DNA from: a virus
IMG/VR virus record: IMGVR_UViG_3300031972_001405
Span: 23,425 to 87,424 of that record
Direction: 5' to 3' (one strand)
DNA length: 64,000 nucleotides
How positions within the stretch are numbered: the stretch's first letter is position 1; every line of letters starts with the position of its first letter. The notes beneath the pieces were generated by a model. The model was not told the DNA's origin, made no database searches, and saw only the letters and a list, made by a program, of their open reading frames with translations. Made by a program: the position numbers and the translations under genes. Shown here in pieces: positions 1 through 64,000 of this stretch.

Positions 1-273
1 TGCCTTGTGGACAGTAATATTCATCACAGATTTAGTACCACCCTTGGATCTAACGTGATCAAAGTCTTCAAACAATTCTGGACTAATGACAACGGTGAAG
101 TTGCATTCATCCAAGCGGCCGCGCTTACTATACTTGTAACGCCAGGATTTAAATTTATTACGAAAAGTGGTGTAGATATCTCCACACCTATTCACATAAT
201 AACCAGGAATAGTAATACTATATCGAGTGAGAGCTCTCCACTCTGAATTGGATTCAATGCTAGTAATGATCAT
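1..273 (-). CDS. Partial putative NUMOD4/HNH-type homing endonuclease; runs off the left window edge; not in the ORF track
   Basis: ATG at 273, open to position 1: MIITSIESNSEWRALTRYSITIPGYYVNRCGDIYTT...SVMNITVHKA. The W-R...Y-x-V-x-x-x-G-x-I and VH[KR]x pattern is typical of NUMOD4-HNH N-termini. The HNH core would lie outside the window. Confidence 0.6.
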   Translation of the reverse strand, partial: MIITSIESNSEWRALTRYSITIPGYYVNRCGDIYTTFRNKFKSWRYKYSKRGRLDECNFTVVISPELFEDFDHVRSKGGTKSVMNITVHKA

Positions 274-294
274 AATTTTTTAGATTAAAGTAGA

Positions 295-2463
295 TTATGC
301 AATTTGATCTACGAAGTCGTTAAGAATTTTACGATTCATAGAACTTGCTTTAAGTGATTTTTTGAATGCACTGCGAATCTGAGATTTGCTAGCAGCATCA
401 GGAACAACGAACTCACTGTCATCGTTCAGTTTATTGGAAGCAAGAATGAATAGTCTGGAGAAACCCAAGGCAGTCAGGGAAAGACTACGTTCTTTCTTCC
501 AAGTTCTTCTCATCTTTTCATCTTCAGACCCCCGAAGATCAAAGCTATTAAGCATTCGAGAGACATCAGAGTTAGTAACAATCCGAACACCAATGAAGTT
601 AACTGAGGGATTTTCGTCTGCGATACACCGTAGAAATCCTTGTGTCTGAGTCCACCAGTTACCAACATCGTAGGAACCACCAGTCTTACGATTACGAAGG
701 ATCGTACCGTAGCGACAAGCGTTCATACCAATTCTATCACCAATTTGCACAGTTCGCACAGATCCTTGTGCTTCTCCATCAGTCAGAATAACACACTGCA
801 CCTTTTGAACGCCAGTTTTTGATTTGAATTGAGGAATAATCTTCCTGAGACAAGCGATTGCCTCGTTGAGAGGAGTGCCAGATAGTGAGAAGGCATTACA
901 AATATTATAGTGCCATCTGTAACCGCGACGACCTTGACCATCTTGATGCCATGCCAAGCGATAAAGATTTTCACAATCCCTTTCAAAGTCCTTTGACTTT
1001 GCAGTGCTACTCAAGACATTCAACAAATGGAATTCTCTAGGAATAGCAATCTTATTCTCTTCATCTTCATGATGAAACCTAAGGTGTGAATTTAATTCAT
1101 TCTCACGAATTTCCTCAGGAACATATCGGAGATGAAAATCATTGGTGAAAGCATACACATCAAAAGGAATGTTGACTTTCTTACAGAATCGAACCAGATT
1201 CAAGAGTTGTTTGGTCGTATCTACAAGTTTATCGCTCATAGAACCAGACCAATCAAGAAGAAAGATTAGACCATGATTTTTACCGTCAGGAACAGTGGTA
1301 ATTTTCTTGAATAGATCTTCATTGTACTTATATGTGTGAAGCTTAGAGCAATCTAAGACACCAGTGCGAGCAATAGTAGACCGCGAATAAGCATCAGCAG
1401 ACTTACGACACTCAAACTCTTTAACCATGTAACTCACTTCTTTAGAAGAAGACTTCTTATGAGCATTATACTCAGAAGTTACAGTAGTGAAATCAAATTC
1501 ACAATTCTCGGGAGGATTACTCCACCAGAATTCATTGATTTTGCGAATATAGTCATTACCTATCATGATGGTGTCAAGATCCATGTCAGGAAACTCAACA
1601 TACACTGGGTCTCTACCATCTCTTGCAACATTAAGATCCTGAACAGATTCGCTTAGGTTAGTTTCAGTCTTAACTTCTAGGGGATTTACAGGATTGTAAT
1701 GACTACCACCCCCAGAAGGCATAGTAGTAGAAACGGAATCTTCAGAAACAACATCAGAATCAGAGTCGTCAGTCTGAGAAGAATTACCAGGAGTGGAATC
1801 CATAGAGGACTCAGAAGAACCAGAGTCAGAGCTAGAAGAACTTTGTTGCGACGAACTTTGCGGAACGCTTTCTTCATTCTTTTGGAGATTTTTTTCAAGA
1901 GTTTGTTCATACTGTTGCTGACGTTGGCAATATTCATAAAGATTTTCAGAGACAATTAAGACATCAGCAAAAGTTTCGCATTCGGAAATTTGATTGATCA
2001 GATCCATCTCTTCCCCACTCTTAATGGGGATGTCAGAAAAATTGCCAATCTTGAAGTGCAGATTAGCACGATCAGCAAGATTCATGCTATCAAGATCTTC
2101 TTCATCAATACCAAAGAAATCCTGGTCACTCAGATCACTATACCCCCGATAGAAGGTTTTGGCAAGACCTGCATACTTTCTCTTCATCAGTTTCTCGATG
2201 CGAGCATCTTCAACTACATTGATGAATTGGAAAGGAATATTTCTTGGGGGATCTTCATTAGGAGTGAAGAGAGCATGTCCGACTTCATGTGCGACCAGAA
2301 GATCATACACGATGTTAGAAGCACGTTGCCACATCGGAAGGACCAACAATCGGTTATTAACATCGAAGGATGCTGTGTCAACATGCTTGTTTTCAACGAT
2401 GAGATTCTCAGTCGCTAGCAGTTTGGCGAGTTGACCTTTGACCTCATAGTTGACGATTGCCAT
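295..2463 (-). CDS. CobT-like metallopeptidase + vWA domain protein
   Basis: HEVGH (HExxH) and NVVEDARIE, a Ser/Asp-rich linker, then vWA MIDAS elements DWSGS, LSGTPL and LTDGE. Confidence 0.85.
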   Translation of the reverse strand: MAIVNYEVKGQLAKLLATENLIVENKHVDTASFDVNNRLLVLPMWQRASNIVYDLLVAHEVGHALFTPNEDPPRNIPFQFINVVEDARIEKLMKRKYAGLAKTFYRGYSDLSDQDFFGIDEEDLDSMNLADRANLHFKIGNFSDIPIKSGEEMDLINQISECETFADVLIVSENLYEYCQRQQQYEQTLEKNLQKNEESVPQSSSQQSSSSSDSGSSESSMDSTPGNSSQTDDSDSDVVSEDSVSTTMPSGGGSHYNPVNPLEVKTETNLSESVQDLNVARDGRDPVYVEFPDMDLDTIMIGNDYIRKINEFWWSNPPENCEFDFTTVTSEYNAHKKSSSKEVSYMVKEFECRKSADAYSRSTIARTGVLDCSKLHTYKYNEDLFKKITTVPDGKNHGLIFLLDWSGSMSDKLVDTTKQLLNLVRFCKKVNIPFDVYAFTNDFHLRYVPEEIRENELNSHLRFHHEDEENKIAIPREFHLLNVLSSTAKSKDFERDCENLYRLAWHQDGQGRRGYRWHYNICNAFSLSGTPLNEAIACLRKIIPQFKSKTGVQKVQCVILTDGEAQGSVRTVQIGDRIGMNACRYGTILRNRKTGGSYDVGNWWTQTQGFLRCIADENPSVNFIGVRIVTNSDVSRMLNSFDLRGSEDEKMRRTWKKERSLSLTALGFSRLFILASNKLNDDSEFVVPDAASKSQIRSAFKKSLKASSMNRKILNDFVDQIA

Positions 2464-2487
2464 TGCTGTGTCCGTTTCGATGTCCTT

Positions 2488-2549
2488 AGTATAGGGCAGA
2501 GTGGGGCAGAGTCAGGGGCAGAGTGGACACTTTCAGAACTGTCCACTCT
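2488..2549 (-). promoter_or_regulatory. Early-type promoter with upstream palindrome
   Basis: -10 TATACT at 2488-2493. Perfect 10-bp inverted repeat AGAGTGGACA-N10-TGTCCACTCT at 2520-2549. Three GGGCAGAGT direct repeats in between. Confidence 0.7.
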
Positions 2550-3319
2550 CAGGAACGATGCTCGTCGTTCAAATCATTGATGAACCTGATCAAAGAACTG
2601 TCAGAGAACTGCATGAACTCGTAGTTGTCCTTATCTAAGCAGTGGCCTCCCCATCCAAACTTACCATCCCATCCAGGAACTTGAGTGTGTGATCTGCCGA
2701 TCCTAGGATCAGAACCAACTAATGCAGCAAACGCTTCATAGGATGATTCGCACCCAAGATTTTTATGGATTTTATACAGTTCATTAAAGTAACTGACCTT
2801 TAAACCTAGGAAGAAGTTCTCTGCATACTTTACTAGGGCGGCAGTTTTAATATCTGTGGTATAGATCTTACCAGCATTCAACTTGTCCAGTCTGGTCCAG
2901 AAGATATCAGCAATAACTTCACATGCAGTTTCGTCACCACCGATAATACAGAAAGTTTGATTCTGAAACTTCTCAATATTGTTATTAGAACTCAGATACT
3001 CTGGACTATGGACAATTTTGATGTTCTGATATGTATCCTCAGCCCATGAATAAAAGTTAGGTGTTGCAGTTGACTTACAACATACAGGGGTCTTCTGTCC
3101 AATGTATGTGTTTAGTTCATCCAAGACTGGTTTGATAATCTTAGTGTTATCTTCCTTGGGAGTATCGACGCAAACAAAGACGGCATTAAATTCTTGCCCA
3201 GTAAAATCTTTGATCTTATTACTATTAATCTTTGGATCAATAATAACTTTTTCTTCATCAGTGAAGATAGATGCCACGGCAGAACCAACGTAACCATGAC
3301 CGACAATCATTACTTTCAT
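2549..3319 (-). CDS. UDP-glucose/GDP-mannose dehydrogenase family protein, short form without the C-terminal domain
   Basis: GHGYVG Rossmann motif, CVDTP, KST, SPEYL, VKYAEN, DPRIG, and GWGGHCLDKD (catalytic Cys motif). Confidence 0.85.
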   Translation of the reverse strand: MKVMIVGHGYVGSAVASIFTDEEKVIIDPKINSNKIKDFTGQEFNAVFVCVDTPKEDNTKIIKPVLDELNTYIGQKTPVCCKSTATPNFYSWAEDTYQNIKIVHSPEYLSSNNNIEKFQNQTFCIIGGDETACEVIADIFWTRLDKLNAGKIYTTDIKTAALVKYAENFFLGLKVSYFNELYKIHKNLGCESSYEAFAALVGSDPRIGRSHTQVPGWDGKFGWGGHCLDKDNYEFMQFSDSSLIRFINDLNDEHRS

Positions 3320-5028
3320 AATACCTTTTGACTAAAACCTTTGACTTTTTCAAATTTGATAGAGTTGGGAAATCTATCGTAGAGTTCTGTCTTGTGAGAG
3401 ATCACAAATATATTAGCATCTCTGATAACAAATCGAATGATCTTCAAGAACTCTTCGGTTCCCATTCCATCGAGAGAACTATCAAACACTTCATCCAGGA
3501 CAAGGAGGTTGGTGTTTGTAGAGTTCTTATATTTAGCAACCTCTCTCCAAGTGAACAAGAGAGCAAGGTCAATACGCATCTTTTCTCCTTCGCTGAAGGA
3601 TGCGTAAGAAAAATTTTCGTGGATAGGAGACTGAACAGTCTCACTAAACTCTTCATCCAGAGTGAAGTTTATATAAAACTCCATCATCTGAAGGTAGCGA
3701 TTAACTTGTTGATTGATTAGGGGGAGATACTTTTTGATGATCTTAGTTTTTACTCCCCCATCCTTAAGTAAGGAATATACAAACTCGTTGAGATAAATTT
3801 GTTCTTTATCAGTAGCAAGTTCGTTGTAGGATGTCTTCAGTTTTTCGTTGAAATCTCTTAACTTGTCATGCTCAGTATTTCGGTTTGCAATTTGCTCGGT
3901 AATTCTTTGAACTTCCGATTCCAGATCTCGGCATTGGCGTTGCAACCCAGAAATCCGAACATTGTTTTGAGAAATGCCATGTGTTAGTGAAGATGCCTCC
4001 TTAGTGAGCTCAGTAAAACGAATCTGTTTGGACTCCTCATCTTGTAGTTTGGTTTCAAGTTCTGAGAGACCTGTTTCTAGTTTAGTTACAGAAGTATTCA
4101 GATTCGTAATTCTATTTAATCTAAAACTTTCTTCGATATCCTGAGTGCATGTTGGGCAAACCGTATTTTTGTCAAAAAAGTTACATTCTTCTTGTGTTGC
4201 AGTTACTTTTGTTTTTAATTGTACACGAATATTATTCATTTTTTTAATCGTGCTCTGAGGGTTAGTTGTCTTCTCCATCTCAGATCGAACTTTATTCAAT
4301 TCATTACCAAGTGTTTCATTATCAACCAGATAAAGATCAACTTCAGTATTCAGTTTGGTAATCTTTTCTTTATTAGCATCTATATTGTCATTGCTACGAG
4401 TCTCCAACTCATCAATAAAATTTTTCTGCATCTGAATTTTTTCCAGAAGAGTTTCTTTCTTGAGATCAAGAGTTCTGACACGATCTTTATTTTCACGTAT
4501 TCTATCTCTAACAATATTATTCATAGCAGAGAAGATCTTAATGTCAAGAATATCTTCAATGACTTCACGTCTTTGAGATGAACCAAGTTGCATGAATGGA
4601 GTAAATCCAGCAGATCCAAGAATTACAATCTGAGTGAAGGACTTATAGTTTAACTTAAGAATTTGCTGCTCAAGTTTCTTTTGTTGGTCATTCGCATTTG
4701 ATGATTGATCTTGCATCTTACCATCAATCCAAATCTCAAACTTATTCGGTTTGATGCCACGGACAATTCTATACTCCTTTCCTTTGATATCAAACTCAAT
4801 TTCAACTACACAATCCTTTTCGTTTACAGAGTTAACTAGTTGTGGTTTATTGATCTTTCGATATGGTTTTCCAAACAACGAAAAAGTTAGAGCATCAAGA
4901 ACTGTTGACTTACCAGCACCATTAGATCCAATAATGATCGTACCGTGAGCTTCATTCAGTTTAATTTCAGTCCAGTGATTTCCAGTGCTGAGGAAGTTTT
5001 TCCATTTAACGTTTTTAAAAACGATCAT
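3316..5028 (-). CDS. gp46: Recombination endonuclease ATPase subunit (SbcC/Rad50-like)
   Basis: Walker A GSNGAGKS, CPTC zinc hook, FSEGE signature, LDEVFD Walker B. Confidence 0.97.
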   Translation of the reverse strand: MIVFKNVKWKNFLSTGNHWTEIKLNEAHGTIIIGSNGAGKSTVLDALTFSLFGKPYRKINKPQLVNSVNEKDCVVEIEFDIKGKEYRIVRGIKPNKFEIWIDGKMQDQSSNANDQQKKLEQQILKLNYKSFTQIVILGSAGFTPFMQLGSSQRREVIEDILDIKIFSAMNNIVRDRIRENKDRVRTLDLKKETLLEKIQMQKNFIDELETRSNDNIDANKEKITKLNTEVDLYLVDNETLGNELNKVRSEMEKTTNPQSTIKKMNNIRVQLKTKVTATQEECNFFDKNTVCPTCTQDIEESFRLNRITNLNTSVTKLETGLSELETKLQDEESKQIRFTELTKEASSLTHGISQNNVRISGLQRQCRDLESEVQRITEQIANRNTEHDKLRDFNEKLKTSYNELATDKEQIYLNEFVYSLLKDGGVKTKIIKKYLPLINQQVNRYLQMMEFYINFTLDEEFSETVQSPIHENFSYASFSEGEKMRIDLALLFTWREVAKYKNSTNTNLLVLDEVFDSSLDGMGTEEFLKIIRFVIRDANIFVISHKTELYDRFPNSIKFEKVKGFSQKVL

Positions 5029-5288
5029 AATTCAGGGGGCACGACAATATCGTTGGGGGTGATGATAACGTATTTTAAATTCTGATGATGACAAGTTTTC
5101 TTTGCTAGATCCTCATCAACTTCAGTAACCTTGACAAGATTATACTTCTCACTATCTTGCAACATCATAGCATATCTTTCAGCGTCGTCCTCTTTTTCAA
5201 AGAACATTATAACCTTCTCTCCCCATCGATTATGGACAGCAAAAGCTCCAGAGTCTTCATTTTGAGCAACGCTGACCATATACATCAT
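5025..5288 (-). CDS. DUF3110-like protein
   Basis: FFEKEDDAERYAMML...C...VVPP resembles cyanobacterial DUF3110. Located between gp47 and gp46. Confidence 0.65.
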   Translation of the reverse strand: MMYMVSVAQNEDSGAFAVHNRWGEKVIMFFEKEDDAERYAMMLQDSEKYNLVKVTEVDEDLAKKTCHHQNLKYVIITPNDIVVPPEL

Positions 5289-6325
5289 TCTACTTCACAA
5301 GCCTCTTTATAGATCAAACTGACAAGATTCTTTACAGCAGATTTATCAACCTGAGTATCAGACTCCTCAATGTATCTAGAAAGGATCGCAAGTGTATCTT
5401 CAGATTCAAATGCTTCAAAGTCATCATTTTCAATGACGTTAAAGTTCTCCACAATTTTTAGCTCTGCAGGATTAGCAGAGAAAATTTTGTCAATAAACTT
5501 TTCAAATGCAATGTCATTAGTCTTTTTACGGACAACAACTTTTAAAATTTTTCCAGAGCATTCAGTTGCATCGAATAATTGATATGGGGTGTCTTCATAA
5601 TAGACCGTATGAAAAATATGAAATGGATTATTAACTGGAGTATGCTCTAGGGTTTCAGTGTCAAAGATGTGAAATCCCCTAACGTCTCCAGCATCATTCC
5701 AATACATTTCATATGGATTGCCGAGATAGTGAACATTGGCTTGATTACTACGGTGATGATAATGCCCAGTGAACACTTTATCATAGCGAGAAAAAACACT
5801 CCTGTCCATACCATGCTCCATCCAGATTCCATGGTTTGCTTTGAACCCTTGCAATTCTAGATGTCCAAAGGCAACTTTAGACTTTGACTTTGAAATCTTT
5901 TTCAGAACTTCTGTTTTGGTATCTTCAGTAATCCAGGCAATCAATGATATATCTAAACCACCAACCTTAACTTCTTTAAAATTAGATACAGGAATAATAT
6001 TGTCGTACTCTCTGAGTAGCAATTCAATGGCATTAACATCGTTCGTGTTTTTATAGTATGCGGTATGATTACCGACAACTGTATACACTTTGATTCCCAT
6101 CTTTCGGAGACGATCATAATAATTTTTCTTAGCCCATGATAAAGCAGAAAAGTCGATGCCTTTACGGCTATCGAAAGTATCGCCCATGTCGATGACACAA
6201 GTGATATTCTGTACTTCCAGAGTTGGGAAGAAAACTTCATTATAGAATTTTAGAAAATAGTCATGGAACAGTTTTGAATTTTTACGAGCACCGAAGTGTT
6301 GGTCTGTAATTACTGCTACCTTCAT
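5285..6325 (-). CDS. gp47: Recombination endonuclease nuclease subunit (SbcD/Mre11-like)
   Basis: Metallophosphoesterase motifs TDQHFG, GDTFD, GNH, GHYH. Confidence 0.97.
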   Translation of the reverse strand: MKVAVITDQHFGARKNSKLFHDYFLKFYNEVFFPTLEVQNITCVIDMGDTFDSRKGIDFSALSWAKKNYYDRLRKMGIKVYTVVGNHTAYYKNTNDVNAIELLLREYDNIIPVSNFKEVKVGGLDISLIAWITEDTKTEVLKKISKSKSKVAFGHLELQGFKANHGIWMEHGMDRSVFSRYDKVFTGHYHHRSNQANVHYLGNPYEMYWNDAGDVRGFHIFDTETLEHTPVNNPFHIFHTVYYEDTPYQLFDATECSGKILKVVVRKKTNDIAFEKFIDKIFSANPAELKIVENFNVIENDDFEAFESEDTLAILSRYIEESDTQVDKSAVKNLVSLIYKEACEVE

Positions 6326-6819
6326 TGATTCTTCAACTTGTGATAAACGTTGTCTTTGATTGAATTATAACTGGAATAGTTATTTCCGCCAAGGGTGTTA
6401 TCATCTACAAACACTTCGTCATAACCAGACTTAGTGAGAATTTTATTTTTGATTTCTAATTGCTTCTTCTCTTTTTGAATGCGACGGAGGAAAGCGTAGT
6501 GAATAATCTGAGTGAAGTATGCAAAAGGATTGGTTGATTTTGCTGGATCAAAATTGTTGATGTACTGCACACAATTTTCAATACCATCACAAACCATGTC
6601 ATCCTTGAACATGTAGTTCACGAAGTTTGGTTTGAATGAAAGGTGAGTGGCAATCTTCAAGAAACATTCCCCAATGTAATTTGGGATTCTTGGTTTCTGT
6701 TCTCCCAGTTCTACTGCTGCTTTGACTTTCTTTTTGTAGATAACCAAAGCTTCGAGAAACTCCTTGTTATTTACATAGTGTTCGGACCTCTTTCTCCCTC
6801 TTGGCATAATCGCATTCAT
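6322..6819 (-). CDS. gp55: Late-transcription sigma factor
   Basis: HYVNNKEF, YIGECFLKIA, NPFAYFTQIIHYAFLRRIQKEKKQ. Confidence 0.97.
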   Translation of the reverse strand: MNAIMPRGRKRSEHYVNNKEFLEALVIYKKKVKAAVELGEQKPRIPNYIGECFLKIATHLSFKPNFVNYMFKDDMVCDGIENCVQYINNFDPAKSTNPFAYFTQIIHYAFLRRIQKEKKQLEIKNKILTKSGYDEVFVDDNTLGGNNYSSYNSIKDNVYHKLKNQ

Positions 6820-6830
6820 TTTATGAAGTA

Positions 6831-6838
6831 TATTTATA
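6831..6838 (-). promoter_or_regulatory. T4-type late promoter TATAAATA upstream of gp55
   Basis: Exact TATAAATA on the minus strand, about 11 nt before the first ATG. Confidence 0.55.
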
Positions 6839-6850
6839 TATTGTATTTAA

Positions 6851-6879
6851 ACTATAACAAAATCCACTGCATTTGTCAA
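6851..6879 (-). promoter_or_regulatory. Sigma70-type promoter for gp55-gp47-gp46
   Basis: TTGACA-N17-TATAGT. Confidence 0.8.
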
Positions 6880-6883
6880 GAGC

Positions 6884-6912
6884 TTGACAAGACTTTGAAA
6901 TACGTGTACAAT
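6884..6912 (+). promoter_or_regulatory. Divergent (antisense) sigma70-type promoter
   Basis: TTGACA-N17-TACAAT, back-to-back with the gp55 promoter. Confidence 0.65.
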
Positions 6913-6953
6913 TACCTTTGTGGAGGTTCAAAAGGATCAGTAGCTTAGATACT

Positions 6954-7364
6954 TTAAGTCTCCTGTTCTAAACGAAAGATCTTTTCAAGTAATTGTTTAG
7001 CGTCATCTACAGTAGAGATATATCCCATTCCTCTATCAATATCATTTCTATCAGAAGGAAGTTTATCTAACTCCTGTTCCATAACAAATCGACAATGCAT
7101 AGTAATCATATCCATATTGTTATTTTCTGTCATCGTAAGAATATTCTTTATATCAATGATATAGAGAGTATCATCTGTGGTCTTTAACCATGGTTCAACT
7201 TTATATCCAATAGCCATACCATTGTGAGGTAGTTTTACTTCCTCAACAATTACTGGGTCAGACAACAACAAAAGAGTTCTGTCATCTTCATCAGAAGCAG
7301 AGACTTTAGCAAAGATCTCTTCTCCAGATAATAATTTTATTGTTGCATAGAAATCATCTTCCAT
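6954..7364 (-). CDS. Conserved protein with Sm-like fold
   Basis: FYATIKLLSGEEIFAKV...VEPWL pattern; lies between uvsW and gp55. Confidence 0.6.
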   Translation of the reverse strand: MEDDFYATIKLLSGEEIFAKVSASDEDDRTLLLLSDPVIVEEVKLPHNGMAIGYKVEPWLKTTDDTLYIIDIKNILTMTENNNMDMITMHCRFVMEQELDKLPSDRNDIDRGMGYISTVDDAKQLLEKIFRLEQET

Positions 7365-7365
7365 A

Positions 7366-8829
7366 TTATTTTGATAGATTGACTGAAATAATATCGTAAT
7401 TAAAGTTTTCCTCGTTATAAATTCTGATCCTCTCTATTAAATGATTTAGTGTGTAGTTCTTTCTTGATCCTTTTGTGCAGTCATCGGATATATCATATAG
7501 CACTGCTTTATCTTTGTTAGTCCCCTTCCTCAATACTCGTCCGATGGATTGTAGATTCCGTATTCTCGATTTAGAAGGAGAAGCAAAAATAACGTTATGT
7601 AGATTTTTAATGTTAATTCCTGTGGAGAAGGTTCCATAAGATGCTACGATAATTGCATTGTTTTCAATGTCAACGATCTCTCTAACTTTCTCTCTTTCTA
7701 GGGAATTAACCCCACCATGAACGTAAAAGACCTTTCGGTTTTCTTTTACGGAACTATTTATTAGTTCAAATAACGGCTGTCCGTGAGACTCTACTCTATT
7801 AAATAGAACAAGAGTATTTCCATCCAAGTCTACTGTTAGATTTTTGATGAAATTATTTCTTCTTTCGTGTGTTATAATGTATTGAACTTCATCTTCATAT
7901 GTTTCAAATATTTGAGGATCATGTTTGAGGATGATACAATTAATATCAAGTTTAGATACATGACCCTTTCTCATCAGTTCTTCTGTTCTGATAATTTTAT
8001 ATGAAGGACCAAACAATCCTTCCAAAACCCACTTATGAGTTTGTGTCCCATCTAATGTTCCAGTAAAACCATAACGATACTTTGCAGTATGCATCTTCGT
8101 CATGATATTGATTAAAGACTTAGACTTAAATAAGTGTGCCTCATCTCCAATCACAACATCAAACTTCTCAAACCACTTACGTTCTAGCTTGTAAACTGAT
8201 TGCCAAGTTGTAATTGTGATTGCTTTGTTACTCTCCTTCTCCTTCCCCGAATATATTTTGTGACAATATGTCTCAGGATCCCATCCATATTCCTCAAAGT
8301 CCTTATACATCTGCTCTACTAGAGATGTCGTTGGAACAACTACCAGGATTTTTCTGTTGTAGTCAGTATGATATCTTGAAAGAGCATACACCATCAAAGA
8401 TTTGCCAGATGCAGTGGGACTTATCAATAACCTTCTATTGTGTCTTAGAGCATCGTATACTCCCTCTACTTGGTATTCGCGTGGTTTATGACAAGCAATC
8501 TTAGTCATATAATCCTTTACGCCCTCCTTTGAAATCATTTCATTGACTTCAAATGGTGTGCCAAAAAATTTATTATCTACAAATTTGTAATCATAATCAT
8601 ATTGTTTGCAGAAAGAAATGACCTTATCAAGGAGACCAACATAGATCTCTCCTGTATGCGTAGAGAATAATCGTATCTTTCCATCCCAATACTTACTTCT
8701 GTATTGGGGCATAAATTTTGCACCAGGAACTTCAAATGTGAAGTGATCTGATAGTTCCTGATATACGTGTGGCTCAGCAGATATTTTTAGATAAACTTCA
8801 TTCTTCTTTTGGATTTCGAGATTAACCAT
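7366..8829 (-). CDS. uvsW: RNA-DNA/DNA-DNA helicase UvsW
   Basis: WDGKIRLF, SPTASGKS, GDEAH, QSIGRVLR. Likely start is the ATG at 8829 (MVNLEIQ), overlapping the uvsY stop. Confidence 0.96.
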   Translation of the reverse strand: MVNLEIQKKNEVYLKISAEPHVYQELSDHFTFEVPGAKFMPQYRSKYWDGKIRLFSTHTGEIYVGLLDKVISFCKQYDYDYKFVDNKFFGTPFEVNEMISKEGVKDYMTKIACHKPREYQVEGVYDALRHNRRLLISPTASGKSLMVYALSRYHTDYNRKILVVVPTTSLVEQMYKDFEEYGWDPETYCHKIYSGKEKESNKAITITTWQSVYKLERKWFEKFDVVIGDEAHLFKSKSLINIMTKMHTAKYRYGFTGTLDGTQTHKWVLEGLFGPSYKIIRTEELMRKGHVSKLDINCIILKHDPQIFETYEDEVQYIITHERRNNFIKNLTVDLDGNTLVLFNRVESHGQPLFELINSSVKENRKVFYVHGGVNSLEREKVREIVDIENNAIIVASYGTFSTGINIKNLHNVIFASPSKSRIRNLQSIGRVLRKGTNKDKAVLYDISDDCTKGSRKNYTLNHLIERIRIYNEENFNYDIISVNLSK

Positions 8830-9253
8830 ATCCACTAATAAATTTTTGCCATTCAATTGCATTCTTAATTTGATAAGTTCGATTACCTATCTGCTTGAGA
8901 ATGCTCTCAATATAATTTAGTTGAGTTTCATAGTAGTCAATTTTTAAATTGACCTGACTAAGTTTTTCATCAGCACTTAAATATCTTTCCATATCGCTCT
9001 TGTCCCTAACTTTTCTGGGGAAAGGATTTTCAATATAAACATCTGGATCTGCTTTGCCAGAGTAATACTGATACCGTTCGTGACGAATATTTCTTTTTTG
9101 TTGTTCTGCCTTCTTCCTCAAGAGGAGAAGATTGTTAAAAATATCATGATACTTTGCATGTAGTGCTGGTATCTTTAGTGATTCTGTGTGAAGATTATCT
9201 TGATCAATCTGTGAGTCTTTTTCCCACATACTTTGTATAGTATCAAGATTCAT
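8822..9253 (-). CDS. uvsY: Recombination mediator UvsY
   Basis: IPALHAKY, YYSGKA, RTYQIKNAIEW; adjacent to uvsW. Confidence 0.92.
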   Translation of the reverse strand: MNLDTIQSMWEKDSQIDQDNLHTESLKIPALHAKYHDIFNNLLLLRKKAEQQKRNIRHERYQYYSGKADPDVYIENPFPRKVRDKSDMERYLSADEKLSQVNLKIDYYETQLNYIESILKQIGNRTYQIKNAIEWQKFISGYG

Positions 9254-9819
9254 AAAAGTTTCCCGCTCAAGTCTGTTACTTCATAGTAAGTATACTTGAA
9301 AGTAACGTCTGCTGTAAAGTAGTCTATATCAGTTGGTGTAGCATCAAACTGAACTGTAGATAAATTTACTGGAAACAATCCATAGAACTTTAGATAGAAC
9401 TGCGGAGTCATATTATTACTCAGAATTTGTAGAGTTCCATCTGAAAATAATTCCTCCTCTCCCATTTCAGATGCATTCTTATAAAGAGAAGCACCCTTTG
9501 CTCTTTCATCATATATTTGCTGCAAAGATTCTGGAAATCCAAGACCACGCATCCAGTTCTGAATCTGCATATAATTTTCCAAGTCCTCATCAATTAAGAA
9601 TCTCAGAGAGAAATCCTCAAACTGTAGTACATCACCAGGTCTGTCTATCTCTTTAAGATATGTTGGTTGAATAGCAACTCCAAGAGTTACTGCTGGTAAA
9701 TTGCAAGAGTTGGCAAAGAAACTTGCTTGTGGACATCTCTGCAGGGAAAATTTAAATCCTGTTGGAGATAGGAAGTTTCTATTTTGTACCTGTCTTTTAT
9801 ATGGGTTTGAATTGGTCAT
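9250..9819 (-). CDS. gp3: Tail completion / sheath stabilizer
   Basis: NRNFLSPTGFKF...FLIDEDLENY..I.NW; tail-tube-like fold; located downstream of gp23. Confidence 0.88.
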   Translation of the reverse strand: MTNSNPYKRQVQNRNFLSPTGFKFSLQRCPQASFFANSCNLPAVTLGVAIQPTYLKEIDRPGDVLQFEDFSLRFLIDEDLENYMQIQNWMRGLGFPESLQQIYDERAKGASLYKNASEMGEEELFSDGTLQILSNNMTPQFYLKFYGLFPVNLSTVQFDATPTDIDYFTADVTFKYTYYEVTDLSGKLL

Positions 9820-10271
9820 ACAAACATTCCTTTCTTATCCATGTACTGGAGAGCTTCTTTGAGATTACCAATATGCTTGGCACCAATAGCAACTTGAGGA
9901 TACGTTGCTCCTGCACCAAACTCTTGATTAAATGCCCTTTGTGTAAAATGTTCATTGAGACGATACTCATGAAACTTGACATCAATATGAGATAGTAGGG
10001 AGCAGATTCGTTCACACTCCTGACTACCATCGCTATAGACTACGCAAAGATTGTCGAGCATTTTGTTTCTAGCAAGTCTTTGGTTTTCTTTTTCCCACAT
10101 ATCAGCAACCATATCAACAGTATGTCTTACTGGTTGAGGTATAGGAGTGGCATTTTGCCATTCATCAATTGCTTCTTGTGTGGGAATAGCAATTCTGAAT
10201 GGGATGTCATCATCAATGAACTCTTGGTTCATATCAATATATGTTTGAGGAGTAATTTTAATTTCAGTCAC
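9816..10271 (-). CDS. Glutaredoxin-like protein with an N-terminal extension
   Basis: C-terminal VYSDGSQECER...EFGAGATYPQV.IG..HIG Grx fold. Probable GTG start at 10271 overlaps the upstream gene end. Confidence 0.7.
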   Translation of the reverse strand: MTEIKITPQTYIDMNQEFIDDDIPFRIAIPTQEAIDEWQNATPIPQPVRHTVDMVADMWEKENQRLARNKMLDNLCVVYSDGSQECERICSLLSHIDVKFHEYRLNEHFTQRAFNQEFGAGATYPQVAIGAKHIGNLKEALQYMDKKGMFV

Positions 10272-10578
10272 GTTGCCTCCAGTCATCAGGTTTATCTTGC
10301 TGAAACCAATTTTTAATGTCTTCAGGACTATCAAATCCAGTTTTATGATTGGATGGATCTGGATCTCCTAAACCCATCCTATTCATAAAATCATCTATAC
10401 TTCCCTCTTCAATGTTTTGTGATGCTTGGCGTCTTGCCATCTTTAACATCTCATTAGCAGATGTATTTGCTTTAGCAAGTTTCTGTGCCCAAACCATATC
10501 GTCTAGTTTGACTTCTTCATTATTTGCAATACATTTGCAAATAAATTCTAATCGCAGTCTATATTGGGTAGATAGCAT
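10264..10578 (-). CDS. Conserved hypothetical cyanophage protein
   Basis: MLSTQYRLRLEFIC...DDWRQRD, preceded by a CTAAATA late box at 10600-10606. Confidence 0.8.
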   Translation of the reverse strand: MLSTQYRLRLEFICKCIANNEEVKLDDMVWAQKLAKANTSANEMLKMARRQASQNIEEGSIDDFMNRMGLGDPDPSNHKTGFDSPEDIKNWFQQDKPDDWRQRD

Positions 10579-10608
10579 GTAGATTCAACTCGTCATCTCT
10601 ATTTAGAC

Positions 10609-10635
10609 AAAAAAAGAGGGGTCCGAAGACCCCTC
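10609..10635 (-). terminator. Rho-independent terminator after gp23
   Basis: GAGGGGTC-TTCG-GACCCCTC followed by T7; C(UUCG)G tetraloop. Confidence 0.92.
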
Positions 10636-10668
10636 AGCACTATCCTTCACACGGTGAGGATATTTATA

Positions 10669-12078
10669 TCACATCAAGTTCGTGACCTTGACGCGACGAT
10701 AGTAACGGTTTGCGTTTACACGCAGTCTGCCAAGACCCTGGGTGGTGCCTTCTGCGAATGGGTTAGCGACCAGACCATAACGGGTCTTGAAGCCAATCTT
10801 CGGCTGGAAGGAGTTCTCACCAACTGCACGAACCATCTGAAGAGGAACGTAAGGGCAGTAGAAGATGCCAGCATCATAAGGGGAAGTACCCTTATAACCA
10901 ACAACATAGTACTGGTTAGCACTATTGTTAGCAGCGTAAGGATCGATGTATACGCGATACTTACCATTAATAGTACCAGCAAATGTGTTGCCAGTGTCAT
11001 CAACGCTCAGGTTAGCGTTAAGAGCAGGGGTGTAATCCAGGATGCCTGCCATCGTGAGTGCGGAAGCAACGTCTGCAGAACACAGAACAATGTTGCCTTT
11101 GCCTCTACGAGTTCTTTGTGCAATCTGGTTCGCATCTCTTTCGATTTGGAACAGAAGACCCTTGAACTTCTCAACAGACCAGCGACCATTGGAGTCAACG
11201 TCCAGGTTGAACTCACCAGCAGTTGCAGTGTTGAGGGTAGCGCCTTGCTCGGCAACCTTGTAGATGGTTCTGATCACTTCTCTGTTGATTTCCGCAAGGA
11301 TTTCAGTAGAGAGGATGTTAGCAAGTTCTGCTTCAGCGTTAAGACCGTGAATTGCCTTAAGGTCTTGTGCCAGTTCCAGAGAGTACTCTGCTTTCAGCGC
11401 ACGAGACTTAGCAGTAACGGTGACTTTCTCGATCGAGAATGCCATCTCGTTGAAGGCATCCGAACCAGTGCCGTCCAGAGCTTCAGCATCGCCAGTTGCC
11501 ATGCCCTGACCCACGGTATAACCGAGGGAAGATGCAGAACCAACAGGGTTGAGTGCAGATGGGTTGCTACCAGTCTGTGAGGTAGTACCCAAACCAGCAA
11601 CGTTATCGCTACCAGTAAGATCGAAACCATGATCCTGACCAGAGAAGGCAGTATCTGCTTCGTCGAAGAATGCTTCAGTACCGCCTTGACCTGGGGTGCC
11701 AGGACCAGCATAACGTGAACGCATTGCGAAGATCAGTCCAGTAGGACCGCTCATCGGTTGAACGCCTGCAAGGTCATATGCGACCAAGTTAGGCATAGAG
11801 CGTCTGATCAAGGAGATCAGAACGGGGTCGAAACCAGCAGTAGGACCAGCAGCGGCAGAACTGCCACTGAAAGCACCAGACCCACCAGCGGCATTACCAG
11901 CGTTGGTAGGCGTTTCCATCAGGTTGAAACCTGACTGGAAAGACTGCTCTTCTTGTAAAAACTTTTCTTGATTTTCTAGCAGAACAGCGGTAACTGCTCT
12001 ACGGTGTGAGTCGGAGATTCCTCCGTCGTGGTCGAGAAGTGGCTTCCACTTTTCAACCAGATGCTCTGATTGGAACAT
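10669..12078 (-). CDS. gp23: Major capsid protein
   Basis: AVLLENQ, GVQPMSGPTGLIFAMR, SRALKAEYS.ELAQDLKAIHGL, FQPKIGFKTRYG. Confidence 0.99.
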   Translation of the reverse strand: MFQSEHLVEKWKPLLDHDGGISDSHRRAVTAVLLENQEKFLQEEQSFQSGFNLMETPTNAGNAAGGSGAFSGSSAAAGPTAGFDPVLISLIRRSMPNLVAYDLAGVQPMSGPTGLIFAMRSRYAGPGTPGQGGTEAFFDEADTAFSGQDHGFDLTGSDNVAGLGTTSQTGSNPSALNPVGSASSLGYTVGQGMATGDAEALDGTGSDAFNEMAFSIEKVTVTAKSRALKAEYSLELAQDLKAIHGLNAEAELANILSTEILAEINREVIRTIYKVAEQGATLNTATAGEFNLDVDSNGRWSVEKFKGLLFQIERDANQIAQRTRRGKGNIVLCSADVASALTMAGILDYTPALNANLSVDDTGNTFAGTINGKYRVYIDPYAANNSANQYYVVGYKGTSPYDAGIFYCPYVPLQMVRAVGENSFQPKIGFKTRYGLVANPFAEGTTQGLGRLRVNANRYYRRVKVTNLM

Positions 12079-12118
12079 TTCTTTATAAGGTTAGTGTTTG
12101 CTTTAATAAAAAATTCAA

Positions 12119-13204
12119 CTAGTTGCCAGCTGCGTCTAGGAACTTAAGGTAATGAGACATTCTGCCTTCCGAAGAAGCGCCTGCATCATCTACACCTTCC
12201 GAGAGTGACTCAGCTTGAGCAGATTGGGAAGTGGTTTTGCCGCTAGTGAAGTACGACTCCTTAAGCGTTTCCAGTCTTCCTCTATAAGATTCTTCACTTT
12301 CAAACTCTACACCTTCTGCGAGAGAAGCGAGTTTCTCTTTCTGAGTGGAAGCAAGTCCATCAGAAACGTTCTCCAGAATACCATCAGCAACCGACTCTGC
12401 GAGGCGCTTGTTGAGTGTAATATTTCTATCGATTTGCTCGTTGAGTTTAGTCTCCATGTCATCTAGTTTCTCTACCATATTGGAGAGAACATCATACTTA
12501 TCTTCAGGGATGGTTACATAATGTTCTTCAAAAAGACTCTTCATTCCGCCGAGGAATGATTCGGTCATTTCGGACTTAAGTCCGTTTTCAACAGCGAGTT
12601 GATTCTCGGATAGCCACTCATCAGCGACATATTCCAAGTAAGAGTCAACACGCTCTTGGAGTTCGACTTTCATAGAGTCGATCTCTTCGGCAACACGCTC
12701 TTGATATTGAGCTTCTAGTGCCTCTTTGATTTCTGCAGCCTTAGCGGTCAAAGCAGCTTCAAAGATAGTCTTTGCTTTCTCTCTGAATTCTTCAGAAAGT
12801 TCTTCGCCACCGAGAAGAGCATTAACGTCTTCATCAACGTCATACTCTGCAGTTTCTTCGACAGTTTCCTCTTCGGTAACTTCGTCTTCGGCAACGATTT
12901 CTTGACCGTCCTCTAGCACTTCTTCTTCCTCTTCTTTGGACATCGATTGCATAGGATCGGCCTTCTTTGCGCCACGATTAACAACGTCAGCAACAGTACG
13001 AAGATTTGGTTCTTTCAGTTTTGCCGAGTCATCATCGGGTTTGTAGTTTTCGGGGGTAGGCCCACCGAGGTCTTCTACTGATGCGAGTTGAGTACCTGGA
13101 TCTGCCATTGTCGGCATTGGATCACCCGCCTTAGCACCGCGAGTAACTTGATCAGATACTTTCGTAGTCTTAGTTTCCATTTCTTGTAAGCGTCCAAGCG
13201 ACAT
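12119..13204 (-). CDS. gp22: Prohead core scaffolding protein
   Basis: Acidic coiled coil, KAKTIFEAA, YLEYVADEW; lies between gp21 and gp23. Confidence 0.93.
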   Translation of the reverse strand: MSLGRLQEMETKTTKVSDQVTRGAKAGDPMPTMADPGTQLASVEDLGGPTPENYKPDDDSAKLKEPNLRTVADVVNRGAKKADPMQSMSKEEEEEVLEDGQEIVAEDEVTEEETVEETAEYDVDEDVNALLGGEELSEEFREKAKTIFEAALTAKAAEIKEALEAQYQERVAEEIDSMKVELQERVDSYLEYVADEWLSENQLAVENGLKSEMTESFLGGMKSLFEEHYVTIPEDKYDVLSNMVEKLDDMETKLNEQIDRNITLNKRLAESVADGILENVSDGLASTQKEKLASLAEGVEFESEESYRGRLETLKESYFTSGKTTSQSAQAESLSEGVDDAGASSEGRMSHYLKFLDAAGN

Positions 13205-13240
13205 TGAAGGTTTCTCCGATTAATCTACTTAATCTATATT

Positions 13241-13248
13241 TATTTATA
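13241..13248 (-). promoter_or_regulatory. Late promoter TATAAATA for gp22-gp23
   Basis: Exact T4 late consensus in the intergenic gap. Confidence 0.85.
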
Positions 13249-13250
13249 AT

Positions 13251-13901
13251 CTAAAGATTTGCAAGGAAGTCGTTGAAAAGATCCAATTTCTTCTCGTCAA
13301 GTTGTTTTTGTGTTACCAATGTATTGATATGATTGTATGTCTTACGGGCAGCTGCCTCTCTAAGAATGCCTCCATCCCATACCCAATCCTTTCCTTCCAT
13401 GATTCCTGATACAAATGCATCAGGTGCAGAGGGGTCAGCAACAATGTCAGCAGCAGTTGCCAACGTGAAGTCTTCACCAACAACATTGGTGCCTTCACGA
13501 GTCATACTCAATGAACCAATACCACGAGAAGAAACGCCCAACTTAACACCTTCATCGATAAGATTTTGTGCAATCTTACCCATAGGGGTGCTGAGGATCT
13601 TTGCCTTACCAATAAAATTAGAACCACTTTCTCTAAGAGAAACGATCTTGTGTGAAACTCGATCTAGGTTAACGGTAGGACCCTCAGGATGTCCAAGTTC
13701 ACCCAAAGCACGACCACTTTGGATATGGTTTTCATTGTAACGAGACACTTCTTTACGAAGAGTTTCCATAGGATACATCCGACCATTACGGTTCTTGATA
13801 TCTCCTTGAAGAAATACTCCCTCAATGTACAGGGATTTTTTGCCGTTCTTTTGTTCGACAATGAAATCGACTGATTCGATTTCTTCTCTGATAAGTTTCA
13901 T
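13251..13901 (-). CDS. gp21: Prohead protease
   Basis: NRNGRMY, ALGELGHP, GVSSRG, DIVADPSAPDA. Start placed at the ATG at 13901 (MKLIREE). Confidence 0.97.
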   Translation of the reverse strand: MKLIREEIESVDFIVEQKNGKKSLYIEGVFLQGDIKNRNGRMYPMETLRKEVSRYNENHIQSGRALGELGHPEGPTVNLDRVSHKIVSLRESGSNFIGKAKILSTPMGKIAQNLIDEGVKLGVSSRGIGSLSMTREGTNVVGEDFTLATAADIVADPSAPDAFVSGIMEGKDWVWDGGILREAAARKTYNHINTLVTQKQLDEKKLDLFNDFLANL

Positions 13902-13906
13902 TTTGC

Positions 13907-14179
13907 TTAGTTTGTAAATCCTACTTTGGCGAACTTCACAGCAGCGTGACCAGCCCACATAACATCCTTATAGTCTTTATCAACAAATTCAACCGTTGCA
14001 GGAGCAACCGTAATTGAACCATAACCAACTACATCAGCAGTTGAGGTGGAAACAGCAACAAAGACAGCAGCACTATGTCCGTTGTAAACACGAACAAGTC
14101 TTGCATGACCGACCGAACTAGCGGTACTAACAACAGTTGTGGCGGCAATTTCTTTGCCAATCATACGAGTAAAACTCAT
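13907..14179 (-). CDS. Small hypothetical protein in the head operon
   Basis: 90-aa ORF translationally coupled (ATGA overlap) between the gp67-like gene and gp21. Confidence 0.7.
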   Translation of the reverse strand: MSFTRMIGKEIAATTVVSTASSVGHARLVRVYNGHSAAVFVAVSTSTADVVGYGSITVAPATVEFVDKDYKDVMWAGHAAVKFAKVGFTN

Positions 14180-14373
14180 TCTTCTTCCTCAGGATCTTCT
14201 GTGATTTCATCTTCAATTTCCCCTAACTCATCTTCGCCAAACAAAGTTGTAGCTACGACTGGTTTAAGATTTTCAATCCTCTCTGCTGATTTAGAAAACA
14301 GAGCGTCTTTAATTTGGTCACTGATTTGCGACGGTGATTCCGCAGAAATCATCAAATCCATAAGATCATCCAT
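14176..14373 (-). CDS. Small acidic prohead core protein (gp67-like)
   Basis: 65 aa with an acidic tail, directly after the portal gene; TATAAATA at 14401-14408. Confidence 0.65.
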   Translation of the reverse strand: MDDLMDLMISAESPSQISDQIKDALFSKSAERIENLKPVVATTLFGEDELGEIEDEITEDPEEEE

Positions 14374-14409
14374 TGGAAATTAATATAAACATACTAAATA
14401 TATTTATAC

Positions 14410-16095
14410 TCAAATAATTCCACCGTCTGGGGATTCAGTTGACTTGCCCTGTTTTTCTAAATCTGGTTCAGTAACTGGTGCTCCAAGATCCATACCTGCA
14501 GCTGGTGCAGATTCTGATGGCTGTCCTGGTTCTGCACCCCCTAGACCATCAACTGCCATATCCATTTCATAAGGATCAGCAATCACACCTTGCTTAATTT
14601 CCTTCTGGATGATATCATCTTGTTCGATCATTTCATCATCACTCTGACGCAAGATCTTACGGCGAACATAATCTTGTGAGAAGTATCTTCCAACATAAGG
14701 TTCTGCAACCTGAATGAGGTTGAGTCTTTCTTGCATAAGTTCTGCTTCTTTGAGTTCTGAGAAATGATTGTCGTAGATAAAGTCAAACTGAATATGCTCA
14801 GACATTGACTCCCAGTCTTCAACTGTGACAATGTTCTTGAGAAGTAATTGTGTTCTCAGCATATCTAAGAACATATTACTAAAGCGTTTGCGGAGTCTAC
14901 CTACAAACTTACTAAACTTAAGTTCATCTCTCAGAATTTCTGAAGATCTGCCAAGATTAAATCCACCATCACCCTCTAGTCTAGAGACAGGGACGTTCAG
15001 TGCTCTATAAAGTTTCTTCTTAAAGTATTCAATATCTGTAATTTCTCCAAGGTTTTGTCCACCAGGGAGAGTTGTGATCTCTGTTCCTCTACCACCTTCG
15101 CGACGAGGCAACCAGAAATCCTCAAGCATACTCATATGCTTTTTCTCATCTCGCATCTCACCTGTGTTAGCATCATATACTAATTTGTTACGATAGCGAC
15201 CCATAACATCACGCAGATATTGTTCTGCTTTTTGCTTTGGCAAATTGCCAACATCAATATAGAAAATTCTACGTTCTGGAGCGCGAGAAATACGATAGAT
15301 TACCAAGGAGTCTTCAATCATCCGAAGTTGATTGAGTGCCTTGATTGCCTTATGCAAATATGATAGTGTCGTTCCTCTATTACGGTCAACTAAACCAGAC
15401 GTACAATATGAAATAGAATCTTTTGTAAATTTGATTCCTTTACCCTGACCTTGAGCACCATGTGGGATTCCAGGTTGCTTACTCAATTTGGGGGTGTATA
15501 CAAAATACTCTTCGATTGGTGGGAAAGCAGAACCAACCTCTTCGTTCTGTTGTAGATTTGCTCTCAGTCTATCTTCTTTAGGTTGAATAGCATGTCTCAC
15601 AAAACGCATTTTCATTGCGTCAATATACCGAAGTTCTTTAATACCTTCTTCTGGCTTCTTTACATCGATTACTTTGTGATAATATAGTCTACCATCCACA
15701 TACCAATTACGATAAATCTCATGAGATTTTTTATCAAAATCCATAAGGTCTTTAATAACTTTAAATTCTTCTCTTATTTTTTTCTTAATTCCTTCACTAG
15801 CATTGAGGTTTGATAGTTCAATTTCTACTGGACTATCGTTAGTATCTGTGACAATTGCTTCCTGGATAATATCTTCAATCGCACTATCGCACTCTGGGTG
15901 CAATGACATCTCACGATATCGTTTGATTAAATCAAACTCAGTTTTGAATACACCTTCTAAGTCAACATATGACCCAAAAAACCCACTAGTCAGATAGTTG
16001 TCATTCCCGTCCTCTTGTGAAGGAGGAACGGGAGACACTACTGTCTTAGCAGGTTCTTCGTTTGGTTGAATTGAAAAGCCAAATAATTTAGCCAT
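14410..16095 (-). CDS. gp20: Portal protein
   Basis: RAPERRIFYIDVGNLPK, EDFWLPRREGGRGTEITTLPGG. Late box AATAAATA at 16121-16128. Confidence 0.99.
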   Translation of the reverse strand: MAKLFGFSIQPNEEPAKTVVSPVPPSQEDGNDNYLTSGFFGSYVDLEGVFKTEFDLIKRYREMSLHPECDSAIEDIIQEAIVTDTNDSPVEIELSNLNASEGIKKKIREEFKVIKDLMDFDKKSHEIYRNWYVDGRLYYHKVIDVKKPEEGIKELRYIDAMKMRFVRHAIQPKEDRLRANLQQNEEVGSAFPPIEEYFVYTPKLSKQPGIPHGAQGQGKGIKFTKDSISYCTSGLVDRNRGTTLSYLHKAIKALNQLRMIEDSLVIYRISRAPERRIFYIDVGNLPKQKAEQYLRDVMGRYRNKLVYDANTGEMRDEKKHMSMLEDFWLPRREGGRGTEITTLPGGQNLGEITDIEYFKKKLYRALNVPVSRLEGDGGFNLGRSSEILRDELKFSKFVGRLRKRFSNMFLDMLRTQLLLKNIVTVEDWESMSEHIQFDFIYDNHFSELKEAELMQERLNLIQVAEPYVGRYFSQDYVRRKILRQSDDEMIEQDDIIQKEIKQGVIADPYEMDMAVDGLGGAEPGQPSESAPAAGMDLGAPVTEPDLEKQGKSTESPDGGII

Positions 16096-16137
16096 TATGA
16101 TATAGTGGACTTACCAAATCTATTTATTCAACCAGAA

Positions 16138-16770
16138 TTATGAGAGTGATCCAGGACCAGCACCGATCTCAAACCACTGAACTTGAAGTTCTACTGTGAA
16201 ATCTTCAAGAGTATCAGTAGTTTCATATGATAGATCGATAGCAGAGATGTTCGTTGGGAAAACATCGTAGAAACGATATGATCTCAGAACATTACTCTTA
16301 GTGCCCGTGCCTACTTTGCCAGATCCAGCATCTGGGACCGAATTAATGGTCTCTTTGCCTTTACCGCCTCTACCGAGTTGGTAGACATATGCATCTCTCA
16401 TATATGAAGTCGGGTTAGTAGCACCCGTATAGTTAGAGAGTTTTGCGATACCGTTCATCCACATTTCCATGGCATGACGAATTTTAAAGTCTTCGTCATT
16501 GATAACGGTAATAGTCCATGTCTCAAAGGTTCTGTCACCAGCGACCTTCAGGATTCGACCCCTGAAGGGAACGTCAACTGGAGCGACGTTCGATGCTGGA
16601 AGTTGCGCTGCTTTGCAAAGGAAAGTGAGATCCTTGAGGGTCTCTTGATCCTTTGTTACGAAAGCAGGGAACTCAGGAATCTGTACTTCAAACAGATTAG
16701 GTCTCGCACCACCACCTTTAAGTACGGACTTAAAGTTGGAAATAGTCTTAATTGTTGGTGATTCAGCCAT
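16138..16770 (-). CDS. gp19: Tail tube protein
   Basis: GGARPNLFEV, VPFRGR.LKVAGDRTFETWT.TV.ND.DF. Confidence 0.97.
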   Translation of the reverse strand: MAESPTIKTISNFKSVLKGGGARPNLFEVQIPEFPAFVTKDQETLKDLTFLCKAAQLPASNVAPVDVPFRGRILKVAGDRTFETWTITVINDEDFKIRHAMEMWMNGIAKLSNYTGATNPTSYMRDAYVYQLGRGGKGKETINSVPDAGSGKVGTGTKSNVLRSYRFYDVFPTNISAIDLSYETTDTLEDFTVELQVQWFEIGAGPGSLS

Positions 16771-16805
16771 TGCTCTTTAATCTCCTGTAGTTATTTACTA
16801 GTGGT

Positions 16806-19097
16806 TCAAACTCTGCCAGCGACTTCTTGGAAGTCAACTCCAGTTCTAGTAGCAACAAACGTCAGTGTAACGTAGTTGATAGACTTGGTGGGCTTCAGGA
16901 AGATGTCGGCGCGGAATTCATTATTGTCAATAATATCGGGGGTGTTGTTAGTCTCATCACAGATGACAAGATAATCATAAACACCTCGTTTCGCTTGAAC
17001 GTCACGGAGGTAAGGTTCAACAATGTTGATGAAGTTTGCTCTAGTCAGTTCATCATTCAGTTCAAACAGTTGAGCTTCGGCAGCACCTTGAAGTGCTTGT
17101 TCAACAGTCAGGAACAAACGACGGACGTTGATTCTGTCAAACGCAGAAGCATATCCGAGAGCAGTCTTATCACCAAAGAGCAGAACACCAAGACCAGGAG
17201 TGGAGACTACAGGGTTAATTCTGGCTTCATAGAGTTGATCTCTTTCTGCTTGGTTCGGGTTGTATGCCAGTTTAACGGCATTGTTCAGAATTCCTCTTTG
17301 CTGACCAGCAGGTGAATACCATGGGAAAGCATTAAGAGCAGTTCTTACACATAGACCAGCGATATCTCCATTGGTTGGAATATATCTAAACTGATTGTTA
17401 AATCTATCAAAAGTATACTTATATCCAGAATCAAAGATCGCATATGATGTGGATGGAATTCCATTGAAGTGCTTCAACAGAGAATCAGTCTGCGTATCAC
17501 TATCGGTTTTTCCAACCAAATCGGATCTATGTGGTCCAATTACAGCAATACAATCCTTTCTTTCATTAGCAACAGAGATTAGTCTACCAGCTTTTGCTTG
17601 AGACTCTTCATTTGTGGCACATCCAGGACCCATGATCAAGAAATCAACTGCTACATCCTTAGGTCTAAACAGATTATATGAAGTAATCAAGTCTCCGAGA
17701 CTTGCCTTCATTCCACCGTTATCATCATAATCTTGACCACCCTTAAGGGTAAATCCTTGGTTTCCAATTGAAGAGAACGTAATTCCCTGTGCATCTAGAC
17801 CCCAAAGACCGAGGTTCTGCGTAACCACGCTAGTAGTGATAGAAACATTACTAACATAGTTTGTTGTAAATCCAGTTGCGGTAGGAGCCCAGTTATACTC
17901 CTCATTGTTTTCACACAATTCGGATGGGTTACGACCAGCAAAGATGTACTCAGAGAAGTCTGCAAGATAATCTTTGTAGTAAATTCTTGTAGGTGCGTTA
18001 GCAGAACTTACAGCGTCCGCTGCCTTAGACAGTGACGGGTGAACTTCCAGGATATTTGCCTGGATACCAGTGATAGTACCGCTATCATCAACAACAGCAA
18101 CGTGAATGCCATCGTTCTTTCCTTGTCTATCAAGGACATATGCGTTAGAAACTGGCTTCGATGCAATAGATTTCCAGAAGATTGTTCCGTTGTCTAGTGG
18201 AAGTTTCTGTTGATCATACCAGTCAACGGCTGTGGTAGCAGCAAGACCTGTTGCACTAACAAGAGCTCCAGCGTTATCTCTGAAGTAAAGTCTGTTAGTG
18301 TTACCAACACCAGCAAAACCAGCAGTATTTGCTTGGAAAGCGTTAGTGCTGCTCTTCTTCTGATAATAGATCTTAGTTTCTGTCTCACCAGTTCCAACCG
18401 TCTCTACACGAGAAACGATCTTAACATCAATACTATTACCACCCATCGTGCCAGCAGCACCAGCGGTATTAATACCAGTGATGATTCCTTTCAGATAACC
18501 ATTGAACACTGAAGTCGCATTCGTGGTGAAACCAGATTGTGCAGGCAGTGTTACAGATTCTAGAGCAACGGTGACGCCATATCCGACATTAAGACCAAAA
18601 CCTGCAGGACCGAATGTTCCCATTCCAGCCACACCCAAGGTCTGGTCTGCAAGGTCGTCAATCATGCAAACTTTAAGTGTGTTTGCCCATTGACCTGGGT
18701 TTTGAGCAGCAAAATACCAACCACTATCGGTTTGGTAATTTAACTTATAATCATCATAGTTCTTAAGGTAAAGCGAAGTATCGCTAGATACGCCTGCTGA
18801 ACCTGCGTTTGCGTTGTTTAGTGTTCCCCCTCCAGTACGAACGACCTTGATAATACCACCGTATGTAAGATACGATGCTGCGGTCATCCAATATTCGTAC
18901 TGTGCGTCCGTGGAAAGTGGTTTACCGAATTTCTTGATGAGTTCCTGTTCCGTCTCAACTTGAATCGGATCGTCGATGGGGCCTTGAGAAAAGGGTCCAG
19001 CGATTGCTCCGATATTGTCAAGTACGTTTTCGGCTCTACCTACGGTAAGGTCAACTTCCCTGGTTAATACGCCAGGAGACAAAAGCTGTACTGCCAT
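16806..19097 (-). CDS. gp18: Tail sheath protein
   Basis: LSPGVLTREVDLT, PWYSPAG..RG, FDRINVRRLF, FELND..TR. Confidence 0.98.
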   Translation of the reverse strand: MAVQLLSPGVLTREVDLTVGRAENVLDNIGAIAGPFSQGPIDDPIQVETEQELIKKFGKPLSTDAQYEYWMTAASYLTYGGIIKVVRTGGGTLNNANAGSAGVSSDTSLYLKNYDDYKLNYQTDSGWYFAAQNPGQWANTLKVCMIDDLADQTLGVAGMGTFGPAGFGLNVGYGVTVALESVTLPAQSGFTTNATSVFNGYLKGIITGINTAGAAGTMGGNSIDVKIVSRVETVGTGETETKIYYQKKSSTNAFQANTAGFAGVGNTNRLYFRDNAGALVSATGLAATTAVDWYDQQKLPLDNGTIFWKSIASKPVSNAYVLDRQGKNDGIHVAVVDDSGTITGIQANILEVHPSLSKAADAVSSANAPTRIYYKDYLADFSEYIFAGRNPSELCENNEEYNWAPTATGFTTNYVSNVSITTSVVTQNLGLWGLDAQGITFSSIGNQGFTLKGGQDYDDNGGMKASLGDLITSYNLFRPKDVAVDFLIMGPGCATNEESQAKAGRLISVANERKDCIAVIGPHRSDLVGKTDSDTQTDSLLKHFNGIPSTSYAIFDSGYKYTFDRFNNQFRYIPTNGDIAGLCVRTALNAFPWYSPAGQQRGILNNAVKLAYNPNQAERDQLYEARINPVVSTPGLGVLLFGDKTALGYASAFDRINVRRLFLTVEQALQGAAEAQLFELNDELTRANFINIVEPYLRDVQAKRGVYDYLVICDETNNTPDIIDNNEFRADIFLKPTKSINYVTLTFVATRTGVDFQEVAGRV

Positions 19098-19178
19098 TAG
19101 TTTCTCCTACTAATATCATTTGTCTTCAAATATTTATTATTCGGAACTATTTCAACTGAGGAAACAATGCATGAACAA

Positions 19179-19424
19179 CTACCAATCAGGATATAGTTCT
19201 CCTTCTAATCTCTTCGTCTTTTCTCTTCTAGATCTAGATATCCTTTTCTTGGAACAGTCCTTACATTCATATGAATATGATGATGGTTGATACTTATTCT
19301 TTCGAGTTCTGTAGAAACCATCAATAAGATTTTTTGTTTTACCACACACCCTACACTTTCTATCGGTAAGATAGAGATGTTCTATCTGAAATTGTTCTTC
19401 AACATTCATTATTGATATTCCCAC
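19179..19424 (-). CDS. Small zinc-finger-like protein
   Basis: CRVC...FY...YECKDC, ending YPDW; lies between gp17 and gp18. Confidence 0.7.
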   Translation of the reverse strand: MGISIMNVEEQFQIEHLYLTDRKCRVCGKTKNLIDGFYRTRKNKYQPSSYSYECKDCSKKRISRSRREKTKRLEGELYPDW

Positions 19425-21064
19425 ATGTGAGACATATCACCATATTCACCAACTGATGCATTAGACCAACGATCACCCTGAGCATCGACAAAGCTAGTAT
19501 CTTCTAGACCATCAGACATGAATCCAAATGGTGCCATATCCTGTTCAATCTGATTCTTCTGCTCGTCATATAATCTCTTTCTAATATCTTGATCCGTCAG
19601 TTCTTTGAAGTAGTCTTTTAAAACTAACCAGGCATAGATCACAAGACACATTGCCAGGTCATCATTACACCCCTCTTCTGCTTCAAAGGAATTGTGTTTT
19701 TGGATGAACGTTGTCAACTCTGAGATGATATCATAGTCATTGAAGATTAACTTATCTTCTTCAATCAAAGTCTTTAGATTCAAGCATCCTTCTTTCTTTA
19801 CGGTCTTGGACATCTTGACACCCAGTTGTGTCTTCTTGCCAGAAAATCCCTGACCAACAATTTGTCCTGCTCTACCTCTCATAGAGCACATTAAAATATT
19901 TTGATATTCGAGATCATACTGTAGGATTGATGCTACTTGATCTCCAATATCATTCACCTCACATAAAATATATGCGTTGTTATATCCTCTTACAGTATCG
20001 TAAATGATACTTGGGAATAGCATTGGTTTAATTTCATTATTTCTATATCTTGCTACAACTACATGTGGATATTGTGTGATGTCTATAACAATAAATGCAG
20101 AATAGTCGCACCCAACTCCTCTAGCTACGTCTACTGTACACACATAATCATGATCTGGTTTAGGATCTTCATAAACGTATAGTCCTGCATTCTGTTTGAT
20201 TGGGTCAGTATAGACCATTGTCCTAATCTTACTAGGAGATATCAGTGTATCAACTGATCCTAGGAATTCACATTCAAACTCAACCTTAAATTGTTGTTCT
20301 GAAGTGTTAGCAATAGTTTGCCTCTTCCACTCAGAATCTCTACCAGGAACTTCAGACCAGTGAACCTCGGTTGCAACATAATCATTTTTCTGTCTCTCTG
20401 CATCATGCCAATATCTGTAGAAATGGTTCATGCCGTGAGGCGTTGAAACCATAATTACTTTTGTGCTTTTACCAGAAGAAATAGTAGGATAAACAGATGC
20501 AAAGAATTGGTCTGCAATATGGTTTGGAATAAACGCAAATTCGTCGAGGAAGATGACATTATATGAACCGCCTCGGACAGCAGATGCAGATGTAGAAGCT
20601 GCCAGTATCTTACTGCCATTCTCCAACTCCATGGAACCTTTATTGTAAACCACAATACCTTGCTGCATCCATTGTGGTAACTTTTCATATGCAAATTGCA
20701 ATCTTCCAAGAAGATCTCTAGCAGTTGATGCTTTGTTTGCTAGAATTGCAATGTTTACATTGGCATTAAAGATGGCATAATGTAGTAGATATGATACACA
20801 CGTTGTAGACTTTCCAGTCTGACGTGGCATCTTGCAAATATTGAAACGGTGTTCGTGGAAGTTCCTCACCAATTTTTCCTGAAAAGGATACATCGAAAAA
20901 GGAACCTCACCCTCATCTAGTGAGACGATCTTAATATAATTCTTTGCAAAATATACTGGATCGGATTTACATTTCAAAAACTCTTGAATTTGATCACCAG
21001 TAAATTCAACCTGAACGTTTGCACGTTTTAGATTGGGATTACCGAGATATACTGCATCAGACAT
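19409..21064 (-). CDS. gp17: Terminase large subunit
   Basis: YLGNPNLK, PRQTGKST, LDEFAF, STPHG.NHFY, DDLAM. Confidence 0.98.
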   Translation of the reverse strand: MSDAVYLGNPNLKRANVQVEFTGDQIQEFLKCKSDPVYFAKNYIKIVSLDEGEVPFSMYPFQEKLVRNFHEHRFNICKMPRQTGKSTTCVSYLLHYAIFNANVNIAILANKASTARDLLGRLQFAYEKLPQWMQQGIVVYNKGSMELENGSKILAASTSASAVRGGSYNVIFLDEFAFIPNHIADQFFASVYPTISSGKSTKVIMVSTPHGMNHFYRYWHDAERQKNDYVATEVHWSEVPGRDSEWKRQTIANTSEQQFKVEFECEFLGSVDTLISPSKIRTMVYTDPIKQNAGLYVYEDPKPDHDYVCTVDVARGVGCDYSAFIVIDITQYPHVVVARYRNNEIKPMLFPSIIYDTVRGYNNAYILCEVNDIGDQVASILQYDLEYQNILMCSMRGRAGQIVGQGFSGKKTQLGVKMSKTVKKEGCLNLKTLIEEDKLIFNDYDIISELTTFIQKHNSFEAEEGCNDDLAMCLVIYAWLVLKDYFKELTDQDIRKRLYDEQKNQIEQDMAPFGFMSDGLEDTSFVDAQGDRWSNASVGEYGDMSHMWEYQ

Positions 21065-21186
21065 TAGTCTTCCTTAAAGAAATTTGCAACTGCACTTAGC
21101 GCAGAATGGAAAGCAACATATAGAAAAAATTGGTCGGAAGATTCCTTCCTCATTTTTTTCTTATAAGTCATGGGAGTGCGAGCCAT
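21064..21186 (-). CDS. 40-aa microprotein (not in ORF track)
   Basis: MARTPMTYKKKMRKESSDQFFLYVAFHSALSAVANFFKED; GGAG Shine-Dalgarno; stop overlaps the gp17 ATG. Confidence 0.65.
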   Translation of the reverse strand: MARTPMTYKKKMRKESSDQFFLYVAFHSALSAVANFFKED

Positions 21187-21214
21187 AATAATCTCCAAAA
21201 TTTCAACTATTTAA

Positions 21215-21244
21215 CAATTCTCATAGAATTCTCATAGAATTCTT
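21215..21244. repeat. 11-bp tandem repeat, AATTCTCATAG x2 plus a partial third copy
   Basis: aattctcatag-aattctcatag-aattctta, next to a TAAATA box at 21208-21213. Confidence 0.6.
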
Positions 21245-21521
21245 AGAAAGGAGCGATTCCCCCCGTCATTCCACCAGCAGGACTAGCAGGAGCAGGAATG
21301 ATACCACCAGTGGCACCAGGCATTTCTGGAATCTCTGGCATAAGTCCATCTAGCATACCAGGAAGAGCACCTGCAACTGCTTCTGTTGCTGCCTTAGTTG
21401 CTGCTTCTTTTGCTTGTTCGATAAGTGAATCTTTATTCACATAGACATAGGTTCCAGCACCTACGATAGTTGCAGTTCCTAGAAAGGATAGAACTGCCAG
21501 GACATTAATTAGTTTTTGCAT
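21243..21521 (-). CDS. Membrane-anchored protein with a Pro/Gly-rich tail
   Basis: N-terminal hydrophobic helix; PEIPEMPGATGG tail. Confidence 0.75.
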   Translation of the reverse strand: MQKLINVLAVLSFLGTATIVGAGTYVYVNKDSLIEQAKEAATKAATEAVAGALPGMLDGLMPEIPEMPGATGGIIPAPASPAGGMTGGIAPF

Positions 21522-21522
21522 C

Positions 21523-21612
21523 TTAACCTTTACCTTTTTTTATAGGCCATGTTATATGTAGTCCATAACAAAGTAGAGTTATAAATCCAAATACAAAAAT
21601 TCCACTTAACAT
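21523..21612 (-). CDS. 29-aa single-pass membrane microprotein
   Basis: MLSGIFVFGFITLLCYGLHITWPIKKGKG; tightly packed with its neighbours. Confidence 0.55.
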   Translation of the reverse strand: MLSGIFVFGFITLLCYGLHITWPIKKGKG

Positions 21613-21779
21613 GGTCCAGAATCGCGACTAGGTATTAGTTGGTATGCCATTTTATCTCTCAACTTATTGACACGATCTTCATTGTATTGTTTGAAGTTTC
21701 CACGTTTCTCTACTTTTTTATAGTAGTGTAATGCATTGAGGATGATCGCATAATCATCCATATCTAATTCAAAATTCAT
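21606..21779 (-). CDS. 57-aa hypothetical protein
   Basis: MNFELDMDDYAIILNALHYYKK...; ATGA overlap with the nuclease gene stop. Confidence 0.65.
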   Translation of the reverse strand: MNFELDMDDYAIILNALHYYKKVEKRGNFKQYNEDRVNKLRDKMAYQLIPSRDSGPC

Positions 21780-22237
21780 TCTACTAGTGTTCCATGTGCT
21801 CTACGAATTTCACGAAGTGCTTCAAGGTTCATGTCCTTTGTGCCACCATCATATGCGTGAGCATATCCTTCAGTAATCATTTGTTCGTTGAGGGACACTG
21901 ACTCGTCCCCAATGTATAACCAACCAAGAAGACGCCCATATTTCCCAGTGCCACCAACAAGTTCAGTCCTAACAGACAACTCATCATCACCAGCCAAAGT
22001 GCCTTCGAGTTTCTCTTTGAGCCAGTTGGTTGCGTCGATTCCAAGTGCCTTCTCCTCTAAGTTTCTGGTCCTCTTCTCTGGCGTATCAACGCCTGCAACT
22101 CTAACTCTTTCTTTCTTGTATAAATCAAACCCGAGGTCAATAGTGACATCGATAGTATCGCCATCAAGAACACGATTGATCTCCGTTACTCGGAAGTTGT
22201 AGCAGCTCTTCCTGCTTGGTGGTGTCAGTCCTGCCAT
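21776..22237 (-). CDS. Thermonuclease (SNase-like)
   Basis: RVLDGDTIDV, RVRVAGVDTPE, GKYGRLLG. Confidence 0.9.
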   Translation of the reverse strand: MAGLTPPSRKSCYNFRVTEINRVLDGDTIDVTIDLGFDLYKKERVRVAGVDTPEKRTRNLEEKALGIDATNWLKEKLEGTLAGDDELSVRTELVGGTGKYGRLLGWLYIGDESVSLNEQMITEGYAHAYDGGTKDMNLEALREIRRAHGTLVE

Positions 22238-22373
22238 CTTCTAATTCTGCGAATGCCATTCTTAGTATGTATATGACTACAAACAAAGCACCTGCAACTG
22301 CAAGTATCACACATATAATCACTGACCATACAGGATCATCTAGATTTGTACTGGGACGTAATATAAGATTCAT
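22164..22373 (-). CDS. Single-pass membrane protein
   Basis: DPVWSVIICVILAVAGALFVVIYILR helix. Confidence 0.65.
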   Translation of the reverse strand: MNLILRPSTNLDDPVWSVIICVILAVAGALFVVIYILRMAFAELEDGRTDTTKQEELLQLPSNGDQSCS

Positions 22374-22567
22374 AATTTATTAAATCGATAGTCTAAAATT
22401 ATTCTGTATAAAGAATCTCTTAGATGCCAAAGATGCTCTTGCTCCTCGTATGGACGTGCTGGTGCTCCAGGCCAAAATTTTATAGTCTCTTGAACTGAAT
22501 GATGCAATAGTCTAATGTCTTCTATTCTCAGACTAATCTCATAATCTGGAAGATTTGGGTCGTTCAT
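22370..22567 (-). CDS. Hypothetical protein
   Basis: Start at the ATG at 22567 overlapping the upstream stop; WPGAPARPYEEQEHL. Confidence 0.7.
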   Translation of the reverse strand: MNDPNLPDYEISLRIEDIRLLHHSVQETIKFWPGAPARPYEEQEHLWHLRDSLYRIILDYRFNKL

Positions 22568-22737
22568 GGGTTGTTTGGATTTAAACCTAATCTGATTAGA
22601 TACTCTTGCCACCAATCTTGATCTTTCACATATCTCCAATTGGGAACTTCTTGCCCACGCTCTATAACATAATATTCATAAAGAGCATCATCTATAGTCT
22701 GTGCGATCTGTAAATTCTTCTTCCTCCTCGTCAACAT
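22564..22737 (-). CDS. Hypothetical protein (start uncertain)
   Basis: IDDALYEYY...VPNWR...WWQEYL..LG; fills the gap in an operon-like array. Confidence 0.5.
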   Translation of the reverse strand: MLTRRKKNLQIAQTIDDALYEYYVIERGQEVPNWRYVKDQDWWQEYLIRLGLNPNNP

Positions 22738-22897
22738 CTTCATACGGATTGTCCACGTATGGTCCTCGTTTTCGTAGAGGTTCTTTTCCGACATAAGAGT
22801 TTTCTGTATTAACTGCAGATACCCACACCACAAGTTTCATTACTATGAAAATAATAACCAGTGGTGTAAAGCAACCGATTAAAATTACAGGATTCAT
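22688..22897 (-). CDS. Single-pass membrane protein with an acidic tail
   Basis: N-terminal TM helix; C-terminal DVDEEEEEFTDRTDYR. Confidence 0.7.
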   Translation of the reverse strand: MNPVILIGCFTPLVIIFIVMKLVVWVSAVNTENSYVGKEPLRKRGPYVDNPYEDVDEEEEEFTDRTDYR

Positions 22898-22899
22898 TC

Positions 22900-23052
22900 C
22901 TATTTCCCCTCAAACGGTTCCCAGTGCTCCCAACCATATTTATGAACTGCCCACATACCAAGAATGGGGACGAAGACTAGGCACCATGCCAAGACTCCAA
23001 CTCCCCAAGGGTTGTTTAATACTGTTCCGCAAAATCTAGCAAATTGTAACAT
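22900..23052 (-). CDS. 50-aa membrane microprotein
   Basis: TM helix followed by Trp/His-rich MWAVHKYGWEHWEPF. Confidence 0.7.
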   Translation of the reverse strand: MLQFARFCGTVLNNPWGVGVLAWCLVFVPILGMWAVHKYGWEHWEPFEGK

Positions 23053-23147
23053 CATTCTTGAAAAACCGATAGGATGAATAGAAATAATCCAAGGAAGCAA
23101 ACCAATCCTATTAAAACAAATGGAATATAATCAGGTAGGGTATGCAT
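23052..23147 (-). CDS. 31-aa single-pass membrane microprotein
   Basis: MHTLPDYIPFVLIGLVCFLGLFLFILSVFQE; stop overlaps the next start. Confidence 0.55.
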   Translation of the reverse strand: MHTLPDYIPFVLIGLVCFLGLFLFILSVFQE

Positions 23148-23223
23148 GACTCAACCCCCAGACAACAAAAATCGCAATTGAAGATAATATAATTGTTGCT
23201 GAAAGACTAGTTTCTGGTTTCAT
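23131..23223 (-). CDS. ndhQ: NdhQ-like NDH-1 small subunit homolog (30 aa, not in ORF track)
   Basis: MKPETSLSATIILSSIAIFVVWGLSHAYPT aligns without gaps to the NdhQ TM/C-terminus as recalled (ISAVLILGFIAGLIWWALHTAYA). It lacks the NdhQ N-terminal part. Confidence 0.55.
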   Translation of the reverse strand: MKPETSLSATIILSSIAIFVVWGLSHAYPT

Positions 23224-23225
23224 TT

Positions 23226-23381
23226 TTATAGATTTGGCCAGGGATCCGAATTGTGGAGACATGACCTAGGATGTGTCCACTCTCTATTTAATTCTTGTAG
23301 TTCCATTTTTAACTTTAAATTTTCGAGTTTCAACATAATGTTTTCTTTCTCTAACTTTTTAAGTTTCTTCCTGAAATTCAT
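23226..23381 (-). CDS. 51-aa coiled-coil microprotein
   Basis: MNFRKKLKKLEKENIMLKLENLKLKMELQELNREWTHPRSC. Confidence 0.55.
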   Translation of the reverse strand: MNFRKKLKKLEKENIMLKLENLKLKMELQELNREWTHPRSCLHNSDPWPNL

Positions 23382-23592
23382 TTCTTGTTTTCCATAGTTC
23401 TAAAAAGTACCTATCAACCAGGTACAAATCACCAACTGGTGGTTGATCTTCAATCTGAGACCACTCTCTACATACATCTCTCATTTCTAAAGAGATGTGA
23501 TCTGGACGAAACATTCTACCAAAAGAAGACATGGCAAACGCAAATCGCATTCTAATGCGCTGTTCCATTTCCTCTGTAGGCGTCGGTTTCAT
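23359..23592 (-). CDS. Hypothetical protein
   Basis: Start likely at 23592 (or 23568), not 23670, because the upstream part overlaps ndhP; RMRFAFAMSSFGRMF. Confidence 0.65.
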   Translation of the reverse strand: MKPTPTEEMEQRIRMRFAFAMSSFGRMFRPDHISLEMRDVCREWSQIEDQPPVGDLYLVDRYFLELWKTRNEFQEET

Positions 23593-23683
23593 AATAGTTA
23601 TTTTCACCTCTTCTGTGCCCGAAATATGCGGTGGCACATATAAAGGGTAGTGATCCGTAAAGTAGGACATGTGCTAAAGTCAT
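23552..23683 (-). CDS. ndhP: NdhP, NDH-1L complex small subunit homolog (43 aa, not in ORF track)
   Basis: MTLAHVLLYGSLPFICATAYFGHRRGENNYYETDAYRGNGTAH: one TM helix, then the NdhP C-terminal signature FG...YYxTDxYxGNG[ST]AH. ATGA overlap with the upstream gene. Confidence 0.85.
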   Translation of the reverse strand: MTLAHVLLYGSLPFICATAYFGHRRGENNYYETDAYRGNGTAH

Positions 23684-23913
23684 ACGCCTGGTTTAGGTTG
23701 TGGAAATATATTAGCAGGTCCCGTAGGTTCTGCAAGTTTTATTTCGATAACGCGACAAAGACGATTAACTTGCTTCTTGTCACATCCACATGGAGCATTT
23801 TGTAAGCACCTGAGCATTAGTAAGTCATCACTAATAGGAGGTTTGATTGTAAACCCCCATTTGTCAACCTTACCTTCTGTAGGTGCTTCGACGTAATCAA
23901 ATTCACTTGTCAT
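23680..23913 (-). CDS. Hypothetical protein
   Basis: 77-aa ORF coupled to the gnd-like and ndhP genes. Confidence 0.65.
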   Translation of the reverse strand: MTSEFDYVEAPTEGKVDKWGFTIKPPISDDLLMLRCLQNAPCGCDKKQVNRLCRVIEIKLAEPTGPANIFPQPKPGV

Positions 23914-24383
23914 TAGATAACATTACCTGGAGATAAGGATTGGAAAATTTTAGAACAAGCATTGATAGCATGACTTGCTCCGTATGTATTAGAGAAAATA
24001 TATGAGATTCCCAACTTAGAGCAATACTTTTCAAGCTCCTGACATTTTGATATGTCCCTATTGCTATGATCAATAATGATATCACCCTCCTCAAGTAAGG
24101 GTAGCAACTCATCAAGTATGTCTTCTACTTTTACTTCTGGGAGTGTAATCTGAAAAATACCAGGAATTCTACCAGCACTAGTGTATTGCTTACTATCAGA
24201 TTTAACTGCTTGAACAAGATACTCCAGTGAAGTTACACACCCACTAAGATGTCCTGCTTCATATTGTCCACAGGCATTCTCGTAGTTGGTACTACTGTAA
24301 CCCCAAACTTCAATTCCTTTTTCAATCATACGGCGGGACATACCTTCACCAGTACGACCTAGACCAATCATTCCAACTTTCAT
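23913..24383 (-). CDS. 6-phosphogluconate dehydrogenase NAD(P)-binding domain only (truncated gnd-like)
   Basis: MKVGMIGLGRTG, GIEVWGY, LLEEGDIIIDH. Ends before the catalytic GHFVKMVHNGIEY region. Confidence 0.8.
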   Translation of the reverse strand: MKVGMIGLGRTGEGMSRRMIEKGIEVWGYSSTNYENACGQYEAGHLSGCVTSLEYLVQAVKSDSKQYTSAGRIPGIFQITLPEVKVEDILDELLPLLEEGDIIIDHSNRDISKCQELEKYCSKLGISYIFSNTYGASHAINACSKIFQSLSPGNVI

Positions 24384-24568
24384 TTTAATCTCTCTATAAT
24401 TCTGAGCATTCCATCAGCATAACCGATCAATGCTATTGATCCCAATATGATGCTAATCAATGTTGCTCTGCGATTGTGTTTGTCCATCGCATCATCAATC
24501 ATTTTTTGAACATCTTTTCTTACTAACCTCTCAGGAGGTTCAATGTCTTTCCCCCATTTTTCAAACAT
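24380..24568 (-). CDS. Membrane microprotein
   Basis: MIDDAMDKHNR followed by a TM helix. Confidence 0.7.
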   Translation of the reverse strand: MFEKWGKDIEPPERLVRKDVQKMIDDAMDKHNRRATLISIILGSIALIGYADGMLRIIERLK

Positions 24569-24572
24569 GTTA

Positions 24573-24869
24573 TTATGACCCCATCATATCATTAAGGTCA
24601 GTCATAGTCTTCTTTTTAGATTCAAATACACCATCAATATATCCTGATCTATACTCCCATGTTTGTCCACCATCAAGTCCTTTCGATGGATTGATACATT
24701 GATCATCGCCTAGTTTATTGCAAACAAGACCAGCAAGATCTAATTCACTTCTGTCATATGATGCAGCTGTGCCACTAAAGACATGCTTGCCGTTAATCCA
24801 AATAGCACCACATTTAGGACATTCTTTTCTCTCAAGTTTGAGATCAGACAGTTCCTTATCGTTGGTCAT
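24573..24869 (-). CDS. Cys-containing hypothetical protein
   Basis: CPKCGAIWING...DLAGLVC...CINP. Confidence 0.75.
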   Translation of the reverse strand: MTNDKELSDLKLERKECPKCGAIWINGKHVFSGTAASYDRSELDLAGLVCNKLGDDQCINPSKGLDGGQTWEYRSGYIDGVFESKKKTMTDLNDMMGS

Positions 24870-25089
24870 TTTTCAATTCCTTTATGAGTTTGTTGTAATC
24901 TGGTAAATCCTTGATGAGTTGTTGTTCTAATTTACGACGCATCAAATACATCCTAAATCGAATCCAGGCATAACGCAACTGTAGATCGACGTAGGCGAAC
25001 AGTCTCCATGTATCTTCTATTCCCGCGTAAGATACGAGTAGAATAAAACAAACTAATAGTAGATAAAATCCTAGCATAAGTATCAACAT
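24856..25089 (-). CDS. Membrane-anchored hypothetical protein
   Basis: N-terminal TM helix; CTAAATA late box at 25105-25111. Confidence 0.7.
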   Translation of the reverse strand: MLILMLGFYLLLVCFILLVSYAGIEDTWRLFAYVDLQLRYAWIRFRMYLMRRKLEQQLIKDLPDYNKLIKELKNDQR

Positions 25090-25140
25090 GATACTGTCTA
25101 GGATTATTTAGATGCCTCTAGCACCATTATTTTTAAATTG

Positions 25141-26682
25141 TCAGCAATTCCAAGCTCTAAGAGACTTATTGATTCTGCTATCGGGATCTCTAGCAGTCTT
25201 GGCAGAAGTTAGTTTTGCCTTCATACCTTTCATTCTTGCACAGAATGATGCTCTTCTCTTATTACCTTTCTTCTTAGAAGGTGCTTTCAGATCAGAACCA
25301 GGGTTATCTCTTTCATAAGACTTGCGTCCTTTTTCATTGAGACCACCTTCTTTATTCTTACCTGCACTACGAGTCCAAGCAGCTGCTTCCTGTTGCTGAA
25401 CCTGGGAATTATCACCCGTCTTCATAGAAGTGGAGAGACGCTTCTTTGCTTGCTGAGTCTTCTTCAGATTCAACATAATCTGTTGTTTTTGAAGTTGAAT
25501 ATCTTTAGGTTCCATACTCTCACCAACATTCATCATAAATGTTGGTTTTGTGGGATCCTTCATGGAAGGATAATACGTTTGCAGAAGTCCTCCAGGATAA
25601 ACTTTCTGAACTGCATCTTGAACTTCACTTCTTTTTGGAAGCTTCATTTGTGGGAAGAATACTTGCATCATAAGTGGCTTCCCACGGAAGTTCAAATATA
25701 CTACTATGGTTTGTCCATTCTGTGTGGGAATCCGAGTAGCAGCCTCATTGATAGATGAATTGTCCTGGTGTTCCAGATCCTGTCCATGATCGTTCTCCTT
25801 GACACAACGATTGTAGGTCTTACCGAAGAGTTTCTGCGTGCCTGCTTTCTTGTACCCTTTCCAACATTTTTTACCTGCTTCGTCAAGTTCAATCACACCA
25901 ATACTTTCCATAGCACGAATCTGTGCTGGACTGAAACCCTCTTTCTTAGTACTGTTGCCCCAATTCTTTGCACCCTTCTTACGGCACTTTACAAGGGCAC
26001 CTGAGGCGTATGCAGAAGGCCATACAGAATAGCGAGACTTGACCTTATGGTAGCAAGCATCCTTCTCTCCCTTACCTTCCAATTGCACTTCTTCTTTCTT
26101 TATACCAGCAACACGATCAATTGCGTTACCAAGTGCTCTGCCAATCTTGTCGCGCTTACGCTCTTTGGGTTTGATATTAGCACCCATCTTATTCAATCTA
26201 CTAGCAGCAGTGCCAGACTTTTGCTTTGATGCCTTCTGACGTTTGGAGTAGTCCATGTAGGACTCACCTGGTTTCAGTTTCTTAGGATCTGTCTTAGGTT
26301 TTGCTGCATCAGCACGATCTTCACGAGCACGAGCATTAGCACCAGGTCCACCCAGTTTCTTATCCTTCTCAGGATCGGGATGCCAGGTATCAGCACGTTC
26401 GATAACAGTTTCTTCAGTCTTCACGTTGATTGCCTTCCCTGAACGATTTGGATTTGGGTCTTTTGTATTCTTACGACGGAATGCTGACTCCTCCTCATCT
26501 TTGGAGAGAGCACGTTTCATTTTACTGGAACCACACTTAGGTTTGGTAGTTTGTCCTGGTTGCTTGGCACATGGCTTACCAGAATACTTTCCACCCAGTT
26601 GAACCCAACCAGGCTTGCCGTCAGATGACTTGCTTTTACCAAACCAGTCGCGTAGTGATGAGTCTCCAGACTTAGATGCCAT
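25141..26682 (-). CDS. Modular basic protein (DUF5872- and DUF6321-like modules); candidate internal head polyprotein
   Basis: Modules LRDWF..., KDACYHKVK...WPSAYASGALVKC, KCWKGY...NRCV, and AWTR..GKN..GGLN...SFCARM...WNC. ATAAATA late box at 26706-26712. Confidence 0.75.
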   Translation of the reverse strand: MASKSGDSSLRDWFGKSKSSDGKPGWVQLGGKYSGKPCAKQPGQTTKPKCGSSKMKRALSKDEEESAFRRKNTKDPNPNRSGKAINVKTEETVIERADTWHPDPEKDKKLGGPGANARAREDRADAAKPKTDPKKLKPGESYMDYSKRQKASKQKSGTAASRLNKMGANIKPKERKRDKIGRALGNAIDRVAGIKKEEVQLEGKGEKDACYHKVKSRYSVWPSAYASGALVKCRKKGAKNWGNSTKKEGFSPAQIRAMESIGVIELDEAGKKCWKGYKKAGTQKLFGKTYNRCVKENDHGQDLEHQDNSSINEAATRIPTQNGQTIVVYLNFRGKPLMMQVFFPQMKLPKRSEVQDAVQKVYPGGLLQTYYPSMKDPTKPTFMMNVGESMEPKDIQLQKQQIMLNLKKTQQAKKRLSTSMKTGDNSQVQQQEAAAWTRSAGKNKEGGLNEKGRKSYERDNPGSDLKAPSKKKGNKRRASFCARMKGMKAKLTSAKTARDPDSRINKSLRAWNC

Positions 26683-26704
26683 ATCTAAAGTGTTATTCGT
26701 TTAG

Positions 26705-26986
26705 TTATTTATCTTTTTTCTCTTCGTTAACTGTGGGTTCTTCTTTCTTTTTAGACGCAACGACACCGAACGTCGCGAGCGTTCCAGTAAAAACGCTGGC
26801 GATAAAAGTTGGATCAATGTTTTTCTGGGGAATTCCAGGAACAGTTACATAATTAAGGGTGAGAATTGCTGCTGACCATCCAAGAATAATAACTCGGACG
26901 AGAGTTGATACACCCTCATCCGCCCACTCAAATTTGTTTGAGTTTGGTTTTTCAGGTTTCGCTACCTTTACCACCTTTTCTTCCAT
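26705..26986 (-). CDS. Two-TM membrane protein
   Basis: VRVIILGWSAAILTLNY and IDPTFIASVFTGTLATFGV; ATG at 26986 has a GGAG Shine-Dalgarno. Confidence 0.75.
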   Translation of the reverse strand: MEEKVVKVAKPEKPNSNKFEWADEGVSTLVRVIILGWSAAILTLNYVTVPGIPQKNIDPTFIASVFTGTLATFGVVASKKKEEPTVNEEKKDK

Positions 26987-27398
26987 TGTCCATCTCCTTG
27001 AGCATTTTTTGTAAGTCTGCTGTTGATCCGACAAATAGTGCATTAGTAACGTTAGTTGGACCAGTTACCTTGTTATCATCATCTAAGTCTTTCACTTTCT
27101 TTTGTAAATCCATCAGTTTGTCTGTAGCATCAGACACATTTTTAATTAACTGACCAGCAACTTCATATGCTCTAGGCATCTCACTCTCACCTGCTAGTTC
27201 AAGAATACCATTGATAGCTTCTTGACCTTTTTCTATAATTGAATATAGATTGCCTCTAGTGTAATCATAATCTTTTTTAATGTGGTCAACATTATTTAAG
27301 TGCTTTTCGATTTTCACATCGACGTTCACTTTAGGTTCTGCTGGCATGATGTCAGCAGTAACGTCAAATGCATCACTCAAAGAATCAAAATCTGCCAT
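26952..27398 (-). CDS. gp16: Terminase small subunit
   Basis: DYDYTRGNLY, PRAYEVAGQLIK, NALFVGSTADLQKML. Confidence 0.95.
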   Translation of the reverse strand: MADFDSLSDAFDVTADIMPAEPKVNVDVKIEKHLNNVDHIKKDYDYTRGNLYSIIEKGQEAINGILELAGESEMPRAYEVAGQLIKNVSDATDKLMDLQKKVKDLDDDNKVTGPTNVTNALFVGSTADLQKMLKEMDNGRKGGKGSET

Positions 27399-28432
27399 CA
27401 GATGTCACCTTCCTGAGTAGAATCTTTGAAATCCTGGAAGTATGATATTGACTCATTGAATCCGAAGTCATCTCCAATTTCAATAAGAGCATCGTCAGCA
27501 GTAGTAAGAACATTGACCGTTGCTCCATTGACATGTTCAGCAGCGATAGTTCCTTCATATCCTCTCTTAACGACTAATTGATTGTTATCGATCTTCTCGA
27601 TATACATCATCTCACTATCAACTACAAATCTACCATAGGCAGACAAGGAGGATGCATCGTTGACTGTGATATATCTTTCTTCCGCAGAAAGATCTTCTGC
27701 GATAGATGTAGTGGCATCATTATCATAATCTTGAGTAGCTCTTGGTGTAACAGTATATCTGACTTCTCTTGGACCTCTTGGTGCAATTGTGGTGACATCC
27801 ACTGTTGCAGATTTGATAAGACCTGTGTCGCGACCAACAGGACCGAACAGATATGTCTTAGCAGAAAATCTAACAGTATAGATCAATGCTCTTCTTGTGG
27901 TAAAATCTCCCTCGTATTGATCGTCCATGGAAATGTTTTCCAAAATAATTGGAACATCTCTCTTTTCTCCAATCTCATCAACTAGATTAATTGTAATATT
28001 ATATTGTGGTTGAAAGAATGGTAAGATTTGTTCAATAATCTCAAGAGCATCTTCATTCGTCTTCGACATAATGCTCAGTTCAAAATTCATACTATATGGA
28101 ACAGGCATGAATGTCTTACGTGCCTTAGTTTTTTCCGATAACTTTTGGCTGATAAATGTTTGAGTTGATGTGGTTTTTCTTGCTGGGTCATATGTCATTC
28201 CATTCATCTCAAAAGACATTCTCGGAAGAGATAGAGATGTCGGAGCATTAATATTGGGATTTTGATCTAACCTTGCTAAGAACTTTTGTGTAGGTCCATA
28301 TGCCAAAGGCACCTTCAGGATACTGATTACATCTCCCGAGGAATTGGTCTTCCTAATTGTAATATTGTTAAAGAGAGTTCCGAAACCGATTACGGTTTTT
28401 CTAAAGATCTCGTGATAAAAATATTCAAACAT
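27398..28432 (-). CDS. gp15: Tail sheath stabilizer/terminator
   Basis: YFYHEIFRKTVIGFGTLFNNI, VPLAYGP.QKFLARL, QILPFFQP. Confidence 0.95.
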   Translation of the reverse strand: MFEYFYHEIFRKTVIGFGTLFNNITIRKTNSSGDVISILKVPLAYGPTQKFLARLDQNPNINAPTSLSLPRMSFEMNGMTYDPARKTTSTQTFISQKLSEKTKARKTFMPVPYSMNFELSIMSKTNEDALEIIEQILPFFQPQYNITINLVDEIGEKRDVPIILENISMDDQYEGDFTTRRALIYTVRFSAKTYLFGPVGRDTGLIKSATVDVTTIAPRGPREVRYTVTPRATQDYDNDATTSIAEDLSAEERYITVNDASSLSAYGRFVVDSEMMYIEKIDNNQLVVKRGYEGTIAAEHVNGATVNVLTTADDALIEIGDDFGFNESISYFQDFKDSTQEGDI

Positions 28433-28466
28433 GGATCTAAATTGCCTTGTGTACTATTTAACTGTT

Positions 28467-29840
28467 TTAAACTTCACCAAATGGGTTTCTTTCTGTGAAG
28501 TCCAAGAGGTTATCTGCTTCAGTTTGTATGTTATCGTTATCAGCAAATGCTAGAGTAAGATCGTCAGAGTTTTGATCTCTCATCGAATATACAGAACCAG
28601 ACTCATTTCCAGTGATAGATTCGCCAACAATAAATGAACCATTGACAATAGAAACTGAAAGTTCTTTTGTGGATGCATTCCAAGTTTTAACTCTTCCAGT
28701 TGTTCCAGAAGTTCCACCAGTGACAATTTCATTGAAGATATAACTTCCAGAACCAACCAGTGGCGGCGCAGAGATTGTAATTATTGGAGATGTTGTGTAT
28801 CCAATACCAGCATTAGAAAGTCTGATTCCACTAATAGTTCCAGCAGCACTGACGATTGCAGTTCCGATTGCAGTACTTCCAGAAAGAGGTGCAGAGAAGG
28901 TAATAGTCGGTGGACTATCTGCAGAGTATGCAGCACCACCACTGGAGACAGTAATAATTCCAACACCACCAGTAGTGGCAAGTCCCACAGTAACAGCGAC
29001 TCCAGTTCCACCACCGCTTTGGAATACAACAGATGGAGGAACAGTATATCCAGCTCCAGGATTAGTTAACTCAACTCTATCAATTGACATTGAAGTAGAG
29101 AGTCCAGACCGATACGTTGTAATTCCAATCGCACTTGCTGTGATACCAGTAGATGTGCTGATAGCAATGGTTGGTGTGCTTGTAAATCCATATCCACTAT
29201 CAAGAATGGTGATGTTTCTGATACCACCATTGGTGAAAGTTGCACTAGCGGTAGCAGTTGATCCAATACCAAATAGTGACAGAGTTTGAATATAACCAGT
29301 CTCTACCAAATTATTATCAATCTCTTCAATATTAGTATCCAAGACCTCATCTTGTGGTCTGAACAGTTCACACTTCAGAGTGTATACATATGTCTTTTGA
29401 AGTTGGTAGAAAGGATTTTCATGCTCTACAAACTTAATCTCAAACAATCTATCTCCGAGTGGGAAATAAATTAGATCACCTTCTTTTGGTCTTGACGACA
29501 ATCTAATATTACTCTGGTTCCTAATAAGTGGAGAGATATACTCTTCAAACCGTTCTCTTGAAACTGTCAGAGTTAAATCATCTGAATTCTCAATACCAAA
29601 TTTAGAAAGCAGAGTTCCTTGACCCTCATATCCATCGTAGTTTTCTACATATGCTTCAATGGGATAAGCATCAGTAAACTGAGATTCAATAACCTCTCTA
29701 ATTACGGTATTGGTTGTAATATATTTTCTGGGAATATAATGCACCTCAACACCATACATCCGCAGTTGTTCATTGACCAACTGCTGAATGAGACTTTGTT
29801 CGCCTCTTGTTCCTTGCTTGAAAAAAGGATTTAAAGCCAT
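28467..29840 (-). CDS. gp14: Neck protein
   Basis: RPKEGDLIYFP, FEIKFVEHENPFYQL, C-terminal DFTERNPFG; contains GxGYT-repeat insertions. Confidence 0.93.
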   Translation of the reverse strand: MALNPFFKQGTRGEQSLIQQLVNEQLRMYGVEVHYIPRKYITTNTVIREVIESQFTDAYPIEAYVENYDGYEGQGTLLSKFGIENSDDLTLTVSRERFEEYISPLIRNQSNIRLSSRPKEGDLIYFPLGDRLFEIKFVEHENPFYQLQKTYVYTLKCELFRPQDEVLDTNIEEIDNNLVETGYIQTLSLFGIGSTATASATFTNGGIRNITILDSGYGFTSTPTIAISTSTGITASAIGITTYRSGLSTSMSIDRVELTNPGAGYTVPPSVVFQSGGGTGVAVTVGLATTGGVGIITVSSGGAAYSADSPPTITFSAPLSGSTAIGTAIVSAAGTISGIRLSNAGIGYTTSPIITISAPPLVGSGSYIFNEIVTGGTSGTTGRVKTWNASTKELSVSIVNGSFIVGESITGNESGSVYSMRDQNSDDLTLAFADNDNIQTEADNLLDFTERNPFGEV

Positions 29841-30679
29841 TACCCGATCATGTCAAGTGGTGGAAGTTCGTAAGTATTAGACATCTTTTCCATCAAAGTG
29901 TCTAATTCTTTTTGTGCGTCATCATAGATCTGTCTTCCATTCAGTTCAATGCCTCCTGGTAGTTTTACTCCATTGAACTTAATTAAATTCTGACCCCACT
30001 GTTTTTTGATCAGAATAGTTAGATATTGCTTTAAGAATGAATCATTATAAACTCTTGTGAAAGTATTTGGATCTAACAATCTCCAACAATCAATAATCAT
30101 GTAATCTCCAGCACTAACTTCACTCCAATCCATATCAATGTAAAGTCTGTCTTGTCTTTGATTAAATCTGAAATGCTTCAACGGATTAAGTAAAAAGTCA
30201 ATATCAGATAACTTTTGCTGAACCATCGAGAAGTTCAACAAATCAAGAGAGTCAAAGAAGTAAATATCATTTAGAAATAATTGATACTTTACACTAAACA
30301 TCGATCCTGAAATGGTGGATGAAGCTTGTAATCTGAATACTTTGTTTACTCCTAAAACAGAAGATGGGACTGGAATATAATTACTGTTCTCTTCAAAAAC
30401 AAAAGATGTACTTTCACCAACAGTTTGAGTTACGGTCTCTGTTGTTACACCCACTGGCGATGTAGATCTTGCCCTTCCTCGATTAATATCATCCTGAGTA
30501 AATTGATACTTCATATATGTCTGAATCACACCATCAAAATGTCTCTCATGAAAATATTGAACTGCATCATCAACTAGGTCAGAAATCTGTTCGTCAGCGA
30601 CGTTGATTTCCAACACTGGAGCGCCTAATCTCCTTAGACAATAGTCAATTAGTTGTTGTCTAGAAGCGGGTTGAGACAT
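29840..30679 (-). CDS. gp13: Neck protein
   Basis: YCLRRLGAPVLEINV, KKQWGQNLIKF.GVKLPGG..LNG. Confidence 0.95.
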   Translation of the reverse strand: MSQPASRQQLIDYCLRRLGAPVLEINVADEQISDLVDDAVQYFHERHFDGVIQTYMKYQFTQDDINRGRARSTSPVGVTTETVTQTVGESTSFVFEENSNYIPVPSSVLGVNKVFRLQASSTISGSMFSVKYQLFLNDIYFFDSLDLLNFSMVQQKLSDIDFLLNPLKHFRFNQRQDRLYIDMDWSEVSAGDYMIIDCWRLLDPNTFTRVYNDSFLKQYLTILIKKQWGQNLIKFNGVKLPGGIELNGRQIYDDAQKELDTLMEKMSNTYELPPLDMIG

Positions 30680-30704
30680 TTTTTTTATAGTTCTCCTGTC
30701 TTAT

Positions 30705-31079
30705 TTATGGTGCAGATGAAATGCCCTGACGGACATCAATAGATCCCTCAACAATTCTATGAACCGTACTGCCAAGACTCACTAGTAAATCATAATAATA
30801 TCTGCCATCGCTTAAAGTTCTTGTATCTGTAGAAGACATAGAAACTTTAACCTTTCCATCATATGCACTTGTGAATCCTACAGTAAATGTTGCGGTAGCA
30901 GCTGCCCCAACATGTTTAGCAACCTGTGATGATCCATCATAACCTGTAAGGTCGAAAGCAGAACCAGCTGGAGTATTTACGGTAAAAACGTTTTCAAAAC
31001 TCGCACCAGTATTGATCACCAGGTTTGCATTTGGAACTGCATCGGATGCAGTGTCAAAAGTAATTGTTCTACTAGACAT
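30705..31079 (-). CDS. Small virion-associated beta protein (BppU-like)
   Basis: NLVINTGASF...DLTGY...GRYYYD...RIVEG pattern. Confidence 0.6.
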   Translation of the reverse strand: MSSRTITFDTASDAVPNANLVINTGASFENVFTVNTPAGSAFDLTGYDGSSQVAKHVGAAATATFTVGFTSAYDGKVKVSMSSTDTRTLSDGRYYYDLLVSLGSTVHRIVEGSIDVRQGISSAP

Positions 31080-31356
31080 CTTTCTTTAGTCCTTGTACTA
31101 GATCTTTAAGTAGGGATTTGATCTCACTAACATCATCTTTAAGACCGTCAACTTCGCTCTTCATTTTCTGCTGTTCTTTCTTTTGCTCCCTAACTCTATC
31201 ACCTCTTGCTATGGAAGATTTTTCCATAGCATCTCTCCATTCTCTATACTCTTGAATCGTATCTTCGTCAAAGTTGCATAAGAGACCCGTTCTTGGGTCT
31301 CTTCCCCAATTTTCTAGATTTTCAATGGGTTCGTATTCAAATGTGTCATTATGCAT
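31072..31356 (-). CDS. Hypothetical protein with a C-terminal coiled coil
   Basis: RDPRTG..., LKDDVSEIKSLLKDL; directly follows the DUF4815-like gene. Confidence 0.7.
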   Translation of the reverse strand: MHNDTFEYEPIENLENWGRDPRTGLLCNFDEDTIQEYREWRDAMEKSSIARGDRVREQKKEQQKMKSEVDGLKDDVSEIKSLLKDLVQGLKKDV

Positions 31357-31359
31357 ATG

Positions 31360-34300
31360 TTACACCAGAGCAATGATCTTCAAACCAGTGAGTCTTGGGG
31401 GATCTGCCTGATTTCTAGAAGCACACATAACCTTAATCTTAAACTGAGTGAATGGTGCTTGGTTGTCAATACTAAACTTCATCGCTTGGAATTCATCTTT
31501 TTCAGATCTAGGAACACGCTTGTCGGGCCGACCATCATTCCTCGCTTCGTCAATAATATTGCCCTTAGAATCAATATTCTTGTAACCAGGGAACAGAGTA
31601 TAAAGACCGTTGTCTTCATCACCAGGACTGATAATGTTATATGCCATTCTGATGTCTGCTCTTGATGGGAAGTATGCATCAAGTCTTACTTGAAGTGCAG
31701 TAGCAGAAGTTGGAAGATCAAGAACTTTGCTCACATAGATGAACTCATGATCATCGCGACCTTTTCCTTTGAAGACACGCTTATTACCAGCGTATCTACC
31801 GTTATAAGGTTTGTTGATGATGTTGTCAGTTATGACAACAGATGCTCTGTCAAGATCAATGACTGGAGACAGTTTGTCATCAGCACTTTCTAAAGTCACA
31901 TCCATTGTGAATGATCTCTTTCCTGGGAATTCGGTTGAGTCAAGTTTACGAACCTCATTTAGTCTAGAAGGAATCATTCTCAGAGTATCTAACTCGTTGA
32001 TAGATCCCCATTCAACTGGTTGATATCCAGCATCTTGGAATGAATTTTCATTGCCATCGATACTAGTTGCGGTAACAGATCTCATTCTTCCACTAATCTT
32101 AGTATTTGGGAATACAAGGTTATGGAAATTCGGAGTAATGGCAGAGTATGTCCAGTTCTGAGTCAGAACTCCATCTTCGCCGCCACATCTCTTACCTTTT
32201 CTAAAAGTAAGTCTTGGTAGACTAGCATTTCCACTTCTATCAACACCCTTCTTAGTAAGATCAATATCAATATCAAACCAGTTGTGATCTGATCTCATTT
32301 TAGTATTCTCACGCTGACTTCTTGAATATTGATTCGGAATGAAATCATGCAGAGTGTTAATTCTTCTCAGAGAGATGCCGTCAAGCTCATACCTGTTGAT
32401 TTCTTCACCTGCTTCATGATAGTCTCTTCTAGTATAGTCCTTACCACGAGCAGTAATACCAACTAGTTTTTGACCATCAACACCAGTGTATTCAATAACT
32501 TCATCACCAATGATTGCATAACCTGGATTGGTTGTGCTAACTCCAACTCTCTCAAATGTATTGAAGATGCCCATATTACCTTGTACGGTAATATCTTCAG
32601 TACCAATCGAGTCAACATCAAATTTGATCTTTCTTGGTCTACTATCAGGATCAAGTCCGCGTAGTCTCACTTGATTGTCTCTATCATACATGCCATGATT
32701 TCTGGCACGTATCCTGATAGTTTCTCCACCCCAGTATCTGTAATTGTTGAATGTGGAAACAGCAATTCCAGTAGCAAGAGCACTGGTGATACCAGTGGGA
32801 GTTCTGAATGAAAGAGAGGAAGCAGAACCAGTTGCACCCGTTTCTGGGATGCCATAGACATCTCCAACTCTAAGAACAATACCAGAACCAATTCCAGTTA
32901 CTCTACCTAAGAAGTCTCTACCAATCTGTCCATCACCAAGACCGCCGATAGAAGAAATACCAACTAGTTCATTTCTCTGCCAGTCTCTACCACCAGAAGT
33001 AATATCAATATTGGTAATAGAACCATCATTAACAGTCACATCACCGACAAGTTGTTCTCCTTGCCTATGTCTAATTCCCCATGCGTTAAGAGTCGTGAAT
33101 GCAACACCAACAAAAGTAGCAACACCTGATGTTGGGGTGAAACCAACACCTGCCTTGACAATGGTGACGGCAGCATCGCTTTCGATTACACCAGACTCAA
33201 CTCTATGGATAACCGCTCTGAAGTTTGGATTTGCAGGTTGTTTAATAACAACCCCCCTCTTCAAGAAACCAGTTTCAATTCCAGATAGAGGTTGTGATAG
33301 AGCAATCTTACCTGCTGCATGAAGAGTTCTGAGAGGATTCTTATCGAGAGAAACAATTCCTCTATTACCTCTGTTCAATGGAGTGTTATAGAACGTAGCA
33401 GTTCTAGGATTACTAGTATCAAACTGAGCTCTGTATAGAGTCCACTTCAGATCTTCAAGTCTGCTTGGTGTCCAGAATCCAGCTGCCTGTGATCTGAAGA
33501 GTTGACCTGTCAGTGGTTGTTGTGAAACCTTACGACGGTTTACACGACGGATCGCTCTGAGATAAACTCTTCTTCTACGTCCAGTACCTCTCTTCTCAAG
33601 TCTCAGTCTAAGACCTCTTCTGGTCTCAACAAGACGCCCACGGACACGGAACTCAGAACCTCTTGCAAGGTCTCTTCTACCAGCATCTTCAACAACTCTT
33701 GCTGTGACACCGCCAGGTCCGCGACGATTGCGAACTCTTCTGAGTCTATCTTGGAATTCTCCAGATTCCTGAACAGCAGCAGCACGAGAAGCACTAAGTC
33801 TTCTTCTTTCGCGCTTATTCAGTCTAGTGTAATCAACATAACCAGCAGTTCTTACGAATATAGACCTGCCTCTACGATCTCTGAGAACTTCATCATCTCT
33901 AATGGTAACGTCGATCTCACCCATTCTGGAGATCCAAACTCTATATCTTCTGGAGTCAGTATCGAGAACAAGAGCGTACTCTTTACCACCTTCCAGATAT
34001 ACTGGTTCTTCAAAGTCAACTTCAGTTTTATTTCTAGCATAACGAGATCTACGAATGTCATCTGGTGCAATCTCAACCCTTGTTCCAGGAACAATGGTAT
34101 CAGTTGGAATGCCATTCTCACAAGTGCGAAGTTCAGCAGTAACACTGAACCTCTTGTCCTTTCTCTGGAAGTAGAGATCGAACTTTGTTACAAAGATTCC
34201 TGGTTGCTCATCAATAGTAAATGTTTGTGCCAAAGGATCTCTGAGATAACCTCTCTTGATAAGTCTTCTACTGATAGCAAGTCTTCTTCTTTCCGCTCTA

Positions 34301-37300
34301 ATAGCAGAACGATAAAGAACTTGACCCGCTCTTCTTGCAATTCTTCGGGCAAGAATTCTATTTCTAATTTTTGCCTTTTGTCCTCTGCCACCGACTCCAA
34401 ATGTGTATGGGTTAGCAGCATTACCAGTCAGGAGGTTAATCTGTCTTCTAAGTTGCCTTCTAGCAATCTTGTATTGAGCTCTATGTCTACCAACGAAGAT
34501 TCCATTATACCATCTTGCACGGTGTCTAATGAAAGGATACAGACTAGTTCCTACTGGAGTAACCTTGTTCACTGCACCATCACACAGAACAGTATGTACT
34601 GCCTCTGTTCTTGGTCTCCTTCTCCACCTATTTCTTCTATTAGAAGAAAGTCTAAACTCAACTAGACCAGACTTGAACTTTCTGGGTTTCCATCTGGGGT
34701 TGGGAATAAAGACACTACAATCAATTACGCCGCCTCTTCTGACCTTGAGTCTTCTATGAACAACTTTGGCGATAGCACCAGAAGATTGTCCACGAAGAAC
34801 CATTCCAGCAGAAATATATCCATAGTATCTTGGATTTCTACTGCTTGCCAGAGTTCCAAGATCCACGTTCAGGAAACGAGAAGAAGAAGTATATCTCTTA
34901 GGAATAATTCTATTTCTTCCATAACCAGTTCTTCTGTAAGTAAGACCCAGTTTATACTTAGTTCCTCTGAAATTGGGATTGCGTCTCCATCTACGTGTTT
35001 GACCTGATCTGATGTTGCCATATCTATGTCTAGGATGTGCCACTCTGAACACAATCTTTGCATTTCTTCTAGGCCAACCCCACCGTCTTCTACGACGTGG
35101 CATGTAACCAACGACTCTTTCGCCAACTCTGAATACACCTCTTCTCATTCTGATTCTGAGGAGTTTCGGTGTTGTGAAACCAGTCATCTGTTTATCATTG
35201 AGATAGCACCAGACTCTTGCTCTAGGTCTCATACGAGATCCTCTCAAGCGGAAGTTTCTGCTTTGGATATATCTCGTACCTGATCCCGACGCCAAGTACT
35301 TATCCTCAATATTACTGAGGTTTCTTGCGACAGCACCTCGTAATGCTTTTCTTGCACGGAATGATGCGATTCCAGTTCTGATGATAGCTCTTTTACGTGC
35401 TCTACGAATTTGTTTTTTAGTAATTCTTCCAAGCCCACCTCTTCTTTCGTTCCACCACTTTGGAACTCTCTTTCTATAACCCTTTCTACCACCAATTGCT
35501 CTGATTCTTCTACCAAATCTCAAACGGCGACCAATCAGTTCAGTCAACCAAGATCCCCAAATAATTTCATTATAACCATACTGAGCACCAATTCCAATGG
35601 AGAGTCTCATTGCTCTGAAGTCACCATAGAGATCAGCATTTCTAACCTTAAATCTCTTTGTAGTAACCCAATTGTCGGTTCTAGGCCATACTCTCAATCT
35701 ACCAAACCAGTATGTAATCCTGAATGGATTAATTCTGACAGTTCTAGTAGCGAAAGGATTGCTCATATACTCAACTTCTTGATAGTCGAGTGTAAGAACA
35801 TCGCCAGTTCTTCTCAGACCCTCTGGAACATCTCCATCATCACTATCATCAAAGTCAACAACCTTGATATCATTCTTATCTGCTTCATCATCACTATCAT
35901 CCTCATCCAAGATAATGCCATCTTGTGACAACTGAAGGGGAAGAATTCTGGTGAAATGTTTTGGTCTCAATTCTCCTTCTTCTTTATCAATAGATGCTTT
36001 GAATTCTGGATCTTCCTGATCAGCAGTCGTGAAGTCTTGGAAAGAGTCTACAATGACACCAGCTTTTGGTCTTTCCACTTTAGGCACATCGACACCACCA
36101 CCGCCGCCAGCTGGATCATCTGCGTCTGCATTAATTAGTGCAGTGATTTTAATATTCATTGCATCCTGCTCTTCCATGAGCAGTTTGTAATAATACTCAA
36201 GATTTTTAATTCTCTTCTCAAGTTCAGCGATATCCTTCATCGTATAACGCTTATGCTCAGAAAGAGTGATCTTAGCGTCATCTACATCAAATAGATATGC
36301 TGGAAGACCAATGGCAGCAATTTCCATTGATCCGTCATCAAGACCCTCTGGCAATTCTGGATCTTCAGCAGACTGACCCTTAACAACTTGGAAGTCACCA
36401 TCTGGGGTAAGATACAATCTATCAATTCTAGACAGATAATAATCGTATGTAACTTGAATCTGCTCATCAGAAACAAGAATATTTGGAGCAGAAAGACCAG
36501 CAACAGCAAAGTTTCTGCTCTTCTGATCTAGAGGAGATAGAGTACTATTGAGATCATATGCACCAACTCTAGGACGATAATCAATAATATCACATTGTCT
36601 TACATCCTGAGTAAATCCAATTTCTTCTTTATAGAATTCTTCTGCATAACTGGAAGCAGTAATTAACTCTCCAGAATCGCCTTCTTGAATATCAAAAGTG
36701 GAGAAAATAATTGTGAGACGATTATCTGGAATGGACATTCCTCTCTGAGCCTGACCACCAGTTGCCTCAGCATCATCCGATCTAGATTCAATTCTCTCAA
36801 GAACTCCATAATTCATATAATCTCTTCTACGACCTTGATCAACTGAGTATTGATCTTTGATGTCTTTAACACCTTTAGTGAAGTCTTTGACTGCACCACG
36901 TACATCAGACTTGCTTCCTCTGATTTGCTCTCCATCACGGAGTTCTCCATCAGAGAGCATAATCACTCTAATCTCAGTTGAACTATCAATTCTAACAACA
37001 AGAGCAACTTCTTCACTAGTTTCGCCAAATAATTCTTCTCCAACGATTAGATCGCTTGTATCACTATTAGGTCCATTTAGACTATCGAATTCTAGTTTGG
37101 GTAGATCAGGATCATCTGCGTCGTTTGATTCCAAAACAGCATATACATCAACAATATCTGGTTTCAAAAGGCAGATTCTATCATCCTGAATTCTAGTTCC
37201 ATATGCATAGTTTGGATCATAAATCAAACCATCATTCAAAGTAGTGCTACCAATACCAGATGAAGGATTGCTAGATCTATTGATTGTGAGAATATTAACT

Positions 37301-39678
37301 GGGTTGAAAATCTTTTTCTTTGCCTTTACATTGAATTTTTTCTGAGTAGCATATGCGATAGCATTAGTATCCGTTGTCTTAGAAAGACCCACAAGAGTTG
37401 CATCCTTTCCATCAGTAGAAATAGCTACATTTCCTCGTGCCAGAGGTTGAATACTACCATCGGAATATGCAAGAACATATCTATCTTGCTGGAATGGTTC
37501 AAAGAAGAAATCATTTTCTGCCTGAGGTAAAGGCGCTGCATTCTCTGATACTGTTATCCCATTGAAGAATTTTCTGACAACGATATCAGAACCATTCAAT
37601 TCAATATTAGTTGCTGGAGACTTATGTAGAATCTCATAGAGGGTATTCTCATCCTTTGGTTCATACTCTGCTCTTGGAGCAATGAGTTCAGTAATTGTGG
37701 TTTGTACCTGAGGCAAACCACCCTCAAAGATTTTTCTAACAGTGCTAATACCAGCAACTTCAATCTTAAAGACACCAGACTCAGATTTGGCAACTCCGAC
37801 TACCTTGACAAGAGTTGGATCTGAGTTCCCCATAATTGGGAAAGCAAACATTTGACCTGGTGTTGCAATTCCAATTGGTTTGTTCGTAACAATTGTGGAA
37901 ATACCACCAGACTCTGCAGAAATAGTATAAGATTCGCCAACGAATAGTTTGGCGGCACCAAGAACAAGATCAGCGTTGAAAGTATTAATTCCAACTGAAG
38001 AACCTTGGAATATAGACTTTGCTTTATTAATACTGAGGTTTTCAAATCCAGAAACCGTCAGAGCATTATCTTCTCCATCAATCTCAATTGTCTCTCCTGC
38101 TTTGAAAATACCTTCAGCGTGTCTGATCGTAACAGTAGTGATGCCAGTTGTAGTTACGCCGACAGGTCCAACAATAAATCCATTAGCACCACTCTGCTCA
38201 CCCTCAATATGTGTTCCATCTTTAATTGCAAGATCTTCTAGAGTGCCCTGGAAAGTAATTTTGGCATAATTATCGATGTCATATAGACGCAGAGAATACT
38301 GAGTAGTCTGATCCTCATGAATTCCATCAAGGAGGTGGTAATCATATACACGCGCTTCACCGATAATGTTGCCAGAAGCAGTTGTGCTGATATTTCCAAC
38401 AAAATCATCACGGAACTGTACTGTAATAGTAGTTCCAAATCCTACTACTGGTGCTCCATAAACATTATGAACTTTCAGTACAGGTCCAACATCAATAGTA
38501 ACCTGCTCAGTTTCTACTGTAGAAGTATCTCTTGGCTTGTCAACGTCTATATTACTAGTGCTTAGTTTCTCAACTTCATATCCCTTCACATATGCTTTTC
38601 CTTGCCCGAGTTCATAGACCATAAGGTCATCGGTAGGAGTTGCTCCCTCATCAGTTTCTTCTGTAGGATCAAATACACCATCATTGCCTTTGAAATCATT
38701 CAAAGACTCTTCTACATCAAAGTCAAATGCCTTAACGTAATAGTTCCCACTTTCATCATAGGTTCTACGAGCCATCTCGTCCCGAATGTGCTTATACATC
38801 GGGTTTTCGGCTTGGAATTCTTGGACCTCGCCTTCTTTGATTCTAATTAATTCGACGAAATTAGCATCGTCGAAGTCATCAATATCTTTTCTTCCTAAAG
38901 TTGCTTCAATTCTAAGTCTATCTGCACCAGGAGCAGCATAGTTGTTAAATCCCTGAGCATTATCAAGTAAAGAGTCATCATCATATGCAGTGATAATCTC
39001 TTCTTCAATGAAGAGACCAACCCTATGAGACCCATCATTTGAATATTGCTCAAGAATAATCGACTGTTCGTCAACATCAACGAAATGTCCTCTAACAAAA
39101 TATACACCATCCTGGACTTCAACTGCTGAACCAGTTTCTACGGCATTGTTTGCAATCAATTTAGCAAACGCAGATCCGACTGGAATTACATTTCCAGCAT
39201 ATTCGATAGTATCTTCTACAAGAAGGAGATTTTCTCCATCTTTGAATGCCTGATTATTACCCTCGTCATCGTCACCATCATCCTCCATCTTAACATAAAG
39301 AGTCGTCACGCCCCTTTCAGACGACTCAGCAAAAAGAAAATCAACAACCTCAGCTTCAACAGTAGACGTAGCCCCCTTAATTTTAATCTCGTCTAACTGA
39401 TCAAGATAAGTTTCGACATCTACCCCATTAAAATCAGACTCGATTTGAATGGCAGTATAACCGTTATTATAAGAAACGTTTCCAGGAATGACCTTAGATC
39501 CTTCCTTAAAGAAGTGATTACCGAACTGCTCAATCTGATTTTGCAGCATAGACTGCACATTATTCAGTTCTCGCGCTTGAACTGGATGTGCAGGCTTGAA
39601 AAGAACCCGATAAAACTTATCATCAGGATCAAAATCATCAAAATATGGATTGTAGTTGAGGTTTGTTCTTAGGGGCAT
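31360..39678 (-). CDS. Large virion structural protein (DUF4815 / VrlC-like), 2772 aa
   Basis: PYFDDFD...FYRVLFKP..PVQARELN, APGADRL, ARRTYDESGNY, KRYTMKDI..LEKRI, DPLAQTF, LSPVIDL; follows gp8. Confidence 0.88.
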   Translation of the reverse strand: MPLRTNLNYNPYFDDFDPDDKFYRVLFKPAHPVQARELNNVQSMLQNQIEQFGNHFFKEGSKVIPGNVSYNNGYTAIQIESDFNGVDVETYLDQLDEIKIKGATSTVEAEVVDFLFAESSERGVTTLYVKMEDDGDDDEGNNQAFKDGENLLLVEDTIEYAGNVIPVGSAFAKLIANNAVETGSAVEVQDGVYFVRGHFVDVDEQSIILEQYSNDGSHRVGLFIEEEIITAYDDDSLLDNAQGFNNYAAPGADRLRIEATLGRKDIDDFDDANFVELIRIKEGEVQEFQAENPMYKHIRDEMARRTYDESGNYYVKAFDFDVEESLNDFKGNDGVFDPTEETDEGATPTDDLMVYELGQGKAYVKGYEVEKLSTSNIDVDKPRDTSTVETEQVTIDVGPVLKVHNVYGAPVVGFGTTITVQFRDDFVGNISTTASGNIIGEARVYDYHLLDGIHEDQTTQYSLRLYDIDNYAKITFQGTLEDLAIKDGTHIEGEQSGANGFIVGPVGVTTTGITTVTIRHAEGIFKAGETIEIDGEDNALTVSGFENLSINKAKSIFQGSSVGINTFNADLVLGAAKLFVGESYTISAESGGISTIVTNKPIGIATPGQMFAFPIMGNSDPTLVKVVGVAKSESGVFKIEVAGISTVRKIFEGGLPQVQTTITELIAPRAEYEPKDENTLYEILHKSPATNIELNGSDIVVRKFFNGITVSENAAPLPQAENDFFFEPFQQDRYVLAYSDGSIQPLARGNVAISTDGKDATLVGLSKTTDTNAIAYATQKKFNVKAKKKIFNPVNILTINRSSNPSSGIGSTTLNDGLIYDPNYAYGTRIQDDRICLLKPDIVDVYAVLESNDADDPDLPKLEFDSLNGPNSDTSDLIVGEELFGETSEEVALVVRIDSSTEIRVIMLSDGELRDGEQIRGSKSDVRGAVKDFTKGVKDIKDQYSVDQGRRRDYMNYGVLERIESRSDDAEATGGQAQRGMSIPDNRLTIIFSTFDIQEGDSGELITASSYAEEFYKEEIGFTQDVRQCDIIDYRPRVGAYDLNSTLSPLDQKSRNFAVAGLSAPNILVSDEQIQVTYDYYLSRIDRLYLTPDGDFQVVKGQSAEDPELPEGLDDGSMEIAAIGLPAYLFDVDDAKITLSEHKRYTMKDIAELEKRIKNLEYYYKLLMEEQDAMNIKITALINADADDPAGGGGGVDVPKVERPKAGVIVDSFQDFTTADQEDPEFKASIDKEEGELRPKHFTRILPLQLSQDGIILDEDDSDDEADKNDIKVVDFDDSDDGDVPEGLRRTGDVLTLDYQEVEYMSNPFATRTVRINPFRITYWFGRLRVWPRTDNWVTTKRFKVRNADLYGDFRAMRLSIGIGAQYGYNEIIWGSWLTELIGRRLRFGRRIRAIGGRKGYRKRVPKWWNERRGGLGRITKKQIRRARKRAIIRTGIASFRARKALRGAVARNLSNIEDKYLASGSGTRYIQSRNFRLRGSRMRPRARVWCYLNDKQMTGFTTPKLLRIRMRRGVFRVGERVVGYMPRRRRRWGWPRRNAKIVFRVAHPRHRYGNIRSGQTRRWRRNPNFRGTKYKLGLTYRRTGYGRNRIIPKRYTSSSRFLNVDLGTLASSRNPRYYGYISAGMVLRGQSSGAIAKVVHRRLKVRRGGVIDCSVFIPNPRWKPRKFKSGLVEFRLSSNRRNRWRRRPRTEAVHTVLCDGAVNKVTPVGTSLYPFIRHRARWYNGIFVGRHRAQYKIARRQLRRQINLLTGNAANPYTFGVGGRGQKAKIRNRILARRIARRAGQVLYRSAIRAERRRLAISRRLIKRGYLRDPLAQTFTIDEQPGIFVTKFDLYFQRKDKRFSVTAELRTCENGIPTDTIVPGTRVEIAPDDIRRSRYARNKTEVDFEEPVYLEGGKEYALVLDTDSRRYRVWISRMGEIDVTIRDDEVLRDRRGRSIFVRTAGYVDYTRLNKRERRRLSASRAAAVQESGEFQDRLRRVRNRRGPGGVTARVVEDAGRRDLARGSEFRVRGRLVETRRGLRLRLEKRGTGRRRRVYLRAIRRVNRRKVSQQPLTGQLFRSQAAGFWTPSRLEDLKWTLYRAQFDTSNPRTATFYNTPLNRGNRGIVSLDKNPLRTLHAAGKIALSQPLSGIETGFLKRGVVIKQPANPNFRAVIHRVESGVIESDAAVTIVKAGVGFTPTSGVATFVGVAFTTLNAWGIRHRQGEQLVGDVTVNDGSITNIDITSGGRDWQRNELVGISSIGGLGDGQIGRDFLGRVTGIGSGIVLRVGDVYGIPETGATGSASSLSFRTPTGITSALATGIAVSTFNNYRYWGGETIRIRARNHGMYDRDNQVRLRGLDPDSRPRKIKFDVDSIGTEDITVQGNMGIFNTFERVGVSTTNPGYAIIGDEVIEYTGVDGQKLVGITARGKDYTRRDYHEAGEEINRYELDGISLRRINTLHDFIPNQYSRSQRENTKMRSDHNWFDIDIDLTKKGVDRSGNASLPRLTFRKGKRCGGEDGVLTQNWTYSAITPNFHNLVFPNTKISGRMRSVTATSIDGNENSFQDAGYQPVEWGSINELDTLRMIPSRLNEVRKLDSTEFPGKRSFTMDVTLESADDKLSPVIDLDRASVVITDNIINKPYNGRYAGNKRVFKGKGRDDHEFIYVSKVLDLPTSATALQVRLDAYFPSRADIRMAYNIISPGDEDNGLYTLFPGYKNIDSKGNIIDEARNDGRPDKRVPRSEKDEFQAMKFSIDNQAPFTQFKIKVMCASRNQADPPRLTGLKIIALV

Positions 39679-39682
39679 TGCT

Positions 39683-41230
39683 TTAGAATTCTAAAATGAC
39701 TTTGATGTCTTCTTTTTGGTTGACAGACCTAGTTACCTGGGGTCTGTTATCGATATAAATGATGTCGCCTGTGTACTTTCGTACTTCTGGATCAGATACT
39801 CCAAGTTCAAAAGTTTGTCCAAGATTGTAAGTACGATTATTTATTGTGGTTGTAATACCACTAAACGACGTGTCAATAGCAACTGTTGCCGTTCCACCAT
39901 TAAGAGCGAAATCTCCATTAGTATCATCAATAAGAGAATTCTGGAATCTTAGAAGTTTGTTTCCAAACTCAACAGTTTCTCCAACAGTTTGTGCGACACC
40001 CAAAGTTCTATCTTGCCAATATTTGATAACACCAGTAGTGCTATCCCAAGAAATGACTCTACCAACAGCAGTAGAACCAATACCAATAGTTTGAGTAATT
40101 ACAGAATCTGGTACAAAATTAATGTCAGCAACATTCTGTGCAGTTACTTTTAACGCTCCTACTGCAGTTGCTCTAGATGATGTAAGAATATCGATAGAAT
40201 CATAAGCAAGAGGATCTTTTACAACACCAACTCTGGCAAATTGATTTCCAGTAATGAAATCTGGATTAGTATCATCATTATCCATCCTCGCATAAAGCAT
40301 GACTCGATTTCCACCAAGCTCTCTGTAAATGTCAGCTCCATGATTTCCCTGGGGAGGGACAATTACATTGAAGTTTGCTGGAGAAATTGAATTTGTTAAA
40401 CCAGCATCATCAAGATCTAGTGTTCCGAATGTATAATTACTTCCACCCTTCTCAATATCAACTGCCTCAATCTTTCCATCTGCATTCACTGTTACAGTCG
40501 CTGTAGCACCGTCTCCATCGCCTCTAAGAGGGACATTTGAGTATGATGTAGCAGTTCCATATCCAGCACCTCTATCAGTGATTGTAACTACCTTAATTTG
40601 TCCGCTAGAGGCAGCATTTTCTCTGATAGATTCTGTGGAATTATTAGAAAACCAGTTTGATGGAAGAGGAATATAACTAGAAGACTCAAATTTTACAATT
40701 TCTGATGGAGAAATAGTAAAAAGATATTTCCAAATATAACCATCACCACTACTTCCCGCAGAGCGTGGTTCAAGATCTGTGAATGTCGGCTCATCGAGAG
40801 ATGGTCTTCCATCTGGATTTTCTGGTGATACGCCATTACTCAAACAGATATAAACTCTGTAATCAGAGTTCATGACATAAAAATCTGAATCATATAGGTT
40901 TGTGGCACCTGTAACAGGAGAAGGATTGTTTCTACTGTAGTCATGACGATACATTTCATATGTTGTACCACTAGACCAGGTTATTTTTCTAATGATTTGT
41001 CTGACATCACCACCCTCAATTTTTTTGAGAGCGATCATAGTATCCCAGATATCATTCTCTTCGTCGAAAGAATCTATCGGAGCTGGTGGTTCAGTGTCCC
41101 AATCGGAAAGAATTTCCGTTGGGTTTGGAAGACCAATGAATGCATAGTAATTATTTGTAGTGGTGCCGACGCCAGCTACAAAATTACCAGCATTCAAGAT
41201 CCTTAATTGATCAGTGATGATTGCGGACAT
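39683..41230 (-). CDS. gp8: Baseplate wedge subunit
   Basis: MSAIITDQLRILNA, YVMNSDYRVYICL, DGYIWKYLF, QKEDIKVILEF. Confidence 0.93.
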   Translation of the reverse strand: MSAIITDQLRILNAGNFVAGVGTTTNNYYAFIGLPNPTEILSDWDTEPPAPIDSFDEENDIWDTMIALKKIEGGDVRQIIRKITWSSGTTYEMYRHDYSRNNPSPVTGATNLYDSDFYVMNSDYRVYICLSNGVSPENPDGRPSLDEPTFTDLEPRSAGSSGDGYIWKYLFTISPSEIVKFESSSYIPLPSNWFSNNSTESIRENAASSGQIKVVTITDRGAGYGTATSYSNVPLRGDGDGATATVTVNADGKIEAVDIEKGGSNYTFGTLDLDDAGLTNSISPANFNVIVPPQGNHGADIYRELGGNRVMLYARMDNDDTNPDFITGNQFARVGVVKDPLAYDSIDILTSSRATAVGALKVTAQNVADINFVPDSVITQTIGIGSTAVGRVISWDSTTGVIKYWQDRTLGVAQTVGETVEFGNKLLRFQNSLIDDTNGDFALNGGTATVAIDTSFSGITTTINNRTYNLGQTFELGVSDPEVRKYTGDIIYIDNRPQVTRSVNQKEDIKVILEF

Positions 41231-41268
41231 TATGCTAATGCGAAGAAGAGCAGTTCTTGTTGTTTTAT

Positions 41269-44200
41269 TTAGGTTAGATAATTGGATGATTTAAGTGGTT
41301 CCACTCTCTGGATTCTTGGTCCAGTAGATAGACCCGTCACACCATTATCAAGATGTGCTATAAATGCCTGTTCCTCTGGTCTAGTGAAGTTTGTAATCGC
41401 TCCCCAAGAGAACTTACCAAACATGGCAGAGGAACCGAATCCAATAACACCATCGTAAGTATTTACACTAACGGTGATTCGTCTAAAGTATGTAGATCCA
41501 ACACCAACGCCAGATCCAAACCCAACAGCATAACCAAACACATCGGTATAATCAATAACTTGATATACATTATCAAGACCAATGGTTCCTATGGCAACTC
41601 TTCCACCTTCTCTATCGTAAGAAGTATAACCAAATCCAGTAATATCTGTGCTAGAGGTTCCAGTAATTACAATGTATTGACCTGTGGTAATACCAGAGAT
41701 TGTTGTAATGCCAGAAGGACCTGTTACATCAGATTGTCTAAGAACAGAACCATGAGAGATAAGAAGATCAAATGTGATGCCAGTCGTAGCAACTCCAACA
41801 GATGCTGAACCAATGCCAGATACGATACCAAAATCACCTTGATATTCCACAGAAGTAAACGTTTCTCTCTTCAAATTATCCTTTTCAATAAGAATTGGGG
41901 GAAGTTGTTGGAATGTATATCCAGTTCCAGGAGATGTCATTGTAACAGAAGTAACAACTCCATTGGTAATAGATGAAGTTGCTTGAGCACGAGTTGTAGT
42001 TCCTAGACCTGCAGCAGCTGCGATGCTGACAGAAGGTGCTGTCACATAACCAAATCCACCATCTGTAATATCAAGAGAAAGAACTGTACCAAATCCAGAG
42101 ATAATAGCGGTAGCAGCTGCAGAGACCTTAGCGTCCTGCTCTACAATGAAAATATCTTGTTTTTCTCCAGCGAGATTTTCATTATAGTCATCAAAGATTG
42201 TATGCACACTATCAACATAAACGATAGTTGTATTTCCTATACCAACATTTTTCAGGAGATGTGCAGCTGGTTGAATTCTAGATTTGTATAGAGCTCTATC
42301 CTTAGTAACATAAGAACCATTTACAAACAAATCTTGTTGCTGCTTACACCATGTGATAGGTCTTTCAAATCTATTATCAGTAGAAATACCAACTCCGCTA
42401 TATGGAGTGGTGTTGATAGTATCAACAGTTTGAATACCAGTAACAATTCTTTGATCTTGATCAAAGATTCTGACACGATCAATTGTTGGTCTATTGAGTA
42501 ATTGAATAGAGTCCCCAACTTTTACAGTTTCCTCAATATCTCTGTTTACAACATCAACAGCACCAGTTCCCTTGTAGAAGAGAATTCTGCAAGTATCTCC
42601 AGGTATAGGAGCTTCAGTAAATCTGACTTGAGATCCACCGTTAAAGATATACGCTGCGTTTGGTTCTTGAAGAATATCATTAATAAAGATAATCAAGGTT
42701 TGTCTAACATCAATTAGAGAACCTCTCTTGGCAATAATTGAGAATGGAACATCATCCTTGGAGAGATTAAATACCTGAGTAGTTCCATTAAAGAGATCTT
42801 CAATATTGTCAAGTCCTTCTAACTGACCAAAGTGCCATCCAGTAAATGAATCGGATTCAACATTCTCAATAGTAACCTGGAACTCTCTAAAGTTGTTTCC
42901 AGCACTAGGATCTGTATTAACACCAGCAATAGATGAAGTATCAACAGTGAGAACTTCATCAACGTCATATCCATATCCATTATTAGTAATCTCAAATTCA
43001 ATGATTGAAGAACCTTGTCCAACAACAATAGTTGCAGTAGCATTAGTACCAATATTTCTACCAGTGCTCTCAGAACTATAGATTAGTGGCAAGTTAGAAT
43101 AACTTTGAGCATCATCAATAATTACAATTGGTGGGTTTGTAAATGTATATGCTGTTCCAGCATTATAAGTAGAATTAAATGTTACAGTAGAAATAGATCC
43201 ACCAGCAAGTGTAGCAGTACCAATTGATAGAACCTCTGCTGTATCAAGATCAGTAGTTCTTACGCCAACATTCACAGTAACTTCAACAAAATCTGAGTTA
43301 TAGAATGTTTGAATACCACTTCTATATCCAGATCCACTATTTCCAATAGAGATAGAATAGACTGTTCCAAATCCAGAAACAAGGGCTGTTCCTCCAGCAC
43401 TAATCAGAGGTTGATATCCAAATCCTCTGGTGGACCCAACAGCAGCGATAACACCACCAACGGGAATTGCACTAACGTTTGGATCGTATCCAACAGACGC
43501 TCCGTATCCAGAGAATGTAATACTTGTAATTCCTGAACTCTCTTCCAAAGTATAATCATTCAAAATTCCTGGTTTTTGGAAAATTTGATTAACAACAATC
43601 GCTGCATTGTTTGTAGAGATTCCAGATACATTCTCGGTTTCAGAAGTGAGAGTAAATTGTCTAGTAACACCATCAAAACTACGAGTCAAACTATCGAAGA
43701 TATAGTTGTCTTGATAAGTATGATCTCCAGATCCAGTGACGCCACTTCTAATGAATGATCTTCCAGTAAATGTAGATGATGTTTGAATTCCAGAGTAGTC
43801 AGTTTGATTGGGATCATCTGGAACTTCTTGAGGAGTCTGTCCAATCGGTGCTTCAACAAAGTTGAGCGTGTTTCCAACAATATTGAAGTCTCCAATCAGT
43901 TTTTCGATTGTCGATCCAGTTCCATGAACTTGGTTAGTAGTTCCCATCCAAGCACGGGTTACGAGGAAGATGTTTGTACTGCCAACACCAACAGAGTTAA
44001 CTCTAACAATTTCATCATCAATTCTAATAAGATCAGCACCAAAGATTGATGTGATACCAGACAACTTCATTTGAGATTGTGTCAGGTTCATGTTCTCAAT
44101 AAGAACATTAGTAACACCAGTTGCAACAATTGGTGATTGAATATTGTTATCTAAAGTTAGAAGCACTCTAGAGTTTTGATTTGAAGTTAAGAACGTATGA

Positions 44201-47200
44201 GATGTTCCAATACCAACACTAGTAAAGTTCAAATAGTTTGGAGTTGGTGCAAGAGCATCAGTAGCAGAACCAGCAACTCTGATTGAACGATCATCAACTT
44301 TAACAACAAATACTTCGGATGGTAATATGTCTGTCGAGACACCAGAAATAGTGGTTGTTACGATTCCAATGGAAGCAGTATTACCAACACCAGTCGGATC
44401 ATATGTTAGTTTCTCTCCAGTCACATAGAAGTGATCTGGGATAACGATTGAATCATTATCTACATCTACAATAGTATTTTCTGCACCGTTGAAAGTTCTA
44501 ACAAAAATTGGTCTTCCACCATTAAATAAACCAAATGATCTCTTAACGTCAGCAAGAGTTCCTGTATATGTTCCGTTAAGAGAAACAAACCTAGCAGTTC
44601 CATAATCTAGTTCTGGATTTCCCTCACCAGTTTGTGAAACGACTCCATGTTGAAGAACTTGAACTTCGTACTCATGAGTTTGATCATCAGGATCAAACGA
44701 CAAATCAATTCTATTCAAATCATCATTTCTTATCAAACTAACTGTTCCTAATCCAGAAACAGAGTCAACACTAACCATTTTGCCAAACTGAGTCAAATAC
44801 TCTTCACCACTATCAGTAATAGCCAATGCTTCTTCAAATTCAATATGATTAAATGTCTTATCTTTGATTCTCATTACATAATATGCACCCTTATAATTTG
44901 AAGGGAAAGAATGAATTGTAGAGATACCAGAACCTGCTGGGATTTGAACACTTCCAGCACCAAATTCAATTTGGTCAATAGCTTGAGTTGAGTATCCAAC
45001 AGTAGAAACACCTATCTTAAGTCTAGTCTCAAGGATGTTGACCACAATATCTTTTGTTTGATCTGGATGGTACACTAGGTTCATATTTCCATTAGAAATA
45101 TTACTAGAGAAAGTTCCTATACCAGAATCAATAGTGTACTTTTGAGGACTGAGATTGTTTATTCTACCAAACTCAAGTTCATACACATCAGTGCCATCAT
45201 GCATCAGAGAAATCTGATTAGTTTCATACTGAGATTCACCACTCTTTTCAGAAGTTGAAACAAAAACCTTAACGGCACTGAACATTGTTGTAGCAATGCC
45301 AACAATAATGTCACCATCTGTGGTTCCTGCTCCAATACGTCTTGTAGAATGTACGAACTCTGCAATATCACCAATTGTAGTGATTCCAGATACATTCAAG
45401 TTATTAACAGCTGGGATGAAGTCTTGAAGTTGCTGAGAGAATCCAAAGATCTCATAGTTATTCTCAGCAAACTTGGTAGGATAGAACTGAATTTGACCAG
45501 TAGATGCACTAAGACCGAAATCAAAAGCACCAAGATCAAGAACAGAACTAGTCAGAGCATACTGTGCTAGATATCCTCTAACATCATCATGTATGAAGTC
45601 AAAGACCATCGCTTGAACTTCATCGCTATAGCGAGTATCACGAATGAATGCATAATATCTTGCTGATCTAGTATCACCGATCAAGAAATCATCGGTTACA
45701 CTAAATGGAGTTTGTCTTGGAGTATTGCTAAACAGAGTGCTAATGTTATCAATAGCTAGAACTCTGTTACCAATTGATTCAACATAGTCAGTGATAATTC
45801 TATTATTGAAAATTACTTCATTTGATAGATTTCTTGGTCCAAACGAAATAGTTTTCTCAACACCAAGATCAAAATCATACTTACAATAAGTCTGAGCACT
45901 ATTTTCTAATGACAGACTAACTTCAACATCAGCAATTTCTGGTGTAGATACGGTAGCTGTACTCTCCTCAGATTCTGAGATGATTTGCATGTCGCCAAAT
46001 TTCTTAAATCCTAGCGCATGATTGAGAGAACTTACAGCATCACTCCATCTATCATATTCAATCTCAGACTTAATAACATATGAGAAGTTTTGATAGTAGA
46101 AGTTGTCATGAAGTCTTTGAGTATTCTCCGATAAGAATCCTCTTTGATCTATCCACTCTGCTCTCGGTGAACTTACAGCATCAACTACAAAATCAGAATC
46201 ATAATCTACTTTAGTACGAACAATTGCTTGTGCCTTAGATGATAATCCCCGAACCTTTTCTTTTTTAGAGAAGTTATCTTGAGATTGAACTTTGATAATC
46301 TTAGATACAGAATCCCAATAATCAACTTTACCAGATTTACCAGAGTTGGTTACAATAGTCTCACCAACTTTAAATTGAGTTGGAATTAACTCTGCATTAA
46401 ACTTGGGAAGATCCTGTGGGGGAATAGCTCTTCCATAAGATCTACTCGTAACATAGAGTCCAGGATATGTGACATCTCTGGGTAACTTATACGCAATAGA
46501 ACCAATTCCACCAAAGTTTTCATCAACTCCAATTACTTCAAATCTCTTGTAATTGTAGTCAGAAGAGTTATAACCACTTCCAGTAGAAGCGATACCAACG
46601 TTTTCTACAAGAACTCTATCTCCTAACTTGAATGGGAATGTATTAGATGTAGTAAATCCAACGTCAAATTTAAGAGTTACAATCCTTTCATTTGAATTAT
46701 ATTCTACTGTCTTAATTCCAACTCCATTTGAATTGTTGAGTGGTATAATAGTGGGATTAGCATTAGATAATCTAGTGCTATTTGACAAAATTCTAACGTT
46801 ACCAATAGAGGATCCAGTCAAACTAAACTTGAGTTGAATCTCTGGTATAAATTCTCCACTAGATCCATCAAATACTACAAACTCTGTTGGTGTAATGACA
46901 TAATTTCTTCCCCCAGTTTGAATACCAAGACTCTTAATGGTAAAGAGGCTGTCAACAGAAAGAAGTTCTGGGATATTACCTTTCGGTTTGAGAGTTGAAT
47001 CACTTGGATACCCCCAACCAACATCAATTAGTTTTTGACCCCTGATTTTACCAATACTTTTACTATTGGGTTTAATGATAGCACCAATTCCTTCAGAAGA
47101 AGCAATAGAAGTAATTCCAGGAAGTCTATTATATGAGAAACCACCGCTCTTTAGTTTGATATCTCTAATAGGACCTAGAGTATATTTTGAGTTGGTTATG

Positions 47201-50200
47201 TATGAGAAAATAGATTGAGACTCTTCGTATCCAGCCCCTTCAAGATCTCTAAATGCATTTACTTTGAATGAAGTTGATGCAATTCCAACAACAGAGTAAC
47301 TTCCGTTGAAACCAGATGAATCAAAATTGATAGTATTGAAGTCTAGTACGCTATCATCCTCAACAAAATTGAGAGAGTCAAATCTTCTCTGCTTTCTTCC
47401 CTTTCTTGATGGAATTCTATTAGTGTATGCAGGTTCAAACTTATAGAAAAGTTTCTCTGGGAAATCTCTATTAGTGTAGAGAGTAGTGCTACTTGCTGTA
47501 GACGGATCTCCAATCCTACCTCTAGTTATGATTGGGAAGTTGACAGAATCGCCAGCAGAGAAAAATTCATTCTCATAATTCTTGTCAGTAAAGAATTTGA
47601 TGCTGAATGCAGGGAAAATTCTATTGCCCTGAGAGAAAGCGAGAGACGAGTCGGTGGTGGCAAAAGAAATTCTATTGCCAAGAATCTGATTGATGGGTGG
47701 ATTAATTAGAGAAATTAACTGATTTCCGCTACCAGCATCACTAAAGTTAATATATAAAGGTCTATCGAGTTCAGATTCTCTCTTTGTTCTAGTAATTCTG
47801 AATCTATTGTCGTCATCTTTAACGACATAATACATTCCATTATCTGAAATTACTGAAGGAACTGTACTAGCAGACTCCTTAGTCCAAATAATCTTATCAC
47901 CAGTTCTGTAACCATGATTATTGATTATAATTAAATTGTTATTAACATCGATATTAGATGTACTCAATCCAACTCTATTAAATACAATTCTTCGGTTGTA
48001 GTTGTTAAACTGTACAAAGATTGAAGAAGTGATTCCAGGAAGGACATCAAGTTGAACCTGATCTTCAATTCCTAGATGATGGAAGATATCCGTATATACT
48101 TCAAAGTCAGAAACATTTAAATTTCCTTTAATTACATGTTCTCCGATCCTGTCATAAACTGATTGGAAGCTATGTGTGACACCAGACCCAACGTTAAGGA
48201 ATCTGAGTTGATGTGCTGTGGATCCAACACCAACTACTAGGGTGTCTGTTCCAATTGCCACTTTTGTCGTAGAAAGACCAATCGCATTTTTTCCCACATT
48301 GATGGCATAAACAAATCCACCATCAGGAAGTGTGAAAGTTCCGCCAACTCCTGTGTTTGAAACGGAAACTCCTATACCACCATTGGTTAGATACTTAAGT
48401 TTTTGTCCCGTTCTCAATCCATGATTGGAGATGAAGATAGATCCTGTGGGAATTTCTCCATATACAGTTGTAGTTCCAATACCAACATCAGAAGGAATGC
48501 TGGATACGATACCAACACCAATTGAAGTTCCTACTCCAACTTGATCCTGAGGATTGAAATAAAGTTCAAAATTAGATTGAGTAACAAAACCAGATGAAAT
48601 ACCCGAGACATTAAATGTAAACTGTCTTGGGAAACTGATTATCTTAGCAAAGAAAGAATGTGCAACACCGATAGTTCCTTCAGATTGCCTTTGTACTCTA
48701 ACTCTGCTATGCTGTGGCTCAATGTTCAGAACTTTGAACTTCTCAAATGAATTGATGCCAACAGATGTCGTGTATGCAATACCGATAATATCGTTTTCGT
48801 CAATCCCAGTTGGTGTCAAGTCACCAGAGATTGATAGGTACGTCGTCAGACCCGTTATAGACGGTGTAGAAGCAGCGGAAACCAGTCTCCATGACGTTGT
48901 ATTAATACCAATGGTGTGACGCCCTGCAACGGCAGGAACTACGTCTGTGGAGAGTCCACTGATTACAACACTATCGTTATTTCTCAGTCCATGTGGAATG
49001 GTACAGAAACCAACGGCAGCGCCTGTTCCTGCCTTAACAAGAACTTCTACATCTGGTAAAGTATAAGTTGAAGCGGCAATAGAAGTAATGCTTCTTCCAT
49101 CCAACCAACTTACGACTGCTTGAGCATCATCGCCCAAGTTGTTATCATTATCTACTTCTAATCTATCGCCAACCCTGTAGCTAGATCCAGCAGAAACAAT
49201 AGTGAAAGATTCGACTTTGCCAGTAGTTGCTCTCTCAACATTTACATATTGTCTCTCATCGTTAGTTGGGTTAATAATATATTCATTAGATCCATAATAA
49301 CTATTGATTTTGTATGGTCTAGAATTTCTAATAAACTCAGATTCATTGAGGTCAATGTCCTGGGTGTTTGAAGAAGAAAGTAAATTAAAATCAAGTGGTT
49401 TGCTTCTATATGAATCACCAATCAGATATGGGAATCTAGGAGGGAAGAAACCTTTGAAAGGTCCATCATTAGAAATTCTGTTACCAATCGTAGCAAAATA
49501 GCAGTATCTTCCTTGAGGAAAATCTGGTGTTTTACAGAATCTTCCATTGTGCTCATCAAGATCTCCAGCGTTAGACCAAACATAGTCATTGACAAAATAA
49601 CCGAGTGGGTACTTATCTACCGATGGTCTGCTATCAGATGTAGTTCTTCTATATCCTGAACGCATTCTTTTAATCGTACCGCCCTGTGGGTTAGAATAAC
49701 CATATGGACCATAGATTGGATTGCCATCATATGCCCATCCAATAATGGGAGAGTGCCTAGTTGCCTTTTCCTCAATGAATGAGAAATTCAAATCATTGGA
49801 ACCATAGTTCTTGGTTCCATTAATATTCAAGGCATATAGAACTCTTCTAAGATTTCTAGGAGCATATAAGTGAACATACTGAGATCCAAACTCTCTTCTA
49901 GATGGTGCTGCTAAAATAGAGTCGTCAGTTCCAAAATTATTTTCAAATCTAGCAACATTGTTGATATTCCATTGTCCAATGTTTGCTCTAAATTTTGCTT
50001 CAATGCCTCTTTCTTCAATTTCAACGAAGGTTTTTGCAGTAGTGAACCCAACACCCCCATTATTGACAATAACGTCAATAATCTTGCCACCACCAACAAC
50101 GGCAGTCACTTCAGCATAATCACCATCACCCTGAACTGTAAGAATGGGTGGAGAGTTGTATCCAGTACCACCATTAGTTACAATTACAGATTGAAGTCTT

Positions 50201-53200
50201 TCTCCGACAATTACAGGTCGTAGTTGAGCTCTGCTTCCAACATCTAAGGTAATTAACGGTTGCTTCTCGTAATTGGAAATATCAGAGTTTCCGTAACCAG
50301 TTCCGCCAGAGATAATATTTACTTTCTCAATAGAACCAATAACAATTGGTTGAATAATTGCTGGGAACAATGACTCAGCATTAGTTGTTCCAATTCCAAT
50401 GTTTTGTTGATCTGTGAGAAGAAGTTTTGAAGTATCAATTCCAACATCACCATCAATCTCAACTTTAATATCAGGATACTTAAAGATATGAGTTCCTAAA
50501 CCAACACTCTTAATATCTGCATAATCTCTATTGAGGTAATTTGCATTTGTGGTAGTTGTTCCAATTCCAGCAGCTGCTAGTCTAAAACTATTTTCATCAA
50601 GTTTTAAAACGTAATACTGTTGAGTTGTTGAAGTATCCAGTCCAGAGATAGGAGTATCGAGATACTTATACTCAATTATCTCTCCATCCTCAAATCCATG
50701 ATCAATGTAACTAACAATGTCTGCAGATGTATTGATACCTGACGGCTGAACATGAATATCATTAGTTGCATATCCTTCACCTGGATCAACAATATCAATT
50801 CTAGCAATTACACTTCTAGGAAGATCTGCTCTGAAAGTTTGTCTACCCTGACCAAAATCAGTGATGTTTACCGTGTTAACACCAGAAATAGCATCGTCAC
50901 TATTGTTGTGAAACTTGATAGTGTATAAATCTGGAGTGCTGACAAAGAATCCACTATTTTCGTCAATATCGTAAATTCTAATTACATCACCTTCAGTAGA
51001 ACCAATACCAATAGCAGTTTGATCATTGTTATCAACAAAGACTAGTTCTCCATTAATAAATCCATGATATGTTGAGAAAGCAACAGTATTTGACGTTGTG
51101 CTGATTGTTCCAGCACCTTTATTGACAATAATCGTTCTCTCATGAATTTTTTCTTTGAGCAGGGTCTCTGCTCTTGCGCCTTCTCCGTTACCACCAGAAA
51201 TAGTCACCGTTGGTGGATTGATGTAACTAAAACCACCATCTACGACTTGAATTTGTGAGAAAGAACCTCTAACAGTTAAGGTAGCAGTTGCTCCAGTTCC
51301 AACGCTATCGTTAATTACGAATACTGGAGGATTTACAACATCATATCCTCTTCCACCACTAATTACATCAACAGTTTCAACTTCTCCATAATAGATAAAA
51401 TTCTCGGACTTATAGTTCAGAACTTCAACACCATTTACCAAAATACCAGTTCTTGTATCAGGATTAGTAGTAAATTCTAATGCCTCATTATCAGTGGCAG
51501 GTGGAATTGCTCTAATGATCTTTTGAGCATCTAAAGGTTTAAGATAATGTCTGGATGGATGTAAATATTGACTTGTAGCAATTCCACTGACATCTTGGAA
51601 GACACCAGCAGCAATATCAGCCCTACTATTTGCAAGTTTTATATTATCAACATCAATCACATGAACATAGTATTCTCTCTCATTCAAATCTCCAAGATTG
51701 TTAATTATAACGTCTTCAATAGATTCATTAAATTCTTCAATGATATTATCATCATCTACTTCACTAGAATCGATGACTTCTTTATCTGGAACGTAGTTTA
51801 CTGATTCCCCACTGATGAATCCATGATTGGGAATTGTTATAACATCGCCAACGTAAATTTTTGGTGGAATTTGTACAGATCTATCAGAAAGCTCTAGTTT
51901 TGTTCTATAACTCGGAATACTATTAGAAACAATATAGACATTGTTATCAGAATCTTTGTATGAATTAATAACATCCGTGTAAAACTTGTTTGCTACAGGG
52001 AAGTTTACAGAATCAGCAGTTTTTGGTTTTCTACGAGCTTCAAACGTATAATTTAAACCACGAGTATTCTGTAAAGATGTTAAATCGTTGAGTTCATCTA
52101 CGACAAAGTTAAATCTACTAGAAAGATCTACAACTCTACCAGAAGATACTTGACCAAGTTCAATATTGATTATTTCAACTCTATCATCAAGATCGAGTGC
52201 ATGTTCCTCAAAACTAACAAATTCAAATTTGCCAATATCTAAATTATTAGAACTTTTTATTTTAAATCTGTTGTGAGTATTGTAAATTAGTGATTCACTT
52301 ACACTATCACTAAAATCTTCGCCCAGAGAACTTACATAGACTCTATCATCCTCCTCATAATTTGAAACTTCACTTTCATTAAAGGATAACTCATTGAGGA
52401 CACCAGTAATGCCAAATGTAATAATTTCATTATTAGGAGTTATGGAATAGATATTGGTATTCTCAATAATTGTCTCGCCAATAGAAATTTCGTCAAGAAC
52501 TCCGTTACAATTTAAAAATTGATTGACTGTAGTATTTGTATAAGTTACAACTCCACTTGTTCCATTGTTGAAAGGAACAAATATCTCTCCTGCAGTAGAA
52601 AAACCAACAGTAGAGTCAACGTTAACAAATGTACCACCTGCAGCAACATTATCAATTGCTTTTGACTTTCCTGTAACTTTAAACTCACCAAAAAGCGTTC
52701 CAAAAATTTCAGTATCTCTGCTGAAATCATAATCAATACCAACCTTTACATAATCTACTCCTTCTCTTCTAAGTTTCTCAATTTTTGTAATAGAACCGTA
52801 AGCCTTATTAACATTTGTATTAAAAGTGCTTGTATCTTGATATAATGTTTGTCCAATAAGATCTTCTACGTCACCTTCAGATTCAATGACCTCCAAGACC
52901 ATTTCAAGTTGTCTTCTGTAAGTTGCATCAGACAGTTTGAAGACATTATCTTGTGGTTTTTTAATTTCTACGTCAACACCAAACAAAGCACGAAAGAGAA
53001 TTTCAAAAGAACGATCAGTTCCTTTTGAGGTATAAAAATCTTTTGCTTGTTTGATGAAAACTTCTTGATTCAGTCCATCTGCAAGATCTCTTCCTTCAAA
53101 ACCAGGAGAGAATTGTGATTTTAATTTTTCAAGAAATATTTTTTTATACTCTGATGTTAAATTGAATACAACAGTTCTATTAATGTGCTCATCTTCTTCA

Positions 53201-53616
53201 GATTTCTCAAAAACTAACTGATCTGCAGTACTTGGATCTCTATATGAGGTAATTCCAGAAAATCCTCTAACACAGTTAGTGAAAGATGTTTCTGTTTTGT
53301 GAACATATGTAATAATCTCATCATCAATCTTTAACAGACCATATGTTTTTGGAAATCCTTCTGTAGAATCAACAAAAATTGTTTCATCACCAAACTCAAC
53401 GTCTGCACTGAGCAGTGTCGTGCTAACAATAGAACTATATGTTCCTACTTTAACATATTGGTCAATATTTTGACTGATATCAAGAGTACCACCCTCAATT
53501 TCTTGAGAGGTGTAATAAGTTTCTAGAAACTCTGTGAATAATGGAGATTCTAATTTAATATTGGCAGGTATCTGATCACCAACAACAGTTTTTGTTTGAA
53601 CTCTAGTTTCGATCAT
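41269..53616 (-). CDS. gp7: Baseplate wedge initiator, 4115 aa
   Basis: FIKQAKDFYTSKGT.RSF.ILFR.LFG, HDNFYYQNFSY.IKS, HALGFKKF; lies between gp6 and gp8. Confidence 0.88.
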   Translation of the reverse strand: MIETRVQTKTVVGDQIPANIKLESPLFTEFLETYYTSQEIEGGTLDISQNIDQYVKVGTYSSIVSTTLLSADVEFGDETIFVDSTEGFPKTYGLLKIDDEIITYVHKTETSFTNCVRGFSGITSYRDPSTADQLVFEKSEEDEHINRTVVFNLTSEYKKIFLEKLKSQFSPGFEGRDLADGLNQEVFIKQAKDFYTSKGTDRSFEILFRALFGVDVEIKKPQDNVFKLSDATYRRQLEMVLEVIESEGDVEDLIGQTLYQDTSTFNTNVNKAYGSITKIEKLRREGVDYVKVGIDYDFSRDTEIFGTLFGEFKVTGKSKAIDNVAAGGTFVNVDSTVGFSTAGEIFVPFNNGTSGVVTYTNTTVNQFLNCNGVLDEISIGETIIENTNIYSITPNNEIITFGITGVLNELSFNESEVSNYEEDDRVYVSSLGEDFSDSVSESLIYNTHNRFKIKSSNNLDIGKFEFVSFEEHALDLDDRVEIINIELGQVSSGRVVDLSSRFNFVVDELNDLTSLQNTRGLNYTFEARRKPKTADSVNFPVANKFYTDVINSYKDSDNNVYIVSNSIPSYRTKLELSDRSVQIPPKIYVGDVITIPNHGFISGESVNYVPDKEVIDSSEVDDDNIIEEFNESIEDVIINNLGDLNEREYYVHVIDVDNIKLANSRADIAAGVFQDVSGIATSQYLHPSRHYLKPLDAQKIIRAIPPATDNEALEFTTNPDTRTGILVNGVEVLNYKSENFIYYGEVETVDVISGGRGYDVVNPPVFVINDSVGTGATATLTVRGSFSQIQVVDGGFSYINPPTVTISGGNGEGARAETLLKEKIHERTIIVNKGAGTISTTSNTVAFSTYHGFINGELVFVDNNDQTAIGIGSTEGDVIRIYDIDENSGFFVSTPDLYTIKFHNNSDDAISGVNTVNITDFGQGRQTFRADLPRSVIARIDIVDPGEGYATNDIHVQPSGINTSADIVSYIDHGFEDGEIIEYKYLDTPISGLDTSTTQQYYVLKLDENSFRLAAAGIGTTTTNANYLNRDYADIKSVGLGTHIFKYPDIKVEIDGDVGIDTSKLLLTDQQNIGIGTTNAESLFPAIIQPIVIGSIEKVNIISGGTGYGNSDISNYEKQPLITLDVGSRAQLRPVIVGERLQSVIVTNGGTGYNSPPILTVQGDGDYAEVTAVVGGGKIIDVIVNNGGVGFTTAKTFVEIEERGIEAKFRANIGQWNINNVARFENNFGTDDSILAAPSRREFGSQYVHLYAPRNLRRVLYALNINGTKNYGSNDLNFSFIEEKATRHSPIIGWAYDGNPIYGPYGYSNPQGGTIKRMRSGYRRTTSDSRPSVDKYPLGYFVNDYVWSNAGDLDEHNGRFCKTPDFPQGRYCYFATIGNRISNDGPFKGFFPPRFPYLIGDSYRSKPLDFNLLSSSNTQDIDLNESEFIRNSRPYKINSYYGSNEYIINPTNDERQYVNVERATTGKVESFTIVSAGSSYRVGDRLEVDNDNNLGDDAQAVVSWLDGRSITSIAASTYTLPDVEVLVKAGTGAAVGFCTIPHGLRNNDSVVISGLSTDVVPAVAGRHTIGINTTSWRLVSAASTPSITGLTTYLSISGDLTPTGIDENDIIGIAYTTSVGINSFEKFKVLNIEPQHSRVRVQRQSEGTIGVAHSFFAKIISFPRQFTFNVSGISSGFVTQSNFELYFNPQDQVGVGTSIGVGIVSSIPSDVGIGTTTVYGEIPTGSIFISNHGLRTGQKLKYLTNGGIGVSVSNTGVGGTFTLPDGGFVYAINVGKNAIGLSTTKVAIGTDTLVVGVGSTAHQLRFLNVGSGVTHSFQSVYDRIGEHVIKGNLNVSDFEVYTDIFHHLGIEDQVQLDVLPGITSSIFVQFNNYNRRIVFNRVGLSTSNIDVNNNLIIINNHGYRTGDKIIWTKESASTVPSVISDNGMYYVVKDDDNRFRITRTKRESELDRPLYINFSDAGSGNQLISLINPPINQILGNRISFATTDSSLAFSQGNRIFPAFSIKFFTDKNYENEFFSAGDSVNFPIITRGRIGDPSTASSTTLYTNRDFPEKLFYKFEPAYTNRIPSRKGRKQRRFDSLNFVEDDSVLDFNTINFDSSGFNGSYSVVGIASTSFKVNAFRDLEGAGYEESQSIFSYITNSKYTLGPIRDIKLKSGGFSYNRLPGITSIASSEGIGAIIKPNSKSIGKIRGQKLIDVGWGYPSDSTLKPKGNIPELLSVDSLFTIKSLGIQTGGRNYVITPTEFVVFDGSSGEFIPEIQLKFSLTGSSIGNVRILSNSTRLSNANPTIIPLNNSNGVGIKTVEYNSNERIVTLKFDVGFTTSNTFPFKLGDRVLVENVGIASTGSGYNSSDYNYKRFEVIGVDENFGGIGSIAYKLPRDVTYPGLYVTSRSYGRAIPPQDLPKFNAELIPTQFKVGETIVTNSGKSGKVDYWDSVSKIIKVQSQDNFSKKEKVRGLSSKAQAIVRTKVDYDSDFVVDAVSSPRAEWIDQRGFLSENTQRLHDNFYYQNFSYVIKSEIEYDRWSDAVSSLNHALGFKKFGDMQIISESEESTATVSTPEIADVEVSLSLENSAQTYCKYDFDLGVEKTISFGPRNLSNEVIFNNRIITDYVESIGNRVLAIDNISTLFSNTPRQTPFSVTDDFLIGDTRSARYYAFIRDTRYSDEVQAMVFDFIHDDVRGYLAQYALTSSVLDLGAFDFGLSASTGQIQFYPTKFAENNYEIFGFSQQLQDFIPAVNNLNVSGITTIGDIAEFVHSTRRIGAGTTDGDIIVGIATTMFSAVKVFVSTSEKSGESQYETNQISLMHDGTDVYELEFGRINNLSPQKYTIDSGIGTFSSNISNGNMNLVYHPDQTKDIVVNILETRLKIGVSTVGYSTQAIDQIEFGAGSVQIPAGSGISTIHSFPSNYKGAYYVMRIKDKTFNHIEFEEALAITDSGEEYLTQFGKMVSVDSVSGLGTVSLIRNDDLNRIDLSFDPDDQTHEYEVQVLQHGVVSQTGEGNPELDYGTARFVSLNGTYTGTLADVKRSFGLFNGGRPIFVRTFNGAENTIVDVDNDSIVIPDHFYVTGEKLTYDPTGVGNTASIGIVTTTISGVSTDILPSEVFVVKVDDRSIRVAGSATDALAPTPNYLNFTSVGIGTSHTFLTSNQNSRVLLTLDNNIQSPIVATGVTNVLIENMNLTQSQMKLSGITSIFGADLIRIDDEIVRVNSVGVGSTNIFLVTRAWMGTTNQVHGTGSTIEKLIGDFNIVGNTLNFVEAPIGQTPQEVPDDPNQTDYSGIQTSSTFTGRSFIRSGVTGSGDHTYQDNYIFDSLTRSFDGVTRQFTLTSETENVSGISTNNAAIVVNQIFQKPGILNDYTLEESSGITSITFSGYGASVGYDPNVSAIPVGGVIAAVGSTRGFGYQPLISAGGTALVSGFGTVYSISIGNSGSGYRSGIQTFYNSDFVEVTVNVGVRTTDLDTAEVLSIGTATLAGGSISTVTFNSTYNAGTAYTFTNPPIVIIDDAQSYSNLPLIYSSESTGRNIGTNATATIVVGQGSSIIEFEITNNGYGYDVDEVLTVDTSSIAGVNTDPSAGNNFREFQVTIENVESDSFTGWHFGQLEGLDNIEDLFNGTTQVFNLSKDDVPFSIIAKRGSLIDVRQTLIIFINDILQEPNAAYIFNGGSQVRFTEAPIPGDTCRILFYKGTGAVDVVNRDIEETVKVGDSIQLLNRPTIDRVRIFDQDQRIVTGIQTVDTINTTPYSGVGISTDNRFERPITWCKQQQDLFVNGSYVTKDRALYKSRIQPAAHLLKNVGIGNTTIVYVDSVHTIFDDYNENLAGEKQDIFIVEQDAKVSAAATAIISGFGTVLSLDITDGGFGYVTAPSVSIAAAAGLGTTTRAQATSSITNGVVTSVTMTSPGTGYTFQQLPPILIEKDNLKRETFTSVEYQGDFGIVSGIGSASVGVATTGITFDLLISHGSVLRQSDVTGPSGITTISGITTGQYIVITGTSSTDITGFGYTSYDREGGRVAIGTIGLDNVYQVIDYTDVFGYAVGFGSGVGVGSTYFRRITVSVNTYDGVIGFGSSAMFGKFSWGAITNFTRPEEQAFIAHLDNGVTGLSTGPRIQRVEPLKSSNYLT

Positions 53617-55883
53617 TAGTAACCGCCGCCTCCGCCTGAAGAACCTGAACTTGAAGATGTAGCTGATGTGGATGATGTAGTAGTGTCACCAGATGTGACA
53701 TTATCATCAGACCTGTTGACAGTGCTAGTCAAAGTAACGCTAGCGTCTCTTTGAACAACTCTCTGTTGTGGTACATTTGTGACTGATGGCGCTGGTTGAG
53801 CATCCTTAGCCTTAGTGATGACTTTTGCGTTGTCTGAGTGCCTTGCACCAGTCATTAATGTACCGTTTGGCATAGTGTGGAATGGACCATAATATGGTTT
53901 TCCATTTACAAACCCAATATATGTATCTGAGGAGGAAGCAGTCACTAAAATAGCTCCTCTCACAATTTGATCAACATCATGATATGAAGAAATTGGTTTG
54001 AAATAACTTCCAGCAGCATCTTCTCCAGAAGAGATCCTATCTGGTATCATCGTTACCTCACTAGACTCTGTATCAAACAAAGTATAAAGATCTTGTTTTC
54101 CGATTACGTCATTTGATTCTGGAATTGCATCAAATTCAATAATTGGTTGATCTTCATTGACAATCGTTGATGTAATAATCATCGGATTGATTTTAATCTC
54201 TCCTGACAAGTAATCAATGGTGCCCATATCATCTCTCACAACCTGAGATTCATTAGCACTCTTTAGAGTGAAAAGAATCATCCTACCAATTGCATCAGTT
54301 TGGTCATCATCATCAATAGCACCTTGACCTGGAACATCTCCAAGATAACACCAACCTTCTACACCACTTACTTTGAATGCTGTAGATCTGACGTTGTAAC
54401 CAGTGTCACTATTAACTCTGATAGAGTTACCAAAGCATATCTCATAGTCTGCAGGAGCATTCTCTACAGGTCTCAAGTTCCTCCGCATTCTAATTAGAGC
54501 ATATGAACTTGTAACGGAAGGATCTGACTGATCAAGTGCCGCTAAGAATCTACTATACTTAAACCTACCAGCAAACTTGTTTAATTCCGTAGAATCTGCA
54601 TATTGCTCAAGTGCTTTCATCACATTTGTTTTAGATGTGCTTGTTCCACTAGATCTAGATGTGTTATAATAAGCTCCAACCTGTGCTTCAATATACAAAT
54701 ACTTTAGATCAGTAATAGTTGGAATAATTCCAGCAATTGAATAGTTTTTTAATTTACGTTGAATCTCAGACTTCAAGAAGTTAGAAATATAATTTGCATT
54801 CTTTGGTTTAATACTAATAAAGACCTTTCCATATTGTGGGGGGTCTAGATCTTCTCCACCATAAACGGAAACGGAATCTGTTTCTGGAAATAGCTCTGGA
54901 ATGACCGCAGCATAGTCATTTGCAGTAACGCAACGATTTTGAGCAGAATAATTTCTTGGAGCATATTTTCTAATCGAATCGATGGATTCAATATTATCTC
55001 CACCAAGAGATCTTTCTGATGAAGTAATTGCACTTACTCCAGATGTTACAACTCTATCACTATTATCTCTCAATCTACCAGCAAAGGTAAAATTATTAAC
55101 TCCATTACCATTCTTGCCATTTGTAATGATATAGGTTGCTTCTACAATATTTCCAGTTTCTAGAGCCGAACCAAAAATACCATCTCCAAAGAGAAGTTCA
55201 TATCTTTCATCTTCAATTTCTTGAATTAAGTACAGATCAGTGTTTTCTGTTGCATCAATAATAGATTCTACAAGATTAAACTTTTTACCAAAGTTTGATT
55301 GCTCATATTCTTTAACCACAACTCTCAAAGTTGAGGTATCAATGTTGGAATTAGGTAAAATGAACCTTTGTTCTGTTAATTGTGAATCATATTCAAAAGT
55401 TTTTGTAATAAAAGTACCTTCATAAACTTCTAAACCAACAAAAGTAGCAATTCCATCAACTACCTGTACTGTAACTGGTTCTGGAATCGAAAATACAAAG
55501 TTATTTCCACTAAAACTTTCAGAAATAGCAACAACACCTGCTTGAAGTGTTAATGTTAGTGGAACTACGCTTGCTCTTGTTATATCTACGCTAAAATTTA
55601 TGCTTACTTTTGACGCTCTTCTTGATCTTGGGACATATCCTATGTTTCTTGCTAAAGATACGACATTTTCTCTTAAAGTCGCACTATCAATAAATCCCTC
55701 ATTCGCCACCATGTTGGTGTTATATGAGTTAATGTAAGTATTGTATGCTAGAATGTCAATAAGAACCGAGAAATTAGATCCCTCAAAATCAAAATCAGTA
55801 AAATTACTGTTTGATCTAAGATAAGACTTAATCTGCTCTTTGATCTGATCAAAGTCTAGATTTGAAAACTTTGCTAGTGGCAT
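53616..55883 (-). CDS. gp6: Baseplate wedge subunit
   Basis: LDFDQIK, FTDFDFEGSN, LAYNTY, YSAQNRCVTANDY, PPQYGKVFISIKP. Confidence 0.95.
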   Translation of the reverse strand: MPLAKFSNLDFDQIKEQIKSYLRSNSNFTDFDFEGSNFSVLIDILAYNTYINSYNTNMVANEGFIDSATLRENVVSLARNIGYVPRSRRASKVSINFSVDITRASVVPLTLTLQAGVVAISESFSGNNFVFSIPEPVTVQVVDGIATFVGLEVYEGTFITKTFEYDSQLTEQRFILPNSNIDTSTLRVVVKEYEQSNFGKKFNLVESIIDATENTDLYLIQEIEDERYELLFGDGIFGSALETGNIVEATYIITNGKNGNGVNNFTFAGRLRDNSDRVVTSGVSAITSSERSLGGDNIESIDSIRKYAPRNYSAQNRCVTANDYAAVIPELFPETDSVSVYGGEDLDPPQYGKVFISIKPKNANYISNFLKSEIQRKLKNYSIAGIIPTITDLKYLYIEAQVGAYYNTSRSSGTSTSKTNVMKALEQYADSTELNKFAGRFKYSRFLAALDQSDPSVTSSYALIRMRRNLRPVENAPADYEICFGNSIRVNSDTGYNVRSTAFKVSGVEGWCYLGDVPGQGAIDDDDQTDAIGRMILFTLKSANESQVVRDDMGTIDYLSGEIKINPMIITSTIVNEDQPIIEFDAIPESNDVIGKQDLYTLFDTESSEVTMIPDRISSGEDAAGSYFKPISSYHDVDQIVRGAILVTASSSDTYIGFVNGKPYYGPFHTMPNGTLMTGARHSDNAKVITKAKDAQPAPSVTNVPQQRVVQRDASVTLTSTVNRSDDNVTSGDTTTSSTSATSSSSGSSGGGGGY

Positions 55884-56281
55884 TACCTTACTGACTTAGC
55901 GATAAATGAGAGATTCTGCAGACCGACATCCAGTCCAATAATTTTATACTCAATTACAAAGTCAATTGCATTAGCTTCAAAAGATGCTACAGCACGAATA
56001 TTTGTCACATCTACTCTAGGTTCATTTTTTTGGATCGCATCTTTGATTGATCCTTCATAAGAAGCAACAATTCGGGGATCAACTACATCAAACATTGATC
56101 TTGCAATTACAGAACCAAAATTTGGTGTAAAGAATCTCTCCCCGAGTGCTGTTGAAGCAATATTACGAATAGATTTGGCAATTGCCGTCTCATCTTTCAA
56201 GACTAATAGGTCGTTGGTGATAGGATGTCTCCTAAACGACAACGAAATATCCTTAAATCCTCTTGAAATCCGATTAGGCAC
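55883..56281 (-). CDS. gp25: Baseplate wedge subunit (GPW/gp25 family)
   Basis: FKDISLSF..HP.TND, GERFF.P.FGS, EPRV; GTG start; CTAAATA box at 56307-56313. Confidence 0.9.
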   Translation of the reverse strand: MPNRISRGFKDISLSFRRHPITNDLLVLKDETAIAKSIRNIASTALGERFFTPNFGSVIARSMFDVVDPRIVASYEGSIKDAIQKNEPRVDVTNIRAVASFEANAIDFVIEYKIIGLDVGLQNLSFIAKSVR

Positions 56282-56305
56282 CGTTTTTATAAGTATAATC
56301 TTTCT

Positions 56306-56482
56306 TTATTTAGCGCCCTTTTCACGACGTTGTGCTTCATCAAGCATTTCTTCGTGCGTCATTTCATCCTTTTTCTGTTTTTCTGATTTATTTAAGTAAT
56401 AATCAGACTTTGGGTCTGTAATTAGGACCATTCCAGACTTTTTAAACTCGTCACTTTGATCGGGCACTGGTTGAATTGCCAT
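56306..56482 (-). CDS. 58-aa hypothetical protein (not in ORF track)
   Basis: MAIQPVPDQSDEFKKSGMVLITDPKSDYYL...; GGAG Shine-Dalgarno. Confidence 0.7.
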   Translation of the reverse strand: MAIQPVPDQSDEFKKSGMVLITDPKSDYYLNKSEKQKKDEMTHEEMLDEAQRREKGAK

Positions 56483-56494
56483 TTTTGCTCCAAA

Positions 56495-57175
56495 TTAGGT
56501 TAGATTAGAATTTTTTTTGGGTTTTCCATCCCTTTCCGACTCTGTTTCCCAAAAATATTCATCAGTATGGCCCAATCTACCCCATTCAATACCATTTTCA
56601 ACTTGAAAGTATTCGGTAGAAACCTTAAAGTCAGGAATTTTTGGTGTTTCGGGTGTCAGACTGTTATCATAGATCCTACATCTGTTGTTTGGGTACAGAG
56701 CAAACTGCCCATTCTCCAATTCGATGAGGTTAAATGACTTGTGTTCTTCTGGAGTTTCACTTGTAGAGTAGTCAACTGTATCTGGATCACTGTGATAGTT
56801 GTCTAGAGTGCATTCATACTGCCCTCTAAGCGTCCCGAAGTGCCTTGATCTTACTTCCCAGTCCATTGACGCAACGAACTGTTTACAGATGCTTACAACC
56901 CCATAATCCATACAGTTCCAGAACTGAAGATTTGGAAGATCTAAATCAGGAGCTGGTGTCTTTGGTTCTGAAACAAATGCAGATATCGGCAACTTATCAA
57001 ACATTGCCGCATATTCTGGTAAATACGTTTCAAAATAAAAAGCGCGTCCAGGTATCGATTTTGCCGATACCCAAACGCCCTCTACAAATTCACCAAACCC
57101 ATCTTTAAAATCTCGTAAGTATTCTTTACGAACCCAGACTTTACGTGCAGGAAGATTGGTGATCAAACGACTCAT
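56495..57175 (-). CDS. Conserved hypothetical cyanophage protein
   Basis: NLPARKVWVRKEYL, LQFWNC, EHKSFN, GQFALYPNNR. Confidence 0.8.
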   Translation of the reverse strand: MSRLITNLPARKVWVRKEYLRDFKDGFGEFVEGVWVSAKSIPGRAFYFETYLPEYAAMFDKLPISAFVSEPKTPAPDLDLPNLQFWNCMDYGVVSICKQFVASMDWEVRSRHFGTLRGQYECTLDNYHSDPDTVDYSTSETPEEHKSFNLIELENGQFALYPNNRCRIYDNSLTPETPKIPDFKVSTEYFQVENGIEWGRLGHTDEYFWETESERDGKPKKNSNLT

Positions 57176-57177
57176 AA

Positions 57178-57324
57178 TTACCTACCTTGTCCACGATAAC
57201 GTTTCTTAGCATCATTACGACTGCTAGCGGAATATTTAGTATGCTGACCACTACCCTGACGAGTTTTCTTCGGAGTTGGTTCGATAAATGATCCACCCAT
57301 CAGGGACTTTTTGACTTTTGCCAT
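57178..57324 (-). CDS. 48-aa basic protein (not in ORF track)
   Basis: MAKVKK...PKKTRQGSGQHTKYSASSRNDAKKRYRGQGR. Upstream promoter TTGACA-N16-TATACT with extended -10 TG at 57352-57379. Confidence 0.8.
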   Translation of the reverse strand: MAKVKKSLMGGSFIEPTPKKTRQGSGQHTKYSASSRNDAKKRYRGQGR

Positions 57325-57375
57325 CGAGTAAAGCGATTGATTTACTTGAATAGTATAGCACAGATCATATATGTG

Positions 57376-57594
57376 TCAACGCCGTTGTTTGCCAAAGTTG
57401 ATGGGGCGTCCACCCTGACAGAGATTACATTTCTTTGGGATACGAACCTTGGGTTGGCATAGGTTACATTTCCTAGGTCTTCTAACTGAAACTCCAGGTC
57501 GTCCGCTAAGTCTATTTGGTTTCGCTTCGACTGGCGAGCTTCCAATGATGCTAACAAGAGAAAGCATGATAGGAAGTACGATTAATTTTTTCAT
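57376..57594 (-). CDS. Putative secreted cationic peptide with two CxxC repeats
   Basis: Signal-peptide-like MKKLIVLPIMLSLVSIIGSSPVEA, then PxKCNLCQ twice. Confidence 0.6.
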   Translation of the reverse strand: MKKLIVLPIMLSLVSIIGSSPVEAKPNRLSGRPGVSVRRPRKCNLCQPKVRIPKKCNLCQGGRPINFGKQRR

Positions 57595-57617
57595 GATAGT
57601 AAATAAAAAAAGTGCTT

Positions 57618-57648
57618 AAAAAACCCCCGAGACACGAGACGCGGGGGG
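57618..57648 (-). terminator. Probable terminator after the glycosyltransferase-like gene
   Basis: CCCCC(G)...(C)GGGGG stem followed by T6. Confidence 0.65.
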
Positions 57649-57658
57649 TAATTAGTTA

Positions 57659-58432
57659 TTAGATGATACGAGTTTTTTCGTGACCGACGCGGATACGAGG
57701 ATCACACCAGATCTCATAACCCATTTCCTTGGCATCGAGACAGAATGATACATCCTCTCCACACATGTCCTGAACCTCTCCAGATTCAAACTGCTGCATC
57801 TTCGGAGCAAACCATGGATACTCCATGTTCTCAAAGACGCCTTTCTTAATCATGACCCAACCAAACCCAGTGTAATCAACTGTGAATGGCTTGCGACGTT
57901 TGCTGATTGATTCGAGATTTTCATGATTCATGACTCCACCATTCTTACGGAAGTCATCTTCTTCTAACCAGTGTGCAACAGATGTGGTATGACCATCTTC
58001 GGTACAATACCATCCAGCAACGATTTCTTTCTCATCACCTTCAGCAGGAAACGCAAGATCGCACAACTGCCAAAACTTACCTGTGTCAAATACAATGTCA
58101 CTATCAATCCACAACTGATAGTCATATTCGAGTTTACCATCCCAGGGAATCTGCTTCGGTCCACGTAGTACATTAGCACCCAAAACCTTGCAACGTGCAA
58201 AGTTTACCATGGAAGAATAGTCCTGAGAGATCTGAATGCTCAGACCACTTTGTACCAAATCAAAACAGAGTTGTACAAAGTTCTTCATGAAAATGTAAGA
58301 ACATCCACGTCCAGGAAGACAGAATACAATCTGCTTCCCACGCATACGCTCTTTGATAGCATCGATATCCCACTCTTCACCTGTCTTCTTTACAGGAGGG
58401 GTCTTTGCTTTTACTGTAAATCCTTTAGCCAT
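57659..58432 (-). CDS. Glycosyltransferase-like protein (GT-A fold)
   Basis: DxD motif in YDYQLWIDSDIVF, VDYTGFG, GEDVSFC, VGHEK. Confidence 0.75.
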   Translation of the reverse strand: MAKGFTVKAKTPPVKKTGEEWDIDAIKERMRGKQIVFCLPGRGCSYIFMKNFVQLCFDLVQSGLSIQISQDYSSMVNFARCKVLGANVLRGPKQIPWDGKLEYDYQLWIDSDIVFDTGKFWQLCDLAFPAEGDEKEIVAGWYCTEDGHTTSVAHWLEEDDFRKNGGVMNHENLESISKRRKPFTVDYTGFGWVMIKKGVFENMEYPWFAPKMQQFESGEVQDMCGEDVSFCLDAKEMGYEIWCDPRIRVGHEKTRII

Positions 58433-58490
58433 AAGATGTTCAAAAATGTTTTAACAAGCTTGTCAGTTCATTGGAATGATGAACACTTCA

Positions 58491-58519
58491 ATGATACTCC
58501 ATTATTTAGTCCTTGTCAA
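58491..58519 (-). promoter_or_regulatory. Sigma70-type promoter with a nested late box
   Basis: TTGACA-N17-TATCAT, with CTAAATA at 58503-58509 inside the spacer. Confidence 0.65.
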
Positions 58520-58679
58520 GCAATATCTTTTCATATGTTAGATCATTCTCATTGTAATCTGTCTTCATTAATCCTACCATTCCTTTCAATACTGTCCAAG
58601 TATGCTTGAACTCATTCTCAGGAACATTCTTATACAAACAAGTTTTCTTTGCATAGATGTTGTAACTATACTCTGCCAT
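58506..58679 (-). CDS. Hypothetical protein
   Basis: Start ATG 58679 with a GGAGG Shine-Dalgarno; LKGMVGLMKTDY. Confidence 0.7.
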   Translation of the reverse strand: MAEYSYNIYAKKTCLYKNVPENEFKHTWTVLKGMVGLMKTDYNENDLTYEKILLDKD

Positions 58680-59076
58680 AATCGTCCTCCAGACGTTCGA
58701 TGTCTTCTTCAATACACATATCACCATACTGTACTTCAACGATCAATATACCGTCTCTGCCTCCCCTTAGACGGTGAATCTCTTCAATACCAATATGGTG
58801 GACATCACTCACAGTTGTTTCTTTACCACCTGGACAATCACTGAGATAGATTGTACCATTACCCTTGACTACAACCCACTGCTCATTTCGATGAAAATGT
58901 CTTTGTAGTGAAATTGATTTACCAGGATCTACGAATAACCTCTTTACTTTATATGTGGCATTACTATAAAGGTTCTCGTACCAACCCCATGGACGGGAAA
59001 TTTTTTGGGGCAATAATTTTTCCATGTCGCCAATGAACGGTTTGTCTAGGTCAGTCATGATATGATATCCATTCAC
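58666..59076 (-). CDS. Mannose-6-phosphate isomerase type II-like cupin
   Basis: RPWGWY, SLQRHFHRNEQWVVV.G, HRL, EVQYG...EEDIERLEDDYGR. CATAAATA late box at 59080-59087. Confidence 0.88.
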   Translation of the reverse strand: MNGYHIMTDLDKPFIGDMEKLLPQKISRPWGWYENLYSNATYKVKRLFVDPGKSISLQRHFHRNEQWVVVKGNGTIYLSDCPGGKETTVSDVHHIGIEEIHRLRGGRDGILIVEVQYGDMCIEEDIERLEDDYGRV

Positions 59077-59087
59077 ATGTATTTATG

Positions 59088-59111
59088 AAAAAAGGTCCCA
59101 TCACTGAGACC
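59088..59111 (-). terminator. Rho-independent terminator
   Basis: GGTCTCA-GTGA-TGGGACC followed by T6 (GNRA loop). Confidence 0.75.
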
Positions 59112-59241
59112 CCCTCGGAGTTTTTTTTATACCCGCGTTTTTTTTATTTCTCTCGCTCTTTGTCACCTCTGTAGGTTAGGGTAGTTAGTCGTTTTTAACC
59201 GCGACCCGCCCCTAAGAACACAAACGCCCCCTAAGTGTGTC
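59088..59241 (-). ncRNA. Candidate ~150-nt non-coding RNA
   Basis: Bounded by TTGACA-N17-TATAGT (59248-59276) and the terminator; contains no usable ORF. Confidence 0.5.
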
Positions 59242-59304
59242 CAAGTCACTATAACAAACCTCCGAGGGATTGTCAAGTCTATCTGTTATAAACTGTCACA
59301 TGCC

Positions 59305-59502
59305 CTATCTGATAGCCTCATGATATGATTGCCAGTCCTGATCAACACGTTCTGTGTGGTCCTTGATTGATACTGTCACTGTCTCATTTGATTGAATACT
59401 AAAAATATCCTCCCAGTCAATTTGATAGGGGTCGAAGTCATCATGAACCTCGAAATCTAAAGTCACACTGAAGCGTTGCAATTGTCCTGGCAGGGTGTTC
59501 AT
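59305..59502 (-). CDS. Acidic hypothetical protein
   Basis: AGGAG Shine-Dalgarno; promoter TTGACA-N18-TATAAT at 59534-59563. Confidence 0.7.
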   Translation of the reverse strand: MNTLPGQLQRFSVTLDFEVHDDFDPYQIDWEDIFSIQSNETVTVSIKDHTERVDQDWQSYHEAIR

Positions 59503-59610
59503 AACTGTCAGTGCTCCTGTGTGTTACTCTCTAATTATACTCTGAGATTGGCAGAATTGTCAACCCCTTATAAGTCTGTGAGGATTTATGAACTTTCTGC
59601 GGGGGTGTTG

Positions 59611-59639
59611 TTGACAAACTCGGCGTCTTATGATACGCT
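59611..59639 (+). promoter_or_regulatory. Plus-strand sigma70-type promoter facing the DnaA boxes
   Basis: TTGACA-N17-TACGCT. Confidence 0.45.
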
Positions 59640-59688
59640 CGCTAAGATCACTAAACCTCAGCACCTTTCAAAGAACAATAACACTTAG

Positions 59689-59762
59689 TTTTCCACAATA
59701 ACAGTGCTTATATGAGTCTTTTCCCACATAATAACCAAGGTTTTCAACAGGGTTGTGGAAAA
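59689..59762. promoter_or_regulatory. Cluster of four DnaA-box-like 9-mers
   Basis: TTTTCCACA 59689-97, TTTCCCACA 59720-28, TTTTCAACA 59741-49, TGTGGAAAA 59754-62. Confidence 0.65.
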
Positions 59763-59808
59763 CATTTACATCACCCATATACATTTAATAACACATTAAT
59801 AAACGTTT

Positions 59809-59970
59809 TTAACCACCAAATACAGGAATTACGTCTATTTTAGGCGAATCTTTGGCAAGTGTGTGCATAACATACTCTGCCGCATCTTCACCGAATACAA
59901 CAACACTTTGATTCTTATAAAACCCGTTAACTTGTTGCTTACCCTGCCAGATCACGCGATACTTATTCAT
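59809..59970 (-). CDS. Early-region hypothetical protein
   Basis: Start at the ATG at 59970, overlapping the end of the upstream gene. Confidence 0.55.
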   Translation of the reverse strand: MNKYRVIWQGKQQVNGFYKNQSVVVFGEDAAEYVMHTLAKDSPKIDVIPVFGG

Positions 59971-60226
59971 GGACAGATTGCCTGGATTTGACATAAGTGA
60001 GTTCACAGAATTGATGAGGAAAGCATAGAATACAAACACGATTATTCTTATGTAAGTGACAATCTTTCAGACTTTGTTGAGACTTAGGAATTGTTCTGAT
60101 TTCGATTGTTACATACAGGTCATCTACAAAGTACACCCAACCTTCTAAGTTTCGATCTTTCCATAACACATAATCGTTTAATTTCGGGCGGTAACACTCG
60201 GAATGGGTATCAGACATAAGTATCAC
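59963..60226 (-). CDS. Early-region hypothetical protein
   Basis: YRPKLNDYVLW...EGWVYF...YVTIE; coupled ORF. Confidence 0.7.
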   Translation of the reverse strand: MILMSDTHSECYRPKLNDYVLWKDRNLEGWVYFVDDLYVTIEIRTIPKSQQSLKDCHLHKNNRVCILCFPHQFCELTYVKSRQSVHE

Positions 60227-60603
60227 TCTTTCAAGAATCTGTCAGGATAGTGAGGACTATCGACATGATAATCTTGGATAGTTGCTGATGCTGTATGACC
60301 GCTGTTCGCTGGTCCTTTGATGATAATGTTCTCTGCACGTTGATTCATTCCGCTGAGGTAAGATTGCACACGAGTTAAACAATCAGTCATAAGGAGATGT
60401 GCATCAGGTCCGATATAAAGGGAAATATCAGATAAGATTTCAGACAAATGTTCAGGAGTTGATTCTTCCTCTTGAATCATTTCAAACATGAAACCTTCTA
60501 CATTAGCGATCACATCTTCATCATTAAAGTTTTCTGCTTCTGAAAGAATGATCCTAATCTGTTCTTTACAATGCCAGGACCAACGATCTACGGGTTCAAT
60601 CAT
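60223..60603 (-). CDS. Early-region hypothetical protein
   Basis: 126-aa ORF overlapping both neighbours. Confidence 0.65.
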   Translation of the reverse strand: MIEPVDRWSWHCKEQIRIILSEAENFNDEDVIANVEGFMFEMIQEEESTPEHLSEILSDISLYIGPDAHLLMTDCLTRVQSYLSGMNQRAENIIIKGPANSGHTASATIQDYHVDSPHYPDRFLKE

Positions 60604-60781
60604 TTGTTAAATCTTGAATAAAAGTCCACACGTATTTACCATCGTTTGGATCTACTTTATCAACGACGAATTCAGAGAAGATAGCATCAGCATCCTCGAA
60701 ACGATCTTGATCAATTAAGCGTTCTAATTGCTCTGCATATTGTTCAGTACAGAGATCCACTGATTGTTGATGAGCTGTCAT
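60596..60781 (-). CDS. Early-region hypothetical protein
   Basis: Preceded by a CACTCACTTCAC leader. Confidence 0.65.
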   Translation of the reverse strand: MTAHQQSVDLCTEQYAEQLERLIDQDRFEDADAIFSEFVVDKVDPNDGKYVWTFIQDLTND

Positions 60782-60819
60782 AAGATTGGAGTGAAGTGAG
60801 TGTTAGATAGTGAGAGAAA

Positions 60820-60927
60820 TTAACGCACCAAAGACTTATTCACAACTGTAATCCATTCGGATGGTGTAGACAGTTGATTTGATACTTTGACCCAACGTCC
60901 TTTGAATTTGACAATTGTGTACTTCAT
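60820..60927 (-). CDS. 35-aa basic microprotein
   Basis: MKYTIVKFKGRWVKVSNQLSTPSEWITVVNKSLVR. Confidence 0.5.
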   Translation of the reverse strand: MKYTIVKFKGRWVKVSNQLSTPSEWITVVNKSLVR

Positions 60928-60997
60928 AAAATGATTAATAGGAGAACAAGAGTATAGAATTGAGAGTAGACTTTTGCCCACTCTTTCTTAGTTTTGA

Positions 60998-61339
60998 TCA
61001 CGAAAAGACGAAACCATTGGTGAATTCAAAAGTGTTGAAGACTTTACTTTGTCCCGCCATTCCGACGAGTTTGTCAACATACCACTGAAAGTTTTTCTGA
61101 TAAACACGCTCACCAGCAACACAGAAATAATCACATAGTGCGTTCAATCGTGATTTGGTTGTATTAGACTGCCAACCGCCATCATAGATTGTCATGCTAT
61201 CTTCGTCGATAGTTGCAATTTGATTGCCGTGGAGATAGACAAAACTAACGCCCTCAATCGTGATCACTTGAGTGTTACCAGATTTCCAATCTTTGTTGGA
61301 TTGGATTGCCTGACACATTTGGGTTTCGATTTTACGCAT
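60998..61339 (-). CDS. Conserved early phage protein
   Basis: MRKIE..M..AI...WKSGNT, VYLHGN.IA, GGWQSNTTKSRLNAL. Confidence 0.8.
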   Translation of the reverse strand: MRKIETQMCQAIQSNKDWKSGNTQVITIEGVSFVYLHGNQIATIDEDSMTIYDGGWQSNTTKSRLNALCDYFCVAGERVYQKNFQWYVDKLVGMAGQSKVFNTFEFTNGFVFS

Positions 61340-61397
61340 GATGAAAGAAGAAGAAGATTTAAGAGGCGGGAGTGGTTGGTGTCCCCTCCACTTCTAT

Positions 61398-61457
61398 AAG
61401 ATAGAACGGATCAGGGCATTTTGCAAGCGGGGTTGTGCCACTTTGCCGACCGTCACA
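61398..61457 (-). promoter_or_regulatory. Early promoter with palindrome
   Basis: TTGCAA-N17-TATCTT; upstream TGTGACGGTCGGCAAAGTGGCACA. Confidence 0.7.
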
Positions 61458-61584
61458 TGGCATCGATCTGGCGTTGGATCGTTTCGTTCCTTTCTTTAAT
61501 AACATCAACCATGGATGAATCTAACAACTCAATGAGTAGATTAGCACCAAACAAAATGATAATCGCGGCAAGAGCAATACGCAT
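61453..61584 (-). CDS. 43-aa membrane microprotein
   Basis: MRIALAAIIILFGANLLIELL...; GGAGG Shine-Dalgarno. Confidence 0.65.
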   Translation of the reverse strand: MRIALAAIIILFGANLLIELLDSSMVDVIKERNETIQRQIDAM

Positions 61585-61657
61585 CAATTAACCTCCGAAC
61601 ATGTTAGTTAGTGAAGTGAGTGGGTGAAGTTTTAATAAGAATAATCCTTATTAAAGG

Positions 61658-61822
61658 TTATTTTTCGGTGGTGATAGATTGAATGACAAAGTTAGGATTA
61701 AGGCGATTACATGTAGCAATCGCTTCTTCTTTTGTTGATTTGATGTAACCTAGACAGTCACTCATAATCCAACCATTAGCACGATGAAATTGACCGTGAA
61801 GAAGGAATTTAGTCTCTTGCAT
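61658..61822 (-). CDS. 54-aa hypothetical protein
   Basis: MQETKFLLHGQF...TKEEAIATCNRLNPNF; GGAGG Shine-Dalgarno. Confidence 0.65.
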   Translation of the reverse strand: MQETKFLLHGQFHRANGWIMSDCLGYIKSTKEEAIATCNRLNPNFVIQSITTEK

Positions 61823-61827
61823 TGTTA

Positions 61828-61980
61828 TCAACCTCCAAACATGTCATCGAATAATTGTTGCCCAGAACGCTCATCTTGTTCTGCTTTCTTTGAATATTCT
61901 TCCATACGTTGAATTGCTTCTTCGCGTGTGATGTTGTAAGGTAAAATGTACTCTTTGCCTGATGGAGTTGTGTAACGCAT
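61828..61980 (-). CDS. Early-region hypothetical protein
   Basis: ATG at 61980 after a CACTCAC leader; ends DDMFGG. Confidence 0.6.
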   Translation of the reverse strand: MRYTTPSGKEYILPYNITREEAIQRMEEYSKKAEQDERSGQQLFDDMFGG

Positions 61981-62021
61981 AGTTTTGAAAATAGTGAGTG
62001 AATTAAGTTGGTTTTGAATGT

Positions 62022-62225
62022 TCATGCTGCCTGATCAAATGTTTCGTTGTAAACATCATAAAAGAGATCAAATGCAGCAAGATCGTTAACAAACGGGGCA
62101 GACATTTCGCAGACCCAATCATACGCCATATCTAAATCTGCATCGGTGCTGAGAAGAAAGGCAGGCAGGTCGCGCAGTGCTTGGATGAAAGCGGGATCGG
62201 TAAGGCGAAAGTTTGTTTTGTTCAT
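62022..62225 (-). CDS. Early-region hypothetical protein
   Basis: ATG about 7 nt after the -10 box, so possibly leaderless. Confidence 0.7.
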   Translation of the reverse strand: MNKTNFRLTDPAFIQALRDLPAFLLSTDADLDMAYDWVCEMSAPFVNDLAAFDLFYDVYNETFDQAA

Positions 62226-62231
62226 ACTGAT

Positions 62232-62288
62232 AGTATGGCAGATTTTGGGGGGAATTGCTAGGGGTCTTGTGCCAGTTCTCCAACTGGT
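62232..62288 (-). promoter_or_regulatory. Early promoter with palindrome
   Basis: TAGCAA-N17-CATACT; upstream ACCAGTTGGAGAACTGGCACA. Confidence 0.65.
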
Positions 62289-62295
62289 TTTTTGG

Positions 62296-62613
62296 TCAGA
62301 GCTCTGCCATCATTTCATTCATCTCATCGCGGTTAATTGCAGGATCATTCCATGCAAGACCGTCACCATTCTTCCGAAGAAACTTACCAATAGTGCCAGT
62401 CATCATGCAACGTTCAAATTTATCGTAAGGCGTCTCATTTGCATCGCAATATGTTACACATGCCTTTGCAGTATTGTATAGAAACTCATCATTACTAATC
62501 CACAATGATGCACTCCAAGTCTCCCAATTTTGCCAACCGTTGTAAGTTTCGTTCATTTGGTTTGTGTTAAGATCGTTGGTCATGTTGTGAAGATGTTGTT
62601 TAATAAGTGACAT
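62296..62613 (-). CDS. Conserved early phage protein (YNGWxNxETW family)
   Basis: TYNGWQNWETW...LWISNDEFLY. Confidence 0.75.
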   Translation of the reverse strand: MSLIKQHLHNMTNDLNTNQMNETYNGWQNWETWSASLWISNDEFLYNTAKACVTYCDANETPYDKFERCMMTGTIGKFLRKNGDGLAWNDPAINRDEMNEMMAEL

Positions 62614-62620
62614 AATCGTT

Positions 62621-62803
62621 TCAGAAAGGGTTTGACCAAGTTTCGTACTTCTTCATGGTGATATAACCCTCACGGCAAAGTTCATCAGTGAAGATACCCC
62701 ATGCCTCACGTTTTGCGACCTTATCTGTTGATCCACTTGTCATCCAATTGTAGCGAAACTGTTGGAGTGCTTGTGCTTTGGTGATTGTTCCCATCGGTTG
62801 CAT
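62621..62803 (-). CDS. Early-region hypothetical protein
   Basis: TKAQALQQFR..W...DKVAKREAW..FTDELC.EG.IT. Confidence 0.7.
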   Translation of the reverse strand: MQPMGTITKAQALQQFRYNWMTSGSTDKVAKREAWGIFTDELCREGYITMKKYETWSNPF

Positions 62804-62818
62804 TGCTTTAACTCTTTA

Positions 62819-62873
62819 ATAATACACGATTTTGACCCCTGTGCCGTCACCTTGTGACACTTTGGCAACTGGT
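62819..62873 (-). promoter_or_regulatory. Early promoter with palindrome
   Basis: -10 TATTAT; upstream ACCAGTTGCCAAAGTGTCACA. Confidence 0.65.
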
Positions 62874-63024
62874 TCGGGTCGGTTGGTGGTATGCTGCCAT
62901 CCTGTCGCTGCCATGCTTTGAGAACCCTTGCCACCACTAGAGCAAAGACCTGTTTTTTGCATAATTCTATCCGTCAGGTGTGTTTGGTCATGCCTGCCGC
63001 TCTCGTTATGGAAAAAAGACTAAA

Positions 63025-63291
63025 TCATAGCTTCCCCGACACGATTGCAGGTCCGACAACTGTAGTATATTGATCAAGTGTGCCATCTTGTTCACATTTA
63101 AGGTGCCAGCGTGTCATAACAACAACGCCATCTTTGGTAGCGCCACTCATCATTTTTCGACCCTGTTTTGTCATTGTTGAGTATAGTCCAAACCGAGACT
63201 TCCAAACATAAAATACATCATCAATGAGTTCAGCATTGTCAGGGAGTTGAGAAAGTGTTTCGTTTGATTGATCGTTTGTGATTGTATTCAT
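63025..63291 (-). CDS. Early-region hypothetical protein
   Basis: IDDVFYVW..RFGLY...TRWHLKCEQDG...GKL. Confidence 0.75.
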   Translation of the reverse strand: MNTITNDQSNETLSQLPDNAELIDDVFYVWKSRFGLYSTMTKQGRKMMSGATKDGVVVMTRWHLKCEQDGTLDQYTTVVGPAIVSGKL

Positions 63292-63419
63292 CGTTCTTTT
63301 TGAATAGTTGAATCGTAGTAATTCATCATCTTACTATCACGCTCCGCAAGGAATAGTAGGTAGCAAGTAAGACCAACTATGACAAAGATGCCGCTGAGTA
63401 AGTATTGCGTAACTCTCAT
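63288..63419 (-). CDS. 43-aa membrane microprotein
   Basis: MRVTQYLLSGIFVIVGLTCYLLFLAERD...; ATGA overlaps on both sides. Confidence 0.65.
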   Translation of the reverse strand: MRVTQYLLSGIFVIVGLTCYLLFLAERDSKMMNYYDSTIQKER

Positions 63420-63706
63420 GCTGCCTCCACTAATTCTTGCTGATACTGCACCAATTGCTCCTCTACAACCTCATCCACTGCCTCTTGAATCACCTGATAG
63501 ATGTAATCAATGTTGCCTACATCATCAAAGATACGTGCAATCAGTGCAGGATCTTCTACAACATTATCATAATCAACCTCACCATCTTCATCCTTTAAGT
63601 GACAATCATTCTTAGTATAAATCCACGCGGCACATTCTGCATCCTCTCCCTGTTCTTTGATCATAGATGATACTCGGTCTTGAAGTTGCTTGAGAGTGTA
63701 ATTCAT
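63416..63706 (-). CDS. Acidic hypothetical protein
   Basis: MNYTLKQLQDRV...QGEDAECAAWIYT. Confidence 0.75.
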   Translation of the reverse strand: MNYTLKQLQDRVSSMIKEQGEDAECAAWIYTKNDCHLKDEDGEVDYDNVVEDPALIARIFDDVGNIDYIYQVIQEAVDEVVEEQLVQYQQELVEAA

Positions 63707-63740
63707 GATTTGAATGAAATGATGGTTGAGTAAGTGTTAC

Positions 63741-63938
63741 TTATGAATTCATATCAGTCCAAGTTTCTTCACCATAACAATCGATAATCTCTTCTTTTAG
63801 ATCTTCCATATCATAATCTTTCAGATTCTGTTCAATACTTTCAACAGCAAATGTAATCAAAGATTTCATATCCATTCCATCCACAATCATCTCTGCATAA
63901 GCATTCTTGAGTTGATCGATTTGATTGATAGTCATCAT
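63741..63938 (-). CDS. Acidic hypothetical protein
   Basis: YAEMIVDGMD; preceded by a C/A/T-rich leader. Confidence 0.7.
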   Translation of the reverse strand: MMTINQIDQLKNAYAEMIVDGMDMKSLITFAVESIEQNLKDYDMEDLKEEIIDCYGEETWTDMNS

Positions 63939-64000
63939 TTGAAAAAAGTGTTAGTTAGTGAGGTGAGTAAGTGTTATCTAAGAGTTAAAATACGTTGGTC

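Follow-up and report, generated by a model that had tools for sequence, protein, structure and literature searches.

An NDH-1L subunit gene, a probable ndhQ, and further putative one-helix membrane protein genes in the g15–g18 hyperplastic region of a cyanophage

Introduction

A hyperplastic region between g15 and g18 of marine cyanomyoviruses has been identified (Millard 2009, as cited in PMC2984593), and its published description stresses host-like enzymes such as gnd, zwf, petE, and PTOX. The same article (PMC2984593) describes a late motif of cyanophages, NATAAATA. Phage ndhP has been reported for P-TIM68 and S-SCSM2R in a 2025 paper, which calls the gene "uncommon" (PMC12801897). In cyanobacteria, NdhP and NdhQ stabilize the NdhD1/NdhF1 distal unit of NDH-1L (for the function of NdhP, see PMC4131877).

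We analyzed an island of small genes in the DNA of a T4-like marine cyanophage (IMGVR_UViG_3300031972_001405:23425-87424; the whole 64,000-nt stretch is called the window). In this phage, the island represents the g15–g18 hyperplastic region: its position is between gp16 and gp17, within the structural module, and its gene content and order vary among relatives, host-like metabolic genes included. As in the described region, the number of small inserted genes is variable, a gnd-type carbon-metabolism gene is present, and the order differs between phages. Unlike in the published description, more than half of the genes encode predicted one-helix membrane microproteins, several of which fall under annotation cut-offs. 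We favor, with some reserve, the reading that this slot holds an NDH-1L electron-transport core together with phage-evolved membrane accessory proteins.

Results and Discussion

Gene content of the island

The island (21064–25089) contains about 19 minus-strand ORFs of 29–156 aa, flanked by the terminase genes gp17 and gp16 (Table 1). Neighboring ORFs mostly overlap by 1–23 nt or are separated by 1–4 nt, and the abutting or overlapping genes are probably translationally coupled. A PHROG family match at E ≤1e-12 was obtained for 15 of the 19 ORFs, and pN/pS was below 1 for all of them. One 19-residue segment with a mean Kyte-Doolittle hydropathy ≥1.6 was found in exactly ten ORFs: ndhP, the ndhQ-like ORF, and eight others (T77, T62, T31, T66, T69a, T69b, T29, and T92). 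In regards to ndhP, the copy in the window scores 1.48 and 94% of the homologues reach 1.6; the hydrophobic segment of the other nine was kept in all recovered homologues. Each of the ten is conserved among related viral contigs, with pooled pN/pS values of 0.27–0.81. The 4.0 kb island thus holds ten one-helix genes, compared with only 4–5 small ORFs with a helix that a crude gene call gave for the remaining 83 kb of the contig. A sequence-only reading of this DNA had proposed about 4 kb of tightly overlapping ORFs between gp16 and gp17, at least ten of them with a single helix; the layout was borne out, with both flanks identified by PHROG, and the same ten ORFs were recovered by hydropathy, conservation, and pN/pS <1.

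Table 1. Positions and properties of the genes and promoter-like boxes of the island and its flanks.
Feature	Position (strand)	Description	Family match
gp15	27398–28432 (-)		PHROG scan
gp16	26952–27398 (-)	Terminase small subunit	PHROG scan
CTAAATA box	25105–25111 (-)	Late-promoter-like; 16 nt upstream of T77 ATG at 25089	
T77	24856–25089 (-)	77 aa; N-terminal TM helix, then basic amphipathic helix	phrog_1181, E=9.6e-33
z98	24573–24869 (-)	98 aa, soluble; CxxC motif, no TM helix	phrog_484, E=9.7e-41
T62	24380–24568 (-)	62 aa, tail-anchored; C-terminal TM helix	phrog_1096, E=3.5e-25
short Gnd	23913–24383 (-)	156 aa	phrog_3646, E=1.3e-96
s77	23680–23913 (-)	77 aa, soluble	phrog_1542, E=4e-43
ndhP	23552–23683 (-)	43 aa; single-helix NDH-1L subunit P	phrog_2173, E=7.7e-26
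s103	23359–23670 (-)	103 codons; residues 31–102 predicted three-helix bundle	phrog_593, E=8.9e-49
cc51	23226–23381 (-)	51 aa, coiled coil	phrog_2352, E=3.2e-12; Pfam, weak coiled-coil matches only
ndhQ-like	23131–23223 (-)	30 aa; single helix, ending WGL..AYP	
T31	23052–23147 (-)	31-aa single-helix microprotein; tblastn matches in 29 related loci	
T66	22900–23055 (-)	51 aa; single helix, Trp/His-rich tail GMWAVHKYGWEHWEPF	phrog_1184, E=2.4e-30
ATAAATA box	22937–22943 (-)	Canonical late-promoter core; 40 nt upstream of T69a start codon (22897)	
T69a	22688–22897 (-)	69 aa; N-terminal helix, acidic tail DVDEEEEE..DRTDYR	phrog_2832, E=5.3e-40
s89	22370–22639 (-)	Soluble	phrog_628, E=1.9e-25, from residue 31
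T69b	22164–22373 (-)	69 aa; central helix, acidic C-terminal tail	phrog_814, E=1.5e-35
nuclease	21776–22237 (-)	153 aa; Staphylococcal-nuclease-like endonuclease	PF00565, E=2.3e-11; phrog_452, E=3.2e-76
s57	21606–21779 (-)	57 aa, soluble	phrog_835, E=1.6e-36
T29	21523–21612 (-)	29-aa single-helix microprotein; tblastn matches in 52 related loci	
T92	21243–21521 (-)	92 aa; N-terminal helix, helical Ala-rich middle, Gly/Pro-rich tail	phrog_568, E=3.5e-35
s44	21064–21198 (-)	Small ORF; seen in only 4 related loci	phrog_8670, E=1.7e-13
gp17	19409–21064 (-)	Terminase large subunit	PHROG scan

NdhP and the overlapping gene s103

The ndhP product matched chain P of NDH-1L (6khi_P, E=2.6e-4), and the aligned C-terminal motif Y.TD.Y.GNG.AH is invariant in 14 phage NdhP copies. 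The phage protein resembles cyanobacterial NdhP (chain P of T. elongatus NDH-1L, PDB 6KHI and 6HUM) in its 43-aa length, its one helix, and this motif. Among 14 control genomes, phrog_2173 had a match only in Synechococcus elongatus, and an intact ORF was seen in 53 of the 54 distinct segments aligned from the 80 related viral loci. These comparisons make the assignment of the ORF as a genuine NdhP gene firm. NdhP was not recognized in Pfam and NCBIfam scans, and Pfam returned no NDH family. We found ndhP in 381 GenBank cyanophage records, which makes the gene far commoner than the 2025 wording (PMC12801897) suggests; GenBank phage records label it hypothetical or leave it unannotated.

Unlike cyanobacterial NdhP and the ndhP reported for P-TIM68 and S-SCSM2R, the gene lies here within the 5′ portion of a second conserved gene, s103, in a different reading frame: the first 40 codons of s103 are shared with ndhP, in the +1 frame. 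Over this shared stretch the synonymous sites are frozen, an indication of dual coding. The AF2 model of the s103 product (pLDDT 77, residues 1–30 disordered) gave no fold match, and phrog_593 had a match in none of the 14 control genomes.

NdhQ-like protein

The true start of the ndhQ-like ORF is at 23223, which corrects the sequence-only reading and gives a 30-aa protein; relatives have stop codons in the N-terminal extension. The ORF has no PHROG family. A profile of 7 sequences gave NdhQ as the top PDB match (E=0.071), and with a deeper profile of 25 sequences the value dropped to 0.004, NdhQ chains being the top three matches (E=0.004, 0.0097, and 0.068) and the next match having an E value of 0.96. 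There are 21 library relatives of 27–74 aa, and a library-wide HMM search returned only phage-like proteins of 27–37 aa and two read-through fusions. The single helix aligned to the end (residues 21–44 of 45) of cyanobacterial NdhQ (chain Q, PDB 6L7O, 6KHI, and 6HUM), with the S-A, W..L, and A-Y positions in common. Compared with these PDB chains, the identity is low, and the initial ~17 residues of the T. elongatus chain have no counterpart in the phage protein. This 24-residue alignment of the hydrophobic helix, at E=0.004, indicates a probable NdhQ. The resemblance of two ORFs to NDH-1 subunits, proposed from sequence before, is therefore firm for NdhP and, at the level of profiles, significant for NdhQ. 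Phage ndhP is known, and no mention of phage ndhQ was found in the searchable literature.

Variation among relatives and other genes

Gene order was read in 27 long loci. The backbone order is conserved across these loci, whereas T29, T77-z98, T62, T69a, s57, s89, and T92 change slot or go missing, the slot of T29 differing from phage to phage. Many relatives are missing s77, and gnd adjoins ndhP directly there. In related phages, the interval from gp16 to gp17 likewise holds gnd, petE, and the same clusters of small genes; S-MbCM7 and S-MbCM100 have differing gene sets that include gnd and petE, and petE or zwf is present in the island of relatives. RNA-library contigs, which come from relatives because their identity is 90–95% and which may include DNA, also join across missing cassettes.

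The short Gnd comprises only the NAD(P)-binding domain of 6-phosphogluconate dehydrogenase (PF03446, E=1.2e-12, residues 2–129), compared with 345 aa for the full-length phage gnd of S-MbCM7. The pN/pS values of z98 and the nuclease gene were 0.41 and 0.14, respectively. The final 74 nt of T69b overlap the nuclease gene, the stop codon of s44 overlaps the start codon of gp17, and the internal Met at 22567 is the likely start of s89.

In regards to promoters, the sequence-only reading had placed TAAATA boxes, at 25105 and 23285, upstream of the genes. The box at 25105 stands; it is one mismatch from NATAAATA, and CTAAATA occurs eight times in the window, seven of them on the gene strand. The box at 23285 is TTAAATA within a coding region and is weak. 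The ATAAATA box in Table 1 was absent from that reading, and all 13 ATAAATA sites in the window are on the gene strand.

Proposed function of the island

The g15–g18 region is a site within the late structural and packaging module at which small accessory genes gather and shuffle. In this phage, its functional core would be an electron-transport module in the order short Gnd, (s77), NdhP, s103, (cc51), NdhQ-like, T31, and T66, in which NdhP is, and NdhQ probably is, a one-helix subunit of host origin. A late supply of both could keep NDH-1L assembled, and the assembled complex would sustain cyclic electron flow, respiration, and ATP supply. The remaining eight helix proteins appear to represent abundant cyanophage-only families with no detectable cellular homologue and most likely evolved in phages as accessory proteins that insert into membranes, and not by capture of host subunits. 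T31 shares 17 nt with the ndhQ-like ORF and 4 nt with T66, so that T31 and T66 are chained to ndhQ through overlapping stop and start codons. T66 comes after ndhP-s103 in every long locus that carries it. This chaining, together with the almost constant position of T66 behind ndhP-s103, singles out T31 and T66 as the strongest candidates for action on the complex of NdhP and NdhQ. T77, T62, T69a, T69b, T29, and T92 behave as independently mobile cassettes.

The helix was present in all homologues of T77 (KD 3.05), T31 (pN/pS 0.58), and T29 (pN/pS 0.36) and in 24 of 24 homologues of T62. The family alignment placed the start of T66 at 23055, giving 51 aa beginning MMLQF and correcting the earlier start. 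In wider databases, T66, T69a, T62, and T92 look virus-only or lie on phage-sized contigs. The best 120 of 514 relatives of T66 are on contigs ≤197 kb, and the best 120 of 3092 relatives of T69a are almost all on phage-sized contigs, weaker cellular matches possibly ranking lower in both cases. The informative source names for T69a were one phage and one binned metagenome genome. Where taxa were recorded, the Atlas neighbor clusters of T62 were viral only and the three nearest clusters of T92 were 100% viral; phrog_568 (T92) carries the annotation "plasmid stability".

Alternative explanations

In phage T4, Imm, Sp, rI, and the holin t are small single-pass proteins from non-essential, variable regions. 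The island proteins are likewise small, single-pass, and located in a variable region, and some or most of the non-NDH helix proteins might serve the late membrane needs of the phage itself, either lysis timing (holin, antiholin, or spanin-like) or superinfection exclusion, with no effect on photosynthesis. The position of the genes in a late module behind late-promoter-like boxes is consistent with such a role, as are the single pass with charged tails, found in many holins, antiholins, and exclusion proteins, and the phage-only families acting as mobile cassettes. However, PHROG revealed no sequence or family relationship to the T4 proteins, and the PHROG, Pfam, and PADLOC-type annotations included no holin or spanin, the matching PHROG families being listed as of "unknown function". 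No family match to a lysis protein was found, the island has neither an endolysin nor a lipobox ORF, no lipoprotein partner lies beside T92, and T31 and T66 show tight linkage with ndhP and ndhQ. We consider a lysis or exclusion role unlikely, although worth keeping in mind.

The sequence-only reading had suggested, from the resemblance of two ORFs to NDH-1 subunits, that the other one-helix proteins may be captured small subunits or regulators of host thylakoid complexes. On this view most of them would be uncharacterized host photosynthetic microproteins re-expressed by the phage. One member is indeed a host NDH-1L subunit and a second probably is, the island also has a gnd fragment (petE or zwf in relatives), and there is the genetic chaining of T31 and T66 to ndhQ. 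The other eight proteins have no Pfam or NCBIfam family, and T31 and T29 have no PHROG match; because Pfam and NCBIfam missed NdhP itself, the silence of these libraries is weak evidence against host origin. Under the same test that finds NdhP in S. elongatus, phrog_1184 (T66), 2832 (T69a), 814 (T69b), 1096 (T62), 1181 (T77), and 568 (T92) had a match in none of the 14 control genomes, S. elongatus being a distant freshwater control with which microproteins restricted to picocyanobacteria would be missed. These six profiles gave no PDB match better than E ~0.5 and none to solved chains of PSI, PSII, b6f, NDH-1, or ATP synthase. Moreover, the Atlas neighbors and the named database relatives are viral, and no relative of T66 emerged when 185,579 species genomes were scanned by 8-mers. 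Host capture of the other eight is quite improbable in our estimate, and the idea is unsupported rather than refuted, S. elongatus being the cyanobacterial control.

Finally, the reading of the small ORFs as chance open frames in AT-rich DNA, to which the 30-, 31-, and 29-aa ORFs without a PHROG family and under the usual gene-calling cut-offs might lend themselves, is already rejected by the conservation data: these three ORFs match 29–52 of the 80 related loci by tblastn, most matches gave an intact ORF, the helix is kept in every homologue with pN/pS <1, and the 30-aa family has its 21 library relatives.

Gene content and identity of the island

The window belongs to a T4-like cyanomyovirus represented by an IMG/VR contig of 87 kb. 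In GenBank, it is most closely related to Synechococcus phages ACG-2014h (S-MbCM7), ACG-2014a, and S-MbCM100, to which parts of the island between gp16 and gp17 are approximately 85% identical in nucleotides. The approximately 19 island ORFs mostly overlap by 1–23 nt or are separated by gaps of 1–4 nt. PHROG families matched 15 of them with E values from 1e-12 to 1e-96, and ndhP was separately assigned to phrog_2173; no PHROG family was found for three ORFs of 30, 31, and 29 aa. Every island ORF had tblastn relatives in a comparison set of 80 related viral loci, most matches yielded an intact ORF, and the pooled pN/pS values in these loci were 0.14–0.81.

A single, strongly hydrophobic segment of 19 residues was present in precisely the ten ORFs that the sequence-only reading had singled out as one-helix proteins. 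This segment was kept in all recovered homologues for nine ORFs and in 94% of those of NdhP. The concentration of helix genes in the island is real, because a crude gene call of the remaining 83 kb of the contig gave just 4–5 small helix ORFs. That observation was confirmed as a whole, and the interpretation attached to it, capture of host thylakoid proteins, was partly supported.

The island is a further example of a known region type, the published cyanomyovirus hyperplastic region, described in PMC2984593 (citing Millard 2009) as a hypervariable g15–g18 stretch into which 4–14 genes are inserted, among them gnd, zwf, and the gene for plastoquinol oxidase. In S-MbCM7 and S-MbCM100, this position is occupied by gnd and petE together with overlapping sets of these small gene clusters. 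Among 27 long related loci, the conserved backbone order was gnd, (s77), ndhP, s103, (cc51), (ndhQ-like), (T31), T66, where s77 encodes a soluble protein, cc51 encodes a coiled-coil protein, and names in T denote helix genes. The helix genes T29, T62, T69a, and T92, the pair T77-z98, and the soluble genes s57 and s89 changed slot or were absent in these loci. Moreover, contigs from RNA libraries ran straight across missing cassettes. The island gnd encodes the NAD(P)-binding domain only, and this short form has its own family, phrog_3646; the annotations of S-MbCM100 and ACG-2014a include it as well, whereas the gnd of S-MbCM7 encodes the full 345 aa.

Directly behind gp16, and overlapping with the 3′ end of that gene, is the DUF6450 gene. 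Its product is a further membrane protein of the gp16–gp17 interval, outside the island as originally delimited. The overlap between T69b (phrog_814) and the gene for the SNase-like nuclease is traversed by both PHROG matches.

Coordinates of features in the window
Feature	Position	Strand	Remarks
gp17, large terminase	19409-21064	minus	PHROG scan
Island	21064-25089	minus	approximately 19 ORFs, 29-156 aa
RNA cover, nuclease part	21886-22296		
T69b/nuclease overlap	22164-22237	minus	last 74 nt of T69b, out of frame with first 25 nuclease codons
T66	22900-23055	minus	51 aa; start corrected to 23055
ATAAATA	22937-22943	minus	canonical; 40 nt before T69a
ndhQ-like	23131-23223	minus	30 aa; start corrected to 23223; longer N-terminus has stop codons in relatives
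s103	23359-23670	minus	103 codons, phrog_593
RNA cover, ndhP part	23530-23666		
ndhP	23552-23683	minus	43 aa
gnd, short form	23913-24383	minus	156 aa
RNA cover, gnd part	24078-24488		
Lys-rich protein	25141-26682		513 aa; C-terminal DUF6321 domain (PF19846), phrog_727; between gp16 and island
DUF6450 protein	26705-27043		PF20048, E = 2.9e-32; two apparent hydrophobic segments
ATAAATA	26706-26712	minus	canonical
gp16, small terminase	26952-27398	minus	PHROG scan
gp15	27398-28432	minus	PHROG scan

NdhP and a probable NdhQ encoded in the island

Two of the helix proteins had been taken to resemble NDH-1 subunits. For the 43-aa protein, the PDB search returned chain P of NDH-1L from T. elongatus (E = 2.6e-4), and the match rests on the C-terminal motif Y.TD.Y.GNG.AH. 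At the default threshold, the NdhP PHROG family matched 1 of 14 control genomes, that of Synechococcus elongatus; this threshold was used because the same control at a max_evalue of 1 matched 8 genomes and was uninformative. The PDB match and the S. elongatus control identify the protein as the host NDH-1L subunit NdhP, and the latter indicates that a host-derived microprotein of 43 residues is detectable in a distant cyanobacterium.

ndhP-like ORFs were found in 381 GenBank phage records, of which 325 are named Synechococcus phage, 46 Cyanophage, and 10 Prochlorococcus phage. Nearly all of these ORFs are called hypothetical or stand unannotated between gnd and zwf; S-RIM2 and S-RSM4 are examples of the missing label. 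Phage ndhP has already been reported, and a 2025 paper terms it uncommon (PMC12801897). In a protein search with the NdhP profile, all the proteins found were phage-like and 43 aa long, and a scan of species-genome contigs with the NdhP alignment gave no cyanobacterial locus. The sole match there, by tblastn, was of 19 residues to the C-terminal motif, with 58% identity, in a Flavisolibacter MAG (JBJMLU010000084.1, Bacteroidota) and is probably due to chance.

NdhQ was the top PDB match of the 30-aa protein with a 7-sequence profile (E = 0.071). We deepened the profile by 18 diverse relatives that a search of the whole library had supplied, and the three PDB NdhQ sequences then ranked as the top three (E = 0.004, 0.0097, and 0.068), followed by a match at 0.96. 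The improvement with profile depth, the end-to-end register with the NdhQ C-terminus, and the position approximately 330 nt downstream of ndhP make the protein a probable NdhQ homologue, so that the second resemblance was also upheld, at that strength. The library-wide HMM search with the NdhQ-like profile gave 21 matches, all of phage type; its 29 positions are too short to reach host NdhQ at library-wide E values. No tblastn match in GenBank phages was found for the peptide, a short query of low complexity, and a literature search found no mention of phage ndhQ.

Overlap of ndhP and s103

ndhP lies out of frame (+1) within the first 40 codons of s103. We compared 47 distinct sequences of the clade of the window phage. 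The third-position entropy of ndhP was 1.09 at codons 2–4 and 0.14–0.18 from codon 5, the exact position of the s103 ATG, to the end; the value for s103 outside the overlap was 1.0. The four-fold degenerate codons identical in all 47 sequences included those of V6, G10, A17, T18, G22, G26, G38, and A42. Among the possible changes synonymous in ndhP but not in s103, 18% were seen, compared with 3 of 3 synonymous in both frames. Together, these values make it likely that the clade uses the DNA for both proteins, and the frozen synonymous sites are a clean candidate for overlapping genes in a phage auxiliary gene. We rejected the openness of the +1 frame as evidence of coding, because 94% of synonymous recodings also keep it open. 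The overlap accounts for the failure of annotation pipelines to detect ndhP; in S-RIM2, for example, only s103 is called.

Dual coding is less evident in a second clade, which includes S-RSM4: there, ndhP is followed by zwf and its third positions were much freer (0.63 and 0.95). In 65 of 66 loci of this clade, the +1 frame of ndhP continued open as far as zwf, often from an ATG at nucleotide 13. Furthermore, the zwf N-terminus is matched by the first residues of the S-RIM2 s103 protein (..NQTTMTETGPLTKG), a hint of recombination immediately within the 5′ end of zwf.

A further caveat to dual coding comes from ACG-2014f, in which the extension contains a stop codon and the s103 protein has a 77-aa form. 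Another is the AF2 model of the s103 protein, with disordered residues 1–30 followed by a three-helix bundle, for which the comparison with PDB folds gave no significant match; the hits to LYR-type subunits of complex I (E = 2–6, TM approximately 0.25) are not evidence of relatedness.

The other eight helix proteins

The remaining helix proteins had been proposed to be further captured subunits or regulators of thylakoid complexes. The families of T66 (phrog_1184), T69a (phrog_2832), T69b, T62 (phrog_1096), T77 (phrog_1181), and T92 (phrog_568) matched none of the 14 control genomes. The profiles of these six proteins gave no match better than E of approximately 0.5 in a PDB set that includes solved cyanobacterial PSI, PSII, b6f, and NDH-1 complexes. 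No Pfam or NCBIfam family was found for any of the eight, T31 and T29 included. Among the Atlas clusters neighbouring T92 and T62, those with taxa on record were viral. T66 and T69a had 514 and 3092 database relatives, respectively; the best 120 of each were almost all on phage-sized contigs, and the informative names were one phage and one mis-binned metagenome genome. Long contigs among the database matches were P0019 (485 kb) and P0024 (332 kb). A scan of species-genome contigs gave no relative of T66; it required exact 8-mers and was therefore insensitive.

The agreement of control genomes, PDB, Pfam/NCBIfam, Atlas, and database relatives suggests that these families are abundant, conserved, and phage-only as far as tested, with the distant S. 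elongatus as the cyanobacterial control. The proposed capture thus stands for NdhP and the probable NdhQ and is supported for none of the other eight, which should not serve as probes for "missing" host photosynthetic microproteins before host homologues are found.

Possible roles of the helix proteins

NdhP sits in the distal NdhD1/NdhF1 unit of NDH-1L, a deletion mutant loses the complex, and NdhQ is present in the same preparations (PMC4131877). If a phage supplies NdhP and NdhQ at a late stage of infection, NDH-1L would plausibly remain assembled and continue to sustain cyclic electron flow, respiration, and the supply of ATP. The widespread NdhP and the nearby NdhQ-like gene point to such phage upkeep of NDH-1L, in keeping with the pentose-phosphate genes nearby (a gnd fragment in this island, zwf and gnd in relatives). 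Through their auxiliary genes, cyanophages reshape the electron flow of photosynthesis in the main primary producers of the ocean. The island shows that a large share of the gene content in the best-known variable slot of such phages encodes unannotated or "hypothetical" one-helix membrane proteins.

We infer that the eight phage-only proteins are membrane-inserted accessory proteins of phage origin. T31 overlaps the ndhQ-like gene by 17 nt and T66 by 4 nt, and each long related locus with T66 has it downstream of ndhP-s103; T31 and T66 are therefore the best candidates to act on NDH-1L as well. A fair alternative for the freely shuffling helix proteins is that they act in superinfection exclusion or in the timing of lysis instead. 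It is conceivable, and in our estimate rather unlikely, that T31, T66, and perhaps other members are phage-invented subunits that dock with phage NdhP and NdhQ on the NdhD1/NdhF1 arm, giving a remodelled and not merely repaired NDH-1L; this reading also takes the ndhP DNA to encode, in its +1 frame, the N-terminal 40 residues of s103.

Promoter motifs and RNA cover

A late-promoter-like box lies upstream of the island (CTAAATA at 25105-25111, 16 nt before the first gene), at one of the TAAATA boxes that the sequence-only reading had noted. This box and the canonical ATAAATA before T69a suggest transcription of the island from late promoters. The cyanophage late motif described in PMC2984593 is NATAAATA. 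The minus strand, which is the gene strand, holds 13 of 13 ATAAATA and 7 of 8 CTAAATA sites in the window, and several precede the start of a structural gene by 20–40 nt, an arrangement consistent with late promoters of the T4 type. The sigma-70 promoter scan was uninformative (20 sites against 18.5 expected).

Parts of the nuclease, ndhP, and gnd genes were covered by contigs from three marine RNA-seq libraries of three studies. These contigs come from relatives, because they are only 90–95% identical to the island; they cover small shares of it, and the uncovered parts carry no meaning. Since DNA may be present in such libraries, the cover is a weak hint of transcription and no proof.

The second canonical ATAAATA listed in the table is just upstream of the gene for the 513-aa DUF6321 protein.

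Follow-up and report, generated by a model that had tools for sequence, protein, structure and literature searches.

The auxiliary genes of cyanophages, such as psbA, petE, PTOX and ndhP, shape much of ocean photosynthesis in infected cells. The product of the last of these, NdhP, and another small subunit of the cyanobacterial NDH-1L complex, NdhQ, are single helices that lie on opposite faces of NdhD1 and touch NdhF1, lipids and β-carotene (PMC6992706, PMC7021789). Deletion of either subunit leaves about half of NDH-1L dissociated and deletion of both nearly all of it (PMC11794437); together, NdhP and NdhQ hold the NdhD1/NdhF1 module on the NDH-1M core (PMC6992706, PMC7021789, PMC11794437). 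NdhP homologues in some cyanophages are mentioned in a passage of a review that cites Schwarz et al. 2013 (PMC6596454), and a paper from 2025 places ndhP among the cyanophage photosynthesis genes, terms it uncommon and previously known only from P-TIM68, and names S-SCSM2R (PMC12801897). Judged by homology, the locus described here carries both genes, as a full-length ndhP and a shortened ndhQ, two host-derived microgenes located in the island between gp16 and gp17.

The window, that is, the whole stretch of 64,000 nucleotides analysed here, belongs to an 87-kb IMG/VR contig with an estimated completeness of 46%, and represents a marine T4-like cyanomyovirus whose closest isolate is Synechococcus phage ACG-2014h/S-MbCM7 (~86% DNA identity), a phage of Synechococcus WH7803. 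An island of microgenes, read on the minus strand, lies between the terminase genes gp16 and gp17 (Table 1). The two ORFs of fewer than 60 residues that an earlier note on this DNA had picked out as tightly packed with their neighbours are both found there, on the minus strand, overlapping adjacent ORFs or lying 1-2 nt from them.

Table 1. Features of the microgene island and its flanks (positions in the window).
Feature	Position	Strand	Matches and remarks
Large terminase subunit	19409-21064		Flanks island, other side
51-aa one-helix ORF (MMLQFARF...), conserved cassette member	22900..23055	-	ACG-2014h, L168 homologue; negative control
31-aa one-helix ORF overlapping end of ndhQ-like gene	23052..23147	-	Conserved in ACG-2014h; negative control
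ndhQ-like gene, 30 aa, TM helix and C-terminal VWGLSHAYPT	23131..23223	-	NdhQ profiles, host NdhQ ORFs
51-aa coiled-coil-like ORF, directly upstream of ndhQ-like gene	23226..23381	-	Weak coiled-coil family matches only
63-aa ORF between ndhP and ndhQ-like gene	23359..23550	-	phrog_593, unknown function
ndhP homologue, 43 aa, one TM helix, C-terminus YYETDAYRGNGTAH	23552..23683	-	6khi_P, host NdhP, phrog_2173
77-aa ORF upstream of ndhP; T4-GC_47 in ACG-2014h	23680..23913	-	Stop overlaps ndhP start (ATGA)
Stand-alone N-terminal NAD(P)-binding part of 6-phosphogluconate dehydrogenase, 156 aa	23913..24383	-	phrog_3646 E 1.3e-96
Small terminase subunit	26952-27398		Flanks island

Several neighbours of the two genes have relatives elsewhere. 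The 51-aa coiled-coil-like ORF is conserved in ACG-2014h, and the 51-aa one-helix ORF is also conserved in distant viral contigs, with a homologue at L168:2494-2646. In the same contig, L168, the homologue of the 63-aa ORF comes after ndhP. A 103-aa reading of this ORF extends to 23670, overlapping ndhP in a different frame, and phrog_593 (100 positions) aligns to the 63-aa form only from profile position 41; the ORF has probably been extended across ndhP by gene callers, which helps to hide ndhP in annotations. Further upstream, the 156-aa Gnd domain covers 155 of the 158 positions of phrog_3646, so that the short stand-alone Gnd is a conserved phage family and not an accident of one genome; a full-length gnd (1038 bp) occupies the equivalent place in ACG-2014h.

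The larger of the two ORFs encodes the 43-residue peptide MTLAHVLLYGSLPFICATAYFGHRRGENNYYETDAYRGNGTAH, which ends in FGHRRGENNYYETDAYRGNGTAH, with 1 nt between its stop and the ATG that follows. The earlier note had read it as NdhP, giving a typical C-terminal motif and previous mentions of phage ndhP, and each of these statements is borne out. A search of the PDB aligned the phage peptide over nearly its entire length with the solved NdhP of T. elongatus, 6khi_P (E 2.6e-4), and a single NdhP ORF was matched in each of three marine Synechococcus genomes (E 8e-8 to 1e-5, 50-62% identity). The motif Y-x-T-D-x-Y-x-G-N-G-[ST]-A-H follows the one transmembrane helix of the phage peptide and, searched as a degenerate DNA pattern, finds almost only cyanobacteria, including WH7803 and RCC307. 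Scans of Pfam and NCBIfam with the peptide gave nothing useful, and a two-row NdhP alignment searched against genome contigs yielded no confirmed host locus. The peptide belongs to phrog_2173 (E 7.7e-26), which PHROG labels as 'unknown function', and tblastn finds ndhP in 395 phage records, those listed describing it as a hypothetical protein. Phage ndhP is thus genuine, full-length and already published, yet under-annotated, and it is far commoner in phages than was stated in 2025 (PMC12801897).

The smaller ORF encodes the 30-residue, 3.2-kDa peptide MKPETSLSATIILSSIAIFVVWGLSHAYPT, which ends in IFVVWGLSHAYPT and so contains the W-[GA]-L-x-x-A-Y signature near its C-terminus. It was compared with two profiles: A3, made from 11 cyanobacterial NdhQ sequences including marine ones, and A4, made from seven canonical sequences with no marine ones among them. 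Against the window, cut into 1677 six-frame segments, A3 matched this ORF with an E of 6.7e-9 (31.8 bits; next best E 2.3), and it was the sole significant match of A4 (E 4.5e-5; all others E >1). Across the whole 87-kb phage record A3 gave a single match, the same ORF (E 3.2e-8). Profile-profile comparison with hhalign returned probabilities of 97.1% for the 30-aa peptide against the A3 alignment and of 95.2% for an alignment of 29 phage sequences against canonical A4. In six-frame searches of the three marine Synechococcus genomes the peptide found exactly one match in each (E 6e-4 to 2e-3, 48-52% identity), whereas three other small ORFs of the island, the two with one helix (31 and 51 aa) and the one of 63 aa, matched nothing there at E up to 10. 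The match to NdhQ is therefore not a generic likeness between helices, and the two one-helix controls appear to encode membrane microproteins peculiar to phages. The W, A and Y of the signature are invariant, and the L nearly so, across 35 phage and cellular sequences. On this profile evidence, the 30-aa ORF is a significant and specific homologue of NdhQ.

The earlier note had proposed the NdhQ assignment together with profile searches, and these place the ORF in the family beyond generic transmembrane similarity. The segment of T. elongatus NdhQ that it gave agrees with chain 6l7o_Q, which reads ISAVLILGFIAGLIWWALHTAY in the PDB alignment, and the gap-free identity of 10/22 with the phage segment was reproduced. 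Where the note had compared the peptide with the T. elongatus type, the family proved right and the nearest member did not, the closest sequences being those of picocyanobacteria. Similarly, its C-terminus WWAL..AY for NdhQ fits T. elongatus (WWALHTAYA) but not marine NdhQ, which has VWGL; searched as a DNA pattern in five cyanobacterial genomes, WWAL..AY gave only one-mismatch matches, at the control rate.

Direct searches with the short peptide returned little. Pfam, NCBIfam and PHROGs held no match for the 30-aa ORF, and neither its 30-aa nor its 43-aa reading had a direct match among solved structures. An index of 5.8 billion proteins offered no candidate, 15 billion proteins contained no exact match, and tblastn against phage isolates found only ACG-2014h (E 0.3). 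Host NdhQ used in the same way matched no phage isolate, a weak search given that the query is too short. A profile made from phage sequences alone reached T. elongatus NdhQ among solved structures at E 2.3 (rank 6, behind light-harvesting helices). Since this value is not significant, the link to the solved subunit is transitive, running through picocyanobacterial NdhQ and profile-profile comparison.

The host gene through which the link runs is the same in all three marine genomes, a small ORF between ribF and a thiE-like gene, which in WH7803 reads MADAAMENGGSDSTMSVLVWGIILLGGIGVFIVWGLANAYPS. Profile A4 picks this ORF in each genome (E 5.5e-9, 5.7e-6 and 1.9e-5; next matches E 0.07 or worse), and A3 aligns end to end with solved NdhQ, 6khi_Q (E 1.1e-20). 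Sampling of the phylum gives a canonical 46-aa form, MSDLNRGIMKF.GAD.P...LG.IG.LI.WAL..AY, and two host sequences (L253 and L255, from G221 and G163) have a canonical N-terminus, DFNRGIMRFDGADHP, but a marine-type C-terminus, WGLTNAYP; by sequence, these proteins bridge the canonical and marine forms of NdhQ. The exact RCC307-type protein is hypothetical in most records, and one at NCBI (Synechococcus sp. Minos11) has it as 'NADH dehydrogenase subunit NdhQ'. Of 81 genomes in the host family, 69 contain a single strong match to the NdhQ profile, and the host has an NdhQ of its own. In addition to the normal NdhQ, two picocyanobacterial genomes have another, syntenic NdhQ-like ORF, MARLLQILQGSSNSADLAAWTAVIFASITALVIWGLFNAYPNML (L287:1450-1584 and L288:1450-1584, in G159 and G219), which may be a cellular paralogue.

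The phage gene is compactly arranged: its ATG lies 2 nt past the TAA that ends the 51-aa ORF upstream, and the final 17 nt are shared with the 31-aa ORF that follows. An alternative 43-aa reading from 23262 exists, the extension of which is not conserved in relatives, so that the 30-aa form is the likely product. The orthologue in ACG-2014h is an unannotated ORF of 29 codons that differs by an in-frame 3-nt indel and conservative changes. A degenerate DNA pattern for F[IV][VA]WGLx[HN]AYP matches 84 IMG/VR loci, every one of them an ORF of 28-35 codons with a hydrophobic helix upstream of the motif and a stop 1-2 codons past it. At these loci, which have a phage-like G+C of 0.35-0.42 and are not flanked by host genes, the frame is open and the ATG and stop are at the equivalent place despite much DNA divergence. 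The pN/pS within subtypes, taken over the 17 codons unconstrained by the pattern, is 0.41, a value that the identity filter biases; dN/dS for the full set of phage pairs is 0.85-1.16, and was not used because the pairs are saturated and positions are not comparable across subtypes. With one of these viral forms as tblastn query, 78 cyanophage isolate records were found, including S-CAM4, S-CAM9, S-RIM12, S-SRM01, DSL-LC02 and ACG-2014e, f, i and j, and among the isolate records listed the ORF is hypothetical or unannotated. No phage isolate of Prochlorococcus was seen with the gene.

The gene is closely linked to ndhP, which occurs nearby and on the same strand at 70 of the 84 NdhQ-like loci; at the other 14, no ndhP is present in the flanking DNA covered. 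Two gene orders are seen: in the window and its relatives ndhP leads and the NdhQ-like gene lies 250-450 bp behind it, and in other loci (e.g. L168) the order is reversed, with ndhP starting 5 nt past the NdhQ-like stop. Starting instead from ndhP, an NdhQ-like ORF was found in 11 of 44 sampled viral loci flanked on either side by 2 kb or more, with a gap in score between NdhQ-like ORFs (at least 16.6 bits) and noise (10.6 bits), and all 28 NdhQ-like ORFs of the ndhP-locus sample were on the ndhP strand. As only about one quarter of ndhP loci have the second gene, the pair is not obligatory: NdhQ nearly always accompanies ndhP, and many ndhP phages are without NdhQ. The co-location pointed out in the earlier note is real and not peculiar to the window, and the pair recurs in the viral loci sampled (70/84 and 11/44, counted from either gene).

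Contigs from four RNA-type libraries, derived from relatives of the phage, cover the ndhP stretch and not 23131-23223, which, in contigs of relatives, speaks neither for nor against expression of the NdhQ-like gene. Single contigs in two such libraries join 23092 to 23509 and 23058 to 23438 with at least 90% likeness, skipping the NdhQ-like gene. Some relatives thus seem to be without this segment, which agrees with the presence of NdhQ in only some ndhP phages.

Comparison of phage and host sequences shows which part of the protein has been kept. Marine host NdhQ has 38-50 residues, of the form M..GGSDSPMLVLISGILLLGGIAAFI.WGLTHAYP.., and the phage copies have 28-35, starting a few residues before the helix and keeping F-[IV]-V-W-G-L-x-[HN]-A-Y-P plus one or two residues. 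Neither the window ORF nor any of the 30 unique phage sequences examined has the host segment that precedes the helix, and for this reason the phage ORF is filed as a shortened homologue rather than as a typical member of NdhQ. The homology proposed in the earlier note stands, with a truncation that it had missed, the phage form being without the N-terminal 10-25 residues of the host. Canonical NdhQ hardly varies in this segment (MSDLNRGIMKF.GAD.P), and marine hosts retain part of it (DSP); its loss means that binding or function may differ. The ending WGL..AYP is a picocyanobacterial mark, other cyanobacteria having WAL..AY, and its presence in the phages fits gene capture from picocyanobacterial hosts. 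A tree based on few columns places the viral sequences in one group apart from all cellular NdhQ (100/100), which fits one old capture and is no proof of it.

Among possible functions, the reading preferred here is that phage NdhP and the shortened NdhQ probably prop up the NDH-1L of the host during infection. Both peptides would be inserted into the thylakoid membrane and would occupy the NdhP and NdhQ sites on host NdhD1, a protein identified in WH7803 by its match to chain D (E 2.8e-239). NDH-1L could then stay assembled when host protein synthesis fails, and cyclic electron flow around PSI, respiration and the supply of ATP for phage production would continue. The earlier note had likewise proposed that the phage provides both subunits, so as to hold or bias NDH-1 toward the L form and keep ATP production going during morphogenesis, a functional proposal that is an inference beside the two supported homologies. 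Against this reading stand the missing N-terminal segment, the phage-only profile that falls short of solved T. elongatus NdhQ, the NdhQ that the host itself encodes and the occurrence of the pair in only 11 of 44 ndhP loci.

That the likeness to NdhQ is a chance similarity of two hydrophobic helices is barely conceivable. A direct search of solved structures with the peptide came back empty and the phage-only profile scores light-harvesting helices above NdhQ, both of which would suit chance similarity; however, the profiles each single out one ORF (E 6.7e-9 and 4.5e-5; next matches E >1), the same host ORF is matched in three of three genomes, the three other one-helix or small ORFs of the island match nothing, and the C-terminal WGLx[HN]AYP common to phages and hosts lies outside the helix. 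Chance similarity is contradicted by these profile E-values, host matches, negative controls and the shared motif. It is very improbable, too, that the ORF is what remains of a captured ndhQ, untranslated and in decay. Such a remnant could explain the loss of the N-terminus and why the ORF is missed by gene callers, has no exact match in 15 billion proteins and no PHROG, and is unannotated in ACG-2014h, but decay is hard to reconcile with a frame that is open, and has its ATG and stop in matching positions, in every one of the 84 motif matches across divergent DNA, with in-frame indels, with the tight coupling of the start to the upstream stop, or with the pN/pS of 0.41, obtained within subtypes and biased by the identity filter.

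If the gene is real and descends from ndhQ, its product may nevertheless do something else. It appears unlikely that this descendant of NdhQ has left NDH-1L for a different partner in the membrane, be it a second host complex or the other microproteins of the island. The location in a cassette of several uncharacterized one-helix ORFs that are conserved across phages and the 14 of 84 loci with no ndhP in the DNA covered would suit this explanation, whereas the part that has been kept is exactly the helix and C-terminal motif conserved in marine NdhQ, and the strong linkage to ndhP is a same-strand one and holds in both gene orders. Somewhat less unlikely, and still doubtful, is that the shortened NdhQ acts as a competitor, taking the NdhQ site on NdhD1 and, for want of the N-terminal segment, changing how stable NDH-1 is, how it is regulated or which partners it takes; the ratio of the L form to the CO2-uptake MS forms might, for instance, be shifted to the benefit of the phage. 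The absence of the host N-terminal segment from all 30 unique phage sequences and their grouping apart from all cellular NdhQ (100/100, on few columns) suggest a derived, phage-specific form and not a plain copy. On the other hand, the gene travels with a full-length, host-like ndhP, which fits help to the complex better than sabotage, and the N-terminus is already variable among marine hosts and so may not be essential.

The reading that the phage pair supports NDH-1L during infection also has a more specific version, put forward tentatively and held to be rather unlikely, in which phage NdhP and the minimal NdhQ would form a two-piece clamp that locks NdhD1/NdhF1 onto NDH-1M and draws the shared NDH-1M from NDH-1MS/MS' to the proton-pumping L form. 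If this were true, one tiny module would raise the ATP supply from cyclic flow and help to shut carbon fixation in infected cells.

Whatever its exact role, a second gene for an NDH-1L-specific subunit has escaped annotation in dozens of isolates already sequenced, as well as in many metagenomic contigs, and in most cases it lies beside ndhP. A full-text search of the literature for ndhQ with phage or viral found no mention of a phage ndhQ, one review containing NdhQ only in a cited title, in keeping with the earlier note, which knew of no co-located phage ndhQ. By homology, some phages carry a complete NdhP/NdhQ pair of the type that holds NDH-1L together, which offers a concrete, testable handle on phage-sustained cyclic electron flow, and it illustrates that genuine auxiliary functions can lie in microgenes of about 30 codons, overlooked by gene callers and family libraries.

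Of the systems already described, cyanophage ndhP is the usual neighbour of the NdhQ-like gene and resembles it in being a host-derived gene for a one-helix NDH-1L subunit carried as a phage auxiliary gene; ndhP is full-length and published, whereas the phage NdhQ-like gene is shortened and was found in no paper searched. T. elongatus NdhQ (chain Q of 6KHI, 6L7O and 6HUM), with which Nowaczyk et al. 2011 is reportedly associated, belongs by profile to the same family as the phage form, the direct sequence link between the two not being significant. It has 45 residues, with an N-terminal MATDFNRGIMKFDGADSP segment and a WWALHTAYA end, whereas the phage peptide lacks the segment and ends in VWGLSHAYPT. 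The T. elongatus protein is, moreover, an experimentally shown subunit that binds NdhD1/NdhF1 and stabilizes NDH-1L. The closest relative is the NdhQ of marine and freshwater picocyanobacteria. At the N-terminus it is longer by 10-25 residues, up to a conserved D-S-P, whereas the phage peptide starts just before the helix, and in most window-type phage copies S-S stands in place of the host helix motif L-G-G-I-G. The two nevertheless share a transmembrane helix followed by F-[IV]-x-W-G-L-x-[HN]-A-Y-P near the C-terminus, with ~50% identity over the last 21-23 residues.

Follow-up and report, generated by a model that had tools for sequence, protein, structure and literature searches.

Several virion proteins encoded in this locus share a short linear motif that ends in serine or threonine, which raises the question of whether these residues carry sugars. 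The window, a stretch of 64,000 nucleotides, derives from a T4-like cyanomyovirus with every gene on the minus strand; all features located below lie on that strand. A sequence-only reading had proposed a virion glycosylation system, with the motif G-[IVLF]-x-[ST] as the sequon and neighbouring sugar enzymes as its machinery. This base form was counted together with a tighter one, G-Φ-[GSTAN]-[ST]-[ST]. The form that best described the sites was [S/V]-G-[I>V,F,L]-[G/S/T]-[T>S]-[T/S], in which the glycine and the hydrophobic residue (Φ) are fixed and threonine outnumbers serine by 2:1. The flanks are nearly information-free, and hydrophobic residues alternate on either side of the motif in a strand-turn-strand pattern.

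Expected counts were obtained from 1000 shuffles per protein, from shuffles within 40-aa windows and from a first-order Markov model. The main carrier is a gp7-like giant baseplate wedge protein of 4115 aa (41269..53616; phrog_2885, E 0; Pfam Baseplate_wedge and YHYH). Many copies had been seen in it by eye, and 71 were counted, compared with 20.5 ± 4.4 expected from the 1000 shuffles (z 11.5), 22.7 from the window shuffles and 24.3 from the Markov model. When the motif was reversed or permuted, its counts were at chance. Across the contig, ORFs of the virion module contained 119 motifs against 45.2 expected, and the 48 remaining ORFs contained 20 against 20.8, which confirms the suspected concentration in virion proteins. 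Overall, baseplate and neck proteins in the clade described below contain about three times as many copies of the motif as expected.

The carrier proteins are rich in glycine, serine and threonine, and the recurrence could in principle be no more than a by-product of a composition rich in G/S/T/I/V, of biased dipeptides or of a repeat at the DNA level. However, z remained above 11 under both global and 40-aa-window shuffling, and the Markov model accounted for about a third of the copies in gp7. Equally G/S/T-rich giant proteins of phages that lack the glycosyltransferase-like gene of the window (GT−; phages that have it, GT+) showed observed/expected ratios of 0.36–0.82. The codons of the motif were as mixed as those in the rest of the gene, indicating a protein-level signal and no DNA repeat. 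Composition, local composition and dipeptide bias were therefore ruled out by the shuffles and the Markov control, as was a DNA-level repeat or recombination motif by the mixed codons. The by-product explanation is refuted by these controls, and we give it virtually no chance of being correct. A single homologous repeat position was also rejected as the source, as ‘H-G-Φ’ domain starts and ‘G-x-G-Y’ modules covered only part of the 71 copies, at variable offsets.

Other carriers had been named besides gp7. For the baseplate wedge protein gp8 (39683..41230; phrog_438, E 1e-163; three tight motifs), the 457-aa neck protein gp14 (28467..29840; phrog_460, with a match to T4 gp14) and a 2772-aa virion protein (31360..39678; Pfam DUF4815, phrog_358), this was borne out by tight-motif z-scores of 7.2, 7.8 and 6, respectively, with 17 for gp7. 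The 2772-aa protein contained 22 motifs of the base form against 7.7 expected (z 5.4). Its orthologues had 10–16 motifs against 9–11 expected in GT+ phages and 6–16 against 8–10 in GT− phages; the enrichment is thus not general among them. Two of the named proteins, gp13 (1 motif, 0.6 expected) and gp23 (2 motifs, 1.6 expected), were at chance, as were gp6 and gp15. The protein labelled in that reading as a gp18-like sheath (16806..19097) was marginally enriched, with 7 motifs against 2.8 expected (z 2.6), and had no tight motifs. Outside the window, a 191-aa late protein with a TATAAATA late promoter upstream was motif-rich.

The description of these proteins as unrelated applies to the 2772-aa protein, which, like the 191-aa protein, has no detectable sequence similarity to gp7. 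It does not apply to gp7, gp8 and an insert in gp14, which share homologous modules, as found by PHROG cross-hits and blastp. Residues 3–160 of gp14 match the T4 gp14 structures 9mkb and 9lu4 (E 2e-26), and residues ~160–457 have no counterpart in T4 gp14 and include the insert of ~200 aa. Alignment of 25 homologues showed that the insert consists of repeated ‘G-x-G-Y ... P-x-V-x-I’ modules (28641..29315), and these match gp7-type families. All six gp14 motifs sit in the insert, and across phages their number is kept as their positions shift. An AlphaFold model of gp14 from 25 close homologues had a pLDDT of 37 and was unusable. Motif sites in gp8 were kept at two of three positions in S-SM2 and at none in five GT− orthologues; at two of the three, the GT− orthologues retain a Φ-G-x-T or G-G-T turn. 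Such a simpler G-x-T turn is often retained at the same place in GT− orthologues of both gp8 and the 2772-aa protein.

To place the motif structurally, an AlphaFold2 model was made of gp7 residues 1530–1900 (47917..49029), a motif-dense region with 15 motifs (66 sequences, mean pLDDT 81.9). In this model, 12 of the 15 motif cores were coil at G, Φ, x and S/T, and position −1 was in a strand at 6 of the 15 sites. This single, confident model thus places the motifs of the region at loops and strand ends of small β-domains. A wide search with VIA-align showed that a small six-stranded β-barrel at residues ~1572–1664 (48625..48903) superposes on domains from the JBD30 baseplate (8rk3_o; Z 13.2, rmsd 1.4 over 79 residues), a phage VP1 capsid (9in6_M; Z 11.6) and the phage Chi tail tip (8vjh_A; Z 10.8). 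A Foldseek search of the model against the PDB gave nothing at E ≤ 0.001, and a gp7 sequence search against PDB chains gave no usable match. These comparisons suggest that gp7 is an array of small β-domains resembling phage insertion or decoration domains, at identities of 11–18%.

The positions of the motif in gp7 were also conserved. In 145 diverged homologues, G, Φ and T were conserved at orthologous positions, for example G111/T109 at residues 1589/1592 and G113/T94 at residues 1780/1783. Conservation of the motif Ser/Thr was 0.76, compared with 0.45 for other Ser/Thr (S-SM2). The motif glycines were barely better conserved than other glycines.

The enzyme proposed to act on the motif is a GT-A-like glycosyltransferase candidate of 257 aa (57659..58432) that matches phrog_1574 (E 8e-118), a family listed with function unknown. 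The protein has D-S-D at residues 110–112 and a weak match (1e-5) to a glycosyltransferase PHROG. Its ESM Atlas neighbours are exclusively viral and are named glycosyltransferase, with PF00535 on 14% of the members of one neighbour cluster; no Pfam match was found even at E 1, nor any PDB sequence match. The gene occurs in 105 phage records. It had been credited with a late promoter, an assignment that failed on closer inspection: the TAAATA is part of the spacer between the two elements of a σ70-type promoter close to consensus (TTGACA-17-TATCAT, 11/12; 58491..58519), and orthologues do not retain it. In P-SSM2, S-SM2, DSL-LC03, S-SKS1 and ACG-2014f the orthologous gene has a similar promoter ahead of it, and the NATAAATA late box was absent from all nine upstream regions inspected (the window gene and eight orthologues). 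A terminator-like hairpin and T-run lie directly 3′ of the gene (57625..57639). Judged by promoter motifs, there is no sign that it would be expressed with the late structural genes, and it is best explained as an independently transcribed gene of early type.

Co-variation of the motif with this gene, suggested earlier as a check, was analysed in 17 phages, nine GT+ and eight GT−. Observed/expected ratios were 1.28–2.81 in the former and 0.66–1.00 in the latter, so that enrichment was found in 9/9 GT+ and 0/8 GT− phages. The match is perfect, but the gp8 tree puts every GT+ phage to the same side of a branch supported at 100/100. They form one clade, and the co-variation therefore represents a single evolutionary event; it was dropped as independent evidence after the tree was obtained. 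The clade takes in S-SM2, P-SSM2, S-CAM9, ACG-2014f and S-SKS1 and corresponds to cluster A, and the motif is best explained as a protein-level signature of this one clade of T4-like cyanophages. Although GT+, ACG-2014f and S-CAM7 show weak enrichment in gp7, and their gp14 proteins have 1 and 0 motifs, respectively. The gene usually lies 3–4 kb upstream of gp25-gp6-gp7, and in S-CAM7 ~110 kb away from the baseplate genes. S-TIM5 and the 735-kb uncultured phage LR756501.1 encode members of the same transferase family (54% and 39% identity), and neither has a motif-enriched ORF; transferase and motif did not co-occur in these independent lineages. The gene is best explained as inherited with the clade, and most likely acts on another substrate.

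Two further sugar genes had been identified correctly. A 136-aa cupin (58666..59076) consists of a type II mannose-6-phosphate isomerase domain only, with a PF01050 score of 86.4 bits (cut-off 23.6, E 2e-24), and the late box reported for it, CATAAATA, is present upstream. The gene at 2549 (2549..3319) encodes a UDP-glucose/GDP-mannose dehydrogenase-like protein of 256 aa with the N-terminal and central domains only (PF03721, PF00984). Their proposed membership of one system with the motif did not stand. The cupin was absent in 9/10 other phages tested, with one weak match elsewhere in S-SM2, and the dehydrogenase-like gene in 10/10. Both are thus missing in nearly all other motif-bearing phages, and this sporadic occurrence rules them out as parts of a conserved cassette. 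The nearby sugar genes form no conserved system with the motif.

With composition set aside, the motif may well be a clade-specific structural loop or turn element, an explanation in which we place moderate confidence. It would mark the point at which a β-strand enters a loop or tight turn in small β-domains, namely the β-barrel insertion domains and ‘G-x-G-Y’ modules that decorate the baseplate and neck proteins. The glycine would permit the turn, the hydrophobic residue would pack back on the domain core, and the Thr/Ser hydroxyl would cap the backbone and begin the next strand, presumably unmodified. Duplicated domains and modules exchanged among gp7, gp8 and gp14 could have carried the motif from one site to others, and it also recurs in further virion proteins of the clade that are rich in β-structure. 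The alternating hydrophobics, the coil cores and the conservation of G, Φ and T in the 145 gp7 homologues favour such a role, as do the modules shared by gp7, gp8 and gp14 and the G-x-T turn kept in GT− orthologues. The same conclusion is favoured by the transferase without motif in S-TIM5 and the 735-kb phage, its early-type promoter and terminator, the sporadic nature of the other sugar genes and the confinement of the motif to one clade. However, the motif occurs in several domain contexts with nearly bare flanks, and it is enriched in the 2772-aa and 191-aa proteins, for which no homology to gp7 was detected. GT− orthologues built on the same scaffold are without the complete motif, which is therefore not a requirement of the fold. 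Position turnover in gp14 and the extra Ser/Thr conservation also argue against a purely structural role, and, taken together, these features match those expected of a site recognised by a factor acting in trans.

One such factor would be a glycosyltransferase. If the motif were an O-glycosylation sequon, a phage enzyme would add sugar in the cytoplasm to exposed Thr/Ser in loops of the baseplate and neck carriers. Candidates for this enzyme are the 257-aa GT-A-like protein and the many other glycosyltransferases of cluster A, and the sugar might protect the particle, stabilise it or adjust adsorption. We consider this unlikely. It would fit the ordered, protein-level enrichment confined to virion proteins, some of them non-homologous, the loop location in the gp7 model, the extra Ser/Thr conservation and the turnover of positions with number kept. 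It would also fit the perfect co-occurrence in the 17 phages and the usual position of the gene near gp25-gp6-gp7. Relatives, among them S-SCSM1 and S-SCSM2R, carry many further glycosyltransferases (PMC9602691, PMC12801897), which is likewise consistent with it. Against it stand the single clade-level event behind the co-occurrence, the two lineages with the transferase and no motif, the σ70 promoter, terminator and missing late box, the distant gene in S-CAM7, the weak motif content of ACG-2014f and S-CAM7, and the lack of any conserved cassette with the cupin and dehydrogenase. To our knowledge, a fixed glycine plus hydrophobic residue is also unlike most known bacterial O-glycosylation sites. 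A literature search found no paper on cyanophage virion glycosylation. The computational checks laid out in the sequence-only reading leave the sequon idea unrefuted, though also unsupported; its supporting context is weaker than stated. The broader claim, that cluster A phages use a phage-encoded transferase to glycosylate or otherwise modify threonines in dozens of G-Φ-x-T loops of baseplate, neck and small late proteins, seems to us equally improbable. A further alternative, which we regard as doubtful, is another functional loop element particular to the clade, such as a contact for host glycans or virion subunits, or a recognition site for a chaperone or a non-sugar modification. The several folds, the non-homologous carriers, the turnover with number kept and the lineage specificity agree with this, and the motif is carried by decoration domains on the outside of baseplate and neck, whose nearest relatives of known structure are decoration or insertion domains from phage baseplates, tail tips and capsids. 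However, no partner can be named, a hydrophobic residue plus glycine typifies packing more than binding, and on present data a loop of this kind is indistinguishable from a structural one.

Mycobacteriophage virions are reportedly O-glycosylated by phage-encoded glycosyltransferases, with modification of capsid and tail-tube proteins said to have been detected by mass spectrometry. The present case is similar in having a candidate phage transferase near structural genes and in the idea of cytoplasmic Ser/Thr glycosylation. It differs in its baseplate and neck carriers, the proposed G-Φ-x-T loop and the early-type transferase promoter. Flagellins and autotransporter adhesins are O-glycosylated at many Ser/Thr in the cytoplasm before assembly by dedicated soluble transferases; the likeness would lie in the acceptors, turns on the outside of a β-rich surface protein built of repeats, and no homology of those transferases to the 257-aa protein was found. 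In the gp38 adhesins of T-even phages, conserved glycine-rich motifs delimit variable segments and have a structural role; they are conserved at the DNA level too and act as recombination points. Both motifs are short, contain glycine and occur in many copies in a phage protein, but the codons are unconserved here.

If structural only, the motif would serve as a sequence marker for one clade of T4-like cyanophages and would flag small β-domains in giant baseplate proteins that have no solved structure. If it were truly a modification site, marine cyanophages would gain their first case of virion glycosylation defined by a sequon, and these abundant ocean viruses would have a tail apparatus coated with sugar at a definable sequon. 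Such a coat would have consequences for adsorption and grazing, for immune-like recognition and for how stable particles are in the ocean, and would provide a function for a conserved gene labelled only ‘glycosyltransferase’ or ‘hypothetical’.

Cyanophage mannose-6-phosphate isomerase genes have been described before. That of S-SCSM1 has the isomerase domain only and was treated as a carbon-metabolism gene (PMC9602691). The window cupin is likewise of the PF01050 type with the isomerase domain only, and is sporadic among relatives and so untied to the motif.

Profile searches (PHROG and Pfam) identified the window as a T4-like cyanomyovirus structural module, with every long ORF on the - strand; the closest isolates, S-SM2 among them, are myoviruses of Synechococcus and Prochlorococcus. 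The genome assembly was a single 87-kb contig. The profiles assigned gp25 (55883-56281, -), gp6 (53616-55883, -), a gp7-like protein of 4115 aa (41269-53616, -; gp7 hereafter), gp8 (39683-41230, -), a DUF4815 protein of 2772 aa (31360-39678, -), gp13 (29840-30679, -), gp14 (28467-29840, -) and gp15 (27398-28432, -). Upstream of gp25 are a candidate glycosyltransferase gene (GT; 57659-58432, -; 257 aa, phrog_1574) and a cupin (58666-59076, -; 136 aa) matching the mannose-6-phosphate isomerase C-terminal domain.

Analysis of gp7 showed 71 copies of the motif G-[IVLF]-x-[ST] (G-Φ-x-[ST]), against 20.5 ± 4.4 expected (1000 shuffles, z 11.5). The expectation was 22.7 when residues were shuffled inside 40-aa windows, and 24.3 under a first-order Markov model. 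Reversed or permuted versions of the motif occurred only at chance level, and G-Φ-x-[charged] was rarer than expected. The recurrence in gp7 is thus real, and composition as its source is effectively refuted. The 2772-aa protein held 22 motifs against 7.7 expected (z 5.4), and the tight form G-Φ-[GSTAN]-[ST]-[ST] was enriched in gp7 (z 17), gp14 (z 7.8), gp8 (z 7.2) and the 2772-aa protein (z 6). Contig-wide, virion-module ORFs carried 119 motifs against 45 expected, and the other 48 ORFs 20 against 21, bearing out the virion bias noticed in the sequence-only reading. Its list of carriers stood for gp7, gp8, gp14 and the 2772-aa protein; gp18 was marginal (z 2.6), and gp13 and gp23 were at chance, as were gp6 and gp15. 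The codon mix at the motif was that found elsewhere in the gene, indicating that selection acts on the protein. The profile over the 71 gp7 sites was [S/V]-G-[I>V,F,L]-[G/S/T]-[T>S]-[T/S], with flanks nearly information-free except for alternating hydrophobic positions.

The carriers had been considered unrelated, which held only in part. The gp14 family profile matches gp7 at residues 3795-3904, and the gp8 family profile does so at 1130-1199. An insert in gp14 (about residues 176-400), missing from T4 gp14 and made of repeated 'G-x-G-Y ... P-x-V-x-I' modules, matches gp7-type families. Similarity to gp7 was not detectable where motifs are dense in the 2772-aa protein, nor in a motif-rich 191-aa protein outside the window. 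The ORF for the latter (contig G000:C1:2755-3330, -; ~20.1 kb left of window position 1) has a TATAAATA box just upstream and encodes eight motifs where 1.1 would be expected (z 6.9). The protein is a member of phrog_3086 (function unknown) and weakly matches a 'head protein' PHROG. The family occurs only in the clade of phages that have the GT (GT+), and its orthologues are motif-rich too.

The description of the GT and cupin as late-promoter sugar enzymes applied to the cupin, which has CATAAATA upstream, but not to the GT. The TAAATA noted there falls in the spacer of a near-consensus σ70-type promoter (TTGACA-17-TATCAT, 58519-58491, -; 11/12 match), and a terminator lies 3′ of the gene (57639-57625). 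Comparable promoters precede the GT orthologues of P-SSM2, S-SM2, DSL-LC03, S-SKS1 and ACG-2014f, and NATAAATA was not found in any of nine GT upstream regions. Judged by sequence, the promoter, ORF and terminator (57625-58519) look like an early-type, self-contained unit. The GT was assigned from its D-S-D motif, its Atlas neighbours and a weak PHROG match; the protein had no Pfam or PDB match. Homologues are annotated 'glycosyltransferase', with cell-wall or DNA modification suggested (PMC12801897). The cupin, absent from nine of ten other phages tested, is the counterpart of the cyanophage MPI gene, to which a role in carbon metabolism has been ascribed (PMC9602691). A dehydrogenase-like ORF of UDP-glucose/GDP-mannose type (2549-3319, -; 256 aa) has N-terminal and central domains without the C-terminal domain, and was found in none of ten other cyanophage genomes. 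Only the GT, among these three, is conserved with the clade.

The GT-like gene was present in 105 phage records, and the motif-rich gp7 segment matched 45, essentially the same isolates. Structural regions were compared in 17 phages, with the GT sought in each whole record. Observed/expected motif ratios were 1.28-2.81 in nine GT+ phages and 0.66-1.00 in eight phages without the gene (GT-), a complete separation. Both groups have gp8 and the 2772-aa protein. S-SM2 keeps 2/3 of the window's motif sites in gp8 and 7/22 in the 2772-aa protein; five GT- phages keep 0/3 and 0-1/22 at similar overall identity, and the motif is therefore not required by the fold. In the gp8 tree, however, a 100/100 branch has all GT+ phages together on a single side, which corresponds to 'cluster A' (PMC9602691). 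The predicted co-variation is therefore a single evolutionary event. In the only independent lineages with the GT family, motif enrichment was absent: S-TIM5 (GT 54% identity) had no ORF of at least 250 aa above z 3, and a 735-kb uncultured phage (39% identity) had an overall ratio of 0.83 across 403 ORFs, none significantly enriched after multiple testing. ACG-2014f and S-CAM7, both GT+, have one and no gp14 motifs, respectively, and weaker gp7 enrichment. The GT of S-CAM7 (W16, KU686213.1; 184617-185381) is ~110 kb from the baseplate operon (71625-84569), compared with 3-4 kb upstream of gp25-gp6-gp7 in other clade members.

Some of these loci differed in organization. In Synechococcus phage B3 (L030/W09, 122246-123127), the match to the GT homologue is broken into two parts by ~36 extra residues, although the frame stays open throughout; at this break, an HNH endonuclease is annotated in the B23 record. 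In S-SKS1 (W11, 143926-144680) the GT is split over two frames and gp7 is also fragmented, which suggests frameshifts or sequencing errors. At the gp7 position, GT- cyanophages S-RIM2, ACG-2014d, P-RSM4 and S-RIM8 (L008-L011) encode a 6400-6800-aa protein, common to the window's gp7 only over the first ~570 residues and ~1090-1550, with G-Φ-x-[ST] under-represented (observed/expected 0.47-0.81).

A model of gp7 residues 1530-1900 was built from 66 diverged homologues (pLDDT 81.9). G, Φ, x and S/T were all coil at 12 of 15 motif sites, and position -1 was in a strand at six; several sites fall in a loop that is conserved and rich in Gly but was modelled with lower confidence. Because of the 12 coil sites, the motifs would not be buried in β cores, which the sequence-only reading had named as counting against a modification site. 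In the model, residues ~1572-1664 form a six-stranded β-barrel that resembles insertion/decoration domains known from phage baseplates, tail tips and capsids (8rk3_o, Z 13.2, rmsd 1.4 over 79 residues). Across 145 orthologous gp7 segments, most sites retain G, Φ and T, T being far commoner than S.

The chances are about even that the motif is a plain structural element and a clade-specific signature. Counted for this were the invariant Gly and hydrophobic residue at a strand-to-loop transition, the preference for T rather than S, the simpler G-x-T turns that GT- orthologues have at these positions, and the modules shared by the main carriers. The GT link, moreover, failed every independent test. 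A trans-acting reader, for example a transferase, is favoured by the several fold contexts of the motif, by its non-homologous carriers, by lineage-specific gain at orthologous sites, and by gp14 motif positions that turn over while their number is kept. Motif Ser/Thr were also better conserved than other Ser/Thr (0.76 vs 0.45 in S-SM2), and motif Gly only slightly better than other Gly. With these points weighed, another functional role for the loop seems rather unlikely, and the O-glycosylation sequon originally proposed seems unlikely; a small remainder of the probability is given to none of the readings. A literature search found no description of the motif or of virion glycosylation in cyanophages; a sequon, if true, would be a notable novelty within phage virion glycosylation.

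Two further proteins were observed. The 226-aa protein adjoining gp25 near the GT (56495-57175, -; phrog_3704) is 'ferredoxin' in PHROGs and 'PurM' in the S-SM2 and S-TIM5 records; it has no Pfam match, and the public names therefore look unreliable. The S-TIM5 gene that bears the name PurM is located 5.5 kb downstream of the GT in that phage. A second protein, of 152 aa and outside the window (G000:C1:11345-11803, -), starts with G-G-F-D-P-x-H-x-G-H, typical of NMNAT/cytidylyltransferase-type nucleotidyltransferases; the S-SCSM1 virion proteome contains an NMNAT (PMC9602691).
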